From Candidatus Sungiibacteriota bacterium (lineage in GTDB: Bacteria > Patescibacteriota > Minisyncoccia > Sungbacterales > HO2-52-23): 64,000 nt of DNA. The notes under the pieces were generated by a model. That model saw only the letters and a program-made list of their open reading frames with translations. It did not search any database and had not been told where the DNA came from. Shown here piece by piece: positions 1 through 64,000 of the stretch (its first letter is position 1; the number at the start of each line of letters is the position of its first letter). The translations under genes were made by a program, and so were the position numbers. The stretch covers positions 8,317 to 72,316 of the forward strand of contig JACOYX010000017.1 in the NCBI GenBank assembly GCA_016181585.1, given 5' to 3'.

Positions 1-264
1 CAAATCGCATGCGGCATAGATGTCCTGATCCTCCGCCTCGGCACGGAAAAATTTTTTACCGAGAGAAAGATTTGCTTCTATCCGATGAATATCCCCTTTG
101 AGATGATGTTTTGTCGTACGCTCCGCTTCGAGATCGAGAATCGGAAGATCGTGCATTACGACTTCCTTCAAAAGTTTTTTCAAAGGTTTCAGGATTTTTT
201 TCTCGATGTATTCTGCAAGAGCAGGAGTGATTTCTAAATTTTTTTTGCGGATGGCAACTCTCAT
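1..264 (-). CDS. hpf: Ribosome hibernation promoting factor (HPF/RaiA family), partial; 3' end lies beyond window start
   Basis: Minus-strand frame from ATG at 264 translates MRVAIRKKNLEITPALAEYIEKKILKPLKKLLKEV..., typical HPF/YfiA N-terminus; no stop before position 1. Not in ORF track because it is incomplete. Confidence 0.6.
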   Translation of the reverse strand, partial: MRVAIRKKNLEITPALAEYIEKKILKPLKKLLKEVVMHDLPILDLEAERTTKHHLKGDIHRIEANLSLGKKFFRAEAEDQDIYAACDL

Positions 265-454
265 GCATTATATAACTCAATTTGTTAAAATTTTGTTTCG
301 CTTTTTCCAAAAATTTTTTTGAAATAAAAAATTTTTGGAAAAAACATTTTGCTTTTCCATTATTTACGAAAGAAAAAAATTCGTCAAGTGTCCCGATAGC
401 AACTCTTCGTCAATTTTACCGATATCGGAGTAATTTTGAATAAATTTTGCAAAA

Positions 455-492
455 AATAAAATCCCGCAAAGCGGGATACTTTAATTTTTTAT
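455..492. terminator. Bidirectional rho-independent terminator hairpin (atcccgc-aaa-gcgggat) with T-runs on both sides
   Basis: Stem atcccgc/gcgggat at 461-477, flanked by aaaaaataaa and ttaatttttt; lies 3' of murB on the minus strand. Confidence 0.6.
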
Positions 493-540
493 TTTGCCTA
501 GCCTGTCGTCAACAGACGGCTTAAGTATATTTACATTTTA
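491..540. repeat. Intergenic repeat family H, copy 1 (attttgcctagcct...cagacggcttaag.atatttacatttta)
   Basis: Near-identical ends to the element at 54393-54472; both sit immediately 3' of a minus-strand gene stop. Confidence 0.6.
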
Positions 541-548
541 CGTTTTTT

Positions 549-1490
549 TTAGAATCCTACATACTGTATCTCTTCTTCGAGGGAAATGCCAAATTTTCTT
601 CGCACCGTGTCTTTTACCAAAGAAATCAGCATTACCACTTCTTCCGCCGTAGCCTCTCCTTCATTTACAAAATAATTGGCATGCTTCGGTGAAACATACA
701 CGCGCCCAACACGCTTACCCTTCAGCTCTGCGCGATCAATCAAAAGCGAAGCGGGAATATTTTCAGAATCACGAAAATCCGCAAGCCATGGAAACCGCTC
801 GATCAATTCAGTTTTTTGTATGCCCTTCTGCGCCCATGTAATATTTTTAAAAATACATCCGCATGATTTCGTGCCGATATCCTGCTTTGCCGCGCGCGCT
901 TCGGTGATTTCCCGAATCCTCTGTTGAATTTGCTTTTGATCTCCTTTTTTTAAAGAAAGAACTGCGGAAAGAATTATCCACTCCGGATGTTTTTTAAAAA
1001 CCGAATGCCGATATGAAAATTCGCAACGTGCCGCTTCCAACATGCGGCGTTCAGCGCTCAAAGAATCAAATATCTCCACATTCTCCACAACATCTTTCAT
1101 TGCGCCGCCAAAACACCCCGCATTGCCGCGAATGGAACCGCCTATGCTTCCCGGAACGCCGATCCCCCACTCAAAACCGGAAAGTCCGGCTTTGGCAGAA
1201 GCCACTACCGCACGCGCGGTCATTACCCCCGCGTCGGTGAAAAGTTTTTCTCCTTCGGTACGCACCTCGCCTCCACCTACATGAATCGCAACCCCAAAAA
1301 AACCTTTGTCTGCAACCAACATATTGGAACCGGCTCCGATAATTACAAACGGCAGGTGTTTTTCTTTTGCGAATACAATCGCCTCGATGATATCTTCACT
1401 TTTTTTGACATCGGCAAAGAAGCGGGCATGTCCTCCGATTTTATAAACAGTATACAAAGCAAGCGAAATATTTTCTTTGATCTTGATCAT
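549..1490 (-). CDS. murB: UDP-N-acetylenolpyruvoylglucosamine reductase MurB
   Basis: FAD-binding MurB motifs (IGGHARFF..., VIIGAGSNML, C-terminal MurB domain). Start moved to internal ATG (MIKIKENISL...); the 46 upstream codons in the ORF track read as non-homologous extension. Confidence 0.85.
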   Translation of the reverse strand: MIKIKENISLALYTVYKIGGHARFFADVKKSEDIIEAIVFAKEKHLPFVIIGAGSNMLVADKGFFGVAIHVGGGEVRTEGEKLFTDAGVMTARAVVASAKAGLSGFEWGIGVPGSIGGSIRGNAGCFGGAMKDVVENVEIFDSLSAERRMLEAARCEFSYRHSVFKKHPEWIILSAVLSLKKGDQKQIQQRIREITEARAAKQDIGTKSCGCIFKNITWAQKGIQKTELIERFPWLADFRDSENIPASLLIDRAELKGKRVGRVYVSPKHANYFVNEGEATAEEVVMLISLVKDTVRRKFGISLEEEIQYVGF

Positions 1491-1696
1491 ATAAGTTTCT
1501 TTGAAAAAGCCATTAAGACCTCTTTTAGTTATAGTATTGCAACCGGTATCAAGTTGCAATATAGTTGAAAGGAAAAGTATCCGCCCGATCGGACAATCAT
1601 TCGTTTCTGCGACATGAGGAGCTGGCATTCACATAAGGACAAATTGTTGGAATCTACCCTCCTCGTGTCCCAGAAGCAAGTGATATTATAACGAAC

Positions 1697-1724
1697 ACAA
1701 AATCCCGCTAAAGCGGGATTTTGT
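1697..1724. terminator. Perfect 12-bp-stem hairpin acaaaatcccgc-taaa-gcgggattttgt in divergent intergenic region
   Basis: Same core motif (aaatcccgc.aaagcgggat) as the hairpin at 455-492. Confidence 0.4.
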
Positions 1725-1850
1725 GCGGACAAATTGGAATGTTAGGAATATCCCTAAGTAAATAGGAACACACCCTAAACAGACACTCACATCTATATAT
1801 AGTATAGATAGATAAAACCGGTAAGTCAAGGACGAGGTTATCCACATCCT

Positions 1851-1881
1851 CCCTACTTGGAGGTTTAACCTCCAAGTAGGG
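1851..1881. promoter_or_regulatory. 31-bp perfect palindrome (15-bp arms, 1-nt centre) upstream of the GT4 gene; candidate operator
   Basis: ccctacttggaggtt-t-aacctccaagtaggg; ends 24 bp upstream of a TATAAT-like box at 1906-1911 and 36 bp upstream of ATG 1917. Confidence 0.4.
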
Positions 1882-1916
1882 AACATTCTCGTATTTTTTG
1901 CGTTATATATAATATC

Positions 1917-3062
1917 ATGTCAAGAGCAACCATCCTCTACTGTGTCACAAAATCGGTGTGGGGAGGCGCACAACGCTATGTCTACGACCTTGCGGCGGCA
2001 ATGCCAAAAGAGCAATTTTCAGTCATTGTCGCCGCAGGAGGGAACGGCCGCCTTTTTGATAAACTGAAAGAGAGAAATATCCGTACCATAACCATCGCGT
2101 CGCTTGAGCGTGACGTGCATTTTTTTAATGAGCTTTGCGTACTTAAAGAACTTTTTTGTTTATACAAAAAAGAAAAACCTGACATTGTCCACCTCAATAG
2201 TTCAAAAATAGGCATACTCGGCGCAATAGCCGCACGAGCGGCTTCCTTCGCGACAGGAAAAAGAATAAAAATCATTTTCACTGCCCACGGCTGGGCATTC
2301 AATGAAGATCGCAGCGCCCTGCAAAACAAATCGATCTATTGTGCCGTACGATTCGGTTCTCTTCTTCAAGACCGTGTTATTGTCATCAATTCCCGCGATC
2401 TCGAGACTGCCAAAAAATTTATTACAGAAAAAAAATTAGCACTTATCTTAAACGGCATCACTGCACCGGATTTTTTCCCGCAAACTTACGCTCGCGAATA
2501 TCTTGGAAAAAAAGCAGGCACTATTTTCAGCGAGCATACGCTGGTTATCGGCACCATCGCGGAACTTACCAAAAATAAAGGCATTACCTATCTTATCGCA
2601 GCGTCTCCCCGCTTGAATAAATCCTACTCATTCCATACTGTTATTATAGGCGATGGAGAAGACCGCGAAGCGCTCAATGCGGAAATTAAAAAACATCGTA
2701 TGGAAGACAAAATTTCTCTTGCGGGCTTTCTCGCCGGCGCCGCGCAATACATACACGGTTTTGATATTTTTGTTCTTCCCTCGTTAAAGGAAGGACTGCC
2801 CTATGTTATCTTGGAAGCGATGCATGCCGGAGTGCCAGTGGTGGCAACGGACATCGGGGGAATTTCTGACTTGATCGAACACAAAAAAACCGGCTTCCTT
2901 GTCCCCGCAAAAAGTCCTGGGCATATCGCATCCGCAGTAAGACGGCTCGCCGCGGATAAAAAACTTAGAGGAACCATCAGCACCAATGCCAAGGAAACAC
3001 TCAAGAAAAAATTCGACTTTAGTGCAATGATTAAAAAAACAATTGCAGTATACCTAAAATAA
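1917..3062 (+). CDS. Glycosyltransferase family 4 (GT-B, retaining GT1/GT4-like)
   Basis: 381 aa; N-terminal GT4 donor domain, C-terminal EX7E-type region (FVLPSLKEGLPYVILEAMHAGVPVVATDIGG). Confidence 0.8.
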   Translation: MSRATILYCVTKSVWGGAQRYVYDLAAAMPKEQFSVIVAAGGNGRLFDKLKERNIRTITIASLERDVHFFNELCVLKELFCLYKKEKPDIVHLNSSKIGILGAIAARAASFATGKRIKIIFTAHGWAFNEDRSALQNKSIYCAVRFGSLLQDRVIVINSRDLETAKKFITEKKLALILNGITAPDFFPQTYAREYLGKKAGTIFSEHTLVIGTIAELTKNKGITYLIAASPRLNKSYSFHTVIIGDGEDREALNAEIKKHRMEDKISLAGFLAGAAQYIHGFDIFVLPSLKEGLPYVILEAMHAGVPVVATDIGGISDLIEHKKTGFLVPAKSPGHIASAVRRLAADKKLRGTISTNAKETLKKKFDFSAMIKKTIAVYLK

Positions 3063-3094
3063 GCGGTAGAAAGTATTGTTAACAATGCAACGAT

Positions 3095-4477
3095 ATGACC
3101 AAATCCCGCCACTATATAAAACTACTCATTCTTTTTTGCGGAGACATAGCGCTTCTCTACCTCTCGCTTTTAGCGGGCCTTTTCGTCCGCTATTATCCAG
3201 AATCTGGCTGGCTTCTGGTAGATCAGCACATCATCCCCTTCAGTATTATTTTCGCTGTGTGGATAATTCTTTTCAACGCATTCGGGCTTTATGATCTGAA
3301 ATTCATGAAAAATGAAAAGATGTTTCTTTATCGGATTTTGCGGCTTATGCTCGCCAATACTATTCTTGCCATTATTCTTTTTTATTTTTTCCCCTTCACC
3401 ATAGAACCCCGCCGCAATCTTTTGATTATAGCCGTACTTACCACAGTACTCATTGCTCTATGGCGTTATCTTTTCAATTTTTTCCTCCTCAAAACACCGG
3501 CTTCGCGCATACTGTTTTTCGGTTTGAATACCGACATGAACGAACTCGCCGAATACATCCTCCAAAATCGCCAACTCGGGTTTAAACCCATCGGATTTAT
3601 TGCCGAAAACGCTTCCATTCCCATACTCTCTCCGGAATTTCTGTCCCTTCCCCTCCACACACTCGCTGAAAAAAAATTGAAAGCCATCGTACAGGAAACA
3701 CATGCGGATTCGATTATCATTTCCCGCGAAATAAAAGAAAACAAAACACTTACTAAAATTCTTTTCCAGGTTATTCCTTTGGGCGTTGGGGTTGTGGAAT
3801 TTGCCAAATTCCACGAAATGGTAACGGGGAAAATACCCCATTCTCTCATCGGGGAAATCTGGTTTTTGGAAAATCTTATCGGCATTAAAAAAGGACTTTA
3901 CGACTCCCTCAAACGCACCTGTGATATAGTCCTATCACTGGTATTCCTTTTTCCATCATTCTTTCTTTTTCCGCTCGCCGCGCTAGCGATAAAATGCGAA
4001 TCGCGGGGACCTGTGTTTTTCCGCCAAAAACGCGTCGGAAAAAACGGACAGGAATTTTGGCTGGTAAAATTCCGCTCCATGGTTGAAGATGCGGAAAAAA
4101 TGAGCGGTTTCAAAGGAGGAGGCCGTGACCCGCGACACACCCGCGTCGGCGCATTTTTGCGCAAAAGCTATCTTGATGAATTGCCGCAAATTTTCAATAT
4201 TATTCGCGGCGAGATGTCTTTCGTTGGTCCCCGCCCCGAACGCCCGGAATATGTGGCGGAGCTCAAGCAAAAAATCCCGTTTTACGAAATGAGACTTTTG
4301 GTATTACCCGGCATTACCGGCTGGGCGCAGATCAATATGGAAGACGATGCGTCCGTCGAAGACGCTCCGGAAAAAATGCAGTACGATCTTTATTACATTA
4401 AAAATCGGACATTTATTCTTGATCTTCTCATTATTATCCGCACTATTTTTGCCATTTTGGGAAGACAGGGACGTTGA
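3095..4477 (+). CDS. Polyprenyl-phosphate sugar phosphotransferase (bacterial sugar transferase, WbaP/CpsE/PglC-like initiating enzyme)
   Basis: N-terminal TM helices plus C-terminal PF02397-type catalytic domain (SLVFLFP...ESRGPVFFRQKRVGKNGQEFWLVKFRSM...DELPQIFNIIRGEMSFVGPRPE). Confidence 0.85.
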   Translation: MTKSRHYIKLLILFCGDIALLYLSLLAGLFVRYYPESGWLLVDQHIIPFSIIFAVWIILFNAFGLYDLKFMKNEKMFLYRILRLMLANTILAIILFYFFPFTIEPRRNLLIIAVLTTVLIALWRYLFNFFLLKTPASRILFFGLNTDMNELAEYILQNRQLGFKPIGFIAENASIPILSPEFLSLPLHTLAEKKLKAIVQETHADSIIISREIKENKTLTKILFQVIPLGVGVVEFAKFHEMVTGKIPHSLIGEIWFLENLIGIKKGLYDSLKRTCDIVLSLVFLFPSFFLFPLAALAIKCESRGPVFFRQKRVGKNGQEFWLVKFRSMVEDAEKMSGFKGGGRDPRHTRVGAFLRKSYLDELPQIFNIIRGEMSFVGPRPERPEYVAELKQKIPFYEMRLLVLPGITGWAQINMEDDASVEDAPEKMQYDLYYIKNRTFILDLLIIIRTIFAILGRQGR

Positions 4478-4542
4478 CAGCTATGTCTAAATTTGCTATT
4501 ATAATTTTAGGTCATTAAGGGTCCAAAAAGGAGGTATTTCGA

Positions 4543-4758
4543 ATGTGTGATTACCTATTGCCGGGAGAATCAGCTACTTACCTCGCCGAAGGGCGACAAA
4601 CTAATGATTTGATCGAAAAAATTGAAGCATTGGAGACATTTCGCTTTCACCTATTATATGAAAGCAGTAGTAATAAAGCTCCAATGAGCTGTGAATGTCC
4701 CAAGTGTAAGCCAGACCTCTATCCTTCAAACATTTGGGAATTAATGTATCCTGATTAG
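4543..4758 (+). CDS. Small cysteine-containing hypothetical protein (71 aa)
   Basis: Strong SD AAAGGAGGT 7 nt upstream; CECPKCKPD motif; lies in a low-GC block distinct from its flanks. Confidence 0.45.
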   Translation: MCDYLLPGESATYLAEGRQTNDLIEKIEALETFRFHLLYESSSNKAPMSCECPKCKPDLYPSNIWELMYPD

Positions 4759-4768
4759 AGGAGGAATA

Positions 4769-5005
4769 ATGCTGACATTCTTGGAATACTGGTATTGCGC
4801 TGGATTAATCTTAGTTGTAATTGGCTGCTTAAATTGCTTATACAGGGGAAAGCCGCTATTCGTGCCGCCCAAAGGATGCGAAAGAGGATGGAAAAAATTT
4901 ATTGCAGGTGTTATAGCATTCACTATTATCCCGCTCATTGGACCAGTTTTCGTATTCGTTTTTTGTGCGGCTTGGTTAGTGAAATTTTTTTACAGGGAGG
5001 TCTAA
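4769..5005 (+). CDS. Small two-TM membrane protein (78 aa)
   Basis: SD GAGGAGGAATAATG; two hydrophobic helices; cysteine pairs (CLNC, GCERG). Confidence 0.5.
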   Translation: MLTFLEYWYCAGLILVVIGCLNCLYRGKPLFVPPKGCERGWKKFIAGVIAFTIIPLIGPVFVFVFCAAWLVKFFYREV

Positions 5006-5184
5006 TGGCTCACTTCAAAAACGTGCACCGGATGTGAAAAGACCATTGAGGAGTGCCCATGCGAATCGGATAATAAAATGCTTATCCTCATGGTATGCGC
5101 AAAAAAAGGACTGCATCTTAAAAAACCTCTGAAAATTATAGATTATCTTCCGCCGGAATTGGAGACGATTATATCTCCAAACTA

Positions 5185-5212
5185 AAAAGACGTACGAAAG
5201 TACGTTTTTTAT
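5185..5212 (+). terminator. Rho-independent terminator (agacgtac-gaaa-gtacgt + T6)
   Basis: Palindromic stem followed by tttttt; closes the small-gene cassette. Confidence 0.6.
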
Positions 5213-5241
5213 AATATTCTTAAATCACAAGCGTTTGCGTA

Positions 5242-5399
5242 GGGAAACCCGCGGATTTTTCGCGGGGTTACGAAGTTGTGCAAGCATGGTTCCCGATATT
5301 CATTATTTTCTCTATAAATAAAAATCGGGATTGCACAACTTCGACCTTTTGTTTGCTCACTGGAGCAAACAAAAAAAGCGAAAAATCTGTGGGTTTCCC
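5242..5399. repeat. Structured repeat family F, copy 1: nested inverted repeats around core catggttcccgatattcatt...aaatcgggattg
   Basis: Outer IR gggaaaccc.c.gatttttcg; second IR gaagttgtgcaa/ttgcacaacttc; inner stem tcccgat/atcggga; side hairpin tttgctcactggagcaaa. Homologous copies at 45823-45957 and 7526-7589 with compensatory changes. Confidence 0.7.
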
Positions 5400-5416
5400 T
5401 ACAGGAACATACTAAA

Positions 5417-6331
5417 TCAAACTATCCTCATCATCTTTTTCAACTCCCCAATCCCGTCTTCAAATTTCACATTTGGCGCCCACCCGATAAGATTTTTTGC
5501 GCGAGAGTTGTCCGCAAGCGTAGCTTTCACCTCTCCTCGTCTCACTTCGGCAAATTTCCATTCACCGCCTATTAATTGCGCCACATCAAGAACACTGTAA
5601 TTTTTCCCCGTACCTACATTAATAATTTCTCCTTTTCCGACACGCGGCGATCCCATCGCGAGAATATTGGCACGCGCGATATCGGTAACGTGCGTAAAGT
5701 CCCGGCGCTGGGTGCCATCGGGAACCACAGTCATAATATCTCCCTTTTTTCGCTGTTCCAAAAATATGCCAATCACAGTCGCATATGGCCCATCAGATGC
5801 TGTAGTCTGCCGTGGTCCGTATACATTAAAATAGCGCAAACACACCGTTTCAAGTCCATAAAATTGTGATGCCATCTCGCAATATTGTTCTCCCACTCGC
5901 TTCTGGATCGCATAGGGAATAACCGGTTCCGGCCTCATATCTTCCTTGAGTGGCATAGGATTATTGGGTCCATACGCCGACGAAGAAGCGGAATAGACAA
6001 CCCGCTTCACCCCGGTGTCACGCGCGGCAAGAAGCACATTTAGCGTGCCGGTGATATTGATATCATTCGTCAACTGCGGCTCCAGTATGGAGTATTGCAT
6101 CCGCGGCTGTGCGGCAGTATGGAAAATCCCCGCGGCCCCCTGAAAAATCGGCTTTAATTTTTCAAAATCGCGTATATCCGCTTCGTGCAATACCGCTTTG
6201 GAATTCACCCGTTCGCGCTTTCCTGTTAAGAAAATATCAACAATATGCGCCTCATCGCCGCGCTCCAAAAGTTGATCCACAATATGCGATCCGATAAATC
6301 CCGCGCCTCCGGTTACAATATATTTCGCCAT
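5417..6331 (-). CDS. NAD-dependent epimerase/dehydratase (SDR; UDP-sugar 4-epimerase-like, WbpP/GalE-type)
   Basis: TGGAGFIGSH Rossmann motif; YxxxK region (SSSAYGP); 304 aa. Confidence 0.8.
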   Translation of the reverse strand: MAKYIVTGGAGFIGSHIVDQLLERGDEAHIVDIFLTGKRERVNSKAVLHEADIRDFEKLKPIFQGAAGIFHTAAQPRMQYSILEPQLTNDINITGTLNVLLAARDTGVKRVVYSASSSAYGPNNPMPLKEDMRPEPVIPYAIQKRVGEQYCEMASQFYGLETVCLRYFNVYGPRQTTASDGPYATVIGIFLEQRKKGDIMTVVPDGTQRRDFTHVTDIARANILAMGSPRVGKGEIINVGTGKNYSVLDVAQLIGGEWKFAEVRRGEVKATLADNSRAKNLIGWAPNVKFEDGIGELKKMMRIV

Positions 6332-6342
6332 TTTAATAATTA

Positions 6343-6488
6343 GACCTACTGCGTAAAGATTTTCGTAACGAAATTTCTTAATTTAGAGACAAAATCGTTG
6401 AATAAATTTCGAGGCCTATCGGCTTAGATAAGTCAAGTTTGGCCGAAATTAAGAAATTGCAGTAGAAGTATCTTTACGCAGTAGGTCT
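6343..6488. repeat. Palindromic repeat family A, copy 1 (terminal IR agacctactgcgtaaag...ctttacgcagtaggtct)
   Basis: 17-bp terminal inverted repeats enclosing about 110 bp of imperfectly palindromic sequence; near-identical to the copy at 51264-51426. Confidence 0.75.
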
Positions 6489-6489
6489 A

Positions 6490-7413
6490 TTATTTATTAT
6501 TTTTCTTTTTTTGAGACTCAACTTTCCTCTTAACCCATTCGTGGTCGTGTACACTCACATCCTCAAGCGTCAGCCCTTGGCTCAAAAGCAACGCCTCATT
6601 GAACGCGCGATCCTGTTTCAAAAGATTTGCCGCATCGCTCATGCAATTTATCTCAAGCGAAGCGATCAATCCGTCAAGATCTTTGGGTAAGCAAAACCCG
6701 CCGAAACCTTTGTACCCTCCATGCGCCACATCGAGATGCGAATCGCCAATGCGAAAATCCGCCGCCAGGCCGCACCGCACGTTTTCGTAATCCCCCCCGA
6801 GGCTTGCCGCAAGCATCGCCAAAGAATTTGCAAAATTTATTTTCCGCGCAAAGTGAATATTACCCCCGTATTTTATAATCTCCGCTTCCGTTGCGGTTAT
6901 TTTCAACGAGCGATAGGTGTTGAGGCCTCCTGGCGACATAAAAGGCGCGCGCGGAAGCAGAGAGAGAGCGAGATAAGCCGCATCAATGCTTTGATTGGTA
7001 AACCCAACGATCTGGCGATCGGGACGGATAAAATCCTCCCATGCACGCCGCTCCGTTAAAAATTCAGGATTGAAGAGAAACTTGTGATGCGGATATTCCT
7101 CCTGAAATTTTTCAGTAGTTCCCGGCGGAACAGTGGATTTTATCACGATAATTTTCTCTCCCTTAATTTTTGAGATCGCGTTCTTTACAAAATTAATATT
7201 AGCCGAACCGTCTTCCGAACGAGGTGTCGGCACTGAAATAAAAACAATATCAGCATTGCTCACACGGTCGTTAAAGCCTTTTTTAGGGTCAATGTCATAC
7301 AAAAAAAGATCCTTGCCGCGCTTGTACTCCTGATACTCTTCAAAATACCGCGCAAGCGGACCTCCCACCATGCCAATCCCCACAATGCCGATTTTAATCT
7401 TTTTATTTTTCAT
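6490..7413 (-). CDS. UDP-glucose/GDP-mannose dehydrogenase family protein, short form lacking the C-terminal UDP-binding domain
   Basis: GIVGIGMVGG NAD-binding motif; catalytic GFGGFCLPKD; only 307 aa; stop lies 2 nt from the family-A repeat. Confidence 0.6.
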   Translation of the reverse strand: MKNKKIKIGIVGIGMVGGPLARYFEEYQEYKRGKDLFLYDIDPKKGFNDRVSNADIVFISVPTPRSEDGSANINFVKNAISKIKGEKIIVIKSTVPPGTTEKFQEEYPHHKFLFNPEFLTERRAWEDFIRPDRQIVGFTNQSIDAAYLALSLLPRAPFMSPGGLNTYRSLKITATEAEIIKYGGNIHFARKINFANSLAMLAASLGGDYENVRCGLAADFRIGDSHLDVAHGGYKGFGGFCLPKDLDGLIASLEINCMSDAANLLKQDRAFNEALLLSQGLTLEDVSVHDHEWVKRKVESQKKKNNK

Positions 7414-7525
7414 ACGTTAAATCTTACAGACAAACATAGAACGCCCTGTCTTCGATCGAGGTTACCAACAGTAACAACAGAGTTTTGCATCGAAGCGAGG
7501 CGTTATACTTTCGAGACAATTTGGA

Positions 7526-7589
7526 AAAGCGGCAGCTTGGTTCCCGCTATTCTTATAATTCTTTATAAATAATAGCGGGACGCCGCTTT
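7526..7589. repeat. Structured repeat family F, copy 3 (core only)
   Basis: aaagcggc-agcttggttcccgctatt...aatagcgggacgccgcttt; inner stem tcccgctatt/aatagcggga covaries with tcccgat/atcggga of copies 1 and 2. Confidence 0.5.
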
Positions 7590-7653
7590 GATAGTTAGCG
7601 AGGCCGCCGCGGGAAGCGGCCGAGCGTGTCGAGAAAGCATAATGCTGAGCGAA

Positions 7654-9909
7654 CTATTTACCCCGAATCGATTCCAAAAACGATTCTGCTTCCGCCTTAA
7701 AATTCGGATCCACCCTCATAGATTCTCTCGCCTCCGCCCGCGCCTCCTCATACCTTCCCACAAATGCAAGATGCGCCGCATACACAGCGTGATATTTCGG
7801 ATTCGTCGGCGAAACTTTTACTAAAGCGGCATATATCGGCACGGCGGATTTATATTCCTCAATTTTTTGATACGCTTGCGCAATACGATAGAGTTCCGGT
7901 TCCTTGAGTAAAACAAAATCAGTGGCTGATGCGATCTCTGCGGCAATTTCAGGCTTTTTTCCTATAATGGCGATCACCCACGCATTCACCCTAGCGTCGG
8001 GATATGAATGATCCGCCCGCCACGCGTCTCGCAATGTCTCGGCCGCTCGATCGTTTTTGCCTATATTCATATACATTTGCGCAAGTTCAAAAGCAAGCAT
8101 TTGTTTCTTGGGGCTCATCGCGACTGCCTCTTCAAGAACGCGTACTCCCTCCTCCGCAAATTCTGATTTTAAATCCAGCGCCCGATCTATTATGGCTCCG
8201 TAAAACAAAAGGTGCTTTACATCTTTCGCGGAATGTGATGTTTCTTTGCGAAACTCATCCACAGCAAATTCAATAAAATGCTGTTGTTCCTCTTTAGTAA
8301 ATCTTTCATTGCCTGGAATACTGCGCGCCACATTGCCGATCTGCTCCCTTACTTCCGTATTGCCAAACGAGTCATAACTCAATGCTTTTTGATATGCGCC
8401 GATAATCTGATCTGCCGAACCTCGCTGCTGGATAGTAAGCGCCGTAATGAGCGCTTTGGCTTCATTGATCGGTTTTACATGCAAAAAGTAACCGGCAAAA
8501 ATCACAAGAATAATTGTCGCACTCAATACCGCAAGACCTTGGGGAGCGCGCGCTGAAGCTTTATGGAAAGCAATTTTTTCATGGCTATTTCCCCAAACCG
8601 CAAAATTGGCATACGCCAGAAAAGCGAAAAAGAGAATATAGGTGTTAAGATTGTCGAAGACGAAAATGTCTTGAATAATATGCGAGATAAAAACTCCCAA
8701 AACCACGAGACCCGCCCAAAAAGGAAGTTCTTTCTTTTTCAACGCATGAAAAACGCCCCAAACCGCGGCACCCACCATGGCAAAAAATGCGGCAAATCCC
8801 AAAATCCCAGCATGAATCAGCCAATCAAAGATAATATTGTGCGAGCGGTCAAACCACGGCTCCTGACTCCAGAGTCCGGGGTTATAGTATTTCTGAAACA
8901 CTAAATAATAATTTTCCTGTCCCCAGCCTAAAAAGGGGCGTTCCAAAACACCCTGCCACGACATTCCCCAAATCATCCGCCGTGCGCGAATGGTGTCTTC
9001 CTGGAAAGAATAGTTGGTCAAACGGCGCAGTACTTGATTGGACTGCACAAACGAAGTTCCGCGCATGAGCCAGAGTATCAAGGGTACTGCAATCACCACC
9101 GCAAGCAAACTAGCGGCGATCGCGCGGCCGCGCGCTGTCGGCTTAAATCCGTCGCCCACGCTGAACCCGTGCTGATTTTTTTCTGAAAGTTTTTCCCACC
9201 ATACCACCAGCGCCGAAAGAAAAAGAAAACCCGTAAGCACCATCGCGAGAATAGCCCCGCGGGTTGCGGTGAAATAGAGTATTGTAAATTCAAATAGAAA
9301 AATTAGGGCATAGATTGCCTCGAGCCACCATTTTTTCCAAAAGTTGTACGCAAGCAAAAGCAAAATCCAGAGATGAAACACAAGATACGCCGCAAGGTAG
9401 GTCGGATTGCCGATAGTTGAATCCACGCGAAATCCTCCCTGCATGGAAATCCGGTAACCGAGTTTTTGTAAAAACGCAATGTAGGAAACCAGAACGCTCG
9501 CAATAAGCGTCGTGTGAAAAAAAATAATCCAATCGCGGCGGCGAAACACCGAAACCAGCATGACAAAATAAAGGTACAAATGAACTAGCATCATGAACCC
9601 TTCCATGCGCTCATAGTTGGAGAAAAGCGAACGGTAAGGATTCGGACTCAAAATATCCGCCGCAAACAATATGACTATAAATATGGTTGCCGTTTTAAAT
9701 ACCGGCGTAAGCTTCGGACGGAATTCCTCGCGCATAACCGCAAGGCCCGCCCATGCCGCAAATAAGATTTCCACCATCATGCGAAACGCAAAATTTTTTC
9801 CCGTAATAAAAGGAAAAAGCATTGCAGGTTCTATATAGAGTGGCAAAAAAGGAATCGCCCACAAGCCGATTTTTACGAGCCAAAGCAAGATACTTTCAAG
9901 GTTTTTCAT
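7654..9909 (-). CDS. O-antigen ligase/polymerase (Wzy_C)-like polytopic membrane domain fused to C-terminal TPR repeats
   Basis: 751 aa; about 12 TM helices with a Wzy_C-like loop; C-terminal 280 aa of TPR-like helical repeats. Confidence 0.65.
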   Translation of the reverse strand: MKNLESILLWLVKIGLWAIPFLPLYIEPAMLFPFITGKNFAFRMMVEILFAAWAGLAVMREEFRPKLTPVFKTATIFIVILFAADILSPNPYRSLFSNYERMEGFMMLVHLYLYFVMLVSVFRRRDWIIFFHTTLIASVLVSYIAFLQKLGYRISMQGGFRVDSTIGNPTYLAAYLVFHLWILLLLAYNFWKKWWLEAIYALIFLFEFTILYFTATRGAILAMVLTGFLFLSALVVWWEKLSEKNQHGFSVGDGFKPTARGRAIAASLLAVVIAVPLILWLMRGTSFVQSNQVLRRLTNYSFQEDTIRARRMIWGMSWQGVLERPFLGWGQENYYLVFQKYYNPGLWSQEPWFDRSHNIIFDWLIHAGILGFAAFFAMVGAAVWGVFHALKKKELPFWAGLVVLGVFISHIIQDIFVFDNLNTYILFFAFLAYANFAVWGNSHEKIAFHKASARAPQGLAVLSATIILVIFAGYFLHVKPINEAKALITALTIQQRGSADQIIGAYQKALSYDSFGNTEVREQIGNVARSIPGNERFTKEEQQHFIEFAVDEFRKETSHSAKDVKHLLFYGAIIDRALDLKSEFAEEGVRVLEEAVAMSPKKQMLAFELAQMYMNIGKNDRAAETLRDAWRADHSYPDARVNAWVIAIIGKKPEIAAEIASATDFVLLKEPELYRIAQAYQKIEEYKSAVPIYAALVKVSPTNPKYHAVYAAHLAFVGRYEEARAEARESMRVDPNFKAEAESFLESIRGK

Positions 9910-9950
9910 ATAAAATGTATGGTACTATGAGAAAAGTTGAACGTCAATTA

Positions 9951-9985
9951 TAAAAACTCCGGAAAATCCGGAGTTTTATTTTTTA
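9951..9985. terminator. Hairpin terminator aaaactccgg-aaaa-tccggagtttt + T-run
   Basis: 9-bp stem followed by attttttac. Confidence 0.55.
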
Positions 9986-10975
9986 CTTAAGCAATTTAAA
10001 AATCTCATCCATAGTGCTCAAACCTTCGGGCTGCAGAGGAAACGCGGCTTCCTGTTTAGCTTTTAGTTCTATCCGCCCATCTCCTACAATCAGCCTATCA
10101 AGCACCTCAGTCATATTATCCATGGTTGCCACCTCGCATGCACCCGCGGCAACCGGCCCCCAAAGCTCCTCATTCACCTGTTTTTTCATATACTTCTTTA
10201 CCTCATCGTTGAGATAATAAATCACGGGAAGCCGCAACAGCGCCGCTTCCATAACACCAGTAGATCCGCCGGTTACGACCGAAATATCTGCCGTAAGCAT
10301 AAGCGAAGGCACGCTTTCGCGCGACTGCAACACCTTAATCCCTTTTTGCCGCAAAAGCATAGCCCGACATTCCGGGTCTTGCGTGTCTTTCATTTCACTG
10401 GGGTGCTCCTGAAAAAGCACCGTATAATTTACACCAATTACACACAAACCAGCAACTATAGAATTTAACATACTGTCGGTAATCCCCGCATGCTTCAATC
10501 CCGATACATAGACGAGTAGTCCCGGAAAATCCGCACGATTCAAATTTGCCGGCTTCACCTTTTTTGGATCCGCCCAATGCGATGGATAACCAACCCACAT
10601 CGCGTCTTTATATCCAAATTCTTTTGCGGGTTCGATATCAGAAGGGGAAGCAACAACAGCAGTTGCATTACCAACACGTCCTTTTACTCCAGGACGGAGA
10701 ATACTGCGCGGCGTATCTCCGAGAACAAGCACCGGCTTACTGTGCGCATAAGCATTACTCAGCATAATTTGATCCAGCCTACTCTCAAACGAAGATGGAC
10801 CGCCAACTACCGAAAAATTATACCGATATGCATAAATAGCTTCAGCGCTTACTTCGGGATTATTCCCCAAATACATAACGCCGTAATTTCTTTTCAAACC
10901 CTCTACAGCGACATCGCGACAGTAGTTCGAGGGCCCCGTGTCATACGCCCCGACCAATAATTGCGGTTTTGCCAT
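9983..10975 (-). CDS. Hypothetical GT-B-fold-like protein (family not recognised), paralogous to 11145-12260
   Basis: 330 aa; two Rossmann-like halves with a C-terminal ...ADISVVTGGSTGVMEAALLRLPVI... nucleotide-sugar-binding-like motif; divergently arranged with its paralogue. Confidence 0.4.
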   Translation of the reverse strand: MAKPQLLVGAYDTGPSNYCRDVAVEGLKRNYGVMYLGNNPEVSAEAIYAYRYNFSVVGGPSSFESRLDQIMLSNAYAHSKPVLVLGDTPRSILRPGVKGRVGNATAVVASPSDIEPAKEFGYKDAMWVGYPSHWADPKKVKPANLNRADFPGLLVYVSGLKHAGITDSMLNSIVAGLCVIGVNYTVLFQEHPSEMKDTQDPECRAMLLRQKGIKVLQSRESVPSLMLTADISVVTGGSTGVMEAALLRLPVIYYLNDEVKKYMKKQVNEELWGPVAAGACEVATMDNMTEVLDRLIVGDGRIELKAKQEAAFPLQPEGLSTMDEIFKLLK

Positions 10976-11144
10976 CTTGCATCTCCTTACTTAGTGCATT
11001 AAAAGAACAAATTTAGCTAAATTATACAATTTAGCGGTGTTTTTATATATAACAATTATTTAGCTTTATGTCAATAAAATCTTATAAAGTTATCTCGCCA
11101 ATAAATTCGATGACATTTTCCATATTTTCTGTTACATTAACTCC

Positions 11145-12260
11145 ATGAAAAAACTCCTTATCGTCGCCGACTCCCCTGGTTCCGCAGAATTCATTGCGCC
11201 CGTCATTCCCTTGCTTCAGAAAAAAACAAAGATCGTGGTCGTGACAGTCAACACTTCTACCGAAGCGCCGTATACGATATTAAAAAAATATAAGCCATTA
11301 CGATGCGATCATGAAAAAGATGCGGAGGCATTGTTTCGAAAAATAAAACCCGATATTCTGCTCGCGGGGACAAGCTCGCTCATCCCCGGCCCATTTGTCA
11401 ATAACTGCTTCATCCGCCTCATGCACCGAGAGCAAAAACCGGTTTTAGTCTTTCAAGACTATTGGGCAAACCACCGCTGGCCGCAAAACAAAGAAACTCT
11501 GCATTTGTGGAACGCCGTATTTGTGCCTGACGAACTTGCAAAAAAGTTTTTGCAGGAAGATGCTTTTTCGGGAAATATCATAACCACCGGCAATCCTGCG
11601 TTTGATAAATTCACAACTGCCAATCCCGCCGCGATTCGCAATGCATTGCGCAAGGAGCTCAACATACGCGGATATGAGTTTGTCATACTCTACGCCGGCA
11701 CCGGCACGCCGCAAGCATGGCAGGAAGATGAAGCAACATTTCGTTTTCTCGCTAATGCATTGCAGGAATTTTTTGCGAACACGCCGAATATCGTTTTTAT
11801 TCCCCGCTCTCACCCGCGCGATGAAGAAAAAAATCGGTATCAAAAACTGGCACCTCGTTTGCGGATGTATAACCCAGATCACGGAAAAAACATCTATTCT
11901 ACCGACAATCTACTCTTAATGGCAGATTGTATAATCAGCATGTATTCAACCGCGCTTCTGCACGCCTGTTTTCTCAAAATACCGGCCATAAGCATTCTTC
12001 TTCCCGATGCGGGCCGCGCGCGCCTTCGAAAAATCAATCTCGATAATTTTCCTCCCAATACCGTTGGCGCGACTATTGGTGTTTACAAAGAATCTACCAA
12101 GGACCTTGTCGCCGCATTCGACGCCGTTAAAAATGACCCGCACTATCGCCAAAAGATAACCAACGCGCAAACGCAATTTTTCTCTTTGGCACAGAACAAA
12201 AAATCAGCCACGGAAACTGCGGCCGATGCGATCACTTCTTTTATTAGACCTGCTGCGTAA
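11145..12260 (+). CDS. Hypothetical GT-B-fold-like protein, paralogue of 9983-10975
   Basis: 371 aa; similar architecture (..LLMADCIISMYSTALLHACFLKIPAI..); stop codon lies within the family-A repeat. Confidence 0.4.
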   Translation: MKKLLIVADSPGSAEFIAPVIPLLQKKTKIVVVTVNTSTEAPYTILKKYKPLRCDHEKDAEALFRKIKPDILLAGTSSLIPGPFVNNCFIRLMHREQKPVLVFQDYWANHRWPQNKETLHLWNAVFVPDELAKKFLQEDAFSGNIITTGNPAFDKFTTANPAAIRNALRKELNIRGYEFVILYAGTGTPQAWQEDEATFRFLANALQEFFANTPNIVFIPRSHPRDEEKNRYQKLAPRLRMYNPDHGKNIYSTDNLLLMADCIISMYSTALLHACFLKIPAISILLPDAGRARLRKINLDNFPPNTVGATIGVYKESTKDLVAAFDAVKNDPHYRQKITNAQTQFFSLAQNKKSATETAADAITSFIRPAA

Positions 12261-12360
12261 AAATTTTTCTACTGCAATTTCAATTCGCACCAAAATCGCT
12301 TCAGCAATTTTATCTCAAAATTCTGAAATTTCGCTATGAAAATCTTTACGCAGTAGGTCT
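12246..12360. repeat. Palindromic repeat family A, copy 2
   Basis: agacctgctgcgtaaaaa ... ctttacgcagtaggtct; supplies stop codons for both flanking genes. Confidence 0.7.
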
Positions 12361-12745
12361 ATTTCTTAATTCCTGTTTTTTTCTCAAGTTCAGCAATTCG
12401 TGATTCAAGTTTAGTATATTCGTCGTAGGTAATAAGACGCTTTTTACCCCGAGGATCGGTCCACTCGTTAATTTTTCTATGGATAAAGCGAAGTTCTTCA
12501 GAGTGATCTTCAAGAATTTCTTCTATAGTACCAATTCTTTGCTCTACCGCACCCATGCGAACTTTAAGATCCTCAATATCAGACTCCAGTTTCGAGAAAT
12601 GCTTGTCCACTCGATCAAACCGCGCATCTATTGCCTCAAACCGCGCATCAACCGCGTCAAAGCCAGCTTTTACCATCACAGCCAATTCATCGATTGTAAC
12701 GCCCTTCTTTTTGGCCATAGTGCCATTATAATCAATCCATCCCAT
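12359..12745 (-). CDS. Hypothetical coiled-coil protein
   Basis: About 128 aa; repeated ARFxAIDARFDRVD heptad-like segments; the ORF-track start is TTG, so I used the first ATG. Confidence 0.45.
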   Translation of the reverse strand: MGWIDYNGTMAKKKGVTIDELAVMVKAGFDAVDARFEAIDARFDRVDKHFSKLESDIEDLKVRMGAVEQRIGTIEEILEDHSEELRFIHRKINEWTDPRGKKRLITYDEYTKLESRIAELEKKTGIKK

Positions 12746-12750
12746 ACTCG

Positions 12751-13860
12751 TCAAATCAGCAAACCTTCAACGATAGGGTCGTACTTTTTAAATGGCTTTG
12801 AGAGTTTTTTTCCTATCACATATTCATATCGCTCCGAAGGCATCCCTCCAGCAAATTTCTGAGGGCGCATGGCATAGATCATATCCGCCGTCAAAATAAC
12901 GCCGGCCGCAATATCTTGTCCTGCCATAAGCGATTTTCGAAAATAAGGACGAAATATCGCCTCTCCATCTTGAAGAACCTTCCCTTCTTTTCCCATGCCT
13001 TTCTGGACAATTTCTTTAGCGAGATATTCTTCTTTTTTTGCGGGATTATTTTCAATATCGCGAATACCTTTGGTAAGAGTCTTGAATTCCTCCGGCGTCA
13101 TGGATACTTTGTGGTCTGCGCCCCATAAATCCCGTGCAAACGAAAAGTGCTTTTCAATCACTCGCGCTCCCAGCGCCACTGCGGCAAGCGCGGAATCAAT
13201 ACCGATCGAATGATCAGAAAATCCGGTTGGCACATGATAACGATCGGCTAAATACTTAATTGATTTTAAATAAAGCTCATCCGGCGGACAGGGGTATTTT
13301 GATACGCAATGCAATAATATTATTTCCGAGTTTCTTCGTTTCAGAAAGTCAATTGCGCTATCAATCTCTTCTTCCGTCGACATACCGGAGGAAATAATAA
13401 TAGGTTTTTTGGTGGAAGCCAGATAATCAAGCATTACAAAATCCAAGAGATCACCGGAACCAACTTTCCATAATTCAACACCAAGTTGCGAAAGTTTTTG
13501 CGCCGCGCCGCGTGACATTGGTGTAGAAAAAAACGTAATGCCAATTTCATCGCAGTACGTTTTTAATGGCCGCCAAAATTCTTCAGGTGGCGTCGCCGCA
13601 GTATTTCGAGAAACCCAAGAATAGCGGTCGGAACCCCTGAAGTGAGGCGAGACAACGTTGATATTCAACTGCTCGTCCTCCACATTGTGCGTCTGAAATT
13701 TCACCGCATCCGCTCCAGCATCTTTTGCAGCTCTAACTAATTTTTTCGCATTTTCCAGATATTCAAAAACCGGACACTCTTCTTCGGTTTGTATAAAATT
13801 CTTGCCCATTTCGGCAATGATGAAAACTTTATTGTTTAGTTGTTGAGGAAAAGAAAGCAT
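12751..13860 (-). CDS. NeuB-family nonulosonic acid synthase (N-acetylneuraminate/legionaminate/pseudaminate synthase-like) with C-terminal SAF domain
   Basis: 369 aa; NeuB TIM-barrel motifs (FIIAEMGKNF, ..KFQTH.., GFSDHS.G); C-terminal SAF-like region. Confidence 0.8.
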   Translation of the reverse strand: MLSFPQQLNNKVFIIAEMGKNFIQTEEECPVFEYLENAKKLVRAAKDAGADAVKFQTHNVEDEQLNINVVSPHFRGSDRYSWVSRNTAATPPEEFWRPLKTYCDEIGITFFSTPMSRGAAQKLSQLGVELWKVGSGDLLDFVMLDYLASTKKPIIISSGMSTEEEIDSAIDFLKRRNSEIILLHCVSKYPCPPDELYLKSIKYLADRYHVPTGFSDHSIGIDSALAAVALGARVIEKHFSFARDLWGADHKVSMTPEEFKTLTKGIRDIENNPAKKEEYLAKEIVQKGMGKEGKVLQDGEAIFRPYFRKSLMAGQDIAAGVILTADMIYAMRPQKFAGGMPSERYEYVIGKKLSKPFKKYDPIVEGLLI

Positions 13861-13968
13861 GGGTTTAGCGACTGATGTTATTAAAACGCATCAAAACCAT
13901 AACACGTTTCAGAGAAAAATAAAAACCCCGCATGATATATGCTGGGGCTCTTTCAGATTATATGCAAA

Positions 13969-14523
13969 TTATACCTTCGGCTCAATACATTTTGCTTCCA
14001 AAATAAGCTCGCACACTTCACGCACCGCGTGACTGCCTCCCCGTGCTTCAGTGACATAGTCAGCAATCGCTTTCAATTTTTTGTGTCCGTCGGCGACAGT
14101 CACTTTCACCCCAGCAAATTGCATGGGCTCAATATCATTCACATCATCACCCATGTAAAGAATCTCTTCCGGGCTTACGTTATTTTCCGCCGCAATCCGT
14201 TTCAGGATTTTCAACTTCCCCTCACCATTTTCCACTCCCTGCCAACACTGCACTTTTATTTTTTCGCAACGCTTCGCCACAACAGGATTCGCTTCTTTCG
14301 AAATGACACCAACCACAATCCCTGCTTGTTTTTGCAGCATGCCAACACCGAGAGAATCACGCCGCGAACAACGCACCATTTCATGTCCTGTATCATCTAC
14401 ATAAACCATGCCATCGGTCATAATCCCATCAAAATCAAACGCAACGAGCCGGACAGGAACAAGTTTTCTTAACACATTTTCCCTCATTTGTCTTTGATAA
14501 TTAATCACACCACCTAGTGACAT
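13969..14523 (-). CDS. KdsC-family HAD phosphatase (sugar-acid 8- or 9-phosphate phosphatase)
   Basis: VAFDFDGIMTDG HAD motif I; GDDVNDIEPM motif; 184 aa. Confidence 0.7.
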   Translation of the reverse strand: MSLGGVINYQRQMRENVLRKLVPVRLVAFDFDGIMTDGMVYVDDTGHEMVRCSRRDSLGVGMLQKQAGIVVGVISKEANPVVAKRCEKIKVQCWQGVENGEGKLKILKRIAAENNVSPEEILYMGDDVNDIEPMQFAGVKVTVADGHKKLKAIADYVTEARGGSHAVREVCELILEAKCIEPKV

Positions 14524-14544
14524 GTTGTATTCCTCCTTCCGGTT

Positions 14545-14979
14545 TTATCCAATCCTTATCTCCTCCACCGTTGTCGTGGGAAGCCCTCCATCTATCTTTT
14601 CGCCGTAATGCTCTTCCATACGCACGCGATCATTGAACACAGGATTTGATACTTCGAAAATAACGCAATCAGTAATTGCCGTTTCGCGATGCACAGCTCC
14701 GGTCGGAATGAGCACGGTTTGTCCCGGTTTGACCGTCACCTTTGTAATCTTGCCGTCTCCCTCATCATATTCCAAAAGCATTTCGCCGGAAACAAGATGC
14801 CCCGCTTCATTTTTAACTTGATGCTTCTGCAGGCCACCCCTTGTCCCCGCTTTCATTTTTAAAATTTTGCCCGTGGCGACACCTTTGATATGCGCCACCA
14901 AAATTTCCTCTCCCCATACCCGCTCCCGCACTTCGGGTGTAAAAAATTCTATGGTTGCTTTTTTTTCTTGATTCCCCAT
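14545..14979 (-). CDS. Cupin-domain protein
   Basis: 144 aa; beta-barrel cupin signature (G.TVLIPTGAVH). Confidence 0.55.
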   Translation of the reverse strand: MGNQEKKATIEFFTPEVRERVWGEEILVAHIKGVATGKILKMKAGTRGGLQKHQVKNEAGHLVSGEMLLEYDEGDGKITKVTVKPGQTVLIPTGAVHRETAITDCVIFEVSNPVFNDRVRMEEHYGEKIDGGLPTTTVEEIRIG

Positions 14980-15045
14980 ATGTGTCCTTTCTTATGTTTT
15001 CTAATGGGCTATATTATGCAACATTTATTTGTAGATAAAAGTAAC

Positions 15046-15076
15046 AGCTACTTAGCGTTGAAACCGCTAAGTAGCT
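15046..15076. terminator. 12-bp perfect-stem hairpin agctacttagcg-ttgaaac-cgctaagtagct
   Basis: Lies 3' of the minus-strand cupin gene 15086-15511. Confidence 0.5.
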
Positions 15077-15085
15077 TATAGTTAA

Positions 15086-15511
15086 CTACACCTTAGGCAC
15101 CTTAATCACAAAAAACCGCGCCGTACCTTCCGCGCGATGCGTGTGCGGCACTCCCGCCGGAATCCAAAGACAATCACCTTTTTTTATCACTTGCTCATCT
15201 CCCCCCGCAATTTCCTTGGCAAAAATTTCCGTTTTATCTTCCGTGCCGTCGGTATTCTTTTTAAACCATGGACTCACCATTTCTCCGCCAATGGTAAATA
15301 CGGCCTCCCCCTCAATACACTGCCATAAATCAGCTTTTTCCGTATGCACTTCCGCATCATTTACTATATCAGTATCTTCAAGCATGGCCAAAGGCACATC
15401 GTTTAATTTTGTGAATGAACGCAGAGGCTCGAGCGAATGCTTACCTTGCACAGGAGATTTTTTTTTCGTCTCTTCCACAATCGAGTGAGGTATGTATATG
15501 TAAGTATGCAT
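15086..15511 (-). CDS. Cupin-domain protein
   Basis: 141 aa; LWIPAGVPHTHRAEG cupin motif. Confidence 0.55.
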   Translation of the reverse strand: MHTYIYIPHSIVEETKKKSPVQGKHSLEPLRSFTKLNDVPLAMLEDTDIVNDAEVHTEKADLWQCIEGEAVFTIGGEMVSPWFKKNTDGTEDKTEIFAKEIAGGDEQVIKKGDCLWIPAGVPHTHRAEGTARFFVIKVPKV

Positions 15512-15582
15512 GAAATATAAAATTAAATATACAGCATTTATTCACGATCGCTAATAAACGCTGGATATTTCAATTATGTCTT

Positions 15583-16299
15583 TTATCTATTGTGGCGGAG
15601 TAGCGCTTTTTCCGCCTCTTCCCAATCTTCCATGCTATCAATATTCACGCTATATTTTTGCTCCATTGGATACGCCCGCACATCATCACCATAAAAAGTT
15701 GGTTCCGAACGAAATAAAAGTTCGGTCTTAAAAAGATATATGGCGCCGTTTCGCGTATATGTTTTTCCGAGCTCCTGCCTTCGCTTCACGATTTGCGAAA
15801 ACGGCTCGCCCGTAAAAATTTGCAAATGATTTTCCGCGTCAATTAAAAACTGCCAATGCGGATTAAAATGTTGGGGAATTTCCGAGACGCTCACGATCGA
15901 ATCTGCATTAATTTTTTCCATAAGCTCCGCCGACTCGCGAATATGAAAATCCTGCCGCAGGGGACATGTGGGCTGTAAAATCATCACATAATCCGATACA
16001 AAATTTTCATTGTCGCGAAGCCAGTTTACCGCGTGTTGTAGTACCGGTAAGTGCGGCGTGGTATCTTGCGCAAGTTCCGCCGGACGCATGAAAGGCACTT
16101 CGGCGCCGCACTGCTTTGCAACATTGGCAATTTCTCTATCATCCGTTGAAAGAATCAAGCGTGAAATAACGCCGGATTCTTTGGCGGCTTTGATGGTATA
16201 AGCAATGAGGGGTTTTCCCGCAAGCTCTTTTACGTTTTTCCGCGGAATACCTTTTGACCCTCCGCGAGCAGTGATGATACCGAGAATAGTTTTTGGCAT
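15583..16299 (-). CDS. Acylneuraminate cytidylyltransferase family (CMP-nonulosonic acid synthetase, NeuA/KdsB-type)
   Basis: ILGIITARGGSKGIPRKN signature; 238 aa. Confidence 0.8.
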   Translation of the reverse strand: MPKTILGIITARGGSKGIPRKNVKELAGKPLIAYTIKAAKESGVISRLILSTDDREIANVAKQCGAEVPFMRPAELAQDTTPHLPVLQHAVNWLRDNENFVSDYVMILQPTCPLRQDFHIRESAELMEKINADSIVSVSEIPQHFNPHWQFLIDAENHLQIFTGEPFSQIVKRRQELGKTYTRNGAIYLFKTELLFRSEPTFYGDDVRAYPMEQKYSVNIDSMEDWEEAEKALLRHNR

Positions 16300-16383
16300 A
16301 AGTAAACCTTACAAGATTAAAACGATTTATTCAAATGTTTTGTAATATTTTAAAATCGGCGCTATAAACTAGCGCCGATTTAT

Positions 16384-17313
16384 TTATAAAGAAAGCAGAA
16401 TTGTTCCCAGAAAAAGTACTGCTGATCCGATGATTCTTTGCCGAAAATATCCCTCACCAAGAAACAAAAATGCAAGGAGAACTGTCCATAAAATTTGTGT
16501 CCGTTTCAGCGCTCCCACATAGGGCGCAATTCCATAATAATATCCCGCATTGTACATACACGCCGCAACACCAAACATCATACCAACCATAAATACCCGC
16601 CAAAACATTTCTTTGGAAAGTTTTTGCCACACGCCTCGTCTCATTGATTCAAAAAATACCACACACGCAACGATAGTAAAAACCGAGCCGGTAAAAAACA
16701 TAGGGTCAGAGCGGAGTACGCCGAGTTTATCAAAACTGATGCTTATGGCGCCAAGATACGCTACCAAAAGCGCCAATCTTGCGCCCTTACTTGCAAACAA
16801 GCGAAACCACGGCCCTCCCCAATATGCCAAAAAGTTTTGCCATCGCACCGGGCACACACTGGCCATTGTCTTGGGTAAAGCAACCGGTTTTCCGCCAAGA
16901 TAAAGCGTATATGCGCCAATACCTATTAACACAATCCCAACTCTTCCCCATGCCGTAGGCCACTCGCCAAGAATTACATACGACATCAGTATCGCAAACA
17001 TCGGCATTGCGGAAGATAACGGGACAACGATAGACGCATCTTCAAGCTTGAGTGATTTGATATTGAGATATTGGATAAACACATTGAGAAATGCGGTAAT
17101 GGCAAAGGGAATCCAAAATCCCTGTTGTACGTTTGGCGTGCCGTAAAAAATCAAACTTCCTGAAAACCCCGCGCATGCTGCGCCCAACATGGTCACCACC
17201 GTTACAAAATCTTCATGCACCGCCTGCGTCAGCAATTTCTTTTTAATAATATTGGAAATAGCATGAAGCAATGCTCCGCCCATCACAAACCCATAAATCG
17301 GTAACCCCATCAT
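16384..17313 (-). CDS. EamA/DMT-superfamily membrane transporter
   Basis: 309 aa; 10 predicted TM helices; duplicated EamA-like halves. Confidence 0.55.
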   Translation of the reverse strand: MMGLPIYGFVMGGALLHAISNIIKKKLLTQAVHEDFVTVVTMLGAACAGFSGSLIFYGTPNVQQGFWIPFAITAFLNVFIQYLNIKSLKLEDASIVVPLSSAMPMFAILMSYVILGEWPTAWGRVGIVLIGIGAYTLYLGGKPVALPKTMASVCPVRWQNFLAYWGGPWFRLFASKGARLALLVAYLGAISISFDKLGVLRSDPMFFTGSVFTIVACVVFFESMRRGVWQKLSKEMFWRVFMVGMMFGVAACMYNAGYYYGIAPYVGALKRTQILWTVLLAFLFLGEGYFRQRIIGSAVLFLGTILLSL

Positions 17314-17364
17314 TGTTAGACCCTTTCTTAAAAAAAGGAGGACTGGCTTGTCCTCCTTAGTTAC

Positions 17365-18357
17365 TTATACCTTCACCGCAGTAAACACCGCAGTCGGATG
17401 ATATGACATCATATTTTGCATTTGCTCAAAATCCGGCTCACGAAAAAGTTGAGTCATCGCTTCGTTCATCAACGCGAGTTTTTTCTCGCTTGATAATTCA
17501 GAAAGCGGAGGCCAGCGGAAAAATACCGTCCAGCCGTTGCGGATGAATTCAATTACGCGTAAACCATTCAAGGGAATAAAATTCTCAGTAAACAACAAAG
17601 AAGAAAGTCCGGCTTTAAGACTTGCCTGTACCAAAAAATCATATGTCATTTTTGCAGAACCCAAAGGCCAAAGGTTTTCCCGAGTAAAATCAGGGTATTC
17701 CCGCTTCACAACGCCGTAAAGAATTTGATGTGTCCGCTGATATAACGGATGTGAAAGCTCGGTAAGAATTTCTCCGCTATTTGTGAATGTGCGATGATCA
17801 CTGATACGCGTCAAGAATTTAAAATTTGAAGGTCCGAGATCAAAAGCAAATACACCGCATTTTTTGAGCACACACGAAACTTGCTCAAGAACTTTTGGCA
17901 CCAAACTTTCCTTGCCCGGAGGGTTGAAGAGATGAAATGCCTGGCAACACAATATCGTATCCACACCATTGAAAGATTCGTGGAAAGGTTCGTCCTGCAA
18001 TCCCGGTACACCAGTCCACAGATCTGCTACTTGGTGGAGCGAACGTAAAAGCGTCTCACCGCGCCCGCCAACGATAGTCACCAGCGGGTCACCCATGGTG
18101 TTCAACCCTAAGAAATATCTCATTCCCTCATCGGGCTCAACCGCTATCACGCGCTCTGCGTGTTGCAAAATTTCCATTGTGGAAATTCCAATGCCTGCAC
18201 CAATTTCTACCACTGCACCAAGATTCTTTTTTCCAAGCCGCGCTTTCGCCGCATTAATAACAAACCGAGCTGATTCTCGGTAATAATCATCTCGCAAATT
18301 AAACGCCGCATACGGTATCGCCGCATTTCCTGAAAAAATACTCGTTACTTCTACCAT
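17365..18357 (-). CDS. Class I SAM-dependent methyltransferase
   Basis: VVEIGAGIGIST motif I; 330 aa. Confidence 0.65.
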   Translation of the reverse strand: MVEVTSIFSGNAAIPYAAFNLRDDYYRESARFVINAAKARLGKKNLGAVVEIGAGIGISTMEILQHAERVIAVEPDEGMRYFLGLNTMGDPLVTIVGGRGETLLRSLHQVADLWTGVPGLQDEPFHESFNGVDTILCCQAFHLFNPPGKESLVPKVLEQVSCVLKKCGVFAFDLGPSNFKFLTRISDHRTFTNSGEILTELSHPLYQRTHQILYGVVKREYPDFTRENLWPLGSAKMTYDFLVQASLKAGLSSLLFTENFIPLNGLRVIEFIRNGWTVFFRWPPLSELSSEKKLALMNEAMTQLFREPDFEQMQNMMSYHPTAVFTAVKV

Positions 18358-18439
18358 CTAGCATTACCTCCCTTATAATTTTGCTCTTAAGAGCTAATAA
18401 AACTAGTACATTATATAAAGATTACTGTCAAGACACAAA

Positions 18440-18480
18440 TAAAAAACCTTACGAGACATGGTCTCGTAAGGTTTTTTATT
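18440..18480. terminator. Bidirectional terminator: 13-bp-stem hairpin aaccttacgagac-atg-gtctcgtaaggtt flanked by A/T runs
   Basis: aaaaaa...tttttt flanks a perfect stem. Confidence 0.65.
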
Positions 18481-18485
18481 GAACA

Positions 18486-19658
18486 TTATATCTCCTTTGC
18501 TTCAAAAAAATTTTTTTGTATCTGCAAGGTTGCGCGCGCGAGCACTTTTGCAATTTTTTCGCTCGTTTTGGCTTGGTGATAAAGTATTGCGGGCGGATAG
18601 CGGCCGTGTTCGAGCTGACGCAAAATAGCACCTTTGATTTCTTGTTTCCTGTGGCCAACATCAAGCACGTTTGGCCCGCGAAGGCGGTTTTGCTGGCGCG
18701 TGCCGATATTGACCACCGGCGTACCGAGATACGAACATTCTTTAATGCCAGATGAGGAATTGCCGATTAAGCACTTTGCGCTCCGCAAAAGACCAATAAA
18801 ATCCTCAGGCAAGAGATCAGTCACAAAACGAATGTGATGATTTTCCGATCCCACGCGCTCGCGCCAGACGCGAATCACTTTTGCAATTTCATGCGTGCCT
18901 GCGTCGCTATTCGGCCAAAACCAAGCCGTAGGCATTTTGAGCTCATCAATTACCTTAAAAAGTTCTTCTGCGTTTTCTTGATTATTCTTTTCCGTAGTTA
19001 CGGGATGCTGCATAACCACAAGAAATGGTTTTGCAACATCAATGTGCGCTCCCACACCCGCGGCATTCACCACTTCGCCTTTATTTTTTTTGGAAATGGA
19101 TGCCACAAATTCTATGTCTAGCGAACCCACATTAAATACATATTCCGGATGCTCCCCCATCTGAATTACGCGCCTTCGCGAATCTTCATTGGTAACAAAA
19201 TGAATATGCGAAAGTTTGGTAATCGCGTGGCGCACGCTTTCATCAATCGTACCGGAAAGATCGCCGCCTTCAATGTGCGCGATTGTTTTATTCAAATACG
19301 CCGCCGTCATCGCAAGCGCCAACTGCTCAAAACGATCTCCGCGGATCAAAACAATATCCGATTTAAGGCGATCCAAAGAATTAGAAAATTCAAGCGCCGT
19401 AAGTCCTGCCGTGCGTGCCATTGCCACATGATGCCCGCCTTCTATAACATTATACAACACATCGCTGATTTTAAACCCCGCCTTTTCCATTGCAGGCAAA
19501 AATCGCTCGCCGTATTTATCGATCAGAACTGATCCTCCAGCAACAAGCTGCAAATCAATATCCTTATGATGCAGCATTTTTTCCAGCAATAATTTCTGCC
19601 TCGCGTAATGCACGCGGCTGGTGATCGGAAAACAGATTTTTCTTTTACCTTTTTTCAT
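18486..19658 (-). CDS. UDP-N-acetylglucosamine 2-epimerase, hydrolysing type (NeuC/LegG family)
   Basis: 390 aa; Epimerase_2 motifs (HIEGGDLSGTIDESVRHAITKLSHIHF, QHPVTTE). Confidence 0.8.
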   Translation of the reverse strand: MKKGKRKICFPITSRVHYARQKLLLEKMLHHKDIDLQLVAGGSVLIDKYGERFLPAMEKAGFKISDVLYNVIEGGHHVAMARTAGLTALEFSNSLDRLKSDIVLIRGDRFEQLALAMTAAYLNKTIAHIEGGDLSGTIDESVRHAITKLSHIHFVTNEDSRRRVIQMGEHPEYVFNVGSLDIEFVASISKKNKGEVVNAAGVGAHIDVAKPFLVVMQHPVTTEKNNQENAEELFKVIDELKMPTAWFWPNSDAGTHEIAKVIRVWRERVGSENHHIRFVTDLLPEDFIGLLRSAKCLIGNSSSGIKECSYLGTPVVNIGTRQQNRLRGPNVLDVGHRKQEIKGAILRQLEHGRYPPAILYHQAKTSEKIAKVLARATLQIQKNFFEAKEI

Positions 19659-19714
19659 ATATCTCTCGCCTTAACACTAAAAATTGGTCTAATACTGAAA
19701 TTCACAAAGGCTGT

Positions 19715-19907
19715 CTCGGCTGCTATGATTTCAGACAATTGGATCGTCGGATTGGATTGGTTCCGCGTACTCGCGGGACAATCCGACGATCCATTAGAGA
19801 GGCCGCCGCCGGGTCAAAAGCACTGCTTTTGACGGGCAGTACTCTACCCCTGGATTTTGCTGTCGGAAGCAAAATCGGCGAAAGGGTCTGAAATCATAGC
19901 AGCCGAG
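19715..19907. repeat. Structured intergenic element with 22-bp perfect terminal inverted repeats (ctcggctgctatgatttcagac / gtctgaaatcatagcagccgag) and three internal hairpins, copy 1
   Basis: Interior holds a 14-bp-stem hairpin (ggatcgtcggattg...caatccgacgatcc) with apical ttccgcgtactcgcgg, plus hairpins gtcaaaagc/gcttttgac and gattttgct/gcaaaatc. Confidence 0.75.
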
Positions 19908-19927
19908 GCAACCGCCCCCTCGACAAC

Positions 19928-21283
19928 TTACAAATTTTCCAAAATAAAATTACCAATTCTCTCCCCAGATTTTCCATCCACAAACTTACACTGGCTTTCA
20001 ACAAGTTTTCTGCGTCCCGCAGAATCGAGCATGGGATCCGCCAAATACTTCTTCACCCACCCTATCAAATCTTCCTCGCTTCCGGCAAGACGGATACCCC
20101 CGTGATCAAGGGCTTTTTTATAATGCGCCATGGCATAAAATTGTGTGGGTGACTTGCACAAAGCCTCATGCGGCCGAATTTCAAAATTAAGATTTATCAC
20201 CGGCTTGTTAAACACCGAGCCGTCTATACTGATGCTCGAAGCGTAACACACGAGAATCGACATATGGTACAACGTATCGGCAAGGTATTTTAGTTCCGCA
20301 AAATCCATATCCCAATCCACTCCCCTTTTCTCGGAAAATCGCGTTCCTGGGTAAGTATAGAGAAGCTTTGGGCGATTGTTTAAATCTTTCGGATCAATAA
20401 AATCATTGGGAGGGAACCGCACTAAGATTTTTATATTATTCCCAAATTTTCCTTCTTCCGCAAGTCGGTTCAATAAATCCATCATATCCCAATCGGAATT
20501 ACTAAACGCACTGCCAATCGGAGAATAGACAATCAATTTCGTGTCGGCAGGCAAATTCAGTCCCCGAAAATATTCTTCGCGCGTGTTTGGCCTCAAAGAA
20601 AAATATTGGTCATATTGCGGTATGCCGCCGGTAAAAATAATATCAGGATTGATGTTGTTATAGAGCATCAAATCTTCTTTGATAAGATCATTAAAAACCA
20701 CAAGATGGTCCGGCACGATGCGTAAAATACACCTTCCTGAAACCCGATCCCATGTATTGATAAATCCTATTGTCTTCACCTTGTTTTTTTTCGCCTCCCG
20801 CAAAAAATGCACCTCCCGTTCATCAAAAAGATTTGCAAGAAATACAAGATCCGGCCGGTATTTCGCAAAATATTTCGCGTACACGCGATCACGCACAAGG
20901 CGATAATCCAAAAAACGCACTGCGGCGAGAACTACAGGACGCGCCAAAAGCCAATTGATAACATTGCTCCATTGATAGGAAACGTAATTTCCTCGCATAT
21001 CATAATCCATACGACGCCGCAATTTTGTGGTCTCCGTCCGCAAAAGCGTGTATTTAAATTTGCGGAATAACCCGTCGAAACCCATTACTGCAGGGTTTTC
21101 CACCACTTCATAAAAAACCCGCGGATCATTGAATTCTTTTTTAAGATACTCAAGCCGTTTTTTATTTTTCGTAAACAAAACAAGGCGAATATCTTTTCGC
21201 TTCATCAATATTTCAAAAACAGGAGTCCGCAAAATATTTTTCGACTCCACCCCCTCAAAAATTGTTATAAAAATTGTTTTCAT
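19928..21283 (-). CDS. TagF-like (CDP-alcohol glycerophosphotransferase-type GT-B) putative transferase, paralogue 1 of 3
   Basis: 451 aa; shares WDxxxxxG and C-terminal ...F.DG..G.R... segments with 45992-47377 and 51455-52837. Confidence 0.45.
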   Translation of the reverse strand: MKTIFITIFEGVESKNILRTPVFEILMKRKDIRLVLFTKNKKRLEYLKKEFNDPRVFYEVVENPAVMGFDGLFRKFKYTLLRTETTKLRRRMDYDMRGNYVSYQWSNVINWLLARPVVLAAVRFLDYRLVRDRVYAKYFAKYRPDLVFLANLFDEREVHFLREAKKNKVKTIGFINTWDRVSGRCILRIVPDHLVVFNDLIKEDLMLYNNINPDIIFTGGIPQYDQYFSLRPNTREEYFRGLNLPADTKLIVYSPIGSAFSNSDWDMMDLLNRLAEEGKFGNNIKILVRFPPNDFIDPKDLNNRPKLLYTYPGTRFSEKRGVDWDMDFAELKYLADTLYHMSILVCYASSISIDGSVFNKPVINLNFEIRPHEALCKSPTQFYAMAHYKKALDHGGIRLAGSEEDLIGWVKKYLADPMLDSAGRRKLVESQCKFVDGKSGERIGNFILENL

Positions 21284-21343
21284 TTTCTTCCTTCATCACA
21301 GACCCCCACATGTGAGAAAATGCCATCGAAAAAGAATGCGGCC

Positions 21344-21476
21344 TCGGCACACTCTGTTTGCGACAATTGGACCCGCAAGTTTGCATGGTTTCCGCGCACT
21401 CGCGGAAAAACTTGCGGGTCCCTTAACAAATTCCGCGCTGGCGGAATTTGTCGGGTCGCAAACAGAGTGTGCCGAG
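21344..21476. repeat. Structured intergenic element with 22-bp perfect terminal inverted repeats (ctcggcacactctgtttgcgac / gtcgcaaacagagtgtgccgag), copy 2
   Basis: Same architecture as 19715-19907: aattgga start, 14-bp stem gacccgcaagttt/aaacttgcgggtc around ttccgcgcactcgcgg, then hairpin aattccgc-gctg-gcggaatt. The stems differ by compensatory changes. Confidence 0.75.
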
Positions 21477-21502
21477 AAAGCCGCAACCCATAACTACAAA
21501 AC

Positions 21503-22192
21503 CTATTTTTTCTCCATCACATAAATCACATAATTCCCAAACCATTCATTCGCCGGCAATATATGCTTAAACCGTTCTTTCCCAAAGAGAAAAACCCCGG
21601 GCTTTGTATAAATTGTTTTCTCCAAATCAAAATATCGTAAAAACGTTTTTTTAAACGTGTCTTTCGTGAATACCGTAATATGATTATTTGATTCATTCCA
21701 GCGCGGAAACGTGCCTTTTTTCAAAAATAAAAGTCGGCTTGTAACGTGGAAAACATTGGGAAGGGCAAAAATAAATTTAGCGCCCGGTTTTATGACACGA
21801 TACACTTCCCGCATAAAGTGATAGGGATTTTCCATGTGCTCCCCGATTCCCCACGCCGCAACCCCGTCGAATGAATTGTTGGGATACGGAATTTTTTCAG
21901 TATTCAAATCAATAACTGTAAAAGCCATTTTGGTGCGATCCGCAAATTTCAAGGCATCATAAAAATCCACCGCGTGAATATCGGTATAATTATGGTCCTG
22001 AAGAATTTTCGTAAAAGCTCCCGTGTGCGGTCCGCATTCAAGAATCTTTCCATTTTTGGGAAAATACTGCAAAGCAAGAGACGGCTCTGTTGTCCCCATA
22101 AACCGCGTACCGCCCTCGACCTCTTCTTTTTCCCGCACCCATTCGGGATGCATGCGCATTTCTTCAACAGTGATATATGCTGGTTTTTTCAT
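21503..22192 (-). CDS. Class I SAM-dependent methyltransferase
   Basis: Methyltransf_11-like (ILECGPHTGAFT..., DGVAAWGIGEHMENP); start moved to MKKPAYI; the ORF-track N-terminal extension runs through a structured repeat. Confidence 0.65.
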   Translation of the reverse strand: MKKPAYITVEEMRMHPEWVREKEEVEGGTRFMGTTEPSLALQYFPKNGKILECGPHTGAFTKILQDHNYTDIHAVDFYDALKFADRTKMAFTVIDLNTEKIPYPNNSFDGVAAWGIGEHMENPYHFMREVYRVIKPGAKFIFALPNVFHVTSRLLFLKKGTFPRWNESNNHITVFTKDTFKKTFLRYFDLEKTIYTKPGVFLFGKERFKHILPANEWFGNYVIYVMEKK

Positions 22193-22215
22193 ATAATAAT
22201 AGAGTTTGGCGAATA

Positions 22216-22354
22216 TTGTCATTGCGAGCCTGCCCGCCTGCTGTCTTAGGACAGCCAAACCAGGTCGCAGACATCGGCTAGGGTGCTGACGAAGCAATCT
22301 CATACTTACGATATGAGATTGCTTCGTCCAGGTAGAACAGGGACTCGCAATGAC
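22216..22354. repeat. Nested inverted-repeat element (outer tgtcattgcgag/ctcgcaatgaca; inner 15-bp-stem hairpin cgaagcaatctcata-cttacga-tatgagattgcttcg)
   Basis: Outer 12-bp IR encloses gctgtc-ttag-gacagc and a 15-bp perfect hairpin; sits immediately 5' of methyltransferase gene 21503-22192. Confidence 0.6.
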
Positions 22355-22448
22355 ACTGTAGGCCATTATTCACCAAACCCTGTTTTACCTACTTGACTAT
22401 TACTTAGCTTAGTTATACTTTATTCTTAAGATCTTTCTTGGAGAAGAT

Positions 22449-22676
22449 ATGAACAGAAAATATGGTGCACTGCCTCCTCCTGAAGCAGCTTGGCAAATTG
22501 GCAAAACAGCTAAATTTATCACGCGAATTAATGAAATTAGCAGACGGTTGGAAGAATATCATAAGCATCTCAATGACCCTTATACTTTCTACCCGGACGA
22601 AGTTGATGCTGTTCGTGAATTAAAAACACACGCAGCTGAAGATATCGAATTTTTGCTTGGTGAAATTAGAAAGTAA
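22449..22676 (+). CDS. Small hypothetical protein (75 aa)
   Basis: Upstream TTGACT...TATACT promoter-like boxes and GGAGAAG RBS. Confidence 0.45.
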   Translation: MNRKYGALPPPEAAWQIGKTAKFITRINEISRRLEEYHKHLNDPYTFYPDEVDAVRELKTHAAEDIEFLLGEIRK

Positions 22677-22984
22677 ACCGCTCTTTTTTTCATTTCCTCA
22701 TTGCCCGTGACACCTCTGCTTTTCCAATAACCAACCGCAGGGATTTTCCTTATTTTAAGCCACCTTTTCAGCTACTTGACTTCTCAACAAAGAAATGATA
22801 GCGTGTAAATGTCTGATGGGACAGAGGTTGGAATTGTCTACAGACAGTTTGCCTTAAAGCGCCGACCTCTCGGGACTACCCATCCAGCCCAATTGGGACG
22901 AATGCCGCGATAGACGCGGGGTAGAGAGGAAACGCGACCATCCCATCAGGCATGCTCAGCTCTTTGGAGTTGAGCTTTTCTTTG

Positions 22985-23033
22985 TCCTCACTTTCCATGA
23001 CACCTCTGCTTTTTCAATAACCAACCGCAGGCC
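22985..23033. repeat. Repeat family G (cctcactttccatgacacctctgcttttcaataaccaaccgcagg); four copies at 22692-22750, 22985-23033, 23563-23620 and 23990-24050
   Basis: Copies 2 and 4 share an identical 23-mer. On the minus strand it reads gaggtgtcATGgaaagtgagga.aaa and forms the RBS/start of the NUDIX gene; copy 3 encodes the NUDIX C-terminus. Confidence 0.6.
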
Positions 23034-23206
23034 TGCCAGCCGAAGCCTCGGCGTAGGCGGGGATTTTCCCGCGGCCTTCCGTAGCTTTTAGCGTAGGAGG
23101 CTTTATTTCCCGCCAGAGGCGTGTCCGCCTTCGGCGGATAAGCTGTTTTTCCATCTTTGGCACGATTGAATTTGCTGAATGATAGAAAATGTCATGCGAA
23201 ATTTTC

Positions 23207-23235
23207 TTGACATAGCATACATTTATTTCTATACT
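23207..23235 (+). promoter_or_regulatory. Sigma70-type promoter TTGACA-N17-TATACT for the 23272 gene
   Basis: TTGACA 23207-23212; 17-nt spacer; TATACT 23230-23235; AGGAGG RBS at 23258. Confidence 0.6.
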
Positions 23236-23271
23236 TTTTTCAGAACCTGATAACACAGGAGGTACCCTCGC

Positions 23272-23511
23272 ATGAAGTATCTGCTTACTTTTCTCGCTAT
23301 TTTTGCTGCCTTTACGCTTTTGATTTTCGGTGCTATCCATCTTGATCTATTGCTAAATCCTTGGCTTCGTAACGCCGTGCAGGAGTGGAGGTGGTATAAC
23401 TATTTCACCTCGCATCATGCCGTTACTGCTCTTTACCTGGGAGGATGGCTCTGGTTAATTCCTTCGTTCATCATCTCGGCAATAGCATCTTTAGTTATCA
23501 CACAAGATTAG
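23272..23511 (+). CDS. Small two-TM membrane protein (79 aa)
   Basis: Strong promoter and SD; hydrophobic helices; terminator follows at 23521-23556. Confidence 0.55.
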   Translation: MKYLLTFLAIFAAFTLLIFGAIHLDLLLNPWLRNAVQEWRWYNYFTSHHAVTALYLGGWLWLIPSFIISAIASLVITQD

Positions 23512-23520
23512 CCAGTCATC

Positions 23521-23556
23521 TGCGCCCGGTTCACTGGAATCGGGCCTTTTTCTTTA
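23521..23556 (+). terminator. Rho-independent terminator gcccgg-ttcactggaat-cgggc + T-run
   Basis: Stem-loop followed by ctttttcttt. Confidence 0.5.
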
Positions 23557-23583
23557 TATTATCTCCCATGACACTTTTGCTCT

Positions 23584-23982
23584 TTATTGACTAGCCCGCA
23601 GGGATTTACTCACAAAATCTTTTAAATACGGCGTTGTCTCTAACTCCATAAATTCGTCTTTTGTAACCCATCGGAATTCGGTGTGCTCGTTGTTTAACTT
23701 TACATCACCGTTTACCGCCTTGCATCTGTAGCCGATAAATAGCACATAATTATCTTCATCCTTGTTGTAAGCGGTTTCCACAACCAGCGGAATAATATTG
23801 TCTATATCTATTCCAGCTTCTTCTTTTACTTCTCGTCTTAGTGCGGTTTCGTGTTCTTCTGGTATTTCAACTGCTCCGCCCGGTAAATCCCATCGCAATC
23901 CTTTATATGATGCTTTCAACACAAGAAACTTACCCTCTCTATTTGACACAATTGCTTTCTGGTGAAAATTGATTTTAGCCAT
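23584..23982 (-). CDS. NUDIX hydrolase
   Basis: Nudix box GGAVEIPEEHETALRREVKEEAGI; start moved to the second ATG (MAKINF...), which has GGAAAGTGAGGA upstream. Confidence 0.75.
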   Translation of the reverse strand: MAKINFHQKAIVSNREGKFLVLKASYKGLRWDLPGGAVEIPEEHETALRREVKEEAGIDIDNIIPLVVETAYNKDEDNYVLFIGYRCKAVNGDVKLNNEHTEFRWVTKDEFMELETTPYLKDFVSKSLRASQ

Positions 23983-24012
23983 ATTTTTTATCCTCACTTT
24001 CCATGACACCTC

Positions 24013-24687
24013 TTATATTTCTTTCCACTTCCTCACTTCCTCATTTGCCTTTTTATATCTCTCCTCGGTTCCCGCATCGATCCAATATCCTTTATGCAAA
24101 AAAACATTCAGTTCGCCGCTCTCGGCAAGCCGCGGAAAAATCTCTTTTTCGATCATAAATTCTTCCGGTGTGTTTTCAAACACAGTCGGCGACAAAAGAT
24201 AAAATCCGCAATTCACATACCCCGTAATTTTTTCCTGCGGTTTTTCGAGAAACTCTTTTATCTTGCCATTATCAATGTTTAAAAGCCCAAAATCCCGCGC
24301 ATCGCTCACCTCCACACACATGATAGTATTGGGCAAAGAGCGCATCATCGCGGAAATATCCACATCAGTTAAACCATCTCCATTGAGCACCAAAAATGGT
24401 TCTTTCAAATCACGACTCGCGAATTTAATTCCCCCGCCCGTACCCAAAGGCCTCGGTTCCACCACATACTCAAATTTTCCCGGCCACTTCGCCTCACAAA
24501 ATGCGATAACCTGATCTGCCTTATGATACAAACTCAAGCGAATGTCGAAGATGCCATGCTTTTGCAATAAATTTACTTGATGCTCCAAAATCGTAACTCC
24601 ACCGACTTCAGCAAGCGGCTTTGGCCTCTCTCCCGTAATTTTTGCAAGCCGGGTGCCGAAACCACCGGCTAAAATAATTGCTTTCAT
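24013..24687 (-). CDS. Sugar-phosphate nucleotidyltransferase (NTP_transferase family)
   Basis: MKAIILAGGFGTRL signature; 224 aa; the start codon lies inside the left 22-bp TIR of the MITE-like element. Confidence 0.75.
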   Translation of the reverse strand: MKAIILAGGFGTRLAKITGERPKPLAEVGGVTILEHQVNLLQKHGIFDIRLSLYHKADQVIAFCEAKWPGKFEYVVEPRPLGTGGGIKFASRDLKEPFLVLNGDGLTDVDISAMMRSLPNTIMCVEVSDARDFGLLNIDNGKIKEFLEKPQEKITGYVNCGFYLLSPTVFENTPEEFMIEKEIFPRLAESGELNVFLHKGYWIDAGTEERYKKANEEVRKWKEI

Positions 24688-25142
24688 CCCACACATAACT
24701 TACACAAGACTATATTGAAGACACTCTTTAAGTCTCCGTAAACCCTGCGCATTTAATTGGTCTGTTGCCGAATAGCACTTTGACTACAATTGCATAAATT
24801 CGGTCAAATTTTTCAAAAAATTTCTTGGCTTATCTTCCAGATAGGCCGCAAAATTTTTTGAAAAATTTGCCTCGAATTTCTGCAACTTCGCGACGTAGGC
24901 TATTCGGCAACAGACCCTTAATTTTAAAGATTGTTCTCTCTTATAAGCATCATCTTTTTACACATAAGCTTCATAGTACACAAGTCGCCATGGCAAATAC
25001 TTTTTTGTGTACGACGACTTGCCACTGTTATGCTGATATAGTCTTCTACGAAGATCACCTGTACCCTACGTACAAACCATCAACAGTTTCAGATTTGAGC
25101 AAATACACATAATACATGTTTGTGTAAGTTATGTGTGGGATG
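24685..25142. mobile_element. MITE-like element: 458 bp bounded by 22-bp perfect terminal inverted repeats (catcccacacataacttacaca / tgtgtaagttatgtgtgggatg); non-coding interior built from mosaic repeat modules
   Basis: TIRs at 24685-24706 and 25121-25142. Interior carries module D (ggtctgttgccgaatagc ... gctattcggcaacagacc) and module C (cttggcttatcttccagataggccgcaaaa), both shared with 40596-40775, 42021-42477 and 57660-57893. The TIRs supply the start codon of 24013-24687 and the last 5 codons plus stop of 25129-25857. Confidence 0.6.
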
Positions 25143-25857
25143 AATTACTTTTTCTCAATAACAACTCCGCAATCTCAAAATCAATCGCGTGATCAATATC
25201 CACCGTCGGCCTTTTAAGAAAATACGGCAAAACCTTACCACCAATGACTGAATTTTTCTCCATAATTGTACTATAACGCACCACACCGATATCTGCAGTG
25301 GTCTGATACACTTTGGGCAATGACTGACGAGGTGCGGTATGCCAATCTTTCATGCCAGGCATATCTGAAACAAAGGGGTCAATAAAATCTCCCGCTATCT
25401 TCCACATTTTAAAGGGTGGCTTCGATGGCTCTTCTATCGAACGCACACTATCGGCTTCCGGAAATTTTTCCAAAAGCTCAATGGACTCATCAATCTCCTC
25501 CGCGGTACGCAAAGGCCCGGTCGGCCGCAAATGCACTAGAATATCCGGCTGATATTTTTCATGATCCTTCAGCCACTCCAGTGCGTGTAAAAAAACCGGC
25601 GTATCCGGCGTCAAATCTTCAGCTAAATTTGCGGGACGCAAAAAAGGCACCTCGACGCCATATTTTCTTGCGATGTCGGCAATCTCTTCATTGTCGGTAG
25701 ACACAATCACGCGATCAATATATTTTGATTTTTTTGCCACACCAATGCTCCACGCAAGCAACGGTTTACCCGCAAGTAATTGTATGTTTTTTTTCGGTAT
25801 CCCCTTTGATCCCCCCCTCGCAGGGATGAGAGCTAATATCTTTTTTCTATTTATCAT
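25129..25857 (-). CDS. Acylneuraminate cytidylyltransferase family (second CMP-nonulosonic acid synthetase)
   Basis: ILALIPARGGSKGIPKKN signature; start moved to MINRKK; last 5 codons lie in the TIR. Confidence 0.75.
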   Translation of the reverse strand: MINRKKILALIPARGGSKGIPKKNIQLLAGKPLLAWSIGVAKKSKYIDRVIVSTDNEEIADIARKYGVEVPFLRPANLAEDLTPDTPVFLHALEWLKDHEKYQPDILVHLRPTGPLRTAEEIDESIELLEKFPEADSVRSIEEPSKPPFKMWKIAGDFIDPFVSDMPGMKDWHTAPRQSLPKVYQTTADIGVVRYSTIMEKNSVIGGKVLPYFLKRPTVDIDHAIDFEIAELLLRKSNSSHT

Positions 25858-25886
25858 AAATAGTTTTGAGTGATACAATACTTACC

Positions 25887-26876
25887 TCAAACCCTATGTC
25901 TATTTTTTAGAACCGTCTTTTCCTCCCAATTATACACCCATTCATTCCCCACCAAACTCGCAAAACGACCCCTATAATAATCACGATTCAGCATTTCCGT
26001 ATGTGTCATATCCCGCTCCGCATGCCCCAACATGATCCGCCACTCCGGAATTTCTTTGTCAACAAACAGTCTCTGCTCATCTTTAGCAATCTTGGCAAAC
26101 CGCGAAAGCTCTTTCAGTTGCGAAGGATTAATCGAAACCGGCCCGTCTTTTGTTTTATCGGCTGGCAAAACAGTAAAATGCCGCTCAATATAATCCGCGC
26201 CAAGCATAAGCGCGGTTTGCGCGGCTTTTATTCCATCCCGAGCGACCAGCGTATGGTCGGACCATCCCACTTCCGGAGTAAACTTTCGAAGCCACTCCAT
26301 ACGCGTCAAATTTGCCATTGAGAGCGTATTGGGATAGCTTGTCACGCAATGAAGCAATGTAAACCGTTTATTTTTTTCTTTCAAAATCCTTGCCGTTTCT
26401 TCCACCTCTTCATTAAATGTAGCGCCAGTTGAAACAACCAATGTGTCAAAATTATCCGCTAGTTCGCGGATCATGGGAAAACTGCCGCAATCGTAACTCG
26501 CAACTTTTACCAATCTTTCACCGCCATAGGGAAGCGATGCGGACAGCGGAATTCTTTTGCGGGAAAACACCGTAAGCATGGGCACAGCACCCGCCCTTTT
26601 TACTTCTTCTACAAAAAAATGATAGTCCGCTTCGGCAAGATCAAGAGCCCTCAACCGTGAGGCTTCCGCACCATACGGCCGATGAATCGCTTTGCGGACG
26701 CCGTTATGTTCAACATGCCCCGCATCAAAACGCTCGCGGCGCGTGGTATCTTCTGAAAAAATAATCTGCCCTTTAATAATATCCGCACCGCTTTCTGCCG
26801 CCGCATGAATCAAATCCTTTAAAAGCGCACGATCGCCATTATGATTTTGACATACCTCTACAATAATTTTAGGCAT
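25887..26876 (-). CDS. NeuB-family nonulosonic acid synthase, second paralogue (no clear SAF domain)
   Basis: 329 aa; NeuB TIM-barrel motifs (VEVCQNHNGD, GWSDHT); diverged from 12751-13860 and 42478-43557. Confidence 0.65.
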   Translation of the reverse strand: MPKIIVEVCQNHNGDRALLKDLIHAAAESGADIIKGQIIFSEDTTRRERFDAGHVEHNGVRKAIHRPYGAEASRLRALDLAEADYHFFVEEVKRAGAVPMLTVFSRKRIPLSASLPYGGERLVKVASYDCGSFPMIRELADNFDTLVVSTGATFNEEVEETARILKEKNKRFTLLHCVTSYPNTLSMANLTRMEWLRKFTPEVGWSDHTLVARDGIKAAQTALMLGADYIERHFTVLPADKTKDGPVSINPSQLKELSRFAKIAKDEQRLFVDKEIPEWRIMLGHAERDMTHTEMLNRDYYRGRFASLVGNEWVYNWEEKTVLKNRHRV

Positions 26877-26963
26877 TTTGATAATATGTTTCGAGCCTGT
26901 CGAGAAACACCATTAGTATATTCCCTTTTGCCCGTTTCTTCATTCTCTCATATTACTAGAATT

Positions 26964-27020
26964 GCCCCGCAGAACACAACGGGGCATAGATAATGATAAA
27001 ACCCCATGTGCGGGGTTTTT
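26964..27020. terminator. Tandem hairpins gccccg-cagaacacaa-cggggc and aaaacccca-tgtg-cggggttttt (bidirectional terminator region)
   Basis: Second hairpin has T-runs on both strands. Confidence 0.55.
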
Positions 27021-27058
27021 GTTTCAGAATATGTTTGCAGTGCCTAACAAGAATAGTA

Positions 27059-27385
27059 TCAAAATTTATCCTTAAACTCCGCATGCAAAAGAGGAATATA
27101 TTCCTTAAGCCACGATTTGTGATTTTTAAATAAAATTTTCTCTGCCTCATTCAAAAATGAAACACGCCCGCTTAATGGAATTACATTAGCAATCATACTA
27201 ATCAATATACGCTCGCGCATCGCAAGCAACGCTGCAACGTTGCTTGGTATCAATTCCTGTTTCCACTTTTTTGTGTCGGTGATATGGAACAGAGTTAAGA
27301 ACTCTGTCAAATCTTTATGCACAATCGTCGCGCGTCGCTTCTGCGCCGGCGTCACCGTAGTTGTTGGATGTTTTTTATGCGGCAT
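27059..27385 (-). CDS. Hypothetical protein (108 aa)
   Basis: Complete ORF with a terminator downstream; no recognisable motif. Confidence 0.4.
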   Translation of the reverse strand: MPHKKHPTTTVTPAQKRRATIVHKDLTEFLTLFHITDTKKWKQELIPSNVAALLAMRERILISMIANVIPLSGRVSFLNEAEKILFKNHKSWLKEYIPLLHAEFKDKF

Positions 27386-27442
27386 TTATAATACTCCATT
27401 GCCGTAACGTACTATAGTTTAGTATAACAACATATCACAAAA

Positions 27443-28648
27443 TCAAACATTTTCTACAATCTTTTTCGCCGCATACTCATTGCCGTTCAATGTTCCAAAT
27501 TGCTCCAACAGTTTATGATTAAAATTTTGAATTCTTGCTTTTAATTTTTCCGCTTCGCGTATAATTTCCGCAAGCGATTGGCCGCGGTAAATCACCCCAA
27601 GCCCGAGCTTTTCGATACACTTGTTATTAAAATAAATTTCCGGATCATCTTTTGGATCGAAATTCGGCGCAACAAAGGGCGTGCCGGAGAGCTGGGAGAG
27701 CCACACCGAACCCCAGCCGGATCGCGCGAACTGTAGTTTTATATTTTGGTTTGAAATATAGTGTGGCGATAAATACTCGCTTCCCGGAATTGCTTTTGTG
27801 TCGTTGGAATACAGCTTCAGGCCGAGTTTTCGCGTTTCCTCATACAGCCGTTCAAGGCCGGGAATGCCCGTTATCGTCACATAAATCCCATTAGAAATCT
27901 CCGATGTTTCAGTTTGAACGCTATTTTTAACGGGATAAACCCCTTCGGTAATTTTTCCAATATTTGGTAAAATATTGGCAATAGTAGGAGGTATTAAAAT
28001 TTCATCCGAGAACCGCGGCATCCGATCTTTTTTAAATGAAAACGTCCCTGGATGCGCTAAAGCGTGAAAAACATGGCTCGCTTCTATTTTTTCCGCAATG
28101 GCAATAGCTTGTTTTACCAAAGCACGATCCAACGCAACGGTCTCTTGCGGCACATCCAGCACGCTTTGCAAAATTTCCGACACATAGCCAAACGTTACCG
28201 AATACGCCGGAGCAATATTATAACAAATCCGCGGAGCTCGGTTTATCTCAAACGCAATATCCGCTGATCGCACCGTATGCTTGTTGCCTTGCAAATCAAA
28301 AACATCAAAATTACGAGAAAGATGCTCGTGCTCTTCTTTGCTTAACATATCAAACTGTTCCACAAAAATGCGGAGAGCTTCTTCATAACTTTTTTCTCCA
28401 TAAAAAACTTTTTGTAAAGTCGCGCCGAGCATCGGATCAAGCAAAATTAACCCGGGATTTTTTTCTTCATAAGACTCAAACTCCTCAAGCATTATCCGCT
28501 TTTGCTTCTCACCGTACACCCATGGCACGATAATCCCCATTTTTTCTTTCCCTCGCCCATCAAACTCATTATTTATCGCAATCGCAAGTTCAGTTGTCCT
28601 AAGATAAGGACCAGTACCGTAGACGAAGTTGGTTATGATGTATTGCAT
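27443..28648 (-). CDS. Hypothetical protein, possibly GT-B-fold; candidate glycosyltransferase of unknown family
   Basis: 401 aa; N-terminal YGTGPYLRT glycine-rich loop; C-terminal ARSGWGSVWLSQLSGTPFV resembling GT-B donor-binding loops; operon-adjacent to NeuB-2 and NeuA-2. Confidence 0.4.
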   Translation of the reverse strand: MQYIITNFVYGTGPYLRTTELAIAINNEFDGRGKEKMGIIVPWVYGEKQKRIMLEEFESYEEKNPGLILLDPMLGATLQKVFYGEKSYEEALRIFVEQFDMLSKEEHEHLSRNFDVFDLQGNKHTVRSADIAFEINRAPRICYNIAPAYSVTFGYVSEILQSVLDVPQETVALDRALVKQAIAIAEKIEASHVFHALAHPGTFSFKKDRMPRFSDEILIPPTIANILPNIGKITEGVYPVKNSVQTETSEISNGIYVTITGIPGLERLYEETRKLGLKLYSNDTKAIPGSEYLSPHYISNQNIKLQFARSGWGSVWLSQLSGTPFVAPNFDPKDDPEIYFNNKCIEKLGLGVIYRGQSLAEIIREAEKLKARIQNFNHKLLEQFGTLNGNEYAAKKIVENV

Positions 28649-28764
28649 CTCAATTTCTAATATCTAATTCCTAATTTCTAATGAAATTTGAATGTTTAAA
28701 ATGTCCCAAATTAAAAATCGCATTTAGCTATTTCATTGGAAATAGGATATTAGAAATTAGGAAT

Positions 28765-30513
28765 TTATAGTTTATTGTAGATAACTCCTTCTGCTTTTTT
28801 TACCTCTTCTTCATTATAAATCCCCCACGTATCAAACATCAAAACAGGCTTTTTAGAAACAGCAAGAAGCGGGCGTATATTCAGCTCTTCAAAGTGAGGG
28901 TTATTGTTCATGACTAAAACAACATCCGCGCCGCGAATGCCCTTTTTGATATCCCCTACATGCGAAACGCCAAACCGCGTAATGTCGCTTTTAACCACCG
29001 CCGGATCAAATCCGTGAATATTGCGATATCCTTTTTTCTGGAGATGCTCAACAATTTTTATCGTTGAAGAACCGCGCACATCGGAAGTGACCGGCTTCCC
29101 TTTAAATGCAAATCCCAAAATAACTATTTTTGTTTTTTGAGCCTGCTTTTTTTCTTTTTTCAAAAACGATTCTATTTCAGACAAAACATGATTCACCATA
29201 AGCTCGCTCACCGCACGCGCATTTTGGAAAAGCAGGGGAATGTATCCCTTTTTGCCGGCGCTATCGATAAAAATATAAGGGTCTTTTTCAAGGCAGTAGC
29301 CGCCTACGCCGGGACTTGGCTTCGGCACGCGCGCGCGTTCATAGCCATAATTTGCCGCATCAATCACGCGATGCGTGTCCACTCCCCATTTTTTTGCAAT
29401 CAAAGAAACCTCGTTGGCAAAGGCAAATGTCACATCACGGTAGGTGTTGTTTACGAGCTTCACCATCTCCGCCTCTTCAAGGGATTCGACGGTAATAATC
29501 GAGTGCGTCATCACATTAAAGATATTTGCCGCGGCATCCGCGCTGGCGCGGTTGACCCCGCCAATCACTTGCGGCAAATGGCGCAATTCTTCAAGTGCTT
29601 TTCCTTCGATCGTTCGCTCCGGAGCAAAAGACACGAAAAATCCTTCGCCTGCCTTAAGCCCGGATTCTTTTTCCAAAATCGGTATCACGACCGTCCGCGT
29701 ACTGCCCATCGGAACCGTGGAGCGTAAAATAACCGAATCACCACGCTTTAATATTCCGCCGACAGTGCGCGCCGCGCTTTCCAAATACGAAAGATTGGGT
29801 TTGTTGTCGGGTCCCAGCGGCGTACCCACGGTAATAAAATAAATATCACAAATATTTTTGCCGAGAAAATCAGAAACGGCAGAAAAGTTAATTCCGTAAT
29901 TATCACAAAGCAGAGTTTCAAGCCCCGCTTCGTAAAAATGAGTTTTTCCTTTTTTAAGCAGTTTGCCGATTTCCGGATTCGCATCGAGTCCCTTCACTTT
30001 AAAGCCAAGGTTCGCGAGGGTTAGGCCAAGCGTTAAACCGACATAGCCAAGCCCTACAATACCGATATGCTTGAAACGCGTATCACTGCGATGCCAAATA
30101 TCGTAGAGCGACATCAGTTCTAACAGTTTTTTGCTCTTATCGACAACGATAATCTTATTGAGTTTATCCGCATGCCATGACTCCTGCTTTATTTTATCCA
30201 TCGCGTGAGAAAGCATTTCTCTGTCTGAAATCGGCCCTTCAATCAAAAAAGGATTTTTGTTCATTACGCCGGAAACCGAATCGTCGAGCATCATGTCCCG
30301 GCTCAAACCGCGCCGAAGATCGCCGTTGGTCACAATACCCAGCACTTTTCTTTGCCGATCCGTTACCACCACAATTCCTGCAGGCAAATTGGTTTTTGCC
30401 GGATCGTTTTCCCCCATCTTTCGCAATACCTCGCGAATCGTATCATTCGGACTCACACAGATTGTAGAAATAAATTTATTTTGCATATGTTTCTTGCTAT
30501 TTTTGGGCAACAT
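28765..30513 (-). CDS. CBS-domain pair fused to a nucleotide-sugar dehydrogenase (UDP-glucose/GDP-mannose dehydrogenase family, WecC/Ugd-like)
   Basis: 582 aa; N-terminal about 130-aa CBS pair; then HIGIVGLGYVGL NAD motif, catalytic GGYCLEKD, and a complete C-terminal UDP-binding domain. Confidence 0.75.
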   Translation of the reverse strand: MLPKNSKKHMQNKFISTICVSPNDTIREVLRKMGENDPAKTNLPAGIVVVTDRQRKVLGIVTNGDLRRGLSRDMMLDDSVSGVMNKNPFLIEGPISDREMLSHAMDKIKQESWHADKLNKIIVVDKSKKLLELMSLYDIWHRSDTRFKHIGIVGLGYVGLTLGLTLANLGFKVKGLDANPEIGKLLKKGKTHFYEAGLETLLCDNYGINFSAVSDFLGKNICDIYFITVGTPLGPDNKPNLSYLESAARTVGGILKRGDSVILRSTVPMGSTRTVVIPILEKESGLKAGEGFFVSFAPERTIEGKALEELRHLPQVIGGVNRASADAAANIFNVMTHSIITVESLEEAEMVKLVNNTYRDVTFAFANEVSLIAKKWGVDTHRVIDAANYGYERARVPKPSPGVGGYCLEKDPYIFIDSAGKKGYIPLLFQNARAVSELMVNHVLSEIESFLKKEKKQAQKTKIVILGFAFKGKPVTSDVRGSSTIKIVEHLQKKGYRNIHGFDPAVVKSDITRFGVSHVGDIKKGIRGADVVLVMNNNPHFEELNIRPLLAVSKKPVLMFDTWGIYNEEEVKKAEGVIYNKL

Positions 30514-30782
30514 GCTATCATTTATGCAGTTCTAGGAGGTGGCCATGTGAAGCAAACTTGCAGCAAGATCTCTTTTATTTGGTATATTTTTGGGTTACGG
30601 AATATATGACTTAACAGATAGCCCAAGTGCTGCAATTGCATTCGGTGCCGCTATGGCAATATTGCCTCACTCGCTTCTTGATTGTAAATAATATTTTTCA
30701 CCTGAGAGCCTCAAATCGAGGCTTTTAATTATTATATCTGTCGCCTTATAAATTTCGTGACGAACTTTATAAGGCGACATGC

Positions 30783-31508
30783 CTATTTTCTCGCGCGAAT
30801 AGTAAAATACTGCGTTAAATCACGGCCGTACCCATTATCGAAGCGATCGATAAAAAAACAAATCGGCTGTACTATCCAGTAGTGCGCGAAATCAAAACTA
30901 TTTTCAATCCATTTGGGAAGCCCGAGCCCTCGCTCAAAAAAATACGCATATTCGCCGAATGTTCCGAAGGCTCCATTGGTGGGACGCGCGGAAAATTCTC
31001 TGAAGCCGACTTTTTTAAATAAATACTCAAGCCCGAATTCGGTATAGCGGAAATAATCATATGGTTTTTGATGCTGGCGCCGCACATGCGCGGCAACCAC
31101 AAAAGCTTCCCCGCCCGGCTTCAATACCCTATAAAACTCTCGAAGAAGCCGCTCGGGTTCCGCCACATGCTCCATGATATATTTTGTAGTTACCAATATA
31201 TCATACGATTGATCGGGAAACGGCAATGTATGCAGTTCGGAAACGGGAGTTGCGCCATAGATAAATCTGTTTTCCCAAAAATCAATTTCATCGAATTCAC
31301 AATCAGTAAAAAAATTATTTTTGTAAACTTCCTCTCTTCCCCCCGAAAAATCTTTTGACGTATATATATTTAAAAGTTTTTTCCCGGGACGCGCCGCCTG
31401 ATGCACTTCATACATAAATTCAAAAATCGACCGGAAAAAAGGATTGATCTTCCGCGCCTTAGGTATACATTTAAAAAATTCTTTTTCCAGCTCTTTTTTG
31501 CTTTTCAT
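30783..31508 (-). CDS. Class I SAM-dependent methyltransferase (Methyltransf_11-like)
   Basis: DILVTTKYIMEHVAEPERLLREFYRVLKPGG motif; 241 aa. Confidence 0.65.
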   Translation of the reverse strand: MKSKKELEKEFFKCIPKARKINPFFRSIFEFMYEVHQAARPGKKLLNIYTSKDFSGGREEVYKNNFFTDCEFDEIDFWENRFIYGATPVSELHTLPFPDQSYDILVTTKYIMEHVAEPERLLREFYRVLKPGGEAFVVAAHVRRQHQKPYDYFRYTEFGLEYLFKKVGFREFSARPTNGAFGTFGEYAYFFERGLGLPKWIENSFDFAHYWIVQPICFFIDRFDNGYGRDLTQYFTIRARK

Positions 31509-31510
31509 AT

Positions 31511-32311
31511 TTATTTCTTCAAATGAAAGAGCGCCACCGCCCCTGCATGAATTTCATTTTTTTCCAAACGTACAGCATGCTCATCGAGCCAATGAATAAA
31601 CTCTTTTATTTTGTTTTGCGAAATCCTAATGCCTGCATCGCGAAACACATTCGGCAAGCGGCGCGATAAATCTTCAATCATCTTTTTTCCGTGTCCCCAT
31701 TCCTGCTCAACCGTCCTCCATGAAAGCTTAAGGTGGAGTTTCTTCGCCCACGCTTCAAATTCAACGGGCGTGAAATAATGCAAATCGGCTTTCGTGATGG
31801 ACATATCAAATAAAAATTTTAAAGTAAGCAAAATGTACCCGCGAACGTTAGTCCAATTAGGACAGGTGATAATCAGCGAACCTTTGGGCTTCACTAAAGA
31901 AGAAAGTTGTTTGAGCGCCCCAAACGGATCGTCTAAATGCTCAAGCGTGCCCAAACTCACTACCACATCAAAGCGTTCTTTCGTGTCGGATATATTTTTA
32001 CAACGAAACTCCAGATTCCTCCTCACATGTGTCTTCTTTGCTTCTCCTATCGCCGCATCGGAATAGTCAATTCCCACCACACTCTCTGCGCCTCGCTTGG
32101 CGATTGCGTGTGCAAGCTCGCCGGTGCCGCATCCGGCGTCCAATACGTTTTTCCCTTTCCACGAAAGTTCCTTCAGCACTTCGGCTTTAGCCGGAGGGAT
32201 TTTGTCACCCGAAAGCAAAAGCGATGTATAGTGCCGTTTTTCTCCTTTTTCATAAACGCTGTTATAAAACGATTGCAGTTCTTTGTTTTTCATATAGTTA
32301 TGCGCATTCAT
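31511..32311 (-). CDS. Class I SAM-dependent methyltransferase
   Basis: VLDAGCGTGELA motif I; 266 aa. Confidence 0.7.
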   Translation of the reverse strand: MNAHNYMKNKELQSFYNSVYEKGEKRHYTSLLLSGDKIPPAKAEVLKELSWKGKNVLDAGCGTGELAHAIAKRGAESVVGIDYSDAAIGEAKKTHVRRNLEFRCKNISDTKERFDVVVSLGTLEHLDDPFGALKQLSSLVKPKGSLIITCPNWTNVRGYILLTLKFLFDMSITKADLHYFTPVEFEAWAKKLHLKLSWRTVEQEWGHGKKMIEDLSRRLPNVFRDAGIRISQNKIKEFIHWLDEHAVRLEKNEIHAGAVALFHLKK

Positions 32312-33246
32312 GACGCTCCGCAGGCCGCGAAAATATTTTCTAATACAACCCGCGCAATCTCTTCATGCGCTTCTTGAGTAAATGAAGCGGCGTGAGGCGT
32401 AGCAATAACTTTCGGATGCAACGCCAAAAGTTTTGAGATACCGTCTTCCCTAAACGGCGGCTCTTTTGCAAAAACATCCAAAGCCGCCCCCGCTATTTTT
32501 TCTTCGTTCAATGCATCCAAAAGCGCTTTTTCGTCTACCACTCCGCCGCGCGAGGTATTAATTAAAAATGCATCTTTTTTCATGAAAGCGATCGCCGCAC
32601 TATTCATAAGATGTTTGGTGGCATCGGTAAGCGGCACATGAAGCGATACAAAATCACTTTCCTGCATGAGCATATTAAAGTCATTCTGTAGAACTTCTGC
32701 CCGGCGAAATTCATCCAAAGAAGCGTGCGGATCGAAAGCGGATACTTGCATGCCAATACCCCGCGCCATAGCGGCAACTTCCTTGCCAATAGCGCCAAAC
32801 CCGACAATACCAAGTTTTTTCCCAACCACACCACGGCTGTAGTCGCGCCGCCACTCTCCTCTTTTAATTTGCCTATCAAACTCGGGGATTTTCCTCGCCA
32901 TGGAAAACATAAAACCAACCGCAAGCTCCGCAACAGCTTTATTGCTTCCGTGCGGCACGCTGGTTACCGCGATGCCTCGGCTTTGCGCACAAGCAATATC
33001 GATATTATCCAGCCCGCGCCCGAACCGCGCAATAATTTTCAAATTTGGAAAATGTGAAAGTTCGCTCGCTCCAAGTTTTGGTTCCCCCGCCGCGATAGCA
33101 ACCACATCCGCAGGATCAAAAGAAAAAGGCGATGCCAAAATGGCAACCTCTCTATAAAAAAAACCGCGCGCCTCAATATCGCTTTTAAGATTTAGATTTT
33201 CCACCGCGCGTACAAACGAATGGGTTGTAGCAAGGATTATAGGCAT
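32308..33246 (-). CDS. D-isomer-specific 2-hydroxyacid dehydrogenase family (glycerate/phosphoglycerate dehydrogenase-like)
   Basis: KLGIVGFGAIGKEVA NAD motif; catalytic R/E/H arrangement; 312 aa. Confidence 0.75.
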   Translation of the reverse strand: MPIILATTHSFVRAVENLNLKSDIEARGFFYREVAILASPFSFDPADVVAIAAGEPKLGASELSHFPNLKIIARFGRGLDNIDIACAQSRGIAVTSVPHGSNKAVAELAVGFMFSMARKIPEFDRQIKRGEWRRDYSRGVVGKKLGIVGFGAIGKEVAAMARGIGMQVSAFDPHASLDEFRRAEVLQNDFNMLMQESDFVSLHVPLTDATKHLMNSAAIAFMKKDAFLINTSRGGVVDEKALLDALNEEKIAGAALDVFAKEPPFREDGISKLLALHPKVIATPHAASFTQEAHEEIARVVLENIFAACGAS

Positions 33247-33289
33247 ACTTGATTAAAGTATACAACGCAAAAAGTCAATATTTTGTCTT

Positions 33290-34048
33290 TCAGCGTTTAG
33301 ACAGATTTTTTGTATACTTCCCCGACCACTTCCACCACAATATTTTAAATATCCCCTTAAAAGAACGGCGAATTTCCCGAAAAGGGCGCACTTTTGAATC
33401 ACGATTATCAGACCATAAAACAGGCAAATCTTTTATCTTCCACCCGCGATATTTTCCTACCTGCACGATTTCCGCCTCCGCAAAAAAGTGATCAATATAT
33501 TGGTACCGAAAAATATCGTGCGCCGCATCTAGACGAAACATCTTAAACCCATTTACCAAGTCTTTCATCCGCCAGCCGAAAAAGATCGAGCATAAAAACA
33601 AAAAACCGTTTCCCAAAAATATGCGAAGCGCGGGCTGGGGCGCTAAAATCCTCGATTTCGCGGCGTTTCTGCTTCCCACCAGAAAATCCGCCTCCGGATG
33701 ATCTTTCAAATACTCCAAAAACCTCGGAATTGCTTCTGGGTCAACACTCCCATCCGCGTCCATTTCCAAAATATAATCTGCACAGCTTGCGAGCACCGCA
33801 TCGCGCACCACAGCACCACGGCCGCGATTTTGCGAAAATGCCATAATCCTAAGCTCCGGAAAATGCTCCATATAGTTCCGTACCACTGCCGCGGTCTCAT
33901 CCCCGCTTCCGTCGTCAGCCACCACCACCTCGAAATTTCCCTGATAACTTTTTCTCAAATGCATAAAAACCTTCTCCAAAGTAGAAGGAAGACGCAGAGC
34001 TTCGTTATATGCGGGAATTATTATTGAAAGCTCCATAAGTATTTCCAA
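33290..34048 (-). CDS. GT2 glycosyltransferase (polyprenol-phosphate sugar synthase DPM1/ArnC-like)
   Basis: SIIIPAYNE, DDGSGDET and DAD motifs; 252 aa. Confidence 0.75.
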   Translation of the reverse strand: MEILMELSIIIPAYNEALRLPSTLEKVFMHLRKSYQGNFEVVVADDGSGDETAAVVRNYMEHFPELRIMAFSQNRGRGAVVRDAVLASCADYILEMDADGSVDPEAIPRFLEYLKDHPEADFLVGSRNAAKSRILAPQPALRIFLGNGFLFLCSIFFGWRMKDLVNGFKMFRLDAAHDIFRYQYIDHFFAEAEIVQVGKYRGWKIKDLPVLWSDNRDSKVRPFREIRRSFKGIFKILWWKWSGKYTKNLSKR

Positions 34049-34065
34049 TCATACTCATGAATTTA

Positions 34066-34098
34066 AAAACGGACAACTCTTGGTTGTCCGTTTTTTTA
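34066..34098. terminator. Bidirectional terminator aaaaacggacaac-tcttg-gttgtccgttttttt
   Basis: 11-bp stem with A5/T7 flanks. Confidence 0.6.
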
Positions 34099-34146
34099 AT
34101 TTACTATGACATTGCCACTTGCTATTACACAAGCGCCGGAATTTTT

Positions 34147-34971
34147 TTAAATTTTATCGTCAGTTTCTTTATCCATTGCGGCATCAAGTTCTCGCTGTAC
34201 CAGCCTTGCGTTATAGTTCGCAATGCGGTCAAACAGCGGCAGAAGCAATAAATACATCCGCTTGAACATCTTCCACAAAAATTCCCGTAAGACCGTATCC
34301 ACCAAATAAAACGGCCAATACATCATCCAGCCGATTATTTTGATCTTATTGTTTCTAGCTTCGGGTTTTTTGTAGTGATGCAATCTCTCCAATTGCCTCT
34401 TAAGTGTCTCTTCGTCATGGCGATACTTGTCTTTCATCATCCCCACCTCATCCAAATGCGCTTCGCCATCATCAATTCCGAACAAATGCCACTTTAAAAG
34501 AGCTGTAAGAGGCGCCCCAATAAATACAAAAACAAGCGCGCATTTAACAATCGTCCACACGTTATCCCATAAAAATTCGCCAAGTCCGTGCACACCCATT
34601 TCCATTGAAGCGAGAATCAAACCCGCAAATACTAAAACACTAAACGCGACATTTTCTTTGTCATTCATCCAGAATATAAATCCTGAAACAAGCGCCACAA
34701 CCACAACAGCCCAAAACCAAAATCCCGTTGCGGCTAAAAAATCAAAAGTACCCTCCGATACCATGTTTACTCCTCCCTGCGGAATAGCTTGTGTTGCCCG
34801 TTCCGCAATGGTTGTTACCGATGCAGAATCGCCAGAATAGTGTATATAAATCAGAAAACCAGCTACAATAAGTCCGCAAAAAAACGGACCTGCGGAATAA
34901 GCCGCACTACTCCACGAAAATGAACCTACTCCAATCGCAATTACGATAATCCAAAACAAAACATCTGGCAT
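34147..34971 (-). CDS. Hypothetical membrane protein
   Basis: 274 aa; 5-6 TM helices followed by a charged C-terminal tail. Confidence 0.45.
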   Translation of the reverse strand: MPDVLFWIIVIAIGVGSFSWSSAAYSAGPFFCGLIVAGFLIYIHYSGDSASVTTIAERATQAIPQGGVNMVSEGTFDFLAATGFWFWAVVVVALVSGFIFWMNDKENVAFSVLVFAGLILASMEMGVHGLGEFLWDNVWTIVKCALVFVFIGAPLTALLKWHLFGIDDGEAHLDEVGMMKDKYRHDEETLKRQLERLHHYKKPEARNNKIKIIGWMMYWPFYLVDTVLREFLWKMFKRMYLLLLPLFDRIANYNARLVQRELDAAMDKETDDKI

Positions 34972-35050
34972 ATTATAGAACCTCCCTTCTCAAGGACCTA
35001 CTGCAGAGCTTAAATTAAAATAGTTACCTTGTCAAGGTAACTATGAAAAC

Positions 35051-35833
35051 TTAGATAGTTTCAGCAAAGAGCGTATGCGCCACCACGCGCCGCATTGCGG
35101 CGCCAACAAATGCACCAACCGCCGCCGCAAGAAGGATAAAGCCGGCATTATATGGCACAGTAAAGAAAATAATAACTGCGCCAGCAAGTCCGTATAAACC
35201 GCATGCCGTGAAATCCTCGGAATGCACGAAGCGGAAAAATGATTTCAGGAATCGCCAACCATGGCCGCACAAAGAGGGAATATAAGTTAGCCTATAAAAC
35301 ATCCACGCAACCCCAATACCGAGCCAGCGCAATATATAATAATGTATTGCCACTGAATTAAAATTTACACCGAACCGCATAAAAATATTCGCCCCTTCCG
35401 GCTCTTCAGCATTCACTGGATAAAGAATCAACAGCGAAAAAAAGACCGCAATGACGTTGCTTGCAATTGTGTATAACCCATACCGAACCAAAGGATTTTG
35501 GATGCCGAAATAAGGATCTTCGCCGCTGATTAAACTCACACTACCCGAATAAATACCGAGTATCCCGCCAAACCCAATGCCACAATAAAAATCACTGATC
35601 ATGCGTTGCTTCCAATTAACGGCGAGACTGCCAACTATGGTCTGCCACGCCCGTTTTCCCGCATATTTTATTCTCTCCGGCTCGGTGAGCATCCGCACAA
35701 CGTAGCCTAATGCTCCACCGCTCAATATACCCAAAAACCATAAATATCCTACCGCATGCGCGAGCATAGCCCCAAGCGCCATGCCGACAAACATTGCAAA
35801 TACGTCCTTTCTGAACGCAGTATCCGTATCCAT
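35051..35833 (-). CDS. Hypothetical polytopic membrane protein
   Basis: Start moved to MDTDTAFRKD, which has a strong GAGGAGG SD 8 nt upstream; about 8 TM helices. Confidence 0.5.
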   Translation of the reverse strand: MDTDTAFRKDVFAMFVGMALGAMLAHAVGYLWFLGILSGGALGYVVRMLTEPERIKYAGKRAWQTIVGSLAVNWKQRMISDFYCGIGFGGILGIYSGSVSLISGEDPYFGIQNPLVRYGLYTIASNVIAVFFSLLILYPVNAEEPEGANIFMRFGVNFNSVAIHYYILRWLGIGVAWMFYRLTYIPSLCGHGWRFLKSFFRFVHSEDFTACGLYGLAGAVIIFFTVPYNAGFILLAAAVGAFVGAAMRRVVAHTLFAETI

Positions 35834-35948
35834 ACAAACCTCCTCAAAATTAGAACGAAAAGAACCATGGAAACCATAGCAAAGTTGATTACATTTGTCA
35901 ATTCCAGCAAATGTGCGCGATCGCGCATATTTGCTGGACTCCAGGATT

Positions 35949-36947
35949 TTATAATATCTGTGTAAAGGTATCAAGGTGCTTTGTAATCCTTAAACCATGG
36001 CGATAGTCAGTAAACGGTTCGCGATGCTCTTCAATGCAGGAAATAAAATGCTCAAGTTCATTTTGCAGAGGCTCGCGAGTGACTCCGTTTTTTACCGTAA
36101 CTTCGGCATATTCTCCGCCATCGATTTCGGCCTTATAAAGCCGCAATGGTTTTTCCTTATTCCGCATTTCATCAAAGACAGCGGCCCCTTTTTCTCCGAC
36201 GACCGAAAACCTCCGGATCTTTTCAGGTGCGCACCATGAAGTGAGCACAGTAACCGGAATCATTGCTTGACTCGCGTTTCCTATTCCAATGTTCTCAAGA
36301 ATTTGAGAATAAGCTTTGGAGTTAATCGCAAACGATACGTTTGCAAAATCATCCCTGCCTTTTTTGAAAAAATCTTCAAACCGCGCGAATTTTTGCTCGA
36401 TAGAAAATCCGCCAAAGAGGTAGTCGAGAATCGCAAATTCATGCGTTGCTGTTTCCCAAAAACACCCTGTATTTCCTGTAAGCGGAAAAGTATAAAAATG
36501 CTCCGCATGAATATAGTGAATTTTACCAAAAAATCCGCTGTCAAGCTTTTGTTTCAGGAGCCTAATATGATCATTGTAGCAATACTGATGCCCGATCATT
36601 AAAATTTTTCCGCTGTCTTTCACGATGCCCGCCAGCGCTTCCGCCTCTTCGAGCGTTGCGGTCATCGGCTTTTCAAGCAATACATGCTTTCCCTGCTTCA
36701 GTGCGGAAGATGCAAGCGTAAAATGTATTTTTGTGGGTGTTGCAATTATCATCGCATCAATACTCGAATCATGAAAAATTTCTTCAGCATTCGTGGTTTT
36801 TTTGATTGCATCTGCTACCTGAATTTCTTTCAGCGTTTTCTCTGAAGACGCGGCAACAGCTACAAGCGTAATACCCGGCATATCCTGTAACAATCGCAAA
36901 TAATTTTTGCCAAATTTTCCGATGCCAACAAGTCCAAACCTGATCAT
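35949..36947 (-). CDS. Gfo/Idh/MocA-family NAD(P)-dependent oxidoreductase (sugar-nucleotide dehydrogenase-like, e.g. WbpB type)
   Basis: MIRFGLVGIGKFGKNY Rossmann N-terminus; EKP motif; 332 aa. Confidence 0.7.
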   Translation of the reverse strand: MIRFGLVGIGKFGKNYLRLLQDMPGITLVAVAASSEKTLKEIQVADAIKKTTNAEEIFHDSSIDAMIIATPTKIHFTLASSALKQGKHVLLEKPMTATLEEAEALAGIVKDSGKILMIGHQYCYNDHIRLLKQKLDSGFFGKIHYIHAEHFYTFPLTGNTGCFWETATHEFAILDYLFGGFSIEQKFARFEDFFKKGRDDFANVSFAINSKAYSQILENIGIGNASQAMIPVTVLTSWCAPEKIRRFSVVGEKGAAVFDEMRNKEKPLRLYKAEIDGGEYAEVTVKNGVTREPLQNELEHFISCIEEHREPFTDYRHGLRITKHLDTFTQIL

Positions 36948-37351
36948 GAATCAAGAAGTTTAACTCTTATAGTATCCGCCTCGTATTCATCCTGATTGCG
37001 CGACTCGGTGGCAAAGGCGAGAAACACCGAATCCTCGAGCGCTTTTGCGGCATGTATCATCATAGGCGGCGTGTATACCATATCTCCAGGTCCCAGCACC
37101 GCGGTTTCCACCTCCTCGCCGCCTTCCGCCGGCTTCTCATGCCATTCCATTTTTCCCGAGATGATAAAACAAAAATGCGCGTCTTTCTTGTGATAATGAT
37201 TTGAACGAATCGCACCCGCTTTTGAAGTGATGTAGAGAATGGATTTTATCGCGGTTTTGCCGTCATCCAAAACTTTGGTTATTGCTCCCCGCGTATCGAT
37301 AAATTCCGGTGTTTGATGGTGAGTTATATGCATATATTTTGCTATGGACAT
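36944..37351 (-). CDS. Cupin-fold sugar isomerase/epimerase-like protein (WxcM/FdtA-like)
   Basis: HYHKKDAHFCFIISGKMEW and PPMMIHA cupin motifs; ORF-track start is TTG with a hydrophobic extension, so I used the first ATG. Confidence 0.5.
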   Translation of the reverse strand: MSIAKYMHITHHQTPEFIDTRGAITKVLDDGKTAIKSILYITSKAGAIRSNHYHKKDAHFCFIISGKMEWHEKPAEGGEEVETAVLGPGDMVYTPPMMIHAAKALEDSVFLAFATESRNQDEYEADTIRVKLLDS

Positions 37352-37409
37352 TATTATTTGAGTACTATATAAGAAAGCTAGCACAATTATAAAAAATATT
37401 GGAGTACTC

Positions 37410-37760
37410 GTGTACAAGTGGCAGAATTACGTTAAAGATGTATCGATGGTAATCTTTACTGTTTCACTGCTTTCGAGCGCACCTGTGGTAAACCTCTTTT
37501 TTTCCGGCGAGACCGCAAAAGGGTATATTATTTTAATGTCTGCCATCTTTTTTGGAACAGCAAGTTTTGTTCTTGCTGACTACTGGCACAAACGCAATAT
37601 CCACGCAACTCCTTACGGAAACATAATATCTCTTTTGACTTTTGTCACAGGAATAATAACGCTTTGGCAGTATGGATTTTATTTTTGGGTCCCCCTAATC
37701 CTTTGTGCGTGTTTTATCAGTTTCGGCTATATTATCGCCAAAAATGAGCAAAACAAATAG
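37410..37760 (+). CDS. Small membrane protein (3-4 TM)
   Basis: GTG start preceded by GGAG; alternative ATG at 37446; hairpin terminator at 37768-37795. Confidence 0.45.
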   Translation: MYKWQNYVKDVSMVIFTVSLLSSAPVVNLFFSGETAKGYIILMSAIFFGTASFVLADYWHKRNIHATPYGNIISLLTFVTGIITLWQYGFYFWVPLILCACFISFGYIIAKNEQNK

Positions 37761-37798
37761 TAATCTTGAACATACAGTTTTCGCTGTATGTTTTTATT

Positions 37799-38815
37799 TT
37801 ATCCTTCGTGATATGTCGCTCTCCCCCCAATTTCTTCCCGCCAGCGCATAACATAACTAAACAACTTTCTATTTAGCGCTGAAACGGTAAAAGGAGCGGC
37901 GGCGTATTGCGCCGCAGGGGAAAACTTCATTGCAGAAAGTTTCTCGCGGTAATTTTCCGGATACCGAATTCTATTCGGCGTTACCGCGCCATTCGTGCGG
38001 TACCCCGCCGTAAACATGACTCTTTCTTTTGCGGTGGCGTAGCCCCCCTTATGGAGTCCCGAGGTATCGCAAAAAATAATGGTGCCTACGCGGCCGGTAC
38101 ATACTTTAACGTCTTCTTTATCTATTGTTTTTTCAAGTGTTGAAACATCGGGGTATGCGCCAATGGGCGGCTTCTGCGGGAAAAGCGAACCATACTTCAA
38201 ACCATAGCACGATTTCGCCGCATACATAAATGGCCCCGCGGTTTCATCGACATCGTTCAAATACAAAAAGACCTTGCACATTCTGCGATCCTCGGGATCA
38301 CGGTGCCAACGCTGGGAAGCTATCGCGGCGGCACCACTCCCCACCGGCAATGTTATATTGAGCGTAAGATAATAGAGTTTTGCATAAAGCCCAAAGTATG
38401 CGTTCACTATGTCTACAATATTCGGATATAGCGCGAAACTGTGGAAAGGGTTTTGAAAATTAATAACCGGAGTCGGCTCAAACAAATTCATCAAAAACGG
38501 CTTGCTCACTTTTTCTTTTGCTACCACCCTATCTGTTTTTTCTCTCTGTAAAACTTCAGCATACGCTTTTAATTCTTCTAACATCTTGTTATCGGGAAAA
38601 AACTCATCACAATGTGCGATCGCAATACCATTCTCTTCAAGATCGCGCACAATACGCGCCGCCACTCCGCCAAGCTCACGCTTTTCACTTTCCCATAGCC
38701 TGTTTGGCCGCATATTAACTCCGTATTTCCAAACAGGCCAAACCATGCGCAACCTAAAATATCCTTCAAAAAATGGAAGGAGAATGCGTTTTACCGTCGT
38801 TTTTATTATTCTCAT
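37799..38815 (-). CDS. Phytanoyl-CoA dioxygenase (PhyH)-like Fe(II)/2-oxoglutarate-dependent oxygenase
   Basis: WHRDPED...H.D facial-triad context and GTIIFCDTSGLHKGG; 338 aa. Confidence 0.5.
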   Translation of the reverse strand: MRIIKTTVKRILLPFFEGYFRLRMVWPVWKYGVNMRPNRLWESEKRELGGVAARIVRDLEENGIAIAHCDEFFPDNKMLEELKAYAEVLQREKTDRVVAKEKVSKPFLMNLFEPTPVINFQNPFHSFALYPNIVDIVNAYFGLYAKLYYLTLNITLPVGSGAAAIASQRWHRDPEDRRMCKVFLYLNDVDETAGPFMYAAKSCYGLKYGSLFPQKPPIGAYPDVSTLEKTIDKEDVKVCTGRVGTIIFCDTSGLHKGGYATAKERVMFTAGYRTNGAVTPNRIRYPENYREKLSAMKFSPAAQYAAAPFTVSALNRKLFSYVMRWREEIGGRATYHEG

Positions 38816-38817
38816 AA

Positions 38818-40593
38818 CTATTTCAAAACAGAATAAATTCTTATCCCTTCTTTATCAAACACTTTCTCAAGCGACGGAGTTACTAAAGCGGGATCCTTGC
38901 CAAGGCCAAGTTCCTTTTCGTCGATATGCAGGTAATCAAGCCGGTAACGCATTGCAGGCTTCTCCACATACGCACTATATTCTTTTACCTTTTCTCTCAA
39001 AATATCGTCCGGCAGTTTTCGTTCATAATGCTTGAAGTTTGCATCAAATGAATGATCTCCGTATTTTTCGGCAAATAAATAATACACGCTTCCTTGAATA
39101 TATGCGCTAAATTCTTCCGGTGTAAAACCGTACAGCCGAGCCAGTGTCATAGTACGCTCCCAAATTTCCCGATCGCTTGCCTGTGTTGCAAACCCAAACG
39201 GCAGAAATATTTTATTTTCCGTATGTAAGAGTATCTCGTTATTACGCGAGCCGGAAAGGGTTCCCACCACCGATCCCTTCTCCGTGTGCTCGCGAAGCCA
39301 TGCAAACACCGCATCATCGCGCCTCAATACCGCATAATCCCCTGAGTGAGTGACAGAATACATTGCGCCGGCATAAAAAGTACCTGCCAAAAAATAGAGC
39401 AAGAAGAATGCGGCTATTGTATTGCCGCGCATCCGTATCTTTTCGGTTGCAGGAACGGCAAACAAATCATAGAGCCGCAAGAAAATAAGCCACGCCGCAA
39501 GCGCCAGCGGCAAAAATTGCACGCGGTACCAATGATCCGGCTGGGGATTAAAACCGGTGATAATTTGCACATTCACCACGGCGAAATACGCAAAAAGCAA
39601 TGCGCCGATAATGCGAAGATGTCTTTTATCATGGTTATGCCAAAAGGCAATAAGAACGAATACAAAAACAAATACGCGAAGATAGCTTTTCCACACACTA
39701 GCAAATCGGAGCGCATGCGAAAACTCTCCGCCGGCGCGAGCCAAAACATCAGGATACTCCAGGAGATGCCAGAAGTTATACCAATACCCGACGGAGCATA
39801 AAACTCCTACAGCCGCAATCGCCGCGGTTTGTTTCGCCGCAGTAAAATCCTTTTTATACAGCGACCAAAAGGAAAAAAGCCCCATTGCCGAAATTAGTGT
39901 TACCCAATCGTAGAGATAGGTATAAAAAAGCGCTCCAAGAGAAACTCCTGCCAGCAAAATAGTTCCTGCAGAATTTCTTTTCATGGCGCGTACAAAGAAA
40001 AAGAGCGCCATAGCAAAAAATAAGAAAGTCAGTTTCGGCTCTTCAAATTGAGAAAAATAAAACGGCTCCTGCATATTTAAAAAAGGAAAAAATAGTTTCC
40101 CGAATTCTTTGAGATTTAAAAAAGTTACCGGTGGAATTGCGATGCCGAATTTCGGAACAAAAAGGAAAATGGTCGCAAACACCAGCGACCATTTTTTTCG
40201 CCCTGAAAGCTCGTATGCTAGAAAATATACCGCAAGAAAAATCAGCATGGGGAAAATAAAATCCGATGCGATAATCCCCGCCTTCATCGAGCCGGATAGC
40301 CGCCCCAATCCTCCGAGCAGTAAAGGATTAAGCATGGGAAGCACCGAAGGGCCTCCTTGATACTCGGCAAGCGCGATATCTCCGCCAAACCATCGCCCCT
40401 GCATGGCCGCATGTGCCCGCGGCGCATAGAGAAGCGCCTCATCGGGATAGCTTTGCGTCGTGATTGGATAATAGACCGCGGTTTTTGCATCGAGAAAATT
40501 CGGTATGATAAAGTGATGGCACGCATAAATCAAACCCACAAAGAGTGATAGGAAAAGTGCAAGATGATGTTTTTTAAATTTTTGAAACATCAA
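38818..40593 (-). CDS. Large polytopic membrane protein, GT-C-like (ArnT/PMT/GT39/GT83-type) putative glycosyltransferase with C-terminal soluble domain
   Basis: 591 aa; about 11 TM helices then about 200-aa soluble domain; family assignment is tentative. Confidence 0.4.
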   Translation of the reverse strand: MMFQKFKKHHLALFLSLFVGLIYACHHFIIPNFLDAKTAVYYPITTQSYPDEALLYAPRAHAAMQGRWFGGDIALAEYQGGPSVLPMLNPLLLGGLGRLSGSMKAGIIASDFIFPMLIFLAVYFLAYELSGRKKWSLVFATIFLFVPKFGIAIPPVTFLNLKEFGKLFFPFLNMQEPFYFSQFEEPKLTFLFFAMALFFFVRAMKRNSAGTILLAGVSLGALFYTYLYDWVTLISAMGLFSFWSLYKKDFTAAKQTAAIAAVGVLCSVGYWYNFWHLLEYPDVLARAGGEFSHALRFASVWKSYLRVFVFVFVLIAFWHNHDKRHLRIIGALLFAYFAVVNVQIITGFNPQPDHWYRVQFLPLALAAWLIFLRLYDLFAVPATEKIRMRGNTIAAFFLLYFLAGTFYAGAMYSVTHSGDYAVLRRDDAVFAWLREHTEKGSVVGTLSGSRNNEILLHTENKIFLPFGFATQASDREIWERTMTLARLYGFTPEEFSAYIQGSVYYLFAEKYGDHSFDANFKHYERKLPDDILREKVKEYSAYVEKPAMRYRLDYLHIDEKELGLGKDPALVTPSLEKVFDKEGIRIYSVLK

Positions 40594-40595
40594 TT

Positions 40596-40775
40596 TTCTA
40601 GCAATATAAAAATGAAAAATGACGGTTAAAATTTAAAATTTCGCATTTTACATTGTCATTTTTCATTTTTATATTAGACCCACTGATTAAAGATAAATCT
40701 ACTGCAATTTCATAATTTCGGCCAAAATCGTCTCAAAATTTATTGGCTTACCTTACAGGTAGGCCGCAAATTTTT
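40596..40775. repeat. Mosaic intergenic repeat: 21-bp perfect IR (aatataaaaatgaaaaatgac / gtcatttttcatttttatatt) + family-A-like arm (agacccactgattaaagat) + module C
   Basis: Module B (gtcatttttcattttt) recurs at 54370-54390 and 55545-55565; module C (ttggcttaccttacaggtaggccgcaaatttttgaa) recurs at 24860-24890, 42225-42255 and 57795-57835 (reverse). Confidence 0.65.
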
Positions 40776-40778
40776 GAA

Positions 40779-42020
40779 CTACTTTGGTATGACCCTTTCC
40801 CCTCCCACTGGCATGATAAATTTGCCGCCTTTGGCGATAAAATCCTTTTCCTTTTGTAAAATGATATCCTTGTACGGCCACGCGAGCAAAAAATAATAAT
40901 CAGGAGGATTTTGCCGCGCCCATGAGATATCTACAATAGGAATATGCGTGCCCGGAGTAAATTTGCCGATTTTTGAAGGAAGCGTTTCAGTCGCAAAATC
41001 AAGCACCGACCTGCCGATACCAAAATAATTCAGGAGAGTATTTCCGCGCGCCGGAGCGCCATAGGCCGCAATGCGTTTCCCTTCCCGCTTCAGCCGAAGC
41101 AGTGTCCCTTTTATGTCCTCCCGCAGAGCCTCAACGCTTTTTGCCAATTTTTGATACGAAGAAAAGTTATCAAAACCGCGCATCCTCTCAAGCGCGGAAT
41201 ACCGCCCGACACTTTCTTCGATAGCATACGTGCCCGGACGCGCCGCATAGTAGCGAAGCGAATTCCCTTGCACAGGGAAAGGCTTTACGTCAAAAAGTTC
41301 AAGTCCATACTGCGTCAAAAGCTTATTTAGCGGTTTCACCGCCAAGTAAGACATATGCTCATGATAAACAGAATCAAACGCCAACTGGTCAAACATATCC
41401 CCGAGATAGGGCGCCTCGAACACAAAAACACCTTGTGGAGAAAGAAGCGACACAACACCTTTCATAAGATCATGATGATCATCTATATGTGCCACGACAT
41501 TATTGCCGATAATTACATCGGCCTGTCCGAATTCGTCTGCAATTTTCTGTGCCGTCGCTTCACCGAAAAATTCCGCACGCGTCATAACTCCGCGCTCGTT
41601 TGCCATCGCCGCAACATTTTCCGCAGGATCAACCCCCAGTACCTGCACGCCGTATTGTTTGATTAAATAAAGCAAATGCCCGTCGTTTGATCCGATTTCT
41701 ATAACAAATTTTCCCGTATCAGGCAAAAACCGCGCCCGCATTTCCTCCGCATAGCCCGTGAAATGCAAAGAGCTGGGAATACCGGAAGAAAGATATACAT
41801 AGTCATGCACAAAGAGAAGCCGCGGATCAACCACATGGCTTAATTGCACCAGATTGCAGTTTTCACAAAACACGAGACCTAAAGGAAAACGTTTTTCCGA
41901 CGCAAACGATGCAGTATCGCGAAGCAGTGAATTTGCCAGTGGCTGATCCCCCAAATCAAAAAAATGTCTGAGACTTTCCGACTCGCACATTCTACATTTT
42001 ATTTGTTGATAAACATCCAC
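40779..42020 (-). CDS. SAM-dependent sugar C-methyltransferase (TcaB9/TylC3-like) with N-terminal Zn-ribbon
   Basis: CRMCES...CENC zinc ribbon; methyltransferase domain (VIEIGSNDGHLL); C-methyltransferase C-terminal domain; 413 aa. Confidence 0.7.
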   Translation of the reverse strand: MDVYQQIKCRMCESESLRHFFDLGDQPLANSLLRDTASFASEKRFPLGLVFCENCNLVQLSHVVDPRLLFVHDYVYLSSGIPSSLHFTGYAEEMRARFLPDTGKFVIEIGSNDGHLLYLIKQYGVQVLGVDPAENVAAMANERGVMTRAEFFGEATAQKIADEFGQADVIIGNNVVAHIDDHHDLMKGVVSLLSPQGVFVFEAPYLGDMFDQLAFDSVYHEHMSYLAVKPLNKLLTQYGLELFDVKPFPVQGNSLRYYAARPGTYAIEESVGRYSALERMRGFDNFSSYQKLAKSVEALREDIKGTLLRLKREGKRIAAYGAPARGNTLLNYFGIGRSVLDFATETLPSKIGKFTPGTHIPIVDISWARQNPPDYYFLLAWPYKDIILQKEKDFIAKGGKFIMPVGGERVIPK

Positions 42021-42477
42021 GTTGATAATTTAAAAGATATCTTTACGTATAGGTCTATTTAATGGGTTTGTTGCCGAATATCGCTTATGAGCTACGATTG
42101 CATAAATTCGGGTAAATCGCATCGCGATTTACGGGAAATTTAGCGAAGCCGGGTATTCCCGTGCGAAGCGTAAAATTTCCCCGGCTTTTGCTCAAGGAAG
42201 CAAAAGAATTTTTCAAAAAAATTCTTGGCTTATCTCAGCATATAGGCCTTAAACGGTCGATCAGTCCCAGACCGTTCGTACCGAACGGCATGGACCAAGT
42301 CAGGTTTTAGACCGCGTAGTTTGTGTGAGTATTTGCCTCGTCCAGACATGTCGGGATCGCTTCAAAGGCTATTCGGCAACAGTCCCTTAAAGCAGATTGA
42401 GCCTTTTTATACTAAAAAGAATTCAAAATAAAGGCAAATAGAAAAACCCTTCTGAAAGGGTTTTTCTCCAGAAACAG
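42021..42477. repeat. 457-bp non-coding spacer built from repeat modules A-like, D, C and E
   Basis: tctttacgtataggtct; gttgccgaata...ctattcggcaacag; cttggcttatctcagcatataggcc; ggccttaaacggtcgatcagtcccagaccgttcgtaccgaacgg...caggttttagacc (reverse complement of 57700-57790). Confidence 0.6.
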
Positions 42478-43557
42478 TTAACCCCACATAACGTCATCGT
42501 GCTTAATCACCGTATCGAGCGGAATATCTACTTTAGTTTTTTTGCCGATTACTTTTTCAATCATGTTAGGCTTCAAACCGTATCCAGGGCTTTTGCAGGT
42601 AAGCATGGATGCGCTGATTACTGTGCCCGCCGGAATTGCGGCGGCGGAAACTATACTTTTTGAATGCTTCTCCCGCGTCTTCTTTTCTTCTTCAGTAAAT
42701 TTCTTTACCGGCTCGCCAAATGCTTTTTCAATTCTGCGTGTATCCCTCACCATTGAGTTGAATGTCTCCGGTTCGATGCTTACCGTCGCATGATCCGGCC
42801 CAGGAAGAGAACGATCAAGCGTGAAGTGGCGCTCCACCGAAACCGCACCCAGTGTCACCGCCGCAAGCGTCGGCAAGGTATCCTGCTCATGACCGGAATA
42901 GCCGATCGGGAGCGGAGCATAGCGTTCCTTCAAAAGCGGGATTGTTTTTAAATTTATTTTTTCATCCGGAGAAGGATACACCGAAACACAATGCTTGATA
43001 ATCAACTGATCATTGTGTTTTAAAATAGCGTCTACCGCTTCATCAAGCTCTTCGATCGTGCACATACCCGTGGAAAGGAACATCGGTTTTCCTTTTTTTG
43101 CCACATATTCAAGCAGAGGAATATTGGTTACGTCAAAAGACGCAACTTTGTATACCGGAACATTTATTTCCTCCAAAAAATCAGTGCTTTTTTTATCAAA
43201 GGGAGTTGCAAAAAATATGACTCCGAGAGAATCTGACAACGCTTTGAGTTTGGCAAATTCCTCCTGATTGAGCTCAAGCGCTTGGCGGTATTCGCCGTAT
43301 GTTTTCCCGAAAATCTGGTCTTTATTTTGCGGCTTATCCACGAGCTCCTTGGCAAAGGTTTCGTTAATGAACCGCTTCTGCAATTTCACCGCATCCGCAC
43401 CGGCTTTCACCGCTTCCTCGATAGAACGCTTTGCAAGGTAATAATCGCCGTTATGGTTATTGCCGATTTCCGCGATAAAAAACACGGACTCTCCTTCTCC
43501 CACATATTTATTGCCAACCTTGACACGATTCGGGAGATTCTTTTTTGCTAAAGTCAT
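42478..43557 (-). CDS. NeuB-family nonulosonic acid synthase with C-terminal SAF domain, third paralogue
   Basis: FFIAEIGNNHNGD, KLQK and GYSGHE motifs; 359 aa. Confidence 0.8.
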   Translation of the reverse strand: MTLAKKNLPNRVKVGNKYVGEGESVFFIAEIGNNHNGDYYLAKRSIEEAVKAGADAVKLQKRFINETFAKELVDKPQNKDQIFGKTYGEYRQALELNQEEFAKLKALSDSLGVIFFATPFDKKSTDFLEEINVPVYKVASFDVTNIPLLEYVAKKGKPMFLSTGMCTIEELDEAVDAILKHNDQLIIKHCVSVYPSPDEKINLKTIPLLKERYAPLPIGYSGHEQDTLPTLAAVTLGAVSVERHFTLDRSLPGPDHATVSIEPETFNSMVRDTRRIEKAFGEPVKKFTEEEKKTREKHSKSIVSAAAIPAGTVISASMLTCKSPGYGLKPNMIEKVIGKKTKVDIPLDTVIKHDDVMWG

Positions 43558-43689
43558 GGTATAGAATCACGAATTATGAATAATGAATTATGGAATTAAC
43601 CATGACTCATGATTCTTGATTCATGCTTCAGTTGTACAAACAAAGACAAAAAATAAAACATCCCGTTCAATAAAAAGGTAACAAAAGAA

Positions 43690-44862
43690 TCATTTTGCCG
43701 GATGTTTTTTCAAAATCTCCTCATTTATACCCGTTCCCCACCCGGGCCGATCTTCAATAAGCAATTCCCCGTTTGCTATTTTCGGAACATGAGTAGCCAG
43801 CTCATCTTTCCATGGCACATCATCCACGTCGGTTTCCAAAATCCGCAAATTAGGAATTGCCGCAGAAAAATTGCCGGAAATAAATGTGCCTAAGTGGCTA
43901 TGATGATTATGCGGCGCTACGTTCATTTCGTAGAGCTGTGCCATATCCGCTATTTTTTTTGACTGCGCAAACCCGTTCCATGTTACATCGATACTGGCAA
44001 TATCCATGGCGCGCCGCTCAAAGTATAGCCTGAAATCGCGCGTGCCATAAAGCACCTCGCCGGAACAAATAGGAGTTTTAAGAGCATCTCGAATGATCCG
44101 CAATGATTCCGGATCATAGCAGTCGAGCTCGAGCCACATTAAATTAAATTGTTCAAGCGCGCGGCCAAGGCGGATATATCCCTCCGGTTTGAAATTAAAA
44201 TTTAAATCAAGAATAAAATCAATATCTTCGCCGATCCCCTTGCGCCACGCCGCAACATACCGCACCACATGGTCAATAATTTCTTTGCTTACATTCAATT
44301 CCGGCCCTCCCGCACTGCGGTTAAACCCGGGCATATAAATAAACGGCTTATCTCCAAAAAACGCAGGATTTGTTTTTACGGCTGTATATCCGCTTTTTTT
44401 GATTTCTTCACCGAAGACGGCGATATCTTCCAAAGATTTGATGGCGGGTTTTCCTGCTTTTTCCGCCGCACGCACTCGCGTTGTGCCGCAATGCGACCAG
44501 TATAGTTTAGCGCGATCGCGAATGGGCCCGCCAAACAAACGATGCACAGGAACGCCATACGATTTCCCCGCGATATCTAAAAGCGCGTTTTCAATCCCCG
44601 CAATTCCTTTCTGCACCACACTCCCCGTGCTTTGGCGCGTAACCGCATACATATCCCAAAACAGTTTTTCATACGCGCACGGATCTTTGCCAAGCAATAC
44701 CGGTTCCAAATCCTTGATCACGCCCGCAACGCCAGTAGTCGAACCAAAAGCATCCGTGCAGTCGCTCCATCCGGTTATTCCCCCGTCGGTTTGAATTTTT
44801 ACAAAAGCCCACGTGCGCCACCCTCCGTCGCAGTGAAGTACATCGATTTTGGTGATTTTCAT
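43690..44862 (-). CDS. Enolase-superfamily protein (mandelate racemase/muconate lactonizing enzyme family; sugar-acid dehydratase-like)
   Basis: 390 aa; MR/MLE N- and C-terminal domains with metal-ligand acidic residues (..LDLNFN.., ..LELDCYD..). Confidence 0.7.
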   Translation of the reverse strand: MKITKIDVLHCDGGWRTWAFVKIQTDGGITGWSDCTDAFGSTTGVAGVIKDLEPVLLGKDPCAYEKLFWDMYAVTRQSTGSVVQKGIAGIENALLDIAGKSYGVPVHRLFGGPIRDRAKLYWSHCGTTRVRAAEKAGKPAIKSLEDIAVFGEEIKKSGYTAVKTNPAFFGDKPFIYMPGFNRSAGGPELNVSKEIIDHVVRYVAAWRKGIGEDIDFILDLNFNFKPEGYIRLGRALEQFNLMWLELDCYDPESLRIIRDALKTPICSGEVLYGTRDFRLYFERRAMDIASIDVTWNGFAQSKKIADMAQLYEMNVAPHNHHSHLGTFISGNFSAAIPNLRILETDVDDVPWKDELATHVPKIANGELLIEDRPGWGTGINEEILKKHPAK

Positions 44863-44895
44863 TGGTGAAAAAACAATACCATATATTGCTTCAGT

Positions 44896-45795
44896 TCACA
44901 ATATCTCTGGCTTCTCTTCTTTTTTAGTGTCCCTTTCGGCAACAAATTTTTTTACTTGTTCGTACCACATCGGCTTCGGCCACAAAAGATTGCCATTTTC
45001 ATCATAGACCGGAAGTAAAACTTTTTCTTCCTGCATAATTTCAATTATTTCTTTTTCAAACTCTACTGAATTTCCGTGCAAACCAAGACTTTTGACACCA
45101 CCAAAGTCTCTTGCTACCACAATCCCTTTGAAAAATCGCGGCGACACACGCGAAAAGATTTCAAAACCGTGTTCAGTATCAGCCTTCGGAAAACCATTTT
45201 CATCTATAATATTATGCTGTTTTAGTCTCTCAAATTCTGGATGTTCCAATATACGCGGATCACCGGGTCGTAACCCTTTAAAATACTTTTTCCAGATTTC
45301 TTGCATACCCTCTCCTGCATTCCAAAATGATTTTACGTTTTTGTTCTCTTTATTGCGCTCATCCGGAGAAATTTCTTTAAATGACGATGGATCAAAAATA
45401 ATTCCTATGGAACCGGATAACCACCAATATGATTTCTTTATCTCAATTGGGTTTTGATCAGAAGTCCTTTTAAAGGAGTTTGCTCTGCCGACAATGTTAA
45501 AACACAACCACAAACCACCTTCTCTTTTCCGCGTAGCTTCCGCCCATGGCTCCTTCCATGGACCTGAATGCAGACCCGTACCAAGAATACCTTCATGGAG
45601 CACTTTTGGAAGTTTTCCTAATGAATTTCCTCTCTCACCATACGCACCTAAAACATGATACGCCGTTCCTTTTTTATTAATATCCTGTACTTTTTCCATA
45701 ATCTTCTCGATCACTTCCGGAGAAAGTTCTTTCTCCCTTTCTTTTCCTTCATCAGCCCTCTCCACAGATTTATTTTCAAATTTTGATTTTTCCAT
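44896..45795 (-). CDS. Hypothetical protein
   Basis: About 300 aa; Lys/Glu-rich; no recognised motif; start moved to MEKSKF to exclude the part overlapping repeat F2. Confidence 0.4.
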   Translation of the reverse strand: MEKSKFENKSVERADEGKEREKELSPEVIEKIMEKVQDINKKGTAYHVLGAYGERGNSLGKLPKVLHEGILGTGLHSGPWKEPWAEATRKREGGLWLCFNIVGRANSFKRTSDQNPIEIKKSYWWLSGSIGIIFDPSSFKEISPDERNKENKNVKSFWNAGEGMQEIWKKYFKGLRPGDPRILEHPEFERLKQHNIIDENGFPKADTEHGFEIFSRVSPRFFKGIVVARDFGGVKSLGLHGNSVEFEKEIIEIMQEEKVLLPVYDENGNLLWPKPMWYEQVKKFVAERDTKKEEKPEIL

Positions 45796-45822
45796 GGCAA
45801 TAGCACGAGAAAGGTCACTATT

Positions 45823-45957
45823 GATTTTTCGCGGGGTTTTGAAGTTTCGCAAGCATGGTTCCCGATATTCATTATTTTATTTTTATAAATGAAAATCGGG
45901 ATTGCGAAACTTCACCCTTCAATTTGCTCGCTGGAGCAAATTGAAAAAGCGAAAATT
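45823..45957. repeat. Structured repeat family F, copy 2
   Basis: gaagtttcgcaa-gcatggttcccgatattcatt...aaatcgggat-tgcgaaacttc; side hairpin atttgctcgctggagcaaat; compensatory changes relative to copy 1. Confidence 0.7.
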
Positions 45958-45991
45958 AATAGTGACATTTCTCCAATTTTAATAATAAAAG

Positions 45992-47377
45992 CTAGTTGAA
46001 TAACTCTCTCTTCACATACTCCGCAATCCTTTTTCCGCACATACCATCATAAAACTGTATCTGTTCTTTTCTCATGCGTTCCCGCCCTTCTCGATCAAGC
46101 GCGGGATTTTTTAAATAGGCATCAACGGCATAAATAAGCTCATAATTATTATACACCAATCGCACCCCTTTTGTATCTTCCAGCTCGCGATAGTGATCGT
46201 GCCTGTCCGGCACATATTTCACGCTATGAATCGGTGGAGTATTCTGATCCGCATCGTAACGAATACCAATCATCGGTTTATCAAACGCCACTGCATCAAT
46301 CGTCAACGTGGAAAACGTATTAATCATGATTTCAGAAAAATACAGAGAATTTATCATGAGCTGTAAATCAACCTCGTCAAATTCCCAGTCTTTGCGCGAC
46401 ATGGCAATTTGCGTTTGAATTGGAAAAAAATATTGGCACGGCTGTGAAAAAGAAACATGATCGCTTTTACGAATTTGCTCCACGGGAATTTCTGGCGTAG
46501 CAGGGCGATAGCGAACTAAAATATGTAAATCATTTGGCAATTTTCCGGTATCAATCGCCTCAAGCAACGCATTGAGCATAATGACCGCCGAACCTGTAAA
46601 CCGATCATAAAACGGCGCAAAAAGAATAATGCGCCGATGGGGATCGATGCCTATGGTTTTGCAAAAATCCTCACGCGAAACCGGACGCGGCCGGAAAAAT
46701 TCATCGTATCCCGGCGGTCCCGTGATAATAATGTCGTCCTCCGAAATGCCGGTGTATTTTACAGCCTGTTTTTTCATCCTTTCTGTGTATAGAATCAACT
46801 TATCCGGCAAAAGCTGTATTGCCCCTTTCGATGTTAAGTTGTCCCACGAGCGTACCATGCCGATGATCGAAATACCCAAACGCTTGCATGCCCGCAAAAA
46901 CACGCGGTCTATTCCAAACGCCACATCTGGCGCGAGCAATAAATCAGGTTTATATTTATCGACAAGCTTCAAAACTCCTTCGTCCACCGGCACAAAACGA
47001 TCAAGCCAACGCACCATTTTGCGGGGAAAGAGAAAAGGGCCAAAAACAAAATTCACTGCGCGCTGTAAAAAGAATTTTGTAAAATTGCCGTATTTTAAAT
47101 ACCGCTCGCGCTGGCGAAACCAAATAGTCCGCGTGCGAAGCAAGTTGAAAGCAAAGCTTGAGAGCGCTTCTCCAAACCAATTTTCTCCGATACCATCCAA
47201 CACTTCAAACACCACGTTCGGCGCCTGAAACCGCTTCTGATAAAACTCCAGTTTCGACGATGGAATCACCACCACGAGCCTTATTCGCGGATCGCTCACC
47301 AGCTCCCGATAAATATCCGTCGGAAAAAAATTCTTAGACACAAACCCGTTATAAATGGGAATAAGGATGGTTTTCAT
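45992..47377 (-). CDS. TagF-like putative transferase, paralogue 2 of 3
   Basis: 461 aa; MVRSWDNLTSKG...FYDGMCGKRIA. Confidence 0.45.
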   Translation of the reverse strand: MKTILIPIYNGFVSKNFFPTDIYRELVSDPRIRLVVVIPSSKLEFYQKRFQAPNVVFEVLDGIGENWFGEALSSFAFNLLRTRTIWFRQRERYLKYGNFTKFFLQRAVNFVFGPFLFPRKMVRWLDRFVPVDEGVLKLVDKYKPDLLLAPDVAFGIDRVFLRACKRLGISIIGMVRSWDNLTSKGAIQLLPDKLILYTERMKKQAVKYTGISEDDIIITGPPGYDEFFRPRPVSREDFCKTIGIDPHRRIILFAPFYDRFTGSAVIMLNALLEAIDTGKLPNDLHILVRYRPATPEIPVEQIRKSDHVSFSQPCQYFFPIQTQIAMSRKDWEFDEVDLQLMINSLYFSEIMINTFSTLTIDAVAFDKPMIGIRYDADQNTPPIHSVKYVPDRHDHYRELEDTKGVRLVYNNYELIYAVDAYLKNPALDREGRERMRKEQIQFYDGMCGKRIAEYVKRELFN

Positions 47378-47446
47378 AATTTTTTAACATCTTCTACATC
47401 CACATGGTGTGTTTGTTTGCAGTTGTATTCATCACTCCTTTCAAAA

Positions 47447-49237
47447 TCACTTCCCCTCGACATACCATTCCCCAACCACCACTCCATCAACCCACCCGCT
47501 TACCAAGTGCTCCAGCGCATCGCGCGGCGAACCCACAATCGGAAGGCCGTGGCGATTAAATGATGTATTGAGCAAAAGCCCAATGCCGGTTTTCGCTTTA
47601 AACTCTTTTAATATATCATAAAACCACGGATTCCATTCTTTGGATACCGTCTGCGGCCGCATCGTGCCATCCACATGCACAACTGCCGGAACTTCCTTTT
47701 TTGCAAAATCATTTGCGGGAACTGCAAATGTCATATAACGATATTCGCCGCCGCCCTCCCAAAAACGATGCGCCTCTTCTTCCATGAGTGAAGGCGCAAA
47801 CGGAACAAAAGGCTCTCTGCCTTTTAAAATTTTATTGATCCGGTCCTTCACGGCGTTATTTCGCGGATCGGCCAACACCGAGCGATTACCAAGAGCGCGA
47901 GGCCCCATTTCAAGCCGCCCATGAAACGTGCCGATTACTTTTCCTTGAATCAATTTCTCCGTAATGAGCATAGGTGTCGCATCTTGCACTGAAAACTCTC
48001 CAGTAGAAACAACGGCATCAATATCTTTTTTTATTTCATCATCCGAAAATTCGTGCCCCAAATATGGATTGCCAAATTTCACCCGCCCTTTCAATGCGTC
48101 CATTTGATAGAGCGCTTCCATAGCGGCGCCAGCGGCAAGACCGGAATCTCCCGAATCTGGAAACACGAAAAAATTATCCGGCTTTAATTCATCGCGAATG
48201 CGCGCATTGCCTTTTACATTCAGCATTACACCGCCCGCCGCCGCGATATTTTTAGAGGCAGTAAGGCGCGTCGCGTCACGGACATAGTCCGCCATATTTT
48301 TCTCGCAATGTTCTTGCGCATAATAGCTGAAGTCTTCCCGCGTCATCGTATCCAAATATTTTTTAAATTCATCAGCTTGGGCAATAGATATTAAAGGATT
48401 GGGAAGCGCTTTTTCCGGATACACTTTGTTGAAATCACGCAGATTCCAATGAATGTTCGAGCGCATGACTCCGTCTTCCACCCGCACGATATCGCGAAAA
48501 GGATTTTCTCCGTGAGGATCGGCAAAAGCCGCCAACCCCATAGTTTTGTATTCTCCGTCCACAGGCACAAATCCCAGCGCTTCGGTAACCGCCTGATAAA
48601 AATGCCCCAAACTATCTTTTGCGGCGGAGCTCCGCAAAAGCTCCATAGTTCCATCGGCAGAACCTTTATATATGGTTCCGCAAAGCCCGTCGCCCACGCC
48701 ATCGAGCGTAACCACACACGCCTCGGAAAACCCCGAAAGCCGAAAAGCCGAAGCCGCATGAGCGCGGTGATGGGCGATATAAAAAAAAGGCACATCGCCC
48801 CGCATAAGACCGATTTCTTTCAAATAATCTTGAAAACGAAGCCAGTGCCTTTCAGGGAAAGGATTTTCCGTTTTCTTTTTGTGGTCATTACTTTCGCCGT
48901 ATACAATACGCTTTGCCCACGCGCGCGTCGCGCTCGGCGATACAGCCGGTTCAACGCTTTCCTTCCCCGCGGCATCAATTGAAAAAGTTTTTTTATGTTC
49001 CGGATACAGCACGCGCCGCGTGGTAAACGCCACTGCAGAAATTTCCGCCGGGGAAACCCCCGCGGTTTTCAAAACCGTTTCCAACGCTTGACGCGGAAAT
49101 CCGCAATGATGTTTTATCCGCGAAATTCTTTCCTCCGCAACCGCCGCCACAACCCCATCCGAAGAACACAAGGCCACTGAAGCATCATGCTTAACGTGAA
49201 TTCCAAGAACCATCGGCGCTTTTTTTGGTAATACCAT
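47447..49237 (-). CDS. Carbamoyltransferase (NodU/CmcH family)
   Basis: 596 aa; N-terminal Kae1/YgjD-like fold (LGIHVKHDASVAL) plus C-terminal carbamoyltransferase domain. Confidence 0.8.
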   Translation of the reverse strand: MVLPKKAPMVLGIHVKHDASVALCSSDGVVAAVAEERISRIKHHCGFPRQALETVLKTAGVSPAEISAVAFTTRRVLYPEHKKTFSIDAAGKESVEPAVSPSATRAWAKRIVYGESNDHKKKTENPFPERHWLRFQDYLKEIGLMRGDVPFFYIAHHRAHAASAFRLSGFSEACVVTLDGVGDGLCGTIYKGSADGTMELLRSSAAKDSLGHFYQAVTEALGFVPVDGEYKTMGLAAFADPHGENPFRDIVRVEDGVMRSNIHWNLRDFNKVYPEKALPNPLISIAQADEFKKYLDTMTREDFSYYAQEHCEKNMADYVRDATRLTASKNIAAAGGVMLNVKGNARIRDELKPDNFFVFPDSGDSGLAAGAAMEALYQMDALKGRVKFGNPYLGHEFSDDEIKKDIDAVVSTGEFSVQDATPMLITEKLIQGKVIGTFHGRLEMGPRALGNRSVLADPRNNAVKDRINKILKGREPFVPFAPSLMEEEAHRFWEGGGEYRYMTFAVPANDFAKKEVPAVVHVDGTMRPQTVSKEWNPWFYDILKEFKAKTGIGLLLNTSFNRHGLPIVGSPRDALEHLVSGWVDGVVVGEWYVEGK

Positions 49238-49246
49238 AATAGTACT

Positions 49247-49894
49247 TTAACTGTTTACGAGATGGTCTGTATACCCCATGCTTACTAATTTATCATATGC
49301 GTCCCACACATCTGAAGGAATATCTTGTACAATTTGAAAACCTTTTTTGGGATATATTTTTATTCTTTGCAAATCCCCAACCATGATATTAATTATCAAG
49401 TCGATTGGAAGTTTCTCTGTGGGGTACTGTTCAAATGAAATTTGCGGCGAGGTGACAACAAAATTTTTCTCCGGCCATACTTTTTTAAAAGTAGCATACG
49501 CCCGCCGCTCCATATATGGTTTTTGTACCAAAATTATTTTTTGCGGGTCGAGACCGTGCGACACAAGCAATTCTTTAACAAATTGAATATTCTCTCCCGT
49601 ATTTGTAGATTTATTTTCGACTAAAATTTTATCTTCAGGTACACCCATTTCTAAAGCGCGTTTCTTAAACATATCCGCTTCCGCGTCTTTCCACTCTTCC
49701 GGCGTTAGCCAGCCTCTTCCTCCGGAGAAAATAATAAATAGCGCCCAGTTTTTCAAAAAAAGTTCTGCGGCTCGCTCCGCAACCCTAACATCATTGCTCC
49801 CCAACGCCAAAATGCAATCCGCTTGTTCAAGCGGCTGATGCATGTGGTGATAATTCCAGATTTTCTCGGCCAGTTTATAAACTTCGTTGTCCAC
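49247..49894 (-). CDS. DUF218/YdcF-SanA-ElyC-like protein
   Basis: 215 aa; ILALGSNDVRVAERAAELF... DUF218 core. Confidence 0.6.
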   Translation of the reverse strand: MDNEVYKLAEKIWNYHHMHQPLEQADCILALGSNDVRVAERAAELFLKNWALFIIFSGGRGWLTPEEWKDAEADMFKKRALEMGVPEDKILVENKSTNTGENIQFVKELLVSHGLDPQKIILVQKPYMERRAYATFKKVWPEKNFVVTSPQISFEQYPTEKLPIDLIINIMVGDLQRIKIYPKKGFQIVQDIPSDVWDAYDKLVSMGYTDHLVNS

Positions 49895-50116
49895 GATAAC
49901 AGTGTTACAAAGGCGACATTGAAAAAACTATGAGACCATTACTAAACTCTTTTTTCTCAGCGAGATCGCAGTTCGCGCGGGAAACTTGAATAATGAGGAA
50001 AGACTATTAGGATAATAATCTGATGAAGGCGGATGTTTTGGGGCCGACGCTTTGCCGTGCTGTCGAGTGCGAAATTATGCCGGTCATAAGCAGAAAAAGG
50101 AGTTTTGTAATGGTCT

Positions 50117-51097
50117 CTATATCCACTTCTGATTATCAAGAGTCCATTGTATCGTGTGCTTGAGCGATTCTTCAAAGGTCATCGGCATATGCCAGCCAAG
50201 CGTTGCAAGTTTTGATCCGTCCAAAGCATACCGAAGATCATGCCCCGGGCGCGACGAATGAAAATCAACCAATTCATATTCCAAAGGCTTCCCCACAACC
50301 CGCGCAATGGACTGCGCCATCGAAAGATTGTCCACTTCCCGTTCACCCGCGATGTTGTATTTCTCGCGCTGTTTTGCATGGGCAAGTAAAAACAAAAGCG
50401 CTGAAGAAACATTTTGCGCATGAATCCATGATCTCCTCCCTGCCTGTGTTTTTGTTGGATCGGCATGAATCGTTACTTTCTCTCTCGCTAGCAAACTTTT
50501 GATAACTTTGGGGATAAATTTTTCTCGATATTGGCGATCGCCAAAAATATTCATGGTGTGCGTAATGAAAAGCGGAAGTTTATAGGTATTTGCATAGGAC
50601 AACGCAAGCTCTTCACCCCCCGCTTTCGTTGCGGAATACGGATTCGCTGAATTATAGCGATCCCACTCTTTATAGGAAACGCCTTCCTCTGCCGGCCCAA
50701 ATATCTCGTCCGTGCTGAAATAGACAAACCAAGTAAGATGAGGAAGAGACCGCGCAAAATTTAGCATATGCATGGTTCCAACCACATTGGACATAACAAA
50801 CGGCTCCGGGTTTTCAATACTGCGATCAACATGCGTTTCCGCTCCCATGTGGACAATATAATCCACCTCGCCGACTTCATGGCGCACGCCCTCGCTCAGC
50901 GATTGAGAAAAATCGCATCCCAAAACCAAAACACGTTTGTTGTCGAGCGCCGCAATATCGCGAAGCCGATCCAGCCCGTGCGACGCATAGGTCAATTTAT
51001 CGATAATCACCACGTCCCAATCGGTATTTTTCAGGACATAATCCACAAAGTGATGCCCCATAAACCCACATCCGCCGGTGATAAGAATTCTTTTCAT
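50117..51097 (-). CDS. rmlB: dTDP-glucose 4,6-dehydratase
   Basis: ILITGGCGFMGHHF; YSATKAGGE catalytic YxxxK; 326 aa. Confidence 0.85.
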   Translation of the reverse strand: MKRILITGGCGFMGHHFVDYVLKNTDWDVVIIDKLTYASHGLDRLRDIAALDNKRVLVLGCDFSQSLSEGVRHEVGEVDYIVHMGAETHVDRSIENPEPFVMSNVVGTMHMLNFARSLPHLTWFVYFSTDEIFGPAEEGVSYKEWDRYNSANPYSATKAGGEELALSYANTYKLPLFITHTMNIFGDRQYREKFIPKVIKSLLAREKVTIHADPTKTQAGRRSWIHAQNVSSALLFLLAHAKQREKYNIAGEREVDNLSMAQSIARVVGKPLEYELVDFHSSRPGHDLRYALDGSKLATLGWHMPMTFEESLKHTIQWTLDNQKWI

Positions 51098-51263
51098 AAC
51101 TTTTTATTTTTAATTATGAGGCATGACCTCATAAATGAGAAAACTCCATAATAAACATATAACAAGCGAAAAGAGCTTTACGTTTCGACCATGCTGTCTT
51201 TAAGAAACTGTCTGAAAAGTACTCTTTCGGTAAAAACAAACCGTCTTTTCGATAAAAATCATT

Positions 51264-51426
51264 AGACCTACTGCGTAAAGATTTTCGTAACGAAATTTCT
51301 TAATTTAGAGACAAAATCGTTGAATAAATTTCGAGGCCTATCGGGCTTAGATAAGTCAAGAAATTTTGAAGCGATTTTGGCCTAAATTAAGAAATTGCAG
51401 TAGAAGTATCTTTACGCAGTAGGTCT
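51264..51426. repeat. Palindromic repeat family A, copy 3 (first 95 nt identical to copy 1 at 6343)
   Basis: agacctactgcgtaaagattttcgtaacgaaatttcttaatttagagacaaaatcgttgaataaatttcgaggcctatcgg...ctttacgcagtaggtct. Confidence 0.75.
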
Positions 51427-51454
51427 ATTGATTTTAACTTCGAAAGGTACTTTT

Positions 51455-52837
51455 TCAACAGTTTCTAAGCATATTCTCAACTTCCCTTGCGGCCGCTTCC
51501 CCCGCAGGAGTTTCCACGCCGCGTGGCCGGATATAGCGCTTGATGAACTGCTGTCGCTTTTCGCGATGCTCATCCTTACCTTCGAGAATAGCGTGTACCG
51601 CCGCAGGAAATTTCTCGGTGTTGCGCACAAGCTTAAGTACGTCCGCCTCTAGCAATTGCCGGAAGTGCTTCGTTTGCTCCTGCGTCTTGCCATACTCGCC
51701 CGTCAAGATTCCTATGGCGGGTTTTCCCATAACCATGGCGTCAATAATGCCCGTAGTATTGGCGCCCACCACCGCCGCCGAAGAAAAATATAAAGTATCA
51801 AAAAATAACTGCAATGCCTGCGTGGTGTCCGGCAAATCCCCGTCTTTCGGCACAATGACGACATTCCTTCTCTTTATTTTTTCATATATTTTCGCATTGG
51901 CAGGGTGTGGCCGTACGATCATTTGCGTACGCTGAAGCAGTTCGTCAGAACAATTGTCCAGCGCATCGCGTAATTTCTCGACAAGCCATGTTTCATCCTC
52001 CGCCATATTGCTTGAGGAGCCGAGATATACAATGATTGCATCTTCCGGCCGCAATCCGTGCCGTTGGCAAAATTCCTCGCGAGAAATAGATGGCTCCATA
52101 CCGGAAAACCACTCATCAAACATGGGTGCACCGATAATCCGTATCCGCTCCCGCGGAAAGTCTTGATGCTCAACCGCCTCTTCTTTCTGCACATCGTTCC
52201 AGACAAAAAGCATATCAGGAAATACATGAATCAAACCTTTGGTTGTAAGGTTATCCCATGAAGCCACAGGCACCGCCGAAGGAATGCCCAGAGCCTTCGC
52301 GGCTTTCAAGTATTCCAATTCGGAGGATGCAAAACGCAAATCCACAGGAGAAGCAAGAAAAAAATCCGGCGCAAAACGCCTCACTGCGGCAATAATATTT
52401 TTATCGGAAGGAGCGATACGCTCCGCCATTTTAAGCATTGCTCCAAAAAAGGCGGTCTTCAAAAAATTCCCCGCATAAGGAATACGCAGGAATGCGCGGA
52501 AAAAATTCGGCAAATACGCTTCGTAGCGATCTTTGTAATAATCGGATTGTCGTCCCTGACGCACCCGCAAATAGCGCCGGTAACTTAAAATTTCCCTCGT
52601 ATAAAAAAGCAGAGTGCTCCACCGATCAGTTCTCCTCAAAGAAAATTCATAGGAAAACTGCGGAAACTTTTTTTTGTATTCGCGCACTGCACCAAGCCCG
52701 CCTTCATGCTTGCTCCAGCGCGGATCAAAAAGCGCATGCACAGTATGCCCGCGACCGCAAAGCGCGGCAACAATGCTTTTTACATGATGAAAATTATTGG
52801 TTGAGCGGACGGCAAATAAAATTTTTAAACTGCTCAT
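51455..52837 (-). CDS. TagF-like putative transferase, paralogue 3 of 3
   Basis: 460 aa; VASWDNLTTKG. Confidence 0.45.
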   Translation of the reverse strand: MSSLKILFAVRSTNNFHHVKSIVAALCGRGHTVHALFDPRWSKHEGGLGAVREYKKKFPQFSYEFSLRRTDRWSTLLFYTREILSYRRYLRVRQGRQSDYYKDRYEAYLPNFFRAFLRIPYAGNFLKTAFFGAMLKMAERIAPSDKNIIAAVRRFAPDFFLASPVDLRFASSELEYLKAAKALGIPSAVPVASWDNLTTKGLIHVFPDMLFVWNDVQKEEAVEHQDFPRERIRIIGAPMFDEWFSGMEPSISREEFCQRHGLRPEDAIIVYLGSSSNMAEDETWLVEKLRDALDNCSDELLQRTQMIVRPHPANAKIYEKIKRRNVVIVPKDGDLPDTTQALQLFFDTLYFSSAAVVGANTTGIIDAMVMGKPAIGILTGEYGKTQEQTKHFRQLLEADVLKLVRNTEKFPAAVHAILEGKDEHREKRQQFIKRYIRPRGVETPAGEAAAREVENMLRNC

Positions 52838-53751
52838 AAGGGAATATGATATTTTCGCTTAGCGCGGAATAAAAATTCATATATCCGCGGAAAAAATTCA
52901 TGCAAGACAAACCCGCGATTATTCCATAAAAACAAAGGAATTTCCGTGGGCAGAATTGTTATCTTTTGCAAAAAAGAAGCGTTCGGAGAAGTGACAAGGC
53001 GACCGATCATGGCAGTAATCGTGCGTGAACGGCGATACCGGCTCCTCATTGCCTTGCCGAAGGCATCTTTTTGAAACCGCTCCAAAATCTTTTTTCTCTT
53101 CACCGTCTTATGCCACAATACATCGGGGGTTCCGTATATTCTTGCCGCAAGCGCCGCTTCCGACATAAATACCCTATCAGGAGCCACGCATTTTGGAAAC
53201 GGCCGGGAAAAAAGCCGCGCCAAAAATTTTCTCTCAAAAAGCCCGTAAAGTATATAATGAAACGGCGTATCCCAGCGCATCATATTGCGCAACATGGCGC
53301 GCTCATTCCATGCAGTAATGTCATAATCGCCCGCAAAAACGACAGTTCCAGCAATAGTCCCCTCCATATCTATGCGTTCAAACGAACTCATGGCAATGCG
53401 ATAGACCGGATGCTCCTCCAAAGCAAGCACCAGTGTTTCAATAAACTTCTGCTCCCACCAGTCATCATCCGCCGCCCACATAAAATATTCGCCTCGCGCC
53501 TCAAACACCACACTGCGGAAATTCGCTCCCGCACCTCCCTGCTTTTCGCGGCGCACAACACGCACACGCGGATCTTTTTTGGCATATTCTGCGGCTATAG
53601 CAGGAGTCTCATCGCTTGAAGCATCATCGGCAATGATCAATTCAAAATTAAGGTATGTTTGCGCAAGAAGCGAATCAAGCGCTCGCTTCATATAGCGGGC
53701 ACCATTGTAAACCGGCAGTCCTATGCTTACCAATTTTTGCGTATTTTCCAT
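52834..53751 (-). CDS. GT2 glycosyltransferase
   Basis: SIGLPVYNGARYM, DDASSDET and DDD motifs. Confidence 0.75.
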   Translation of the reverse strand: MENTQKLVSIGLPVYNGARYMKRALDSLLAQTYLNFELIIADDASSDETPAIAAEYAKKDPRVRVVRREKQGGAGANFRSVVFEARGEYFMWAADDDWWEQKFIETLVLALEEHPVYRIAMSSFERIDMEGTIAGTVVFAGDYDITAWNERAMLRNMMRWDTPFHYILYGLFERKFLARLFSRPFPKCVAPDRVFMSEAALAARIYGTPDVLWHKTVKRKKILERFQKDAFGKAMRSRYRRSRTITAMIGRLVTSPNASFLQKITILPTEIPLFLWNNRGFVLHEFFPRIYEFLFRAKRKYHIPL

Positions 53752-53764
53752 TTTATAATTTTAC

Positions 53765-54298
53765 CTAGTTGAGCTTTAACAACGGCCACATTTGATCCTT
53801 CTGGGATACAAAAATATTATTATCCGGCCATTCGATCCCGATCGAGGGATCATCCCACCGTACTCCCCGTTCAAGTTCTTTAGAATAAGATTCGGAAGCC
53901 AAATACTCCACCATCGTATCACCTGCAAGCACTTGAAACCCATGTGCACACCCGCGAGGAATGTAAAGCATGGAGTGATTTTCGGGACTCAATTCAGCGC
54001 CAAACCATTTTCCGAAACTTGGAGAATCCGGCCGCAAGTCTGCGACCACATCAAAAACTCTTCCTCTCGTGCACCATATGAGCTTTTGCTCCTCCTTAGG
54101 CGCCAGCTGAAAATGCAAACCGCGGATAATTCCTTTCTTTTTATTGAGCATCTGGCTCGCCCGCACCGAAACAAAATCAATGCCTTGCTGTAAAAATTCT
54201 TCACGGGAAAAAATATATGCAAAATATCCACGTTCATCCTCGCGCGGATCCTGCGTAATATAATATGCGCCCTCACATGCGGTTTTTTGAAAAATCAT
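53765..54298 (-). CDS. rmlC: dTDP-4-dehydrorhamnose 3,5-epimerase
   Basis: RmlC cupin with GLHFQ and catalytic His/Tyr context; 177 aa. Confidence 0.8.
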   Translation of the reverse strand: MIFQKTACEGAYYITQDPREDERGYFAYIFSREEFLQQGIDFVSVRASQMLNKKKGIIRGLHFQLAPKEEQKLIWCTRGRVFDVVADLRPDSPSFGKWFGAELSPENHSMLYIPRGCAHGFQVLAGDTMVEYLASESYSKELERGVRWDDPSIGIEWPDNNIFVSQKDQMWPLLKLN

Positions 54299-54392
54299 GT
54301 CTAAAAAAGTTCAAAATGAAAATTTTTGGTATTCTTTTCACTCATAAAATTTATACAATACGTCCCGATTTATCGGGACACAACAATTTTTC

Positions 54393-54472
54393 ATTTTGCC
54401 TAGCCTATTCGCATTAGACCGTCTGCGGCAGTCAGACCAGGTCACAGACGGCTTAAGGATATTTACATTTTA
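54393..54472. repeat. Intergenic repeat family H, copy 2, preceded by module B
   Basis: attttgcctagcct...gaccgtctg...cagacggcttaaggatatttacatttta; abuts the stop of 54473-55444. Confidence 0.6.
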
Positions 54473-55444
54473 TTAGCTAAATCCTCCATCCCAAATATAT
54501 TCTTTTTCTTTTACTTTGAATGAAGAAGTTTTTTCTACGCCCTTTTTCATCCTCAAAAGCACTCCCGCGCACTTCCAATAGAGCTTAGCCGGCCAATACA
54601 AAAAAGGATGTTCCTTGAGAAATTTATTTATGCGGAATTTATAATACCACATGCGCGGAACGGAACGCTTCATCACCGTATAAATAAGATTCCGGCTCTT
54701 TTTATGCCACCGCTCATACGCTTCAGGAGACATCGGAGACTGAATATGGTGATACATCTTCACTCTGCAAAACTTTACATTGGCGCCGTTTTTAATAAAT
54801 GCCAGCACATACTCCATATCACCCTCCCATGTTGACATAAGCCCGCCCAACGCATGTGATTTGCGCCGCACAAAATGTCCAAAAGAAGACGCCGCGCGAT
54901 AGCGAAAAACATCAGTAATATCTTTTCCATAATTTACCCCTGGAGGAAGATAAGAAGTAACAATCTTTCCCGCCTTAGCAGTGTTCTCCCCTGAAAGATA
55001 TGCGGCAGTATCTGTGCCATATATTTCTTTTGTTCCGCCGCATACCAGCATATCCACCTCCGGATGCTGTTCCATTACCTCCGCCGCCTTTTCCATCGCG
55101 TCGCGATAATAGATATCGTCGTCCAAAAGCAGTTTGATATATTTCCCGCTCGAGAGCAGGATTCCTTTATTGCACGCCTCGTTCGCACAACGGTCTTTCT
55201 CGGAAATGAAAATATCCACAATATCCGCGTATTTTTGCACCACTTTTTTTGTGCCGTCTTCCGACGCGCCGTCAACGACAATCAATTCATCTTGCGGCCC
55301 CACAAGTTCCCTTGCACGCGTTAAAAAATCATCCAGAATGGCGGCGCGGTTTTTGGTAATTACGATATATGAAATCCTTTTGGTAGAATGCGCATCAAAG
55401 GAAGTGTTTGGAAATATTTTTTTTTGTGTATTAATTTCTGACAT
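54473..55444 (-). CDS. GT2 glycosyltransferase; paralogue of 58997-59875
   Basis: SYIVITKNRA; VVDGASEDGT; DDD. Confidence 0.7.
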   Translation of the reverse strand: MSEINTQKKIFPNTSFDAHSTKRISYIVITKNRAAILDDFLTRARELVGPQDELIVVDGASEDGTKKVVQKYADIVDIFISEKDRCANEACNKGILLSSGKYIKLLLDDDIYYRDAMEKAAEVMEQHPEVDMLVCGGTKEIYGTDTAAYLSGENTAKAGKIVTSYLPPGVNYGKDITDVFRYRAASSFGHFVRRKSHALGGLMSTWEGDMEYVLAFIKNGANVKFCRVKMYHHIQSPMSPEAYERWHKKSRNLIYTVMKRSVPRMWYYKFRINKFLKEHPFLYWPAKLYWKCAGVLLRMKKGVEKTSSFKVKEKEYIWDGGFS

Positions 55445-55477
55445 TGCAAAATTTAAAAATCAAAATTAAAAATGATG

Positions 55478-55560
55478 CTTCGGGCGTCATCCCGGCGGAA
55501 GCTGGGATCCAAGTTCTCTGGATCCCGCATCTAGTGCGGGATGACACCGCTGTGTCATTT
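55478..55560. repeat. Nested hairpin element (gtcatcccg...cgggatgac enclosing gggatcca-agttctc-tggatccc), followed by module B
   Basis: 9-bp outer stem, 8-bp inner perfect stem, additional gcttc...gaagc pairing. Confidence 0.5.
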
Positions 55561-55571
55561 TTCATTTTGTA

Positions 55572-56573
55572 TTAGATTTCATGCATATCTTCTTCCATTT
55601 GAAAAATAACCTTGCTCCCTTCCTGTTCAAACTTAAACGGCACATGAGGCAATGCGACTACCGCTTTTATTTTCTCATGCATTTCCGGCAATGCGAAAAT
55701 AAGCATGAATCCTCCGCCTCCCGCTCCCAAAAGTTTCCCTCCCAAGGCGCCCTCACTGCGCGCGCGGGCGTAGATGTCATCGATAAACGAATTGGTGATT
55801 TTTGTGCTCAGAGTGCGCTTTAATTGCCACGATTCGTGAAGCAGGGCGCCAAAATCGGCAAATCGCGCGGGACTCGTGGTCAATATTTTTTCCGCCTCAT
55901 CCACCATCTCGAGCATTCTCCACAATTCTGCGCTTTTGTCGTGCGTATTTTTAATCTGCTCAATCGCTATATCCGAAGCGTTGCGCGCTTGCCCCGTATT
56001 AAACAAAATCAAATGCGCTTCGAGTGCGCGTATAGCGGAGGTTTCAAGAGGAAGCGGCGTAACATGAATTTTTTTATCTCCCCCGAATTCAATTTTGTTA
56101 ATCCCTCCAAATGCCGTTGCGGTCTGATCCTGCGAGCCGACATTTTCTTTGATGCAGTTTTGCTCCACATGAATAGCGTCAGTAGCAAGCTGGTATTTTG
56201 TAACCTCCCTTTTCTGCAGTGCATAGAGCGCATGCAAAAAACCAACCGTAAACGCGGAGCTCGAGCCAAGCCCTGAACGCCCCGGCACGTCGGTATTGTG
56301 CTGAAGTTCGATCCCTTTGCCAAGGTTTACATACGATAAACACTCCCGCGCCGAAGGATGCCTGATTTCGTGAATATGCTGAGTTTCCTCCTGCTCACGA
56401 TAGCGGATGCGATAGTTGAAATTGAAAAATGGTGGCAGATACCTGCACGTTACATAGCAATACTTATTTATGGAAGCGGAAAGCACCGCCCCTCCATTTT
56501 TTTCGTACCAAACAGGATAATCCGTTCCGCCTCCGAAAAAAGAAATACGGAACGGCGTTCGTGTGATAATCAT
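55572..56573 (-). CDS. GHMP-family sugar kinase (HddA/fucokinase-like)
   Basis: PGRSGLGSSSAFTVGFL GHMP motif; 333 aa. Confidence 0.7.
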   Translation of the reverse strand: MIITRTPFRISFFGGGTDYPVWYEKNGGAVLSASINKYCYVTCRYLPPFFNFNYRIRYREQEETQHIHEIRHPSARECLSYVNLGKGIELQHNTDVPGRSGLGSSSAFTVGFLHALYALQKREVTKYQLATDAIHVEQNCIKENVGSQDQTATAFGGINKIEFGGDKKIHVTPLPLETSAIRALEAHLILFNTGQARNASDIAIEQIKNTHDKSAELWRMLEMVDEAEKILTTSPARFADFGALLHESWQLKRTLSTKITNSFIDDIYARARSEGALGGKLLGAGGGGFMLIFALPEMHEKIKAVVALPHVPFKFEQEGSKVIFQMEEDMHEI

Positions 56574-56594
56574 ATTTTCGACACCAGTTGATTC

Positions 56595-57650
56595 TTAAAA
56601 CGGTCCGCGAAATTTATGTTCCCAGCTATTGGGCGCTTCTTTTGGCAAAACGCAAGGCTTCAGCTCAAGTTTTTTTTCAACGCTTCGCACGATAGACAGC
56701 GAATCTGGATAAAATACATTTTCGAGCTGGCGTGTCGTAGGACAGGGAGTATGGGGAAAACCAATGCGTACGACCGGCGACTGCAGTTTTTTAAAGCATT
56801 TTTCCTGCACCAATGCGGCTACTTCCGCGCTGAACCCGCAAAAAAGCCAATCATAATCGGCAACGATGCAATGGCCTGTTTTCTCCACCGATTGAAGAAT
56901 AATTTTTTCGTCCAAGGGATAAATTGTCCGCGGATCAATAATTTCCACTTGTATACCGTGCGCCGCTTCCAGAATTTCCGCCGCTTTAAACGCCTCCACA
57001 TTCATCCATGAGGTGGCGACAATGGTGATATCTTTTCCCTTGCGGAATATTTTCCCTTTTCCCAATGGCACTTCGTAGGGCTCCGCAGGAACTTCGCCTT
57101 CAACCCAATAGAGCTGGCGATGTTCTAAAACAATCACCGGATTTTCGTCGCGGATAGCCGCAATTAAAATCCCTTTGATGTCATAAGGAGTTACCGGCAT
57201 CACCACCTTCAAACCGGGAATATGGGCAAAGATCGATTGCATGCTTTTGCTATGCTGGAATCCTTGTCCCCATCCGCGCCCGATAATAGACCGTATAACC
57301 AACGGCACTTTCAGTTTTCCTCCCGATCCGTAATGATACGAGGAAACCATATTGCCGAGCTGATTCATGGCAAGGAGCAAAAAATCACTGCGTATATGGA
57401 TATTGACCGGACGCAATCCGGCAATCGCCGCACCGAGTCCGACGCCCATAAGCGCCTCTTCGGAAAGCGGCGTGCTAAACATCCGTTCACTGCCGAATTG
57501 CTCCAAAATCCCAAACGTACTACCCGAAGTCCGCTTGTGATCCGCAACATCAAGTCCATATAAAAACACAGAAGAATCGCGCTCCATTTCTTGCTGCAGC
57601 GCTTCACCAATGGCGGTGCTGTAGGAAATAATTCTATTTTTCTTCATCAT
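56595..57650 (-). CDS. TPP-dependent 2-oxoacid dehydrogenase E1 component, beta subunit-like
   Basis: 351 aa; transketolase-like Pyr and C-terminal domains. Confidence 0.7.
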   Translation of the reverse strand: MMKKNRIISYSTAIGEALQQEMERDSSVFLYGLDVADHKRTSGSTFGILEQFGSERMFSTPLSEEALMGVGLGAAIAGLRPVNIHIRSDFLLLAMNQLGNMVSSYHYGSGGKLKVPLVIRSIIGRGWGQGFQHSKSMQSIFAHIPGLKVVMPVTPYDIKGILIAAIRDENPVIVLEHRQLYWVEGEVPAEPYEVPLGKGKIFRKGKDITIVATSWMNVEAFKAAEILEAAHGIQVEIIDPRTIYPLDEKIILQSVEKTGHCIVADYDWLFCGFSAEVAALVQEKCFKKLQSPVVRIGFPHTPCPTTRQLENVFYPDSLSIVRSVEKKLELKPCVLPKEAPNSWEHKFRGPF

Positions 57651-57659
57651 GTGGAAATT

Positions 57660-57893
57660 AGATCTGCTGATTAAAGATTTTCGTTACGATCCCGACATAT
57701 CGGGACAGAATTTCGAGACAAAATCGCTTAACAAATTTTGCGGTCTAAAACCTGACCTGCTCCGTACCGTTCGGTATGAACGGTCTGGGACGTTTCGGCC
57801 GTTTAAGGCCTATCTGTAAGGTAAGCCAAAAAGTTTTGAAGTGATTTTGGAGCGAATTGAAATTGCAGCAGAATTACCTTTACGCAGTAGGTC
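57660..57893. repeat. Palindromic repeat family A, copy 4 (long mosaic variant carrying modules E and C)
   Basis: agatctgctgattaaag...ctttacgcagtaggtca; internal hairpin tcccgacatatcgggac; modules E and C in reverse orientation relative to 42021-42477. Confidence 0.65.
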
Positions 57894-57909
57894 AATTAAA
57901 TAAAATATA

Positions 57910-58893
57910 CTAGCGCGCTTCGTAAAATACATTGGTAAAAAGTTCTTTTTGATCAGGAAATTTGGCTTTCTTGGCACGCTCAATACTCTCCGCAATCTGT
58001 TTATCAGTCACCCCTTCTTCTTTTTTTATCGCATCCTCCGTTATGCCCAGTCCAAGCAATCGCTTGCGTTGCAAGAGCACAGGATCACGTTTTTGCCATT
58101 GTATAAATTCTTTCTGCGAACGGTATCCCTGGTCAAAATCTTCATTTACTCCCACATGCTCCAGATAGCGATAATAATGCAACCGCAAAAAAGCCGGCTT
58201 TTCCTGCTCGGCATAACCCCGCATTGCTTTTTTAGTGATCGCGGAAATTTCTTCTACGTCAGTAGTGCGCGATTCAAACACATTACCGGTAAATTGTTTT
58301 AAAACATTCACGATAGACCGATATCCGTGGCGTTCTTCACCCGAAGTATGGACCGCGAGACGATTGTCTTCGCAAATAAATAAAATAGGCAGTTTCATGA
58401 GACACGCGATATTCCAGCTTTCCCAAAAAACTCCCTCATCAATCGCACCGTCTCCAAAAAATACCGCCGCCATATTTTTAGTTTTTTTCCGTTTGCATGC
58501 AAGCGCCACGCCTACCGCAACAGGAATAGTGCTTGCCACAATTGCCGATGCGCCCAAAAACCCATGCTCTGGAGAAGAAAGATGCATGGAGCCCGCCTTG
58601 CCGCGTGCAATGCCGGAAACTTTGCCGTAAAGCTCCGCAAAATAGTCATCCGTTTCTTCGGTTTTTGCAAGATACGTGGCGTGGCTTCGATAGGTGCAAA
58701 ACACCTGTCCACGCTCCCCCAGTGCATGGCACACGCCCGCCGCAATCGCTTCAGCGCCGATAGACATATGCATCGGCATTTTCATTTCATTTTCTCCGTA
58801 ATGCGCGCGAATCGCATTTTCAGCTGTACGAATAAGATACAACTGGCGATATAACTTACGGCTTGTTTCTTTTGTGACGGCGTGCTTAACCAT
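57910..58893 (-). CDS. TPP-dependent 2-oxoacid dehydrogenase E1 component, alpha subunit-like
   Basis: TPP-binding GDG(X)n motif (VFFGDGAIDEGVFWESWN); 327 aa. Confidence 0.7.
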   Translation of the reverse strand: MVKHAVTKETSRKLYRQLYLIRTAENAIRAHYGENEMKMPMHMSIGAEAIAAGVCHALGERGQVFCTYRSHATYLAKTEETDDYFAELYGKVSGIARGKAGSMHLSSPEHGFLGASAIVASTIPVAVGVALACKRKKTKNMAAVFFGDGAIDEGVFWESWNIACLMKLPILFICEDNRLAVHTSGEERHGYRSIVNVLKQFTGNVFESRTTDVEEISAITKKAMRGYAEQEKPAFLRLHYYRYLEHVGVNEDFDQGYRSQKEFIQWQKRDPVLLQRKRLLGLGITEDAIKKEEGVTDKQIAESIERAKKAKFPDQKELFTNVFYEAR

Positions 58894-58996
58894 AGTAATA
58901 ACCTTACCCCAATCATTAATTTATACAATCCTTGACATTTGTTATTTTATGAGTTCTTTTATCTATTCTCTCCCTGCTTAGCGGTTTCTAAGTAAC

Positions 58997-59875
58997 TCAC
59001 CAGCTAAGTCCTCCATCCCACGATTCGACCACATTTTTTGGAACAGTTTTCCAGATAAAAGAATGCAATGATCCGAACCATGATTGATGTTCTTTCAGAA
59101 ATCTCCACATACAATAACGCAAATAAAAGCGGTACGAACAATACTCCCGTACAACTCGCCGGTCAGCTCCAGATCCTTCTCTTTTTACCGAAACGCCATG
59201 TTGATAAATAATATGGTGATACAAACGCACACGGCAAAATTTTACTATTCCGCCTTTTTTAATAAAAGCCGCGACACATGCAAGATCGGTTAAATGCGTA
59301 AGATATTGCTCACACGGCATCAATTGGCCCATGCGGGCAAATGATTTGCGGCGGGTAAAAAGCCCCAATCCGGCGCCCGCTTTATAGCGAAACGCATCTT
59401 CCGGATGTTTGCCATAGGGAATTCCTGATGGAATATATTTACTACCCATCTTGCGGCCGTCTTTTTCTTTGGTACCGCCGCATACGAGAAGATCAATCTC
59501 CGGATTTTCATCCATAACCTTCACCACATGATCAATACCTTCTTTGAAAAATTTATCATCATCAGTGAGGAGCTGCGTATATCTTCCGCGCGCAAAAACA
59601 ATACCTTTATTAATAGCATTGGGTCCCGATTCATCCGGTTCGGAAATAAATATATCAATCACATCTTTATAGCGCTCCGCCACATCCCTTGTGCTATCCG
59701 TCGAACCACCATCCACTACGATAATTTCATCATCCGGCCCTTTGAGAGAGCGATACCGCTCTAATGCGCTCGCGAGATATTCGGCGCGATTTTTAGTGGG
59801 AAACACAAAAGAAACACGCTTCTCACAAAGCGACTCAAAAGTAGGATCATTGGCTTCCCCTTGTCTTGATTCCAT
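58997..59875 (-). CDS. GT2 glycosyltransferase; paralogue of 54473-55444
   Basis: SFVFPTKNRA; VVDGGSTDST; DDD. Confidence 0.7.
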   Translation of the reverse strand: MESRQGEANDPTFESLCEKRVSFVFPTKNRAEYLASALERYRSLKGPDDEIIVVDGGSTDSTRDVAERYKDVIDIFISEPDESGPNAINKGIVFARGRYTQLLTDDDKFFKEGIDHVVKVMDENPEIDLLVCGGTKEKDGRKMGSKYIPSGIPYGKHPEDAFRYKAGAGLGLFTRRKSFARMGQLMPCEQYLTHLTDLACVAAFIKKGGIVKFCRVRLYHHIIYQHGVSVKREGSGADRRVVREYCSYRFYLRYCMWRFLKEHQSWFGSLHSFIWKTVPKNVVESWDGGLSW

Positions 59876-59884
59876 TTAAATACA

Positions 59885-59924
59885 AGACCTACTGCGCAAA
59901 GAATTATCTTTGCGCAGTAGGTCT
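59885..59924. repeat. Minimal family-A palindrome: 17-bp perfect-stem hairpin agacctactgcgcaaag-aattat-ctttgcgcagtaggtct
   Basis: Fills nearly the whole 54-nt spacer between two minus-strand genes. Confidence 0.7.
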
Positions 59925-59929
59925 GCAAT

Positions 59930-60598
59930 TTAAGCCAGTAGCGCACCAATCGGAATCGTGTTCATGAGCGCTTCAAAAGAATCGACAACTTCATCCGCAT
60001 CTTTGAGTGCCAATCTCGGCATGGTAGAGGTGATTGCAATGCAATACGCACCCGCGCCTTTTGCCGCACTCACCCCCAAGGGCGCATTTTCCACCACTAT
60101 GCACGATTCCGCGTCAATTCCCAAGCGACGTGCGCCCTCAAGGTAAGCATCGGGAAACGGCTTCCCGCGCGCCGTCTGTTCTCCTGTCACAACCGCATCA
60201 AAGTGGGAAAGAAAATATTGTGGAGTCGATTTTTGAATACGATCCAGCCTTCCGCCGCTCACAATCGCCATAGGCACATTTTTCTTGCGAAAAAGCGTAA
60301 TATACTCTTCCACTCCGGGATATAATGAAAAATGATTATGCGAAAGATAGTATTCTTCTTTTACACGCAAAATCTCCTCCGCATTTGCGCCACCCACACC
60401 GGCACGCTCGCACACCGTCTGCGCCATGAGCGCTACAGGCATACCCTCAAGCGCGTAAAATATGTCCGCGGCAACGGCGGCATCAAAACGCCCAAGCGCA
60501 TAATTCCATGCGGCAAAGTGATCCCGCATGGTATCCGCAAGCACTCCGTCGAAATCGAAAAGTACGCCCCGAAATTTTACTGTATTATTTTTTATCAT
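59930..60598 (-). CDS. HAD-superfamily hydrolase, subfamily IA (phosphatase/beta-phosphoglucomutase-like)
   Basis: VLFDFDGVLADT motif I; 222 aa. Confidence 0.7.
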   Translation of the reverse strand: MIKNNTVKFRGVLFDFDGVLADTMRDHFAAWNYALGRFDAAVAADIFYALEGMPVALMAQTVCERAGVGGANAEEILRVKEEYYLSHNHFSLYPGVEEYITLFRKKNVPMAIVSGGRLDRIQKSTPQYFLSHFDAVVTGEQTARGKPFPDAYLEGARRLGIDAESCIVVENAPLGVSAAKGAGAYCIAITSTMPRLALKDADEVVDSFEALMNTIPIGALLA

Positions 60599-61100
60599 GC
60601 AGGAGATTTAACGCTTCTCTCATCCAATCTCCCATGTAATTATAGTGCGGGCTGGTGACTATATTTCCATCCACCACCGCCGGCGCATCCACATAGGTCG
60701 CGCCTGCGTTTTCGATATCGTCTTTAATACTGTAATATCCTGAAATCTTTTTATCTTTTACGATCCGCGCAGAAATCAGAAGTTGGGTGCCGTGGCAGAT
60801 ACAGGCAATCACTTTCCCTTTTTTATGAAATTCAGCAACCGCTTTAATGACTTCCGGCTCTTGGCGCAAATATTCCATACAGCGAGCCCCTCCCGGAAGT
60901 ATGAGAATATCATAATCACTCGCTTTGATATTTTTAAGATTGCGCGTAGGAACTACTTTAATTCCATTGACGCCGAACACAAGTTCTTTATCTTTCACCG
61001 CAACATCTAATTTAAAACCCGCCTCCTGCAGACGGTAGAACGGATAGACATATTCGACATCTTGCACAAATTTACCGGCGATAATAAGCGCTTTTTTCAT
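60585..61100 (-). CDS. DJ-1/PfpI-family protein
   Basis: CICHG nucleophile elbow; 171 aa. Confidence 0.75.
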   Translation of the reverse strand: MKKALIIAGKFVQDVEYVYPFYRLQEAGFKLDVAVKDKELVFGVNGIKVVPTRNLKNIKASDYDILILPGGARCMEYLRQEPEVIKAVAEFHKKGKVIACICHGTQLLISARIVKDKKISGYYSIKDDIENAGATYVDAPAVVDGNIVTSPHYNYMGDWMREALNLLHDKK

Positions 61101-61867
61101 ACAATTTTTACATCATGTTTAATAATTAGTAACTCTACTTCTTCCGGCATGAGCACATCTTCCCATGTTTGCGGTTCCTGCGCATTGAGCGTGTCTCCCG
61201 CCTCCGCGGCAAGTTGTCCACTGCTATAATAAAAATTTCCGCGGAGAAGCGATATGATGTCGGCATTCGCTTCCGCTAAAACAGTTTTCAATTCCATCGC
61301 ATTAGTGCAACGCGCCATCATCAGCGTACAGTCACCAAATTTTCTGCTTCGGTGGTAGCGATCCTCTTCTTGATGAAAATGGTGCAAAGTATCGTCAAGC
61401 GGCATATGGTGGGTTTTATCTTCATATCCCTTCCCGCTTCGGCCGTATGCATCGGAAAAACGCACCAGATCTTTTTTATTTACCGGAGTTTCTACTTCCA
61501 TCACCACAATTCCTTCCGGAGACAAGGCTTCAGTTGAGTGAAATGTGCCTTTTTCAATTACAAACCCCTGCCCGGCGTTTATCTCATGCGCGGTGTTGAG
61601 CGAGGTTATGCACGCATTGCCCGCAAGCAATACCAGCCCTGTTTTTTTGTTTGGGTGGCAGTGAAGCGATGTTTTATTGCCGTGCGCAATAGAAAGCAAC
61701 CAAACAGCCGTTTGATCATTTTGAAAAATAAGGTATTCATGCCCCCATGGTTTTTTTATCACCACCCGGGAATAATCGAACAAATCATTTTCCTGTGTTG
61801 CGGGATCTATGGCAAGCAAGGATATGTGCTCTTTATCTTTATCAGAAAATTGGAGTTTTTTGATCAT
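61097..61867 (-). CDS. Cupin-domain protein (mannose-6-phosphate isomerase-like cupin)
   Basis: 256 aa; HCHPNKKTGLVLLAG cupin motif. Confidence 0.5.
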   Translation of the reverse strand: MIKKLQFSDKDKEHISLLAIDPATQENDLFDYSRVVIKKPWGHEYLIFQNDQTAVWLLSIAHGNKTSLHCHPNKKTGLVLLAGNACITSLNTAHEINAGQGFVIEKGTFHSTEALSPEGIVVMEVETPVNKKDLVRFSDAYGRSGKGYEDKTHHMPLDDTLHHFHQEEDRYHRSRKFGDCTLMMARCTNAMELKTVLAEANADIISLLRGNFYYSSGQLAAEAGDTLNAQEPQTWEDVLMPEEVELLIIKHDVKIV

Positions 61868-61906
61868 ATCCTGTTGATATAAAAGTATAGGGATATTTTA
61901 AAAATA

Positions 61907-62842
61907 TCAAGAGAGACGAAACATGAATCTTGAATCCGTGTCATCCACCATAATCTCTTTCACTTTTCTGCAAATTTTCTCTGCAGTAGGTGGAAGATTA
62001 TCGAGTTGCGGCGCAAACCCCGCCGCACGTTCTTCCAAACCAAACACACGAATGTTTTTCCCGGTCTTCTGCATCAAATCAAATGCAATGCACTTTGCCG
62101 CGCCATTTTCAAAATCACCATCAAGCACCAAACCGCCGTGCCGAGAACTTTCGAGCGCACGATTCACGTCGGGTGTTGCCACAAACGGCTTTAGCCATGT
62201 GAGATGCACAACATTGCAAGTAATTCCCTCTCCCGCAAGCATATCCACTGCCTTTACTGCTTCGAGTCGCGTGGAGGAAATCGGAAAAAGCGTAAAATCG
62301 GCTTCTGAGTGTACAATATTTTCCATTTCATAATCAATCGGAAAACTTCTGCGATGTTCGCTTATGTACATCGGATCATCATGGGCCATAAAAAATTCCC
62401 ATCCGGCACGCCATTCGTTGGGAGTCATTGGTGCATAAACAAACATGCCGGGCATCCTCGTAAATAAGCTGTGGTGCGACCCCCCGGCAACGGGCCCAAT
62501 GGCTCCGTCCATCGCAATAGAACGCACAAAAATAGGACAGGGAATTCCCCACATGTCTTTCGATTTTGCCGCATAATTCACAATATGCGCGGCATTAAAC
62601 CACTGAAATCCTTGATAACGGACAATATAAATAGGCCGGCGTCCGGCAAGCGCCATTCCCACCGCAATACCGCCACCTGCGACATCCGCCATGGAGAGCT
62701 CAACCAATCCGTCTTCATCACCCATTTCAGGCACTGTTCCTCCTACCCAACCTACCGCAGTCAAGCATTGTCCCAATGCCAAACCATTGTTTTTAAGAAG
62801 ATGTTCGCGCGTTATTTGTTTAATTGTTTCTGCTACGTTCAT
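61907..62842 (-). CDS. Transketolase C-terminal section / E1-beta-like TPP-enzyme subunit
   Basis: 311 aa; Pyr and C-terminal transketolase-like domains. Confidence 0.65.
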   Translation of the reverse strand: MNVAETIKQITREHLLKNNGLALGQCLTAVGWVGGTVPEMGDEDGLVELSMADVAGGGIAVGMALAGRRPIYIVRYQGFQWFNAAHIVNYAAKSKDMWGIPCPIFVRSIAMDGAIGPVAGGSHHSLFTRMPGMFVYAPMTPNEWRAGWEFFMAHDDPMYISEHRRSFPIDYEMENIVHSEADFTLFPISSTRLEAVKAVDMLAGEGITCNVVHLTWLKPFVATPDVNRALESSRHGGLVLDGDFENGAAKCIAFDLMQKTGKNIRVFGLEERAAGFAPQLDNLPPTAEKICRKVKEIMVDDTDSRFMFRLS

Positions 62843-62851
62843 ATAAAAAGT

Positions 62852-63745
62852 TTATATTGTACCGAGTGCCAGTTGCGTTTCCCATGCCCTGTCCATAGAA
62901 TCCCGCGCATCTTCTTCTATCGACGTTATTTTTTCGTTCATACCCACTTTCTGCAATTCTTCTTTTATCAAAGCAAACCTGTCCCACTCGGGCGGACCAT
63001 CCACACCTGTACCATTATGCCAGAGATGGCGCACCACATGGATATTCATAAATATCGGCATTGCGCCTCCGAATTTCCGCATATGATGCACAATTAACCA
63101 CGGATTATCCGTAATTTCGACAGCCTGTATACCGAAAGCGGCCGCAATGTCGGTCATTTTCCAGTTTCTGCGCACCGCAACTTTAGTCAGAATCGAAAGC
63201 CCATTATCCATACAAACAAATGCCATAGGAAGTTTTTTGTGCGCAGCATATCCCAAAGCGCCAAGCACATAATCCTCTTCCGCGGATGCATCTCCCATCA
63301 CCGCAAGAGTCCGTTTATTTTTTGCAAAAGCATAACCGACTGCGATAGGAATTTGCGTTCCCATGAGCCCGTCATGACCAAACATATTAATCGCCGGCGA
63401 ATGAATAGAGGCCGATCCTCCCATGCCTTTTGCACAACCTGTCGGCCGATGAAGTAATTCATCAATAAGCGCTTCCACACTCCCTCCATAAGCAAGGTAG
63501 AGGTCGTGGCACCGGTGCTGTCCAAAAATGGCTGCATCAGGATACACCAGAGAAAGCGCCGCGGCGACAGACTCCTGTCCCACCGATAAGTAAATCGGCA
63601 TCTTTATAAGCCCTTTATCAAATGCTTTTTTTACATTCAATTCAAAATAACGAATCATGCAGATTCGTTTGAATATCTCCAGTATGTCCTGCTCGCTCAA
63701 TTCCCGTATTACGTTTTCAATTGCTCCGGTATTTTGAGAACGCAT
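62852..63745 (-). CDS. Transketolase N-terminal section / E1-alpha-like TPP-binding subunit
   Basis: TPP motif (AVMGDASAEEDYVLGALGYAAHKKLPMAFVCMDNG); 297 aa. Confidence 0.65.
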   Translation of the reverse strand: MRSQNTGAIENVIRELSEQDILEIFKRICMIRYFELNVKKAFDKGLIKMPIYLSVGQESVAAALSLVYPDAAIFGQHRCHDLYLAYGGSVEALIDELLHRPTGCAKGMGGSASIHSPAINMFGHDGLMGTQIPIAVGYAFAKNKRTLAVMGDASAEEDYVLGALGYAAHKKLPMAFVCMDNGLSILTKVAVRRNWKMTDIAAAFGIQAVEITDNPWLIVHHMRKFGGAMPIFMNIHVVRHLWHNGTGVDGPPEWDRFALIKEELQKVGMNEKITSIEEDARDSMDRAWETQLALGTI

Positions 63746-63759
63746 AACTTATGTAAAAA

Positions 63760-64000
63760 TTATCGCAACGGCACACGCTCCCGTTTTGCATTTTTACCGG
63801 GAATAAATTCAACTCCTTTATTCAAATAAGTAATTTGCATAATTGGACGCGGGCGGTCTTTGGTAAGGTTGGGGTAAGAGCCATGCACCACGTTTCCGTT
63901 AAGAATAAGCATGCCGCCCTTTTTGACATATACCGTAGATTCTTTTCCCTTATGCTTTGCAGGAAGAAGAACTGTATTGCCGGGATTGGTACCCGGCTTT
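63760..64000 (-). CDS. PhyH-like Fe(II)/2OG oxygenase, C-terminal fragment; 5' part lies beyond window end
   Basis: Minus-strand translation ...KPGTNPGNTVLLPAKHKGKESTVYVKKGGMLILNGNVVHGSYPNLTKDRPR... ends at TAA 63760. Confidence 0.4.
   Translation of the reverse strand, partial: KPGTNPGNTVLLPAKHKGKESTVYVKKGGMLILNGNVVHGSYPNLTKDRPRPIMQITYLNKGVEFIPGKNAKRERVPLR

What the first reader, a model, noticed from the sequence alone, without database searches (positions are those of the whole stretch)
12751..43557. Three NeuB-family synthases and two CMP-sugar synthetases in one locus; multiple nonulosonic or ulosonic acid pathways
NeuB homologues lie at 12751-13860, 25887-26876 and 42478-43557. NeuA-family cytidylyltransferases lie at 15583-16299 and 25129-25857. 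A NeuC-type hydrolysing 2-epimerase and a KdsC-like phosphatase are also present. This implies the organism makes at least two different CMP-activated 9-carbon or 8-carbon keto-sugar acids. The sialic, legionaminic, pseudaminic or Kdo-like classes cannot be told apart from motifs alone. NeuB-2 lacks an obvious SAF domain and is the most diverged. A KdsC-type phosphatase next to NeuB-1 hints at a phosphorylated-sugar route (sugar-6-P + PEP) as in eukaryotic Neu5Ac-9-P/KDN-9-P synthesis. That route is unusual in bacteria.
Basis: partly seen in the sequence, partly recalled or inferred. Interest (0 to 1): 0.55.

Follow-up and report, generated by a model that had tools for sequence, protein, structure and literature searches.

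The report
Three sialic-acid-type sugar pathways in CPR bacterium
A tiny-genome groundwater bacterium (Candidatus Sungbacteria) has a surface-sugar locus spanning the whole 64 kb window. It encodes three anciently diverged sialic-acid-type synthases: one ordinary bacterial type, one resembling the eukaryote-like phosphate-dependent type, and one of an uncharacterised type.

Summary
The window holds exactly three NeuB-family synthases, two CMP-sugar synthetases, one NeuC-type hydrolysing 2-epimerase and one KdsC-type phosphatase. The contig belongs to a Candidatus Sungbacteria (CPR/Patescibacteria) MAG.

The three NeuBs share only 27-34% identity. Each has its own large orthologue group across Parcubacteria and its own conserved gene neighbourhood, so they are not recent duplicates.

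- **NeuB-1** is always found with NeuC and NeuA-1. It shows the free-sugar signature, including the Arg314 equivalent. This is the ordinary bacterial route, probably to CMP-Neu5Ac.
- **NeuB-3**, not the adjacent NeuB-1, carries the signature of phosphosugar-using Kdn-9-P/NANS-type synthases. It groups with them at 92.5% bootstrap. It is therefore the likelier partner of the KdsC-type phosphatase.
- **NeuB-2** is a separate clade without a SAF domain. It is conserved next to NeuA-2, a previously unrecognised GT-B protein and a CBS-fused NDP-sugar dehydrogenase. Its product is unknown.

No aminotransferase is present in the window, so legionaminic and pseudaminic routes are not supported locally. 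A Kdo route is also unsupported.

The phosphorylated route is also already known in bacteria.

The parts
12751..13860 (-). NeuB-1: NeuB + SAF synthase of the free-sugar (NeuC-linked) type
   Evidence: Pfam NeuB and weak SAF. Scores 262 bits against TIGR03569, below the 400-bit cut-off. 100% identical to an NCBI Ca. Sungbacteria MAG protein on an 84,095-bp contig. Orthologues always lie next to NeuC and NeuA. It keeps the Arg314 equivalent and the motifs KFQTH and FSDH. The barrel-only HMM test favours the free-sugar profile by 65 bits.
13969..14523 (-). KdsC/YrbI-type C0 HAD phosphatase, proposed nonulosonate-9-phosphate phosphatase
   Evidence: Passes TIGR01670. Scores 122 bits against the KdsC equivalog (cut-off 208) and 102 bits against the Kdn-9-P phosphatase equivalog (cut-off 180). 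PDB matches: KdsC about 90 bits, BT1713 74 bits. 31% identical to BT1713. Close relatives are rare, the best being 49%.
14545..14979 (-). cupinA: small cupin forming a pair with the phosphatase; possible sugar-phosphate isomerase (inferred)
   Evidence: Pfam Cupin_2. A homologue lies directly upstream of a NANS-like NeuB in Saccharibacteria locus L008. PDB gives only weak hits, including cupin-type glucose-6-P isomerase at E=0.05. A terminator-like hairpin at 15076-15046 lies upstream.
15086..15511 (-). cupinB: cupin conserved in the NeuB-1 module
   Evidence: Pfam Cupin_2. Homologues at 53% and 43% identity lie beside NeuA-1/EamA in L002 and L003.
15583..16299 (-). NeuA-1: CMP-nonulosonate synthetase paired with NeuB-1
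   Evidence: Pfam CTP_transf_3. Scores 187 bits against PseF, below the 206-bit cut-off. Clusters with the NeuAs adjacent to NeuB-1 orthologues.
16384..17313 (-). EamA/DMT transporter conserved in the NeuB-1 module
   Evidence: Pfam EamA x2 and weak TPT. Also present in L002, L003, L022 and L023.
18486..19658 (-). NeuC: UDP-hydrolysing UDP-GlcNAc 2-epimerase
   Evidence: TIGR03568 equivalog, 349 bits against a cut-off of 236; the non-hydrolysing wecB model scores only 38 bits. Adjacent to NeuB-1 orthologues in L002, L022, L023 and L024.
19928..21283 (-). TagB/TagF-like GT-B protein (Glyphos_2), candidate nonulosonate transferase
   Evidence: Pfam Glyphos_transf. NCBIfam BFO_1060 family GT, 36 bits, below cut-off. 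Precedent for TagB-like nonulosonate transferases in PMC5420450.
9983..12260 (.). Two further TagB-like GT-B genes: unk330 (9983-10975, minus strand) and Glyphos_1 (11145-12260, plus strand)
   Evidence: Glyphos_1 hits Pfam Glyphos_transf and BFO_1060 at 48 bits. unk330 matches Glyphos_1 by hhalign at 97% probability. Both carry an HP motif.
23584..24696 (-). HddC-like sugar-1-P nucleotidyltransferase (24013-24696) and NUDIX hydrolase (23584-24009), downstream of NeuA-2
   Evidence: Pfam NTP_transferase and NUDIX. NCBIfam HddC 106 bits and Man-1-P guanylyltransferase 130 bits, both below cut-off.
25129..25878 (-). NeuA-2: CMP-sugar synthetase paired with NeuB-2
   Evidence: Pfam CTP_transf_3. 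PseF 153 bits, below cut-off. Clusters with the NeuAs next to NeuB-2 orthologues.
25887..26876 (-). NeuB-2: NeuB-family synthase without SAF, from an uncharacterised clade
   Evidence: Pfam NeuB only. Clade bootstrap 100%. Catalytic residues conserved. AF2 model pLDDT 93.7; best Foldseek matches are NeuB structures at TM 0.66. C-terminus is not SAF. C-terminal motif NRDYYRGRF is invariant.
27443..28648 (-). unk401: GT-B nucleotide-sugar enzyme (MurG/PseG/GT1-like), conserved with NeuB-2
   Evidence: No Pfam, NCBIfam or PDB hit for the protein itself. Homologues lie beside NeuB-2 in L001, L107 and L108. Only 221 cluster representatives in 1.84 billion. Distant members pass Pfam Glyco_tran_28_C, and one member is fused to a CBS-NDP-sugar dehydrogenase. 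The family profile hits the GT1 nucleotide-sugar box at E=3e-5.
28765..30513 (-). CBS-fused NDP-sugar 6-dehydrogenase
   Evidence: Pfam CBS plus the three UDPG_MGDP_dh domains. TIGR03026 367 bits, passing. Closest equivalog is UDP-ManNAc dehydrogenase at 243 bits, below cut-off. Conserved next to the NeuB-2 module in L107 and L108.
40779..42020 (-). Sugar C-methyltransferase (TylC3-like), conserved just downstream of NeuB-3
   Evidence: Pfam Methyltransf_13/14. Same position in L109 and L110, and nearby in L026.
42478..43557 (-). NeuB-3: NeuB + SAF synthase with the Kdn-9-P/NANS-type (phosphosugar) signature
   Evidence: Pfam NeuB and SAF. Best window match to the characterised P. parvum Kdn-9-P synthetase: 34% identity, 125 bits. 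Superclade with Kdn-9-P synthases at 92.5% bootstrap. Shares 13 of 19 signature columns, including KLQKR, TYGE..LE, YSGH and Lys at Nm288; the Arg314 equivalent is Ser. Barrel HMM test favours the Kdn profile by 37 bits.
43690..44862 (-). Enolase-superfamily acid-sugar dehydratase-like gene, a window-specific insert upstream of NeuB-3
   Evidence: Pfam MR_MLE_N/C. Galactonate and mannonate dehydratase models well below cut-off. Absent at this position in L109, L110, L025 and L026.
45992..47377 (-). TagB-like GT-B protein (Glyphos_3), conserved upstream of NeuB-3
   Evidence: Pfam Glyphos_transf and BFO_1060 at 45 bits. Same position in L110 and L109.
51455..52837 (-). Fifth TagB/BFO_1060-like GT-B protein (unk460)
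   Evidence: NCBIfam BFO_1060 48 bits and TIGR04396 36 bits, below cut-off. hhalign 99.9% to Glyphos_2.
3095..9909 (.). Conserved assembly core: Bac_transf priming transferase (3095-4477, plus), epimerase/dehydratase (5417-6331, minus), short UDP-sugar dehydrogenase (6490-7413, minus), Wzy_C + TPR ligase-like protein (7654-9909, minus)
   Evidence: Pfam. The same block flanks the NeuB-1 module in L002, L005, L022 and L023, and Wzy_C/TPR and MurB occur in Saccharibacteria L008 and L011.

Best explanation
The window is part of a very large cell-surface glycan locus of a Candidatus Sungbacteria (Parcubacteria, CPR) bacterium. It encodes three separate PEP-condensing NeuB-family modules. These most likely make three different 2-keto-3-deoxy acid sugars.

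Module A (inferred): NeuC hydrolyses and epimerises UDP-GlcNAc to free ManNAc. NeuB-1 condenses it with PEP. NeuA-1 makes the CMP-sugar. This is the ordinary bacterial non-phosphorylated route, most likely to Neu5Ac or a close derivative.

Module B (inferred): NeuB-3 is a Kdn-9-P/Neu5Ac-9-P-synthase-like enzyme. It condenses PEP with a sugar 6-phosphate, with Man-6-P giving Kdn-9-P as the simplest case. The KdsC-type HAD at 13969-14523 removes the 9-phosphate. cupinA may supply the sugar phosphate. One of the two NeuAs activates the product, because NeuB-3 has no NeuA of its own here.

Module C (inferred): NeuB-2 has no SAF domain and has its own active-site variations. It works with NeuA-2. 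It is conserved next to a GT-B nucleotide-sugar enzyme (unk401) and a CBS-NDP-sugar dehydrogenase. Its product is an as yet uncharacterised CMP-activated ulosonic acid.

Downstream steps (inferred): five TagB/BFO_1060-like GT-B proteins are the candidate transferases. The glycan is built on a lipid carrier started by Bac_transf and handed on by the Wzy_C/TPR protein.

Shown directly: domain content; conservation of catalytic residues; paralogue divergence; orthologue groups; conserved neighbourhoods; signature sharing with a biochemically characterised Kdn-9-P synthetase. Substrates, products and the phosphatase-NeuB-3 pairing are inferred.
For: Identity and origin:
- NeuB-1, NeuB-2 and NeuB-3 are 100% identical to proteins of one 84,095-bp Ca. 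Sungbacteria MAG contig.

Divergence:
- Pairwise identity is 27-34%.
- Each clade has 100% bootstrap support.

Catalytic competence:
- The equivalents of E25, K53, Q55, K129, S132, S154, Y186, S213, H215, E234, H236 and D247 are kept in all three.
- The E134D change is common in environmental, archaeal and eukaryotic synthases (PMC8208679).

Module A:
- NeuC passes its equivalog model.
- NeuB-1, NeuC and NeuA-1 are neighbours in L002, L003, L005, L022, L023 and L024.
- In L024 the three genes lie side by side with no other sialic-acid-type pathway gene directly adjacent.
- NeuB-1 has the free-sugar signature and keeps the Arg314 equivalent.

Module B:
- The characterised P. parvum Kdn-9-P synthetase (PMC6200933 supplement) matches NeuB-3 best.
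- It nests among short NeuBs that sit beside KdsC-HADs.
- NeuB-3, other Patescibacteria NeuBs and this clade group together at 92.5% bootstrap.
- NeuB-3 shares 13 of 19 discriminating columns. These include the K-R pair after Q55 and the loop region that PMC8208679 ties to phosphosugar use in human NanS.
- The barrel HMM test gives +37 bits for the Kdn-type profile.
- A cupinA homologue lies directly upstream of a NANS-like NeuB in L008.

Module C:
- NeuB-2, unk401 and NeuA-2 are neighbours in 4 loci, and the CBS-dehydrogenase in 3 of those 4.
- A natural unk401-CBS-dehydrogenase fusion exists.
- unk401 is GT-B.
- The NeuB-2 model is confident and NeuB-like, but has a different C-terminus.

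Transferases.
Against: - No biochemistry exists for any of these proteins.
- All NeuBs and NeuAs score below the curated equivalog cut-offs.
- The phosphatase lies 108 bp from NeuB-1 and 28 kb from NeuB-3, and may be co-transcribed with NeuB-1.
- NeuB-3 branches outside the core Kdn-9-P synthase clade. That clade itself has only 64.5% support, and the trees are neighbour-joining only.
- NeuB-3 orthologue neighbourhoods in L025, L109 and L110 have no KdsC-type HAD. L026 has a different HAD type next to it.
- NeuB-1 grouping with NmNeuB has only 21% support.
- The NeuC family model probably also covers LegG-type enzymes (my recollection, not tested). NeuB-1 could therefore be LegI-like if the precursor genes lie outside the window; 20 kb of the contig and the rest of the genome were not seen.
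- The role of unk401 is undecided between hydrolase and transferase.
- No LegI, human NANS or BT1714 sequence was available for the trees.
Confidence: 0.62

Rival explanations
1. The KdsC-type phosphatase serves the adjacent NeuB-1, which would use ManNAc-6-P or Man-6-P as in the eukaryotic route.
For: The genes are 108 bp apart on the same strand. A terminator-like hairpin upstream of cupinA suggests a cupinA-HAD-NeuB-1 transcription unit. L023 has an APH-type kinase and a KdsC-like HAD just upstream of its NeuB-1 orthologue.
Against: NeuB-1 orthologues in L002, L003, L005, L022 and L024 have NeuC and NeuA but no such HAD. NeuC yields unphosphorylated ManNAc, and the window has no APH-type kinase homologue; its only Pfam-detected sugar kinase is a distant HddA-like GHMP kinase at 55572-56573. 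NeuB-1 has the free-sugar state at essentially all 19 discriminating columns and keeps the Arg314 equivalent. The barrel HMM test gives -65 bits for the Kdn-type profile. The window HAD has few close relatives, so it is not a conserved member of the module.
Confidence: 0.15
2. NeuB-1/NeuC/NeuA-1 make a legionaminic-acid-type sugar. Here NeuC would act as LegG and NeuB-1 as LegI, with the precursor genes elsewhere in the genome.
For: LegG and LegI are close homologues of NeuC and NeuB (established knowledge). NeuB-1 scores below the NeuB equivalog cut-off and is about equally distant from NmNeuB, PseI and SpsE at 32-35%. L024 has a DegT aminotransferase 8 kb from the NeuB-1/NeuA/NeuC trio.
Against: The 64-kb window contains no DegT aminotransferase and no homologue of the PseH-type GNAT acetyltransferase.
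Confidence: 0.15
3. The three NeuBs are redundant copies of one specificity, or one or more is a decaying paralogue.
For: None beyond shared family membership.
Against: Identity is 27-34%. Each has hundreds of 65-94% identical orthologues in other Parcubacteria. Catalytic residues are intact in all three. Neighbourhoods are distinct and conserved.
Confidence: 0.03
4. The KdsC-like phosphatase and a NeuA-like enzyme serve a Kdo (8-carbon) pathway.
For: The HAD scores slightly higher against KdsC models than against the Kdn-9-P phosphatase model (122 against 102 bits; about 90 against 74 bits in PDB). The NeuAs hit KdsB models weakly.
Against: No KdsA/DAHP-synthase-type Pfam hit among the ORFs scanned. 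KdsB models score only 30-50 bits against cut-offs of 155-281. CPR bacteria are not known to make LPS (general knowledge, not tested here).
Confidence: 0.03

Closest known systems
Campylobacter jejuni multi-neuB arrangement (NeuB1 for Neu5Ac, LegI, PseI); from established knowledge, not tested here
   Same: One organism carries three diverged NeuB paralogues, each tied to its own CMP-synthetase or pathway for surface glycans.
   Different: Here the three types are NeuC-linked, Kdn-9-P/NANS-like, and an uncharacterised clade without SAF, rather than Neu/Leg/Pse. All three lie in one locus, with only two NeuAs. No aminotransferase-based pathway is present in the window. The host is a CPR bacterium.
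Bacteroides thetaiotaomicron / Prymnesium parvum CMP-Kdn pathway (Kdn-9-P synthase BT1714, phosphatase BT1713, CMP-Kdn synthetase; PMC6200933)
   Same: NeuB-3 shares the K-x-Q-K-R, TYG..LE, SGH and DHA.S.EP motifs with the characterised Kdn-9-P synthetase, and groups with that clade at 92.5%. A KdsC-family C0 HAD 31% identical to BT1713 is present.
   Different: NeuB-3 has a SAF domain, whereas the characterised Kdn-9-P synthetase and most of the HAD-linked bacterial relatives found here lack one. It branches outside the core clade. The phosphatase is 28 kb away beside another NeuB. The window has no NeuA of the CMP-Kdn synthetase clade. The HAD is below the Kdn-9-P phosphatase equivalog cut-off.
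Eukaryotic Neu5Ac-9-P synthase NANS with its AFP/SAF domain, and the KdsC-like C-terminal domain of CMAS
   Same: NeuB-3 has the same two-domain layout and an Asp at the E134 position. PMC8208679 links phosphosugar use to the alpha2-beta2 loop region, which is where NeuB-3 carries the Kdn-type signature. From memory only, the NeuB-3 motifs resemble human NANS (FQKS, GKTYGE, GYSGHE).
   Different: No NANS sequence was available, so membership was not tested. The phosphatase here is KdsC-type, not the eukaryotic NANP type.
Neisseria meningitidis / E. coli K1 NeuC-NeuB-NeuA route to CMP-Neu5Ac
   Same: Module A has the same three enzymes. NeuC passes its equivalog model. NeuB-1 keeps the metal and PEP ligands and the Arg314 equivalent.
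   Different: NeuB-1 is only 32% identical to NmNeuB and below the equivalog cut-off. The module also has a conserved EamA transporter and a cupin of unknown role.
Tannerella forsythia general O-glycosylation with terminal Pse/Leg added by TagB-like transferases (PMC5420450)
   Same: TagB/GT-B-like candidate transferases hit the BFO_1060 family model. A uronic-acid-forming dehydrogenase is present. A Wzy_C-domain protein could act as ligase or oligosaccharyltransferase.
   Different: The hits are far below cut-off (36-48 against 200 bits). The acceptor and the carrier are unknown.

Membership tests
NeuB / nonulosonic acid synthase family (PF03102) | NeuB TIM-barrel domain above the Pfam gathering score | tested here: met
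   247, 146 and 264 bits against a cut-off of 22 for NeuB-1, NeuB-2 and NeuB-3. The NeuB-2 model matches NeuB structures at TM 0.66.
NeuB / nonulosonic acid synthase family (PF03102) | Metal-binding His pair and the catalytic and PEP-binding residues (NmNeuB E25, K53, K129, H215, E234, H236, D247) | tested here: met
   All are conserved in the three proteins. E134 is Asp in all three.
NeuB / nonulosonic acid synthase family (PF03102) | C-terminal SAF domain contributing the Arg314 equivalent | tested here: inconclusive
   NeuB-1 has SAF and the Arg (AMRPQ). NeuB-3 has SAF, but Ser replaces the Arg (CKSPG). NeuB-2 has no SAF.
N-acetylneuraminate synthase equivalog (TIGR03569) / pseudaminic acid synthase equivalog (TIGR03586) | Score at or above the curated cut-off | tested here: not met
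   TIGR03569: 262, 138 and 319 bits against 399.65. TIGR03586: 228, 114 and 262 bits against 340.25.
Kdn-9-P / Neu5Ac-9-P (phosphosugar) synthase type | Sequence signature shared with a biochemically characterised Kdn-9-P synthetase | tested here: met
   NeuB-3 shares 13 of 19 discriminating columns and gains 37 bits in the barrel HMM test. NeuB-1 and NeuB-2 do not.
Kdn-9-P / Neu5Ac-9-P (phosphosugar) synthase type | Phylogenetic placement inside the clade of the characterised enzyme | tested here: inconclusive
   NeuB-3 is in a 92.5% superclade with that clade but outside the core clade, which has 64.5% support. Neighbour-joining trees only.
Kdn-9-P / Neu5Ac-9-P (phosphosugar) synthase type | Genomic adjacency to a KdsC-type phosphatase | tested here: not met
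   The only such HAD is 28 kb from NeuB-3, beside NeuB-1. NeuB-3 orthologue loci lack it.
Kdn-9-P / Neu5Ac-9-P (phosphosugar) synthase type | Activity on Man-6-P or ManNAc-6-P | not testable with these tools
   Needs an enzyme assay.
NeuC UDP-hydrolysing 2-epimerase (TIGR03568) | Score at or above the curated equivalog cut-off | tested here: met
   349.3 bits against 235.9. The wecB model scores 37.9 bits.
CMP-nonulosonate synthetase (CTP_transf_3; PseF equivalog TIGR03584) | Pfam domain present; equivalog cut-off reached | tested here: inconclusive
   The Pfam domain is met (85 and 82 bits). The PseF equivalog is not met (187 and 153 bits against 205.7).
KdsC/YrbI HAD-IIIA phosphatases | Subfamily model TIGR01670 and the DxD and GDxxND catalytic motifs | tested here: met
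   110.7 bits against 106.95. Motifs seen in the sequence.
KdsC (Kdo-8-P) or Kdn-9-P phosphatase equivalogs | Score at or above the curated equivalog cut-off | tested here: not met
   KdsC 121.8 against 208. Kdn-9-P phosphatase 101.9 against 180.
Legionaminic / pseudaminic acid pathways | Sugar 4,6-dehydratase, DegT-type aminotransferase and N-acetyltransferase in the locus | tested here: not met
   No DegT or acetyltransferase Pfam hit in any scanned ORF. tblastn with three DegT sequences and a PseH from related loci finds nothing at E below 0.4. Only the 64-kb window was tested.
Kdo pathway | KdsA (DAHP_synth_1 family) and KdsB | tested here: not met
   No such Pfam family among the ORFs scanned. 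KdsB models score far below cut-off.
BFO_1060 family (T. forsythia-type nonulosonate transferase, NF046086) | Score at or above the curated cut-off | tested here: not met
   36-48 bits against 200 for four window proteins. They are related but not members.

The most novel reading that the evidence does not exclude
The NeuB-2 module makes a CMP-activated ulosonic acid of a class not yet described. The module comprises the SAF-less NeuB-2, NeuA-2, the unk401 GT-B enzyme and a CBS-NDP-sugar 6-dehydrogenase, with an HddC-like nucleotidyltransferase and a NUDIX hydrolase nearby. One possibility is that unk401 acts like PseG, releasing an oxidised or otherwise modified sugar from its nucleotide. NeuB-2 would then condense that sugar with PEP. 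The substrate might be a uronic acid, giving a dicarboxylic 'nonulosaric' acid, or a heptose, giving a 10-carbon acid. The invariant Arg-rich C-terminal motif (NRDYYRGRF) would bind the extra anionic group in place of the SAF arginine. Together with the NANS-like NeuB-3, this would mean Parcubacteria carry a modular repertoire of at least four NeuB classes on their surface glycans.
Probability: 0.3. Interest if true: 0.8.

Novelty: new variant of a known kind. Interest (0 to 1): 0.55.

Why it matters
CPR/Patescibacteria have genomes of roughly 1 Mb; a related genome gave a 1.03-Mb contig. They are thought to live attached to host cells. This organism spends at least 64 kb on one surface-glycan locus with three sialic-acid-type synthases.

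A full-text search found no paper linking Patescibacteria and nonulosonic acids. A large synthase phylogeny does not mention them.

If the assignments hold, three things follow:
- These bacteria display several acidic nine-carbon sugars. That bears on how they attach to hosts and on phage recognition.
- A NANS-like, SAF-bearing, probably phosphosugar-dependent synthase is common in CPR. That is relevant to how the eukaryote-type route originated.
- The NeuB-2/unk401 pair is a defined, testable candidate for a new ulosonic acid pathway.

Module A on its own, and the mere presence of several neuB genes, are ordinary.

Tried and rejected
- **Exact-sequence look-up of NeuB-1:** found no contig.
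- **Genome-collection scan with NeuB-1:** returned only 3 close orthologues. The distant hits proved useful as a source of HAD-linked NeuBs.
- **Metagenome scan with the HAD:** showed it has few close relatives, the best at 49%. This gave little context.
- **unk401 searches:** Pfam and NCBIfam at relaxed thresholds, a 4-sequence profile against PDB, and hhalign against the window's GT-B families all gave nothing.
- **unk401 structure:** the single-sequence AlphaFold model failed at pLDDT 34. Only the exhaustive representative search and its distant members revealed the GT-B link and the dehydrogenase fusion.
- **cupinA against PDB:** gave only insignificant hits, so its isomerase role stays a guess.
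- **First bootstrap script:** timed out and was redone with a faster distance routine.
- **Full-length Kdn-versus-free-sugar HMM test:** confounded by the SAF domain, so it was repeated on the barrel only.
- **Literature search for KdsC/Kdn-9-P phosphatase specificity residues:** found nothing usable, so the HAD's substrate could not be assigned from sequence.
- **Rfam and tRNA scans of the window:** empty.
- **Rejected readings:** recent duplication, a Kdo pathway, and a local Leg/Pse pathway.

Full report
**Observation**

The window is almost entirely minus-strand coding, with GC about 0.44.

- Pfam and NCBIfam confirm three NeuB-family proteins: NeuB-1 (12751-13860), NeuB-2 (25887-26876) and NeuB-3 (42478-43557).
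- They confirm two CTP_transf_3 cytidylyltransferases: NeuA-1 (15583-16299) and NeuA-2 (25129-25878).
- The KdsC/YrbI-type HAD is at 13969-14523.
- The epimerase at 18486-19658 passes the NeuC equivalog model.
- tblastn finds no further copies in the window.
- None of the NeuBs or NeuAs reaches a curated equivalog cut-off.

**Origin**

All three NeuBs are 100% identical to NCBI proteins of one 84,095-bp contig of a Candidatus Sungbacteria MAG. Every ORF scanned across the 64 kb points to glycan synthesis. The gene classes are:

- glycosyltransferases
- many methyltransferases
- nucleotide-sugar enzymes
- a carbamoyltransferase
- two E1-type thiamine-dependent enzyme pairs
- a priming Bac_transf
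- a Wzy_C/TPR protein

**Are the three NeuBs duplicates?**

No. They share 27-34% identity. Each has more than a hundred listed orthologues at 63-94% identity in Parcubacteria lineages, including Giovannoni-, Kaiser-, Buchanan-, Niyogi- and Colwell-bacteria and Minisyncoccia. Each forms a 100%-bootstrap clade.

The modules combine differently in other contigs:

| Locus or contig | NeuB classes present |
|---|---|
| L001/L002, L003, and a 66,914-bp contig | NeuB-1 + NeuB-2 |
| 32,460-bp and 26,932-bp contigs | NeuB-2 + NeuB-3 |
| L025 | NeuB-3 + a PseI-type cluster |
| L001 | a fourth NeuB class |
| L022, L023 | a further 350-aa NeuB type that falls in the Kdn/NeuB-3 superclade |

Catalytic and ligand-binding residues known from N. 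meningitidis NeuB are kept in all three.

**Module A (NeuB-1)**

In six related loci the NeuB-1 orthologue lies with NeuC and NeuA-1, usually with an EamA transporter and often a cupin. This block lies beside the conserved Wzy_C/TPR, UDP-sugar dehydrogenase and Bac_transf core. Five of the six loci have no KdsC-type HAD.

NeuB-1 keeps the Arg314 equivalent. PMC8208679 reports this as the one conserved catalytic SAF residue. NeuB-1 also shows the free-sugar state at the discriminating columns. This is the standard bacterial route from UDP-GlcNAc. The product is probably Neu5Ac or a derivative. A legionaminic-type product cannot be excluded, because genes outside the window were not seen.

**Module B (NeuB-3 and the phosphatase)**

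A genome scan seeded with NeuB-1 returned many distant loci. In these, a short SAF-less NeuB sits beside a KdsC-like HAD and a NeuA, in diverse bacteria and archaea.

The supplement of PMC6200933 gave the coding sequence of the biochemically characterised, Man-6-P-specific P. parvum Kdn-9-P synthetase. It nests inside that HAD-linked clade, next to a Flavobacterium NeuA-HAD-NeuB cluster.

Evidence placing NeuB-3 with this type:

- NeuB-3 and other Patescibacteria SAF-bearing NeuBs join this clade at 92.5% bootstrap.
- Nineteen alignment columns separate the Kdn-type clade from free-sugar enzymes. NeuB-3 shares 13, including K-L-Q-K-R, TYGE..LE, YSGH, DHATVSIEP and Lys at Nm288. NeuB-1 shares essentially none.
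- On the barrel alone, NeuB-3 scores 286 bits against the Kdn-type profile and 250 against the free-sugar profile. NeuB-1 scores 201 and 266.
- The NeuB-3 SAF domain has Ser where free-ManNAc enzymes have Arg314.

The cupinA-HAD pair looks like a cassette inserted into module A:

- A terminator-like hairpin lies upstream of it.
- The pair is absent from related NeuB-1 modules.
- A cupinA homologue lies directly upstream of a NANS-like NeuB in a Saccharibacteria locus.

This pairing is an inference. The HAD's substrate could not be assigned from sequence. NeuB-3 has no NeuA of its own here; in relatives, NeuB-3-linked NeuAs are sister to NeuA-2.

The conserved NeuB-3 block runs Glyphos_3, NeuB-3, C-methyltransferase, a 590-aa membrane protein, a 340-aa protein, cupin, GFO oxidoreductase, GT2 and a 2-hydroxyacid dehydrogenase. 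This suggests further modification of the sugar or of its acceptor.

**Module C (NeuB-2)**

NeuB-2 has no SAF domain and has its own motif states: KGQII, a four-residue insertion after the first metal His, and an invariant Arg-rich C-terminal motif. Its AlphaFold model is confident at pLDDT 93.7. It matches NeuB structures best and DAHP/Kdo8P synthases less well.

In four loci it lies with NeuA-2 and a roughly 400-aa protein, unk401. In three of them a CBS-fused NDP-sugar dehydrogenase is also present. One locus (L107) carries a complete GmhA/HddA/GmhB/HddC-like set upstream.

unk401 had no detectable family. An exhaustive search found only 221 cluster representatives. Among them:

- one protein is an unk401-CBS-dehydrogenase fusion;
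- two distant members pass Pfam Glyco_tran_28_C;
- the family profile hits the nucleotide-sugar box of GT1 glycosyltransferases at E=3e-5.

unk401 is thus a GT-B nucleotide-sugar enzyme functionally tied to the dehydrogenase. It could be a PseG-like hydrolase feeding NeuB-2. It could instead be a transferase that lays down a uronic acid acceptor, as in the T. forsythia glycan (PMC5420450). The NeuB-2 product remains unknown.

**What is absent**

The window has no DegT aminotransferase, PseH-type acetyltransferase, APH-type kinase, GmhA or GmhB. The Pfam scans also showed no KdsA-type domain.

**Transfer**

Five TagB/TagF-like GT-B proteins are present: Glyphos_1, Glyphos_2, Glyphos_3, unk330 and unk460. 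Four of them hit the BFO_1060 family model weakly. TagB-like proteins are the Pse/Leg transferases in T. forsythia.

**Comparison and verdict**

Multiple neuB paralogues in one organism are known; C. jejuni is an example from established knowledge. The phosphorylated Kdn route is known in bacteria (PMC6200933). The finding is therefore a new variant of a known kind. Three things are new:

- the host lineage, since no literature link was found;
- the combination of a NeuC-linked synthase, a NANS-like SAF-bearing synthase and an uncharacterised SAF-less synthase in one locus;
- the NeuB-2/unk401/dehydrogenase association.

**Limits**

- No enzymology is available.
- The trees are neighbour-joining only.
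- LegI, NANS and BT1714 sequences were missing from the trees.
- Only 64 of 84 kb of the contig were seen.

Noticed in passing
window 1-64000: The whole window is one glycan-biosynthesis locus. Its core (MurB, GT4, Bac_transf, epimerase, short UDP-sugar dehydrogenase, Wzy_C+TPR) recurs beside NeuB modules in other Parcubacteria. Wzy_C/TPR and MurB also recur in Saccharibacteria. For a genome of about 1 Mb this is a very large investment.
   Followed up: partly
window 56595-58893 and 61907-63745: Two pairs of pyruvate-dehydrogenase-E1-like alpha/beta thiamine-dependent subunits lie inside the glycan locus with no E2 or E3. Nearby are a GHMP kinase, a HAD-IA phosphatase, DJ-1 and a PMI-like cupin. 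In relatives, a fused transketolase-like enzyme, an aldehyde dehydrogenase and an SDR sit right next to the NeuB-3 orthologue (L025, L026). This may indicate a two-carbon branch or acyl modification of a sugar.
   Followed up: no
window 43690-45852: An enolase-superfamily acid-sugar dehydratase-like gene and a 318-aa protein with no detectable family are inserted between Glyphos_3 and NeuB-3. This occurs only in this window and not in L109, L110, L025 or L026.
   Followed up: partly
P0393 (985 aa): A natural fusion of the unk401 GT-B domain with a CBS domain and a complete NDP-sugar dehydrogenase. A second long member, P0471 (790 aa), has an N-terminal 386-residue region with no Pfam hit.
   Followed up: partly
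window 16384-17313; L002, L003 (two copies), L022, L023, L011: An EamA/DMT-family transporter is conserved inside the NeuB-1/NeuA-1 module, and beside a NANS-like NeuB in a Patescibacteria-group locus (L011). The DMT superfamily includes eukaryotic CMP-sialic acid transporters, so a role in moving the CMP-sugar or a lipid-linked sugar is conceivable.
   Followed up: no
window 6490-7413: A 307-aa UDP-glucose/GDP-mannose dehydrogenase homologue lacks the C-terminal UDP-binding domain. It is nonetheless conserved at 62-68% identity next to Wzy_C/TPR in L002, L005, L022 and L023, so it is not a local truncation.
   Followed up: partly
window 22366-23584: A gene-poor stretch of about 1.2 kb. It contains only a low-complexity 108-aa ORF (23014-23340) with no homologues in the fetched loci. 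It has several terminator-like hairpins on the plus strand and no Rfam or tRNA match.
   Followed up: partly
window 12359-12754: A 131-aa coiled-coil protein whose start overlaps the NeuB-1 stop by 4 bases. It has no family assignment.
   Followed up: no
window 47447-49237; L109 5748-7529: A NodU-like carbamoyltransferase is conserved a few genes upstream of NeuB-3. This suggests an O-carbamoylated sugar in the glycan.
   Followed up: no
L023 7401-9037: In a related 1.03-Mb contig, an APH-family kinase and a KdsC-like HAD sit together just upstream of the NeuB-1 orthologue. A second KdsC-like HAD lies 8 kb away near a 350-aa NANS-like NeuB. This is a possible kinase/phosphatase variant of the pathway.
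   Followed up: no
L025 1504-7944: A Buchananbacteria contig carries a canonical-looking pseudaminic acid cluster next to its NeuB-3 orthologue: dehydratase, DegT, CTP_transf_3, DUF218, a NeuB that groups with C. jejuni PseI at 92% bootstrap, and a GNAT. Some Parcubacteria therefore do have an aminotransferase-based route.
   Followed up: partly

Follow-up and report, generated by a model that had tools for sequence, protein, structure and literature searches.

In REPINs, the two arms, about 16-25 nt long, are highly conserved, and tens to hundreds of near-identical copies occur beside a single RAYT gene. Compensatory changes on both sides are common in REPIN hairpins (PMC3116915). As for bacterial MITEs such as Correia, ERIC, RUP and BOX, their families are defined by conserved sequence, usually with target-site duplications and ends derived from insertion sequences (IS). 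The early mRNA of phage T7 is cut at intergenic RNase III sites, and a helix of about two turns (22 bp) is the size preferred by bacterial RNase III. The tiny genomes of Patescibacteria are generally regarded as poor in mobile DNA. For this group, a glycan locus with nested, perfectly paired invaders in nearly every spacer would therefore be notable. Two such elements, E1 and E2, flank a TagF-like gene in the 64-kb stretch of DNA analysed here as a whole, hereafter the window (Table 1). They are most likely small selfish repeats.

Table 1. Coordinates of the elements, their parts and the neighbouring genes in the window
Feature	Position	Strand	Remarks
E1, whole	19709..19913	.	with imperfect outer extension (GGCTGT.../...GCAACC); from sequence and fold
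E1, core	19715-19907	.	limits are those of the 22-bp inverted repeat
E1, left arm of outer stem	19715..19736	.	CTCGGCTGCTATGATTTCAGAC; partner 19886-19907
E1, right arm of outer stem	19886..19907	.	
E1, hairpin B	19740..19793	.	15-bp perfect stem, asymmetric internal loop, apical mini-hairpin 19761-19776
E1, three extra hairpins	19813..19876	.	
E1, extra hairpin	19813-19833		GTCAAAAGC/GCTTTTGAC
E1, extra hairpin	19834-19849		GGGCAG/CTACCC
E1, extra hairpin	19853-19876		GATTTTGCT/AGCAAAATC
E2, whole	21337..21482	.	with outermost GCGGC/GCCGC stem; from sequence and fold
E2, core	21343-21476	.	limits are those of the 22-bp inverted repeat
E2, left arm of outer stem	21343..21364	.	CTCGGCACACTCTGTTTGCGAC; partner 21455-21476
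E2, right arm of outer stem	21455..21476	.	
E2, hairpin B	21369..21421	.	14-bp perfect stem, internal loop GCATGGTT, apical mini-hairpin 21390-21405
E2, hairpin A	21426..21451	.	11-bp stem
E3	7513..7600	.	third member in the window, more diverged, left out of model building; R1 27.6 bits, E 4.4e-05
F1	5240..5402	.	related family of the same architecture: outer stem, hairpin A, hairpin B with loop GGGAACCATGC
F2	45809..45973	.	F-family copy just downstream of TagF paralogue 45992-47377
UDP-N-acetylglucosamine 2-epimerase gene	18486..19658	-	downstream of E1
TagF-like CDP-glycerol glycerophosphotransferase gene	19928..21283	-	E2 upstream, E1 downstream; Pfam PF04464
SAM-dependent methyltransferase gene	21503..22192	-	upstream of E2; true start 22192

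Anatomy and covariation of the E family

The outer arms of E1 and of E2 are complementary at 22 of 22 positions, which confirms the perfect repeats described in an earlier note on this DNA; in E1 the pairing extends to 28 nt at 93%. A simple calculation puts the chance expectation for a perfect inverted repeat of 22 nt within 400 nt at about 1e-6 per 64 kb. The limits previously given for E1 stand, but E2 starts one base before the 21344 then proposed. In both elements, as had also been read, the arms begin with CTCGGC and AATTGGA follows; the last letters of the arm, before AATTGGA, are GAC. Inside the outer stem, hairpin B carries the apex TTCCGCG(T/C)ACTCGCGG in E1 and E2 alike. This conserved apex had been recognised correctly, but the stem below it, put at 13-14 bp, measures 15 bp in E1 (19740-19754/19779-19793) and 14 bp in E2 (21369-21382/21408-21421). 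The internal loop of hairpin B in E1 reads GATTGGT on the + strand and AACCAATC on the - strand. The further hairpins of the earlier description are present too, three in E1 and one in E2; the apex of the latter, CCGCGCTGGCGG (CCGCCAGCGCGG on the - strand), is common to E4, a member from a related genome. Against shuffled sequences, the RNA folding z-scores of E1 and E2 on both strands range from -10.9 to -13.7, and those for DNA folding from -11 to -14; as single-stranded DNA, both fold equally well. The elements are not an artefact of one assembly pipeline, for a Logan contig assembled independently (L001) matches 13423-21456 with 100% identity.

Five members of the family are known: E1, E2 and E3 in the window, and E1' and E4 in the related metagenomic genome SRR22388256. 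E4 was assembled from short contigs via a 17-nt overlap; E1' was joined from short contigs by arm complementarity, its middle missing. The covariance model R1 matches E1 at 19732-19799 (86.9 bits) and E2 at 21360-21428 (92.3 bits), and it recovers the truncated E1' (E 4.6e-05), which had been left out of model building. Among the three full members, E1, E2 and E4, two-sided changes are found in 17 of 30 aligned pairs and one-sided changes in none, and 98.9% of the 89 paired cells are indeed paired. None of 500 shuffles matches these pairing and covariation values, and the signal collapses once partners are slid by 1-3 columns. The claim that E1 and E2 are homologous, with structure conserved over sequence, is thereby upheld. 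In the outer stems of E1 and E1', 4 of 19 pairs differ, and 3 of these 4 differences are fully compensated.

By sequence, E1 and E2 resemble each other only over about 45 nt, at 71% identity, and in short motifs. The arms of different members have only CTCGGC and GAC in common, and the elements fold into a multi-branched structure. What the members share is an outer stem of about 22 bp, then at least one variable hairpin, followed by a 14-bp hairpin that has an internal loop of 7-8 nt on its 3' side and is capped by a small hairpin, together with short unpaired junction motifs, which on the gene strand read GAC-CC(G/T), TAA(G/T/C)-GGA, (G)AACCA(T/A)(G/T)C and TCC-AATT-GTC. Membership is thus defined by the fold and a few short unpaired motifs, and stem sequence is not conserved. 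The conserved unpaired motifs show that something reads the fold, be it as DNA or as RNA. The extra hairpins of E1, which are missing in E1', look like an insertion within the loop of hairpin A.

The E family is not the only one of its kind in the window, which holds at least five other families of nested palindromes. One of them, represented by F1 and F2, shares its architecture. Between F1 and F2 there are 7 compensated changes, 6 of them within the inner hairpins, and the outer stems are site-specific. R1 with default filters reaches neither copy, so that the link between the E and F families consists only of the architecture and the GG(G)AACCA(T/A)GC loop; in a joint MAFFT alignment of the two families the stems were misaligned. 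Most of the window's other nested-palindrome families are missing from the closest relative, and in a collinear relative (L012) the spacers measure 0-139 bp where those of the window measure 116-1217 bp. A 78%-identical relative lacks most of the elements, and a locus invaded to this extent would show active small-element dynamics in Patescibacteria. There are practical consequences as well. These palindromes break short-read assemblies, and contigs L001, L008, L010 and L012 all terminate inside them. They also give false N-terminal gene extensions, such as the longer methyltransferase ORF 21503-22366, which runs into another palindromic element.

History of the TagF locus

E1 is placed 20 nt past the TagF stop and E2 59 nt ahead of its start, which agrees with their placement directly 3' and 5' of the gene in the earlier note. 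The coding sequence is uninterrupted by the elements, which are strictly intergenic. From this bracketing the note had suggested that the gene moved as a cassette, a suggestion that the orthologous loci contradict. Five related contigs (L005, L006, L007, L009 and L011) have element-free loci in which the methyltransferase-TagF-epimerase order is kept and TagF is 64-79% identical; their spacers range from an overlap or 0 to 40 bp, or, in one case, hold a GIY-YIG ORF. The neighbours of TagF are unchanged in six related loci. As orthologous loci keep these neighbours without the elements, the position of TagF must be older than the elements. In the closest relative, SRR22388256 (82%), both TagF spacers contain family members, but different ones: compared with the window, the outermost stems and flanks are orthologous and the cores are different.

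Two further observations do not favour the cassette idea. The three TagF paralogues of the window are only 25-30% identical, and the other two, rather than being bracketed by the same element, have elements on just one side, which belong to other families. Target-site duplications were looked for at the ends of the inverted repeats of E1 and E2, and none is visible: the flanks, GGCTGT and GCAACC for E1, TGCGGC and AAAGCC for E2, are inverted rather than direct, and no bases are duplicated relative to empty sites. E1 and E2 are later insertions into an older operon, and they provide no evidence of gene movement.

Mobile DNA, RNA structure or palindromes grown in place

We put at about evens the idea that the E family consists of lineage-restricted, REPIN/MITE-like structured insertion elements, non-autonomous and moved in trans by an enzyme encoded elsewhere. 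E1 and E2 would then be old members, by now diverged, of a small non-coding family of palindromes with several hairpins, which has spread into the short spacers of a conserved glycan-biosynthesis operon with co-directional genes in Candidatus Sungbacteria (Patescibacteria/CPR). The ancestral operon would have lacked them, and the TagF gene would not have been carried by them. As for mobilisation, we infer as the most likely mechanism that the trans-acting enzyme that copies or moves this DNA would read the folded single strand together with the junction motifs, in the way that Y1/HUH transposases read the ends of REP/REPIN and IS200/IS605, and that the elements would land in or beside existing intergenic hairpins with no duplication of the target. 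The perfect complementarity of the arms could be kept in two ways: copies that cannot fold would fail to spread, or the two arms would correct one another in the DNA. Given their location in an operon, the elements would be transcribed into very stable RNA structures, and whatever they might do to the mRNA would be incidental.

The presence/absence polymorphism between orthologous spacers, the covariation without one-sided changes, the other nested-palindrome families of the window, the lack of target duplication and the lack of an Rfam family all support this reading. Several observations count against it. Pfam searches of all larger ORFs of the 64-kb window, and of the small ORFs of the 1.2-kb gap 22367-23583, reveal no transposase, recombinase, integrase or nuclease gene. 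Only five members are known, none of them near-identical, and the ends show neither target duplications nor a shared flanking target motif. In addition, the uniform orientation and the strictly intergenic position fit a role as RNA equally well. Searches further afield yielded chance matches at most. In a genome-contig collection that does not include the window's own species, the pattern AATTGGA-N(10-30)-TTCCGCGNACTCGCGG has two matches, both by chance, inside Acidobacteria atpA. Metagenome contigs contain no match to the strict pattern and a single chance match, inside a coding region, to a relaxed pattern fitting E1, E2 and E4. The loop motif of the F family and E3 has three chance matches in viral contigs, all without structure. 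No relevant report of similar elements in Patescibacteria or Parcubacteria came up in a search of the literature. A retron was considered and dropped, as there is no reverse transcriptase, and a reading as small ORFs was also considered and dropped.

It is tempting to go further, even if we rate the proposal as rather unlikely, and to regard the E family, and perhaps other nested palindromes here, as a new kind of structure-specified mobile DNA with exchangeable cores in CPR bacteria. Recognition would then depend not on sequence but on the multi-helix fold and a handful of nucleotides at the junctions, the loops or feet of existing intergenic hairpins would serve as 'landing pads' for insertion, and cores would be precisely excised and replaced by other family members. 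Such exchange would give the same outermost stem but different cores at orthologous spacers of two close relatives. If this is true, Patescibacteria would possess an undescribed single-strand-DNA transposase or recombinase; an enzyme that reads the fold, if found, could become a new structure-specific DNA tool.

Alternatively, though we doubt it, the elements might be cis-acting structured RNAs in the polycistronic mRNA of the glycan operon. The perfect outer helix of 22 bp would act either as a processing site of the RNase III type or as a structure protecting the 3' or 5' end; a long transcript would be cut into separately stable units, with the conserved loops binding a protein, a detail that we consider just as doubtful. 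The strictly intergenic position between co-directional genes, the same polarity to transcription in all five members, outer helices of exactly 22 bp in E1 and E2, the leader of about 55 nt that follows each element, with its Shine-Dalgarno-like sequence, the conserved unpaired motifs and the strong covariation all favour an RNA. However, orthologous operons do without the elements, close relatives have different members at the same spacer, and many unrelated palindrome families occupy the same kind of spacer. The whole window has no match in Rfam at gathering thresholds, and in E-value mode the two elements match mostly generic miRNA-type hairpins, at 11-27 bits against thresholds of 35-219.

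Covariation as such, counted here on three full sequences, is what a generic structured RNA displays, and the same pattern is expected of a DNA palindrome. The 17 covarying pairs include no G-U or one-sided change that would mark the transcribed strand, which is unusual for a selected RNA helix. G-U counts, too, give no strand asymmetry that could tell RNA from DNA, with 10 on the + strand and 9 on the - strand for the E and F elements, and 64 and 49, respectively, for 17 palindromic elements. This total absence of one-sided (G-U) changes leans towards a constraint at the DNA level. Perfect 'covariation' may thus reflect the maintenance of palindromes in DNA rather than RNA function, which calls for caution in RNA-motif discovery pipelines. 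As for transcription signals, promoter and terminator scans remain at background level. The sequence after the outermost stem of E2 is ATTCTTTTTCG (the terminator scan lists 21355-21333); E1, E1' and E4 have no T-run, and the scan places the terminator of the gene block containing TagF at 18480-18438. Riboswitches were dropped from consideration, the elements being neither at an operon start nor conserved across taxa, and so were self-cleaving ribozymes, for which there were no matches.

We find it quite improbable that the palindromes are non-mobile and arose and grew where they stand, through template switching or replication slippage at existing intergenic hairpins followed by arm-to-arm correction, with neither function nor dedicated enzyme. 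Relatives with empty sites do have a hairpin of about 10 bp in the methyltransferase-TagF spacer, whose arms covary between L005 and L006. The nested architecture with site-specific outermost stems, the resemblance of E1 to E1' with extra hairpins inside a loop, and the two-sided nature of every change would also fit. Nevertheless, independent growth would not repeat unpaired motifs, stem lengths (22 and 14 bp) and module order across sites and in two genomes, and E1 and E1', which lie in non-orthologous spacers, share 91% identity over 47 nt, compared with 77-80% for coding DNA.

Least probable of all, and in our opinion very unlikely, are structure-specific recombination sites akin to integron attC, at which a recombinase would shuffle genes or element cores within the glycan locus: as with attC, the structure persists through changes of sequence, short conserved motifs lie at the helix feet, and the window and its closest relative seem to have swapped the cores, though not the outermost stems, of the TagF spacers, but the ends have no RYYYAAC/GTTRRRY boxes, the stems are perfect, without the extrahelical bases typical of attC, no integrase is found within 64 kb, TagF keeps its neighbours in every relative, and a swap by excision and reintegration predicts that E2 and E4 should be as alike as E1 and E1', which is not so.

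Comparison with known systems

Like RNase III hairpins of the phage T7 early region and of rRNA operons, the E elements are long perfect helices between the cistrons of one transcript; unlike them, they are dispensable in orthologous operons and have no G-U pairs among their covarying pairs. With integron attC sites they share a family defined by structure and a location between co-directional genes. However, they are larger and perfectly paired and lack R/L boxes, extrahelical bases, an integrase and gene mobility. As for R''/R' sites (RYYYAAC ... GTTRRRY), no flanks on the gene strand contain GTT except GTTGCCT in E1 and GTTGCGG in E2, which fail at the RRR positions; in place of an imperfect stem with extrahelical bases and a central spacer, the outer stems are paired 22/22 with no bulges; and rather than mobile cassettes next to intI, the window has no integrase and a TagF gene with stable neighbours. 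The repetitive hairpin-forming elements, double-hairpin elements and GC clusters of mitochondrial genomes are likewise small repeats that invade intergenic spacers, multiplying in some lineages and missing from close relatives (PMC2800124). They are organellar and form simpler hairpins.

The likeness to bacterial MITEs lies in a length of 130-200 bp, terminal inverted repeats (22 bp and perfect in E1 and E2) that bound a short non-coding element, an intergenic position within operons, presence/absence polymorphism between relatives and the potential to fold in mRNA. E1 and E2 do not have the conserved sequence, direct target-site duplications or IS-derived ends of MITE families, and multiple conserved IS-derived copies are absent from the window and from the genome, metagenome and viral scans. 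REPINs differ from the E family in that inverted copies of one conserved REP form a single hairpin, a design that E1 and E2 do not follow: the arms of the E elements vary in sequence, folding gives a 3- to 5-way junction, no more than five members, all diverged, are known, and the 64-kb window contains no RAYT. As in REPINs, compensatory evolution keeps the hairpin (17/30 pairs; 3/4 between E1 and E1'). Like REPIN/REP elements (RAYT, Y1/HUH), the E elements are short, non-coding, intergenic, hairpin-forming and non-autonomous, without target-site duplications, and in both cases recognition is thought to target folded single-stranded DNA.

Architecture of the elements and their genomic setting

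The two palindromic elements on either side of the TagF-like gene 19928-21283 (- strand), E1 and E2, were re-examined, and the sequence description in the earlier note was upheld, apart from the start of E2: its perfect arms are present but begin at 21343, not 21344. In both elements the arms start with CTCGGC and end with GAC; AATT and then GGA come next on the + strand. With GGA begins hairpin B, whose perfect stem is 15 bp long in E1 and 14 bp long in E2, with TTCCGCG(T/C)ACTCGCGG at its apex. Three further hairpins follow in E1 and one, of 11 bp, in E2. Both elements fold as closed, multi-branch structures, with z-scores of -10.9 to -13.7 for RNA on either strand and -11 to -14 for single-stranded DNA. 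A separately assembled Logan contig, L001, is identical to the window over 13423-21456. The E elements have no coding capacity.

The window comes from a Candidatus Sungbacteria (Patescibacteria) MAG, in which the TagF-like protein (MBI2056290.1) is encoded on an 84-kb contig. Nearly all genes lie on the - strand and jointly constitute a glycan locus of very large size, encoding three NeuB paralogues, cytidylyltransferases, glycosyltransferases, methyltransferases and a Wzy-like protein. Along the reading direction, the methyltransferase is followed by E2, the TagF-like gene, E1, the UDP-GlcNAc 2-epimerase and a terminator. The methyltransferase ORF 21503-22366 reads through another palindromic element, yielding a spurious 58-residue N-terminal extension (…VIAS…KQSH…RLLRQ…LAMT); the true start is 22192, as homologues and the NCBI annotation begin at MKKPAY.

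A scan for perfect inverted repeats and the folding of every spacer revealed nested, near-perfect palindromes in many intergenic spacers of the glycan locus, and these fall into several repeat families (see table). Between the T-family copies at 6335 and 51257, identity is 89% and a single pair is broken. The ~330-nt palindrome 42057-42390 has pieces resembling other families, and its sequence suggests elements nested within elements. AT-rich AAAATGAAAAATGA-like sequences are also found in related contigs, some of which have no E elements. The F1/F2 pair has the module order of E2 and, in the second hairpin, a 3' internal loop of the same type, GGGAACCATGC; the outermost stems of F1 and F2 differ and are site-specific.

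Coordinates of palindromic features (window positions unless a contig is named)
Feature	Position	Remarks
E1 outer arms	19715-19736 and 19886-19907	22 nt each, perfect
E2 outer arms	21343-21364 and 21455-21476	22 nt each, perfect
E3, third E-family member	7513-7600	spotted by eye, then by a covariance model built without it (27.6 bits, E 4.4e-05)
F1 and F2	5240-5402 and 45809-45973	
T family, six copies or fragments	6335-6495, 12240-12363, 40668-40786, 51247-51445, 57740-57900, 59885-59924	arm TAGACCTACTGCGTAAAGAT (20 nt)
Related pair of large nested palindromes	24751-24921 and 42057-42390	outer arm GGTCTGTTGCCGAATAGC
Palindromic element GTCATTGCGAG...CTCGCAATGAC	22217-22355; L010 150-180 and 5300-5414	
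AT-rich perfect palindromes in spacers	28649-28765, 40603-40675, 55445-55571; L007 1-100; L012 9200-9280	AAAATGAAAAATGA-like units
Strong terminator hairpin	18480-18438	after the UDP-GlcNAc 2-epimerase gene

Between a T-family element and E3 lies ORF 6490-7413 (307 aa), probably a gene fragment: it has only a partial N-terminal domain and the central domain of a UDP-glucose/GDP-mannose dehydrogenase, of which a complete 582-aa paralogue is found at 28765-30513.

Position of the TagF-like gene and turnover of the elements

The proposal that the TagF-like gene moved as a cassette was not borne out. Five related contigs (L005, L006, L007, L009 and L011) keep the gene order without the element, which makes the position of TagF older than the elements. 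TagF identity to the window is 64-79% where the gene is complete; L011 contains just the C-terminal end. TagF and the epimerase gene overlap by ATGA in L005 and L011 and are 5 bp apart in L006 and 38 bp apart in L007. The methyltransferase-TagF spacer, where E2 lies in the window, is 14-40 bp in L005 and L006, with only a small 10-bp hairpin; in L009, the 64%-identical relative, it holds an ORF for an 85-residue GIY-YIG nuclease (1321-1578) and no palindromic element. Insertions seem to favour this spacer. Nor are the other two TagF paralogues of the window flanked by the same element: each has one of a different family, on the downstream side only, as with the T-family copy directly downstream of 51455-52837. 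The three paralogues share a mere 25-30% identity. Inspection of the flanks of E1 and E2 revealed no direct repeats indicative of target duplication.

The closest available relative, from run SRR22388256 (82% identity for TagF, 89% for the epimerase and 85% for the methyltransferase), has two further family members in a locus split into three short contigs, each ending inside elements. E4, reconstructed by joining L008 and L010 across a 17-nt overlap, lies between TagF and the epimerase. It has the architecture of E2 and the same hairpin-A apex, CCGCCAGCGCGG, hairpin A being the variable hairpin inside the outer stem, but differs wholly from E2 in the outer stem, the 14-bp stem (GGATTGATGGGTTA/TAACCCATCAATCC) and the mini-hairpin (CATGCG/CGCATG). 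E1' is known from its two arms, one closing L012 and the other opening L008, and occupies the methyltransferase-TagF spacer. Arm pairing extends over 25 bp and includes one mismatch, and E1' matches E1 at 91% identity over 47 nt in its 3' part.

The immediate flanks of the elements are homologous between the window and this relative at each spacer: GGTTGCGGC ... GCCGCA(ACC), with a leader of ~40-55 nt ahead of the TagF start, for the methyltransferase-TagF spacer, and GGCG(T)GGTT(G/C)C ... AC(C)A(C)GCC for the TagF-epimerase spacer. In contrast, the cores are different members of the family, E2 in the window versus E1' in the relative at the former, and E1 versus E4 at the latter. Had the TagF segment been excised once and reintegrated, the cores would be swapped, but E2 and E4 should then be as alike as E1 and E1', which they are not. 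The simpler reading is that cores were replaced by other family members. E1 resembles E1' with ~66 nt (three hairpins) added within the hairpin-A loop, and F1 and F2 each have an outer stem particular to their site; both points suggest that insertion takes place into existing hairpins.

The window from 21475 to 34034 is collinear with L012 at 72-82% nucleotide identity. Over these 13 kb, spacers measure 0-139 bp in the relative versus 116-1217 bp in the window, indicating that the window lineage gained many elements. L012 lacks most of the intergenic elements of the window. Also missing from it are the 1.2-kb gap 22367-23583 and the adjoining NUDIX gene, 23584-24009. The short-read contigs L001, L008, L010 and L012 end inside palindromes, L001 where the outer arm of E2 has its inner edge (21456), so that assemblies of this lineage are broken up by the elements.

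Short GC-rich direct repeats with 87-96% identity (22687-22741/22976-23031 and 22981-23007/23987-24013) are found inside and beside the 1.2-kb non-coding stretch that lies upstream of the methyltransferase. A 75-residue ORF antisense to the operon (22449-22676, + strand) has no Pfam match. ORFs like it in size (74-76 aa), strand and position are present in L004, L005, L006 and L009; L012, where the spacer is 39 bp, has no counterpart.

Compensated change and the level of constraint

The central structural claim of the earlier note, that pairing is kept as sequence changes, is right and now better supported, though by covariation across only three complete sequences. Pairs were counted in an alignment of E1, E2 and E4, in the 14-bp stem, the apical stem of 6 bp and the innermost 10 bp of the outer stem. 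Standard pairs fill 98.9% of the 89 cells; changes are two-sided in 17 of the 30 pairs and one-sided in none. None of 500 shuffles matched the observed pairing and covariation values, and sliding the partners by 1-3 columns lowers pairing to 26-40%. The pattern recurs at short distance: between E1 and E1', four of 19 outer-stem pairs differ, three of them fully compensated, and F1 and F2 show seven compensated changes, six in inner hairpins. In the E family, the junctions and the internal loop keep conserved unpaired nucleotides; that its palindromes simply grew locally and are functionless strikes us as improbable.

All five members (E1, E2, E3, E1' and E4) have the same polarity relative to the genes, and the covariance model scores far lower on the opposite strand (22.8 versus 86.9 bits for E1). 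An RNA processing or stabilising structure internal to the operon is nevertheless an unlikely explanation, if the best-placed of the alternatives. In RNA families, helices selected at the RNA level normally contain an appreciable share of G-U pairs on the strand that is transcribed, unlike the E-family helices, which have essentially none. In minimum-energy folds of the E and F elements, G-U counts on the two strands are 10 versus 9, without asymmetry, and no strand asymmetry is read from the counts of 64 versus 49 over 17 elements. The absence of G-U pairs fits a constraint on both strands, from a DNA palindrome or arm-to-arm correction; it is suggestive rather than decisive, and we lean towards the DNA level.

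Nature of the E elements

The elements have no match in Rfam, and pattern scans of species-representative genomes, JGI metagenomes (twice) and viral contigs returned chance matches only, inside coding regions. Within the data searched, the E family appears confined to this Sungbacteria lineage, and no account of comparable elements in Patescibacteria emerged from our literature search.

With about even confidence, we favour lineage-restricted, non-autonomous insertion elements defined by structure, of the REP/REPIN/MITE type in a broad sense. As folded single-stranded DNA they would be moved in trans, presumably by an enzyme, and would land at intergenic hairpins without duplicating the target. 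The data establish the family, its fold, its compensated evolution and its insertion polymorphism, while mobility itself, the single-strand mechanism and the enzyme are inferred. The whole 64-kb window encodes no transposase, integrase or nuclease. Recombination sites resembling attC are the least plausible option, and we give them little credence. These readings are not fully exclusive, as a selfish DNA element transcribed within an operon may also shape the mRNA.

The main interest of the family lies in its definition by structure rather than sequence, in the apparent replacement of cores at fixed sites and in its host, a genome-reduced CPR bacterium. REPINs are an earlier case of mobile hairpin DNA that shows compensatory change (PMC3116915), and the E elements belong among the known small palindromic repeats, in a new form.

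Follow-up and report, generated by a model that had tools for sequence, protein, structure and literature searches.

The NeuA-like/nucleotidyltransferase junction

Between a NeuA-like gene and a nucleotidyltransferase gene lies a 458-bp interval bounded by inverted repeats. It is one locus in the window, by which we mean the whole 64-kb stretch of DNA that was analysed. All genes at this locus are on the minus strand, and left and right are used below in gene orientation. The features are as follows.

24013..24687, minus strand: downstream host gene, a nucleotidyltransferase (NTP_transferase, Pfam E=6.6e-30) with an MKAIILAGG start
24683..24707, minus strand: downstream (right) arm, core (T)GTGTAAGTTATGTGTGGG at 24706-24688
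24700..25117, minus strand: GIY-YIG nuclease pseudogene of the 85-codon type, start ATG at 25117
24753..24758, no strand: TTAATT direct repeat flanking the nested palindrome, copy 1 (duplication of at least TTAA)
24759..24917, no strand: nested palindromic repeat of 159 bp, the "module C" of the first-pass annotation, inserted in the GIY-YIG ORF
24918..24923, no strand: TTAATT direct repeat flanking the nested palindrome, copy 2
25120..25144, minus strand: upstream (left) arm, family-conserved core CCCACACATAACTTACAC(A) at 25139-25121
25129..25857, minus strand: upstream host gene, CTP_transf_3 (acylneuraminate cytidylyltransferase family, NeuA-like; Pfam E=9.9e-23)

The first-pass annotation, made from the sequence of the window, had described this interval as a non-coding MITE-like element with 22-bp perfect terminal inverted repeats. 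The repeats are real. The 22-mer CATCCCACACATAACTTACACA lies at 24685-24706 on the plus strand and at 25121-25142 on the minus strand, and this is the single pair in the 64-kb window even when up to 3 mismatches are allowed. The search for further copies that the annotation proposed therefore gave none in the window. The perfect repeat is actually 25 nt, TTCATCCCACACATAACTTACACAA, at 24683-24707 and 25120-25144. It reaches that length because the left flank here reads ATTCAT, which is ATGAAT, the usual flank, in reverse complement; one other locus (L032) has this too. The right flank is ATGAAA, so the direct duplication that was to be looked for around the repeats is not present at this copy.

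The arms overlap both neighbours, as had been stated. The NeuA-like ORF ends AAT TCA TCC CAC ACA TAA (NSSHT*), and its last three codons and stop (TCC CAC ACA TAA, SHT*; stop at 25131-25129) are supplied by the left arm. On the other side the ATG of the NTP_transferase gene (24687-24685) comes directly after the right-arm core, which also holds the TAA stop of the GIY-YIG ORF (24702-24700). A sigma-70-like promoter was looked for in the interval and not found. No Rfam family reaches its gathering score in the window, where sub-threshold matches to generic hairpins (miRNA precursors) fall in the palindrome only, and a search for tRNAs gave none. The idea of a known structured RNA or tRNA is rejected on these grounds.

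A nuclease pseudogene with a palindrome inside it

The interval is not non-coding. A tblastn search with intact homologues finds a GIY-YIG pseudogene in two frames (E=2e-19), one segment at 25117-25064 in frame -1 and the other at 25062-24919 in frame -2 with one in-frame stop. The repaired translation matches Pfam GIY-YIG with E=2.7e-16. Three lesions account for the decay: a 2-nt deletion causing a frameshift near 25063, an in-frame TAA at 24960-24958, and a 165-bp insertion. The C-terminal part, ...QGLRRLKECLQYSLV*, picks up again at about 24752, past the nested palindrome. Excising the 165 nt restores the reading frame and brings the unit to 287 nt, and keeping one copy of TTAATT restores AAA TTA AAT GCG (KLNA) of the ORF. 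The 458-bp interval is a decayed ORF-bearing (autonomous-type) copy of a GIY-YIG cassette.

The insertion itself is a different kind of object. It has 18-nt perfect terminal inverted repeats, GGTCTGTTGCCGAATAGC and GCTATTCGGCAACAGACC, and an inner 31-nt inverted repeat. The strand is predicted to fold into a long hairpin (z=-13.7 for the whole unit). A second palindrome subtype has the form TAGACC...GGTCTA. The first-pass annotation had built the entire interval from modules C and D seen elsewhere, but relatives in the window exist for the inner palindrome alone (24751-24918). There are at least 6 of these, at 6323-6500, 12236-12382, 40603-40787, 42057-42390, 51247-51445 and 57635-57904, and the remainder of the interval (24919-25120) has none elsewhere in the window. 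If one wants a MITE-like object in the strict sense, it is this 159-bp palindrome nested inside the cassette.

A cassette family in the Patescibacteria

The arm core occurs at 35 distinct sites, all on contigs of Patescibacteria. The 19-mer gives 7 matches in genomes, every one from this phylum, and a further 30 metagenome loci. It gives 0 matches in viral contigs, which rules out a phage origin. The 19-mer is always found in outward-facing pairs around an intact GIY-YIG ORF or its deletion derivatives. We also considered that it might be a general CPR promoter or leader motif upstream of ATG codons. This is rejected by the constant pairing around the ORF or its remnants, and contradicted again by the window, whose other 54 gene starts lack the 19-mer.

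An intact cassette is about 290 bp, with an 18-20-bp inverted repeat (CCCACACATAACTTACAC ... GTGTAAGTTATGTGTGGG) around a promoter-less 85-codon ORF. Units with an intact ORF are 287-301 bp and the ORF-less deletion derivatives are 58-196 bp. The 195-nt units derive from a long unit by clean internal deletion, and the 118-nt units retain remnants of the ORF. The arms flank the GIY-YIG gene in 15/15 long units and in all 6 of the loci that were reached via the protein alone. Units in L002-L008 gave no Rfam matches, not even the sub-threshold generic hairpins.

The cassette always lies immediately upstream of a host gene and runs in the same direction. The ATG of the host's long ORF directly follows the right arm in about 32/36 units, and the nuclease stop codon sits inside that arm, 12 nt before the host ATG. 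At least 20 unrelated genes are hosts, including ClpB, PNPase, PilM, sigma factors and sugar-nucleotide enzymes, and the only feature they have in common is ATGAA. The same gene can be occupied in different genomes, as seen for an exonuclease (L004, L031, L036) and for ClpB (L007, L024). The 64-kb window has one copy, and contigs seen from other MAGs have 2-3 units (L004a, L004b and L007 in one MAG; L005 and L006 in another; two each in L033 and L034).

Seven intact 85-aa ORFs preserve the catalytic Y, Y, R, H and E. Pfam GIY-YIG covers residues 1-66 and no other domain is found, and NCBIfam has nothing above its cut-off. The AF2 model (pLDDT 84.9) is a compact fold with a C-terminal helix, and in fold it comes closest to UPF0213 BH0048 and the Slx1 nuclease domain (TMq 0.67, rmsd 2.0). 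By sequence the nearest solved relative is again UPF0213 (E=9.5e-10), followed by Slx1. Sequence, modelled fold and catalytic residues (Tyr, Tyr, Arg, His, Glu) agree that the product is a predicted Slx1/UPF0213-like GIY-YIG nuclease. There are at least 5268 related proteins, and the best 120 of these are all about 85 aa and all from CPR.

The arms are conserved as a pair. Across units 95.4% of arm cells are paired, while slid controls give 26-57%. Changes on both sides of the stem occur in 9/20 pairs against a shuffled mean of 2.0, a value reached in 0/500 shuffles, and the arms pair in minimum-free-energy folds. Of the cells that are not Watson-Crick, 13 are T·G or G·T and 2 are A·C or C·A, a bias on the sense strand that is weaker than it appears because sequences that share a genome or lineage do not count as independent. 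Mean identity is 95.7% in the arms and 66.8% in the interior, but most units were ascertained by an exact match to one arm, which makes the arms look more conserved than they are. The 6 units ascertained through the protein are free of this bias, though they are a small set. Compensatory and G·T substitutions keep the two arms complementary even where the sequence between them has diverged or been lost by deletion.

Evidence for a proposed insertion at start codons

The units are flanked by a 5-nt direct repeat whose consensus is ATGAA and which covaries with the site. The flank identity of 117 compares with 107.5 +/- 1.8 in permuted data and was reached in 0/20000 permutations. Even flanks that depart from the consensus agree with each other, as in GTCAA/GTCAA, ATGAG/ATGAG and ATGGA/ATGGA. 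At about a third of sites the repeat is imperfect. Some flanks are chimeric: L036 has the left flank of L027 and the right flank of L031, and the left flank of L046 is common to L049. Such chimeras explain some of the imperfect repeats.

One related genome (L001) keeps the order NeuB-NeuA-NTP_transferase with a 109-bp spacer and no element. Its NTP_transferase orthologue begins ATGAAG with no element upstream, and the window gene begins ATGAAA, which matches the preferred flank of the family. L001 is an unoccupied orthologous junction, though from a distant relative. We sought a close occupied/empty pair with a single ATGAA and obtained none, the empty sites L001 and L058 both being distant. 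A search with the DUF167 host gene yielded only an occupied relative (L057) and the distant empty L058. Taken together, the 35 sites, the covarying flanks and the junction without the element agree with the first-pass annotation of an insertion: the interval belongs to a dispersed family that looks inserted at many unrelated loci.

The annotation had further proposed that insertion created new termini for both neighbouring genes. This holds for the tail of the NeuA-like gene. The C-termini of NeuA orthologues vary and 0/28 end in SHT, so the SHT* is element-derived as predicted. Two unrelated upstream genes also terminate in arm-encoded SHT*, a hypothetical gene at L008 (...ENESHT*) and an ECF-sigma-like gene at L033 (...INESHT*). 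It does not hold for the downstream ATG. At other sites that ATG appears to be the host gene's own start codon, duplicated within the ATGAA flank.

A proposed selfish cassette and its alternatives

We argue that the sites are probably best explained by a start-codon-targeting, inverted-repeat-bounded selfish GIY-YIG cassette that is widespread in the CPR/Patescibacteria and of which the window holds a degraded copy. We infer both its mobility and the role of the nuclease. In this scenario the cassette is or was mobile, and would insert where a host gene starts with ATGAA, duplicating 5 bp of the target and so restoring the start codon of that gene. It would then use that gene's transcription and initiation signals. 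The left copy of the ATG would open an 8-codon mini-ORF, MNPTHNLH*, ending 2-10 nt before the nuclease ATG. The sense-strand arms could pair, as ssDNA or as mRNA, into a structure recognised by a structure-selective nuclease. ORF-less copies might be maintained by trans-mobilisation, or because their arms are now the start context of the host gene.

Several things count against a mobile cassette. One is the missing flank repeat at the window copy, and others are the imperfect repeats at about a third of sites and the distance of both empty relatives. Another is chemistry: GIY-YIG enzymes are hydrolytic nucleases, and we know of no strand-transfer activity among them. A stronger version would make the cassette a minimal autonomous element of about 290 bp that targets ATGAA, has the 85-aa nuclease as its sole product, recognises its own sense-strand hairpin, and is laid out for re-initiation after the mini-ORF. 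We regard this version as possible and propose it tentatively.

One can instead imagine a free-standing homing-endonuclease gene that cuts cassette-free alleles and is copied in by recombinational repair, with the arms as remnants or determinants of its recognition site. It would spread between genomes by homing or transformation, not by transposition to new genes. The 85-aa protein shares its catalytic fold with I-TevI and the Seg enzymes, the exonuclease and ClpB genes are each occupied in different genomes, and CPR bacteria are thought to be naturally competent. However, homing does not lead one to expect a 5-nt flanking duplication that covaries with the site, or at least 20 unrelated host genes alike only in ATGAA, and a single-domain protein of 85 aa has no DNA-binding domain of the homing type. 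This makes homing unlikely.

A classical non-autonomous MITE, as the first-pass annotation identified the interval, is less likely still. Its 22-bp repeats would be bound by an IS transposase encoded elsewhere, and the GIY-YIG similarity would be incidental or that of a passenger. The terminal repeats are indeed perfect, ORF-less members of 58-127 bp with 5-nt flanking repeats exist, and several copies can occur in one MAG. Yet the short forms keep GIY-YIG remnants and grade into the long form through clean deletions. All long forms share one ORF, identically placed and oriented, and both its start and its stop are tied to the arms. No unit was seen to have a transposase gene beside it. The window copy holds a recognisable pseudogene, and its long relatives have the ORF intact, so the MITE identification is set aside.

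A host-encoded intercistronic RNA stem with no DNA mobility, serving as an RNase III site or as a translational-coupling device that hides the downstream start, is in our judgement very improbable as the whole story. It would fit the sense-strand bias of compensatory and G·U-tolerant changes, the constant co-orientation with the downstream gene whose ATG the unit abuts, and the stem in minimum-free-energy folds. SD motifs precede few genes in the window (12/55), so start-site accessibility may matter. What it leaves unexplained is the nuclease ORF, the flanking direct repeats, the absence of the unit at orthologous junctions, and identical arms across phyla before unrelated genes. RNA structure is compatible with the selfish cassette as a secondary property and fails as the sole explanation. 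Finally, a chance or local inverted duplication of the NTP-transferase leader with no wider significance has practically no probability: the arm is unique to this locus in the 64-kb window, but a match arose in 0/100 shuffles and the same 18-19-mer pair at 35 distinct sites in other genomes refutes it.

Comparison with known systems

We found no description in the literature of a cassette of this type in CPR. One close parallel is Ssn with its NTS/SRM repeat, in which the gene for a single-domain GIY-YIG protein of ~90 aa is bracketed by its cognate inverted repeat in an "IS-like" repeat-gene-repeat arrangement (Chenal et al. 2025, Nat Commun, PMC11893778). Gene-less copies of the repeat are scattered near genes, and recognition is strand-specific on ssDNA (PMC11893778). 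Ssn has been shown to restrict transforming ssDNA, not to be mobile, and it belongs to CDD family cd10448, with Slx1 listed as a separate family (PMC11893778). Start-codon association, flanking duplication and CPR members are not reported for it (PMC11893778). The CPR cassette likewise has a single-domain GIY-YIG gene (85 aa) inside a cognate inverted repeat, the outer stem bases are similar (TCCC...GGGA), and the ssDNA specificity of Ssn parallels the sense-strand wobble bias of the arms. The closest solved relatives of the cassette protein, though, are UPF0213 and Slx1. Ssn also has a complete hairpin of 20-50 nt on each flank, whereas the cassette arms are halves of one long-range stem around the gene.

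REP/BIME sequences with RAYT, and IS200/IS605, also place one nuclease or transposase gene between short inverted repeats that are dispersed without the gene as well. Their hairpins are recognised on one DNA strand and insertion is orientation-specific. RAYT and TnpA are HUH/Y1 enzymes with covalent intermediates and no target duplication. The CPR cassette resembles them in its gene between inverted repeats and its dispersed gene-less copies, but has a hydrolytic GIY-YIG nuclease and a 5-nt flank duplication.

The Correia/nemis elements of Neisseria are bacterial MITEs whose TIRs fold in mRNA. So are QMITE1 and QMITE2 of Coxiella (PMC5896051). The ORF-less cassette members of 58-196 bp resemble both, since these too are small units bounded by inverted repeats, placed at or overlapping gene ends, co-transcribed and altering C-termini. 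Their TIR hairpins can be processed in RNA. They differ in deriving from conventional IS, inserting at TA or variable sites and lacking a nuclease ORF, and they have no sequence similarity to the cassette. GC content, a sialic-acid/LPS-like cluster and many palindromes had prompted a Coxiella QMITE hypothesis for the window. It is rejected because an NCBI MAG protein from "Candidatus Sungbacteria bacterium" matches the NeuA-like protein at 100% identity. That host, and an arm whose matches are all Patescibacteria, place the cassette outside QMITE1/QMITE2 (the CbsR13/CbsR16 loci).

T4 Seg and I-TevI have the GIY-YIG catalytic fold and are small selfish genes that sit between host genes without disruption. 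They differ in having long DNA-binding domains and one homologous target locus, with no terminal inverted repeats or target duplications.

Significance

The window copy is a fossil whose effect today is confined to gene termini and a long intercistronic spacer rich in structure. It must be noted for annotation that "intergenic repeats" of this type conceal pseudogenes. N-terminal extensions of the form MCG... and C-termini of the form ...SHT are likewise artefacts or additions that come from the element. The defined 19-nt stem is a candidate substrate for the nuclease. The cassette would extend the Ssn idea, in which a tiny GIY-YIG nuclease has its own repeat, to another GIY-YIG clade and another repeat geometry.

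If the autonomous-element version is true, the cassette would be a GIY-YIG counterpart of REP/RAYT and IS200/IS605 and among the smallest self-encoding mobile elements known. Its ORF-less derivatives would act as MITEs and as substrates for recombination, reshuffling the order of genes.

The genomes of CPR bacteria are tiny and gene-dense, and they are usually described as poor in mobile DNA. If the selfish-cassette reading is true, a start-codon cassette that spares essential genes would explain how selfish elements persist in such genomes. It would also explain the thousands of orphan 85-aa "GIY-YIG nuclease family proteins" annotated in CPR, and the remodelling of some of their gene termini and gene orders.

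A decayed nuclease gene in the interval

The first-pass annotation took 24685-25142 for a non-coding, MITE-like insertion that had remodelled gene termini. It is not non-coding. A GIY-YIG gene is found there when family proteins are used as queries (tblastn, E=2e-19), and it lies on the minus strand like all the genes around it:

25857-25129, minus strand: upstream ORF, CTP_transf_3 / acylneuraminate cytidylyltransferase family (NeuA-like), ending ...SNSSHT*
25117-25064, minus strand: pseudogene residues 1-18, one tblastn frame
25062-24919, minus strand: pseudogene residues 20-67, another tblastn frame, in-frame stop at 24960-24958
24687-24013, minus strand: downstream ORF, NTP_transferase, whose ATG is the final triplet of the arm

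The C-terminal 18 residues pick up again past an inner palindrome. Taking out 165 nt restores the ending ...REQSLKLNAQGLRRLKECLQYSLV* and leaves a unit of 287 nt, the family norm. These 165 nt are made up of a 158-nt palindrome bounded by inverted repeats (24759-24916), a single additional base and one TTAATT copy. The window copy is thus a pseudogene, damaged by this insertion, by a nonsense codon and by a deletion of 2 nt. The interval is the fossil of an ORF-bearing, inverted repeat-bounded GIY-YIG cassette, and the true MITE-like palindrome is nested inside it. The reading as a MITE-like insertion that remodelled termini is right in part.

The nested palindrome is what best fits the term MITE at this locus. 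Its boundaries and the flanking TTAATT duplication (at least TTAA) are precisely defined because this copy interrupts a frame known from homologues. It belongs to a family of palindromic intergenic repeats of 115-200 nt, with one composite copy of ~330 nt and two terminal subtypes. The interval had been divided into modules C and D, both said to occur elsewhere. Module C, the nested insert, does have at least 6 other copies in the window (6323-6500, 12236-12382, 40603-40787, 42057-42390, 51247-51445 and 57635-57904), but D (24919-25120) has no second copy there. Apart from 42057-42390, these copies are near-perfect palindromes with termini TAGACCTACTGCGTAAAG...CTTTACGCAGTAGGTCTA that lie between polysaccharide-cluster genes; they have their inner part in common with the nested palindrome, their ends are different, and a TA duplication is possible. 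A second 458-bp intergenic gap, 42020-42478, is composite. A partial TAGACC-type end (42037-42058) is followed by a TTAA-flanked GGTTTGTTGCC...GGCAACAGTCC element of the nested palindrome's subtype, which holds additional GC-rich hairpin inserts common to 57687-57837. The centre of the nested palindrome scores as an intrinsic-terminator-like hairpin with a T-run after it (24826-24848, plus strand), antisense to the genes; in its gene-strand mirror the T-run is slightly displaced.

Arms and gene ends

The claimed 22-mer inverted repeat is exact at 24685-24706, with its reverse complement at 25121-25142. There is no further site in the window at up to 3 mismatches and none in 100 shuffles. The perfect repeat is in fact 25 nt (TTCATCCCACACATAACTTACACAA, 24683-24707 / 25120-25144), longer than reported. 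The arms do overlap the gene ends, one holding the last codons and stop of the NeuA-like gene and the other the NTP_transferase ATG. The left arm follows the NeuA-like gene with zero spacer and gives it TCC CAC ACA TAA. When C-termini are compared, as had been proposed, the SHT ending occurs in 0 of 28 NeuA-like orthologues, whose tails are variable past ...AELL(L/F)(K/R)K. The arm encodes the same ending in two unrelated genes at other loci, one in L008 (...ENESHT*) and an ECF-sigma-like ORF in L033 (...INESHT*), and the joined flanks of L033 predict a pre-insertion tail of ...INEKEN*. These observations support the insertion as the source of a new C-terminus, as had been claimed. The same claim fails for the downstream ATG, which is the host's own start. 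The ORF finder also returned an MCG-extended ORF (24696); this extension is an artefact of the arm and is seen again at other sites.

QMITEs of Coxiella also overlap gene ends (PMC5896051). A Coxiella QMITE is ruled out here, since a 'Candidatus Sungbacteria bacterium' MAG has a protein with 100% identity to the NeuA-like one, whose close relatives are all from Parcubacteria/CPR metagenomes. The window has two CTP_transf_3 (NeuA-like) paralogues in one minus-strand sugar-biosynthesis cluster (15583-16299 vs 25129-25857, ~62% identity over 408 nt), and further diverged paralogue pairs at 54743-55300 vs 59210-59740 and 13049-13472 vs 42725-43154. An SD-like motif lies within 18 nt upstream of only ~12 of 55 window ORF starts, and the majority have A/T-rich leaders, which suggests that initiation in this organism is for the most part independent of SD motifs.

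The cassette family

The 19-nt core of the arm motif was found at 7 loci in species-representative genomes, all of them Patescibacteria MAGs (Saccharibacteria, Paceibacterota, Sungiibacteriota and 'Patescibacteria group'), at 30 more in metagenomes and at 0 in viral contigs. At every locus it forms an outward-facing pair, CCCACACATAACTTACAC ... GTGTAAGTTATGTGTGGG. Units come in length classes of 58, 101-127, ~195 and 287-301 bp. The long ones encode an 85-aa protein, MY.VYLLQSLKN.SLY(V/I)GCT.DL.KR..EHN...S..TKKY.PWKL.Y.E.Y....DA..RE..LKLHAQGLRRLKERL..SL.V., that matches Pfam GIY-YIG (E=6.6e-16). Its ATG is a few nt inward of the left arm and its TAA is within the right arm (GTG TAA GTT ATG TGT GGG). 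In ~32 of 36 units the right arm then runs straight into the start ATG of a long ORF. These host genes are unrelated: ClpB, FKBP isomerase, DnaQ-like exonuclease, AI-2E permease, MazG-like, PilM, PNPase, DUF167, holin-like, and the NTP-transferase in the window. Nuclease ORF and host gene are co-directional in all 14 units that have both a nuclease ORF and an assignable host ATG. On contig L004 a bacterial RNase P class A RNA (4972-5349, minus strand, 116.7 bits) lies at a distance of ~1.3 kb from two cassette units; the arm motif matches weakly within this RNA (5007-5025, 4 mismatches), probably by chance.

The nuclease family has at least 5268 database proteins at E<=1e-5, and 501 clusters at E<=1e-10 (50% clustering). 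The best 120 of these at least 5268 are all ~85 aa, and every named source is a Patescibacteria lineage. Catalytic Tyr5, Tyr16, Arg26, His30 and Glu62 are invariant. A PDB profile search gives UPF0213 BH0048 (E=9.5e-10), Slx1 and UPF0213 EF2693. The AlphaFold model (pLDDT 84.9) best matches BH0048 and the Slx1 nuclease domain (TMq 0.67, rmsd 2.0 Å, 38% identity), then I-TevI. Slx1 is a structure-selective nuclease that acts on branched and stem-loop DNA, so by analogy it is plausible that the cassette nuclease would prefer the base of a hairpin or cruciform. Many database entries of 230-370 aa (P0256, P0261, P0262, P0264 and others; P0321 reaches 612 aa) start with the 85-aa module at the very N-terminus. 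Read-through into the downstream host gene after loss of the arm stop may have fused the two, or the entries may be gene-calling artefacts.

Probable insertion, with decay and recombination

The 5 bases outside each arm repeat directly, with ATGAA as the consensus and ATGAA-T[CCC...GGG]ATGAA as the typical form. Left/right flank identity is 117 vs 107.5 +/- 1.8 for permuted pairings (29 distinct sites; 0 of 20000 reached it), and non-consensus pairs agree too (GTCAA/GTCAA, ATGAG/ATGAG, ATGGA/ATGGA). We argue that this pattern is what a 5-bp target duplication at start codons leaves behind, with the host start codon retained in the right copy. The flanking duplication that had been suggested as a check is absent from the window copy. 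Its left flank is ATTCAT, which is the usual ATGAAT reverse-complemented. ATTCAT lies outside the left arm in two units (window 24688-25139 and L032 9942-10059), and in L032 ATG begins both outer flanks. With this left flank there is no direct repeat and the inverted repeat is extended, to 25 nt in the window. Secondary deletion, arm-to-arm conversion and recombination between copies are possible causes.

A related genome (L001, NeuA 80% identical) has the junction unoccupied. Its order is NeuB-NeuA-NTP_transferase, the spacer is 109 bp, arms are absent, and the NTP-transferase starts ATGAAG. Decay is also seen. The 195-bp units are long units minus a single clean internal deletion between ACATAA microhomologies, and 118-bp units retain the ORF patches KSLYVGC, SLKLH and NSL.V*. 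The exonuclease host gene has long, medium and short units across different genomes. Some flanks are chimeric. L036 (3903-4097) combines a left flank as in L027 (12321-12515) with a right flank and gene as in L031 (1829-2122), and L046 (607-900) has a left flank common with L049 (422-715) and a different gene downstream. The chimeras show that cassette copies recombine with each other, and they imply that gene order is rearranged by such recombination between dispersed copies. Position, flanks, empty junction, decay and chimeras are sequence evidence for the GIY-YIG cassette as a unit that was inserted and was once mobile.

The arms as a pair

Mean arm identity across 15 long units is 95.7% vs 66.8% for the interior, a figure biased by the 9 of 15 found by exact arm match. 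Six loci reached via the protein alone have arms too, with 0-2 substitutions each. Many of these changes are compensated, in L039 (CATACC / GGTATG), L043 (CCCCC / GGGGG), L044 and L050 (ACGC / GCGT), and again in L050 (CACAAC / GTTGTG). Over 35 units 95.4% of arm cells pair, and double-sided changes are seen in 9 of 20 pairs vs 2.0 on average after shuffling (as many in 0 of 500 shuffles). When the partner columns are slid, pairing falls to 26-57%. We argue from this covariation that the two arms are under joint constraint. In the minimum-free-energy folds of both the window unit and L002, the arm stem closes the structure. Read on the sense strand, the residual mismatches comprise 13 T·G or G·T and 2 A·C or C·A (the events are not all independent). 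This bias suggests a sense-strand stem, formed as mRNA or as DNA of that strand.

Probable mode of action and known systems

No promoter is recognisable in the window copy of the cassette. Cassettes sit inside operons, and the left copy of the duplicated ATG retains the host gene's upstream signals (e.g. TATAAT...GAGGGA-ATGAAT in L044). Most long units have an 8-codon mini-ORF, M(N/S/D)PTHNLH*, that starts at this ATG and stops 2-10 nt before the nuclease ATG or is fused in frame with the nuclease ORF (L008, L046). From the end of the nuclease ORF to the host ATG there are 12 nt. Such an arrangement suggests successive rounds of termination and re-initiation, in which case the host gene would still be expressed and the element would need no signals of its own.

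Ssn proteins are ~94-aa GIY-YIG nucleases with a single domain that act on ssDNA, and their genes have cognate hairpin repeats, NTS, on either side (PMC11893778). The authors term this architecture IS-like and liken it to REP/RAYT (PMC11893778). Ssn/NTS is the closest described system to the CPR cassette. One can imagine the cassette nuclease nicking a sense-strand hairpin, as Ssn enzymes do next to NTS hairpins, with host functions completing the movement. However, the two differ. The GIY-YIG clade would be another than that of Ssn (cd10448), with UPF0213 and Slx1 as the nearest solved relatives of the cassette protein. The cassette repeat is one split stem around the gene. The cassette has the start-codon association and the 5-nt duplication, and it is found in CPR, which PMC11893778 does not mention. 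Full-text literature searches of incomplete coverage returned no description of such cassettes in CPR, and an earlier one is possible. The window copy is an inert relic. The family that it reveals is interesting and apparently undescribed.
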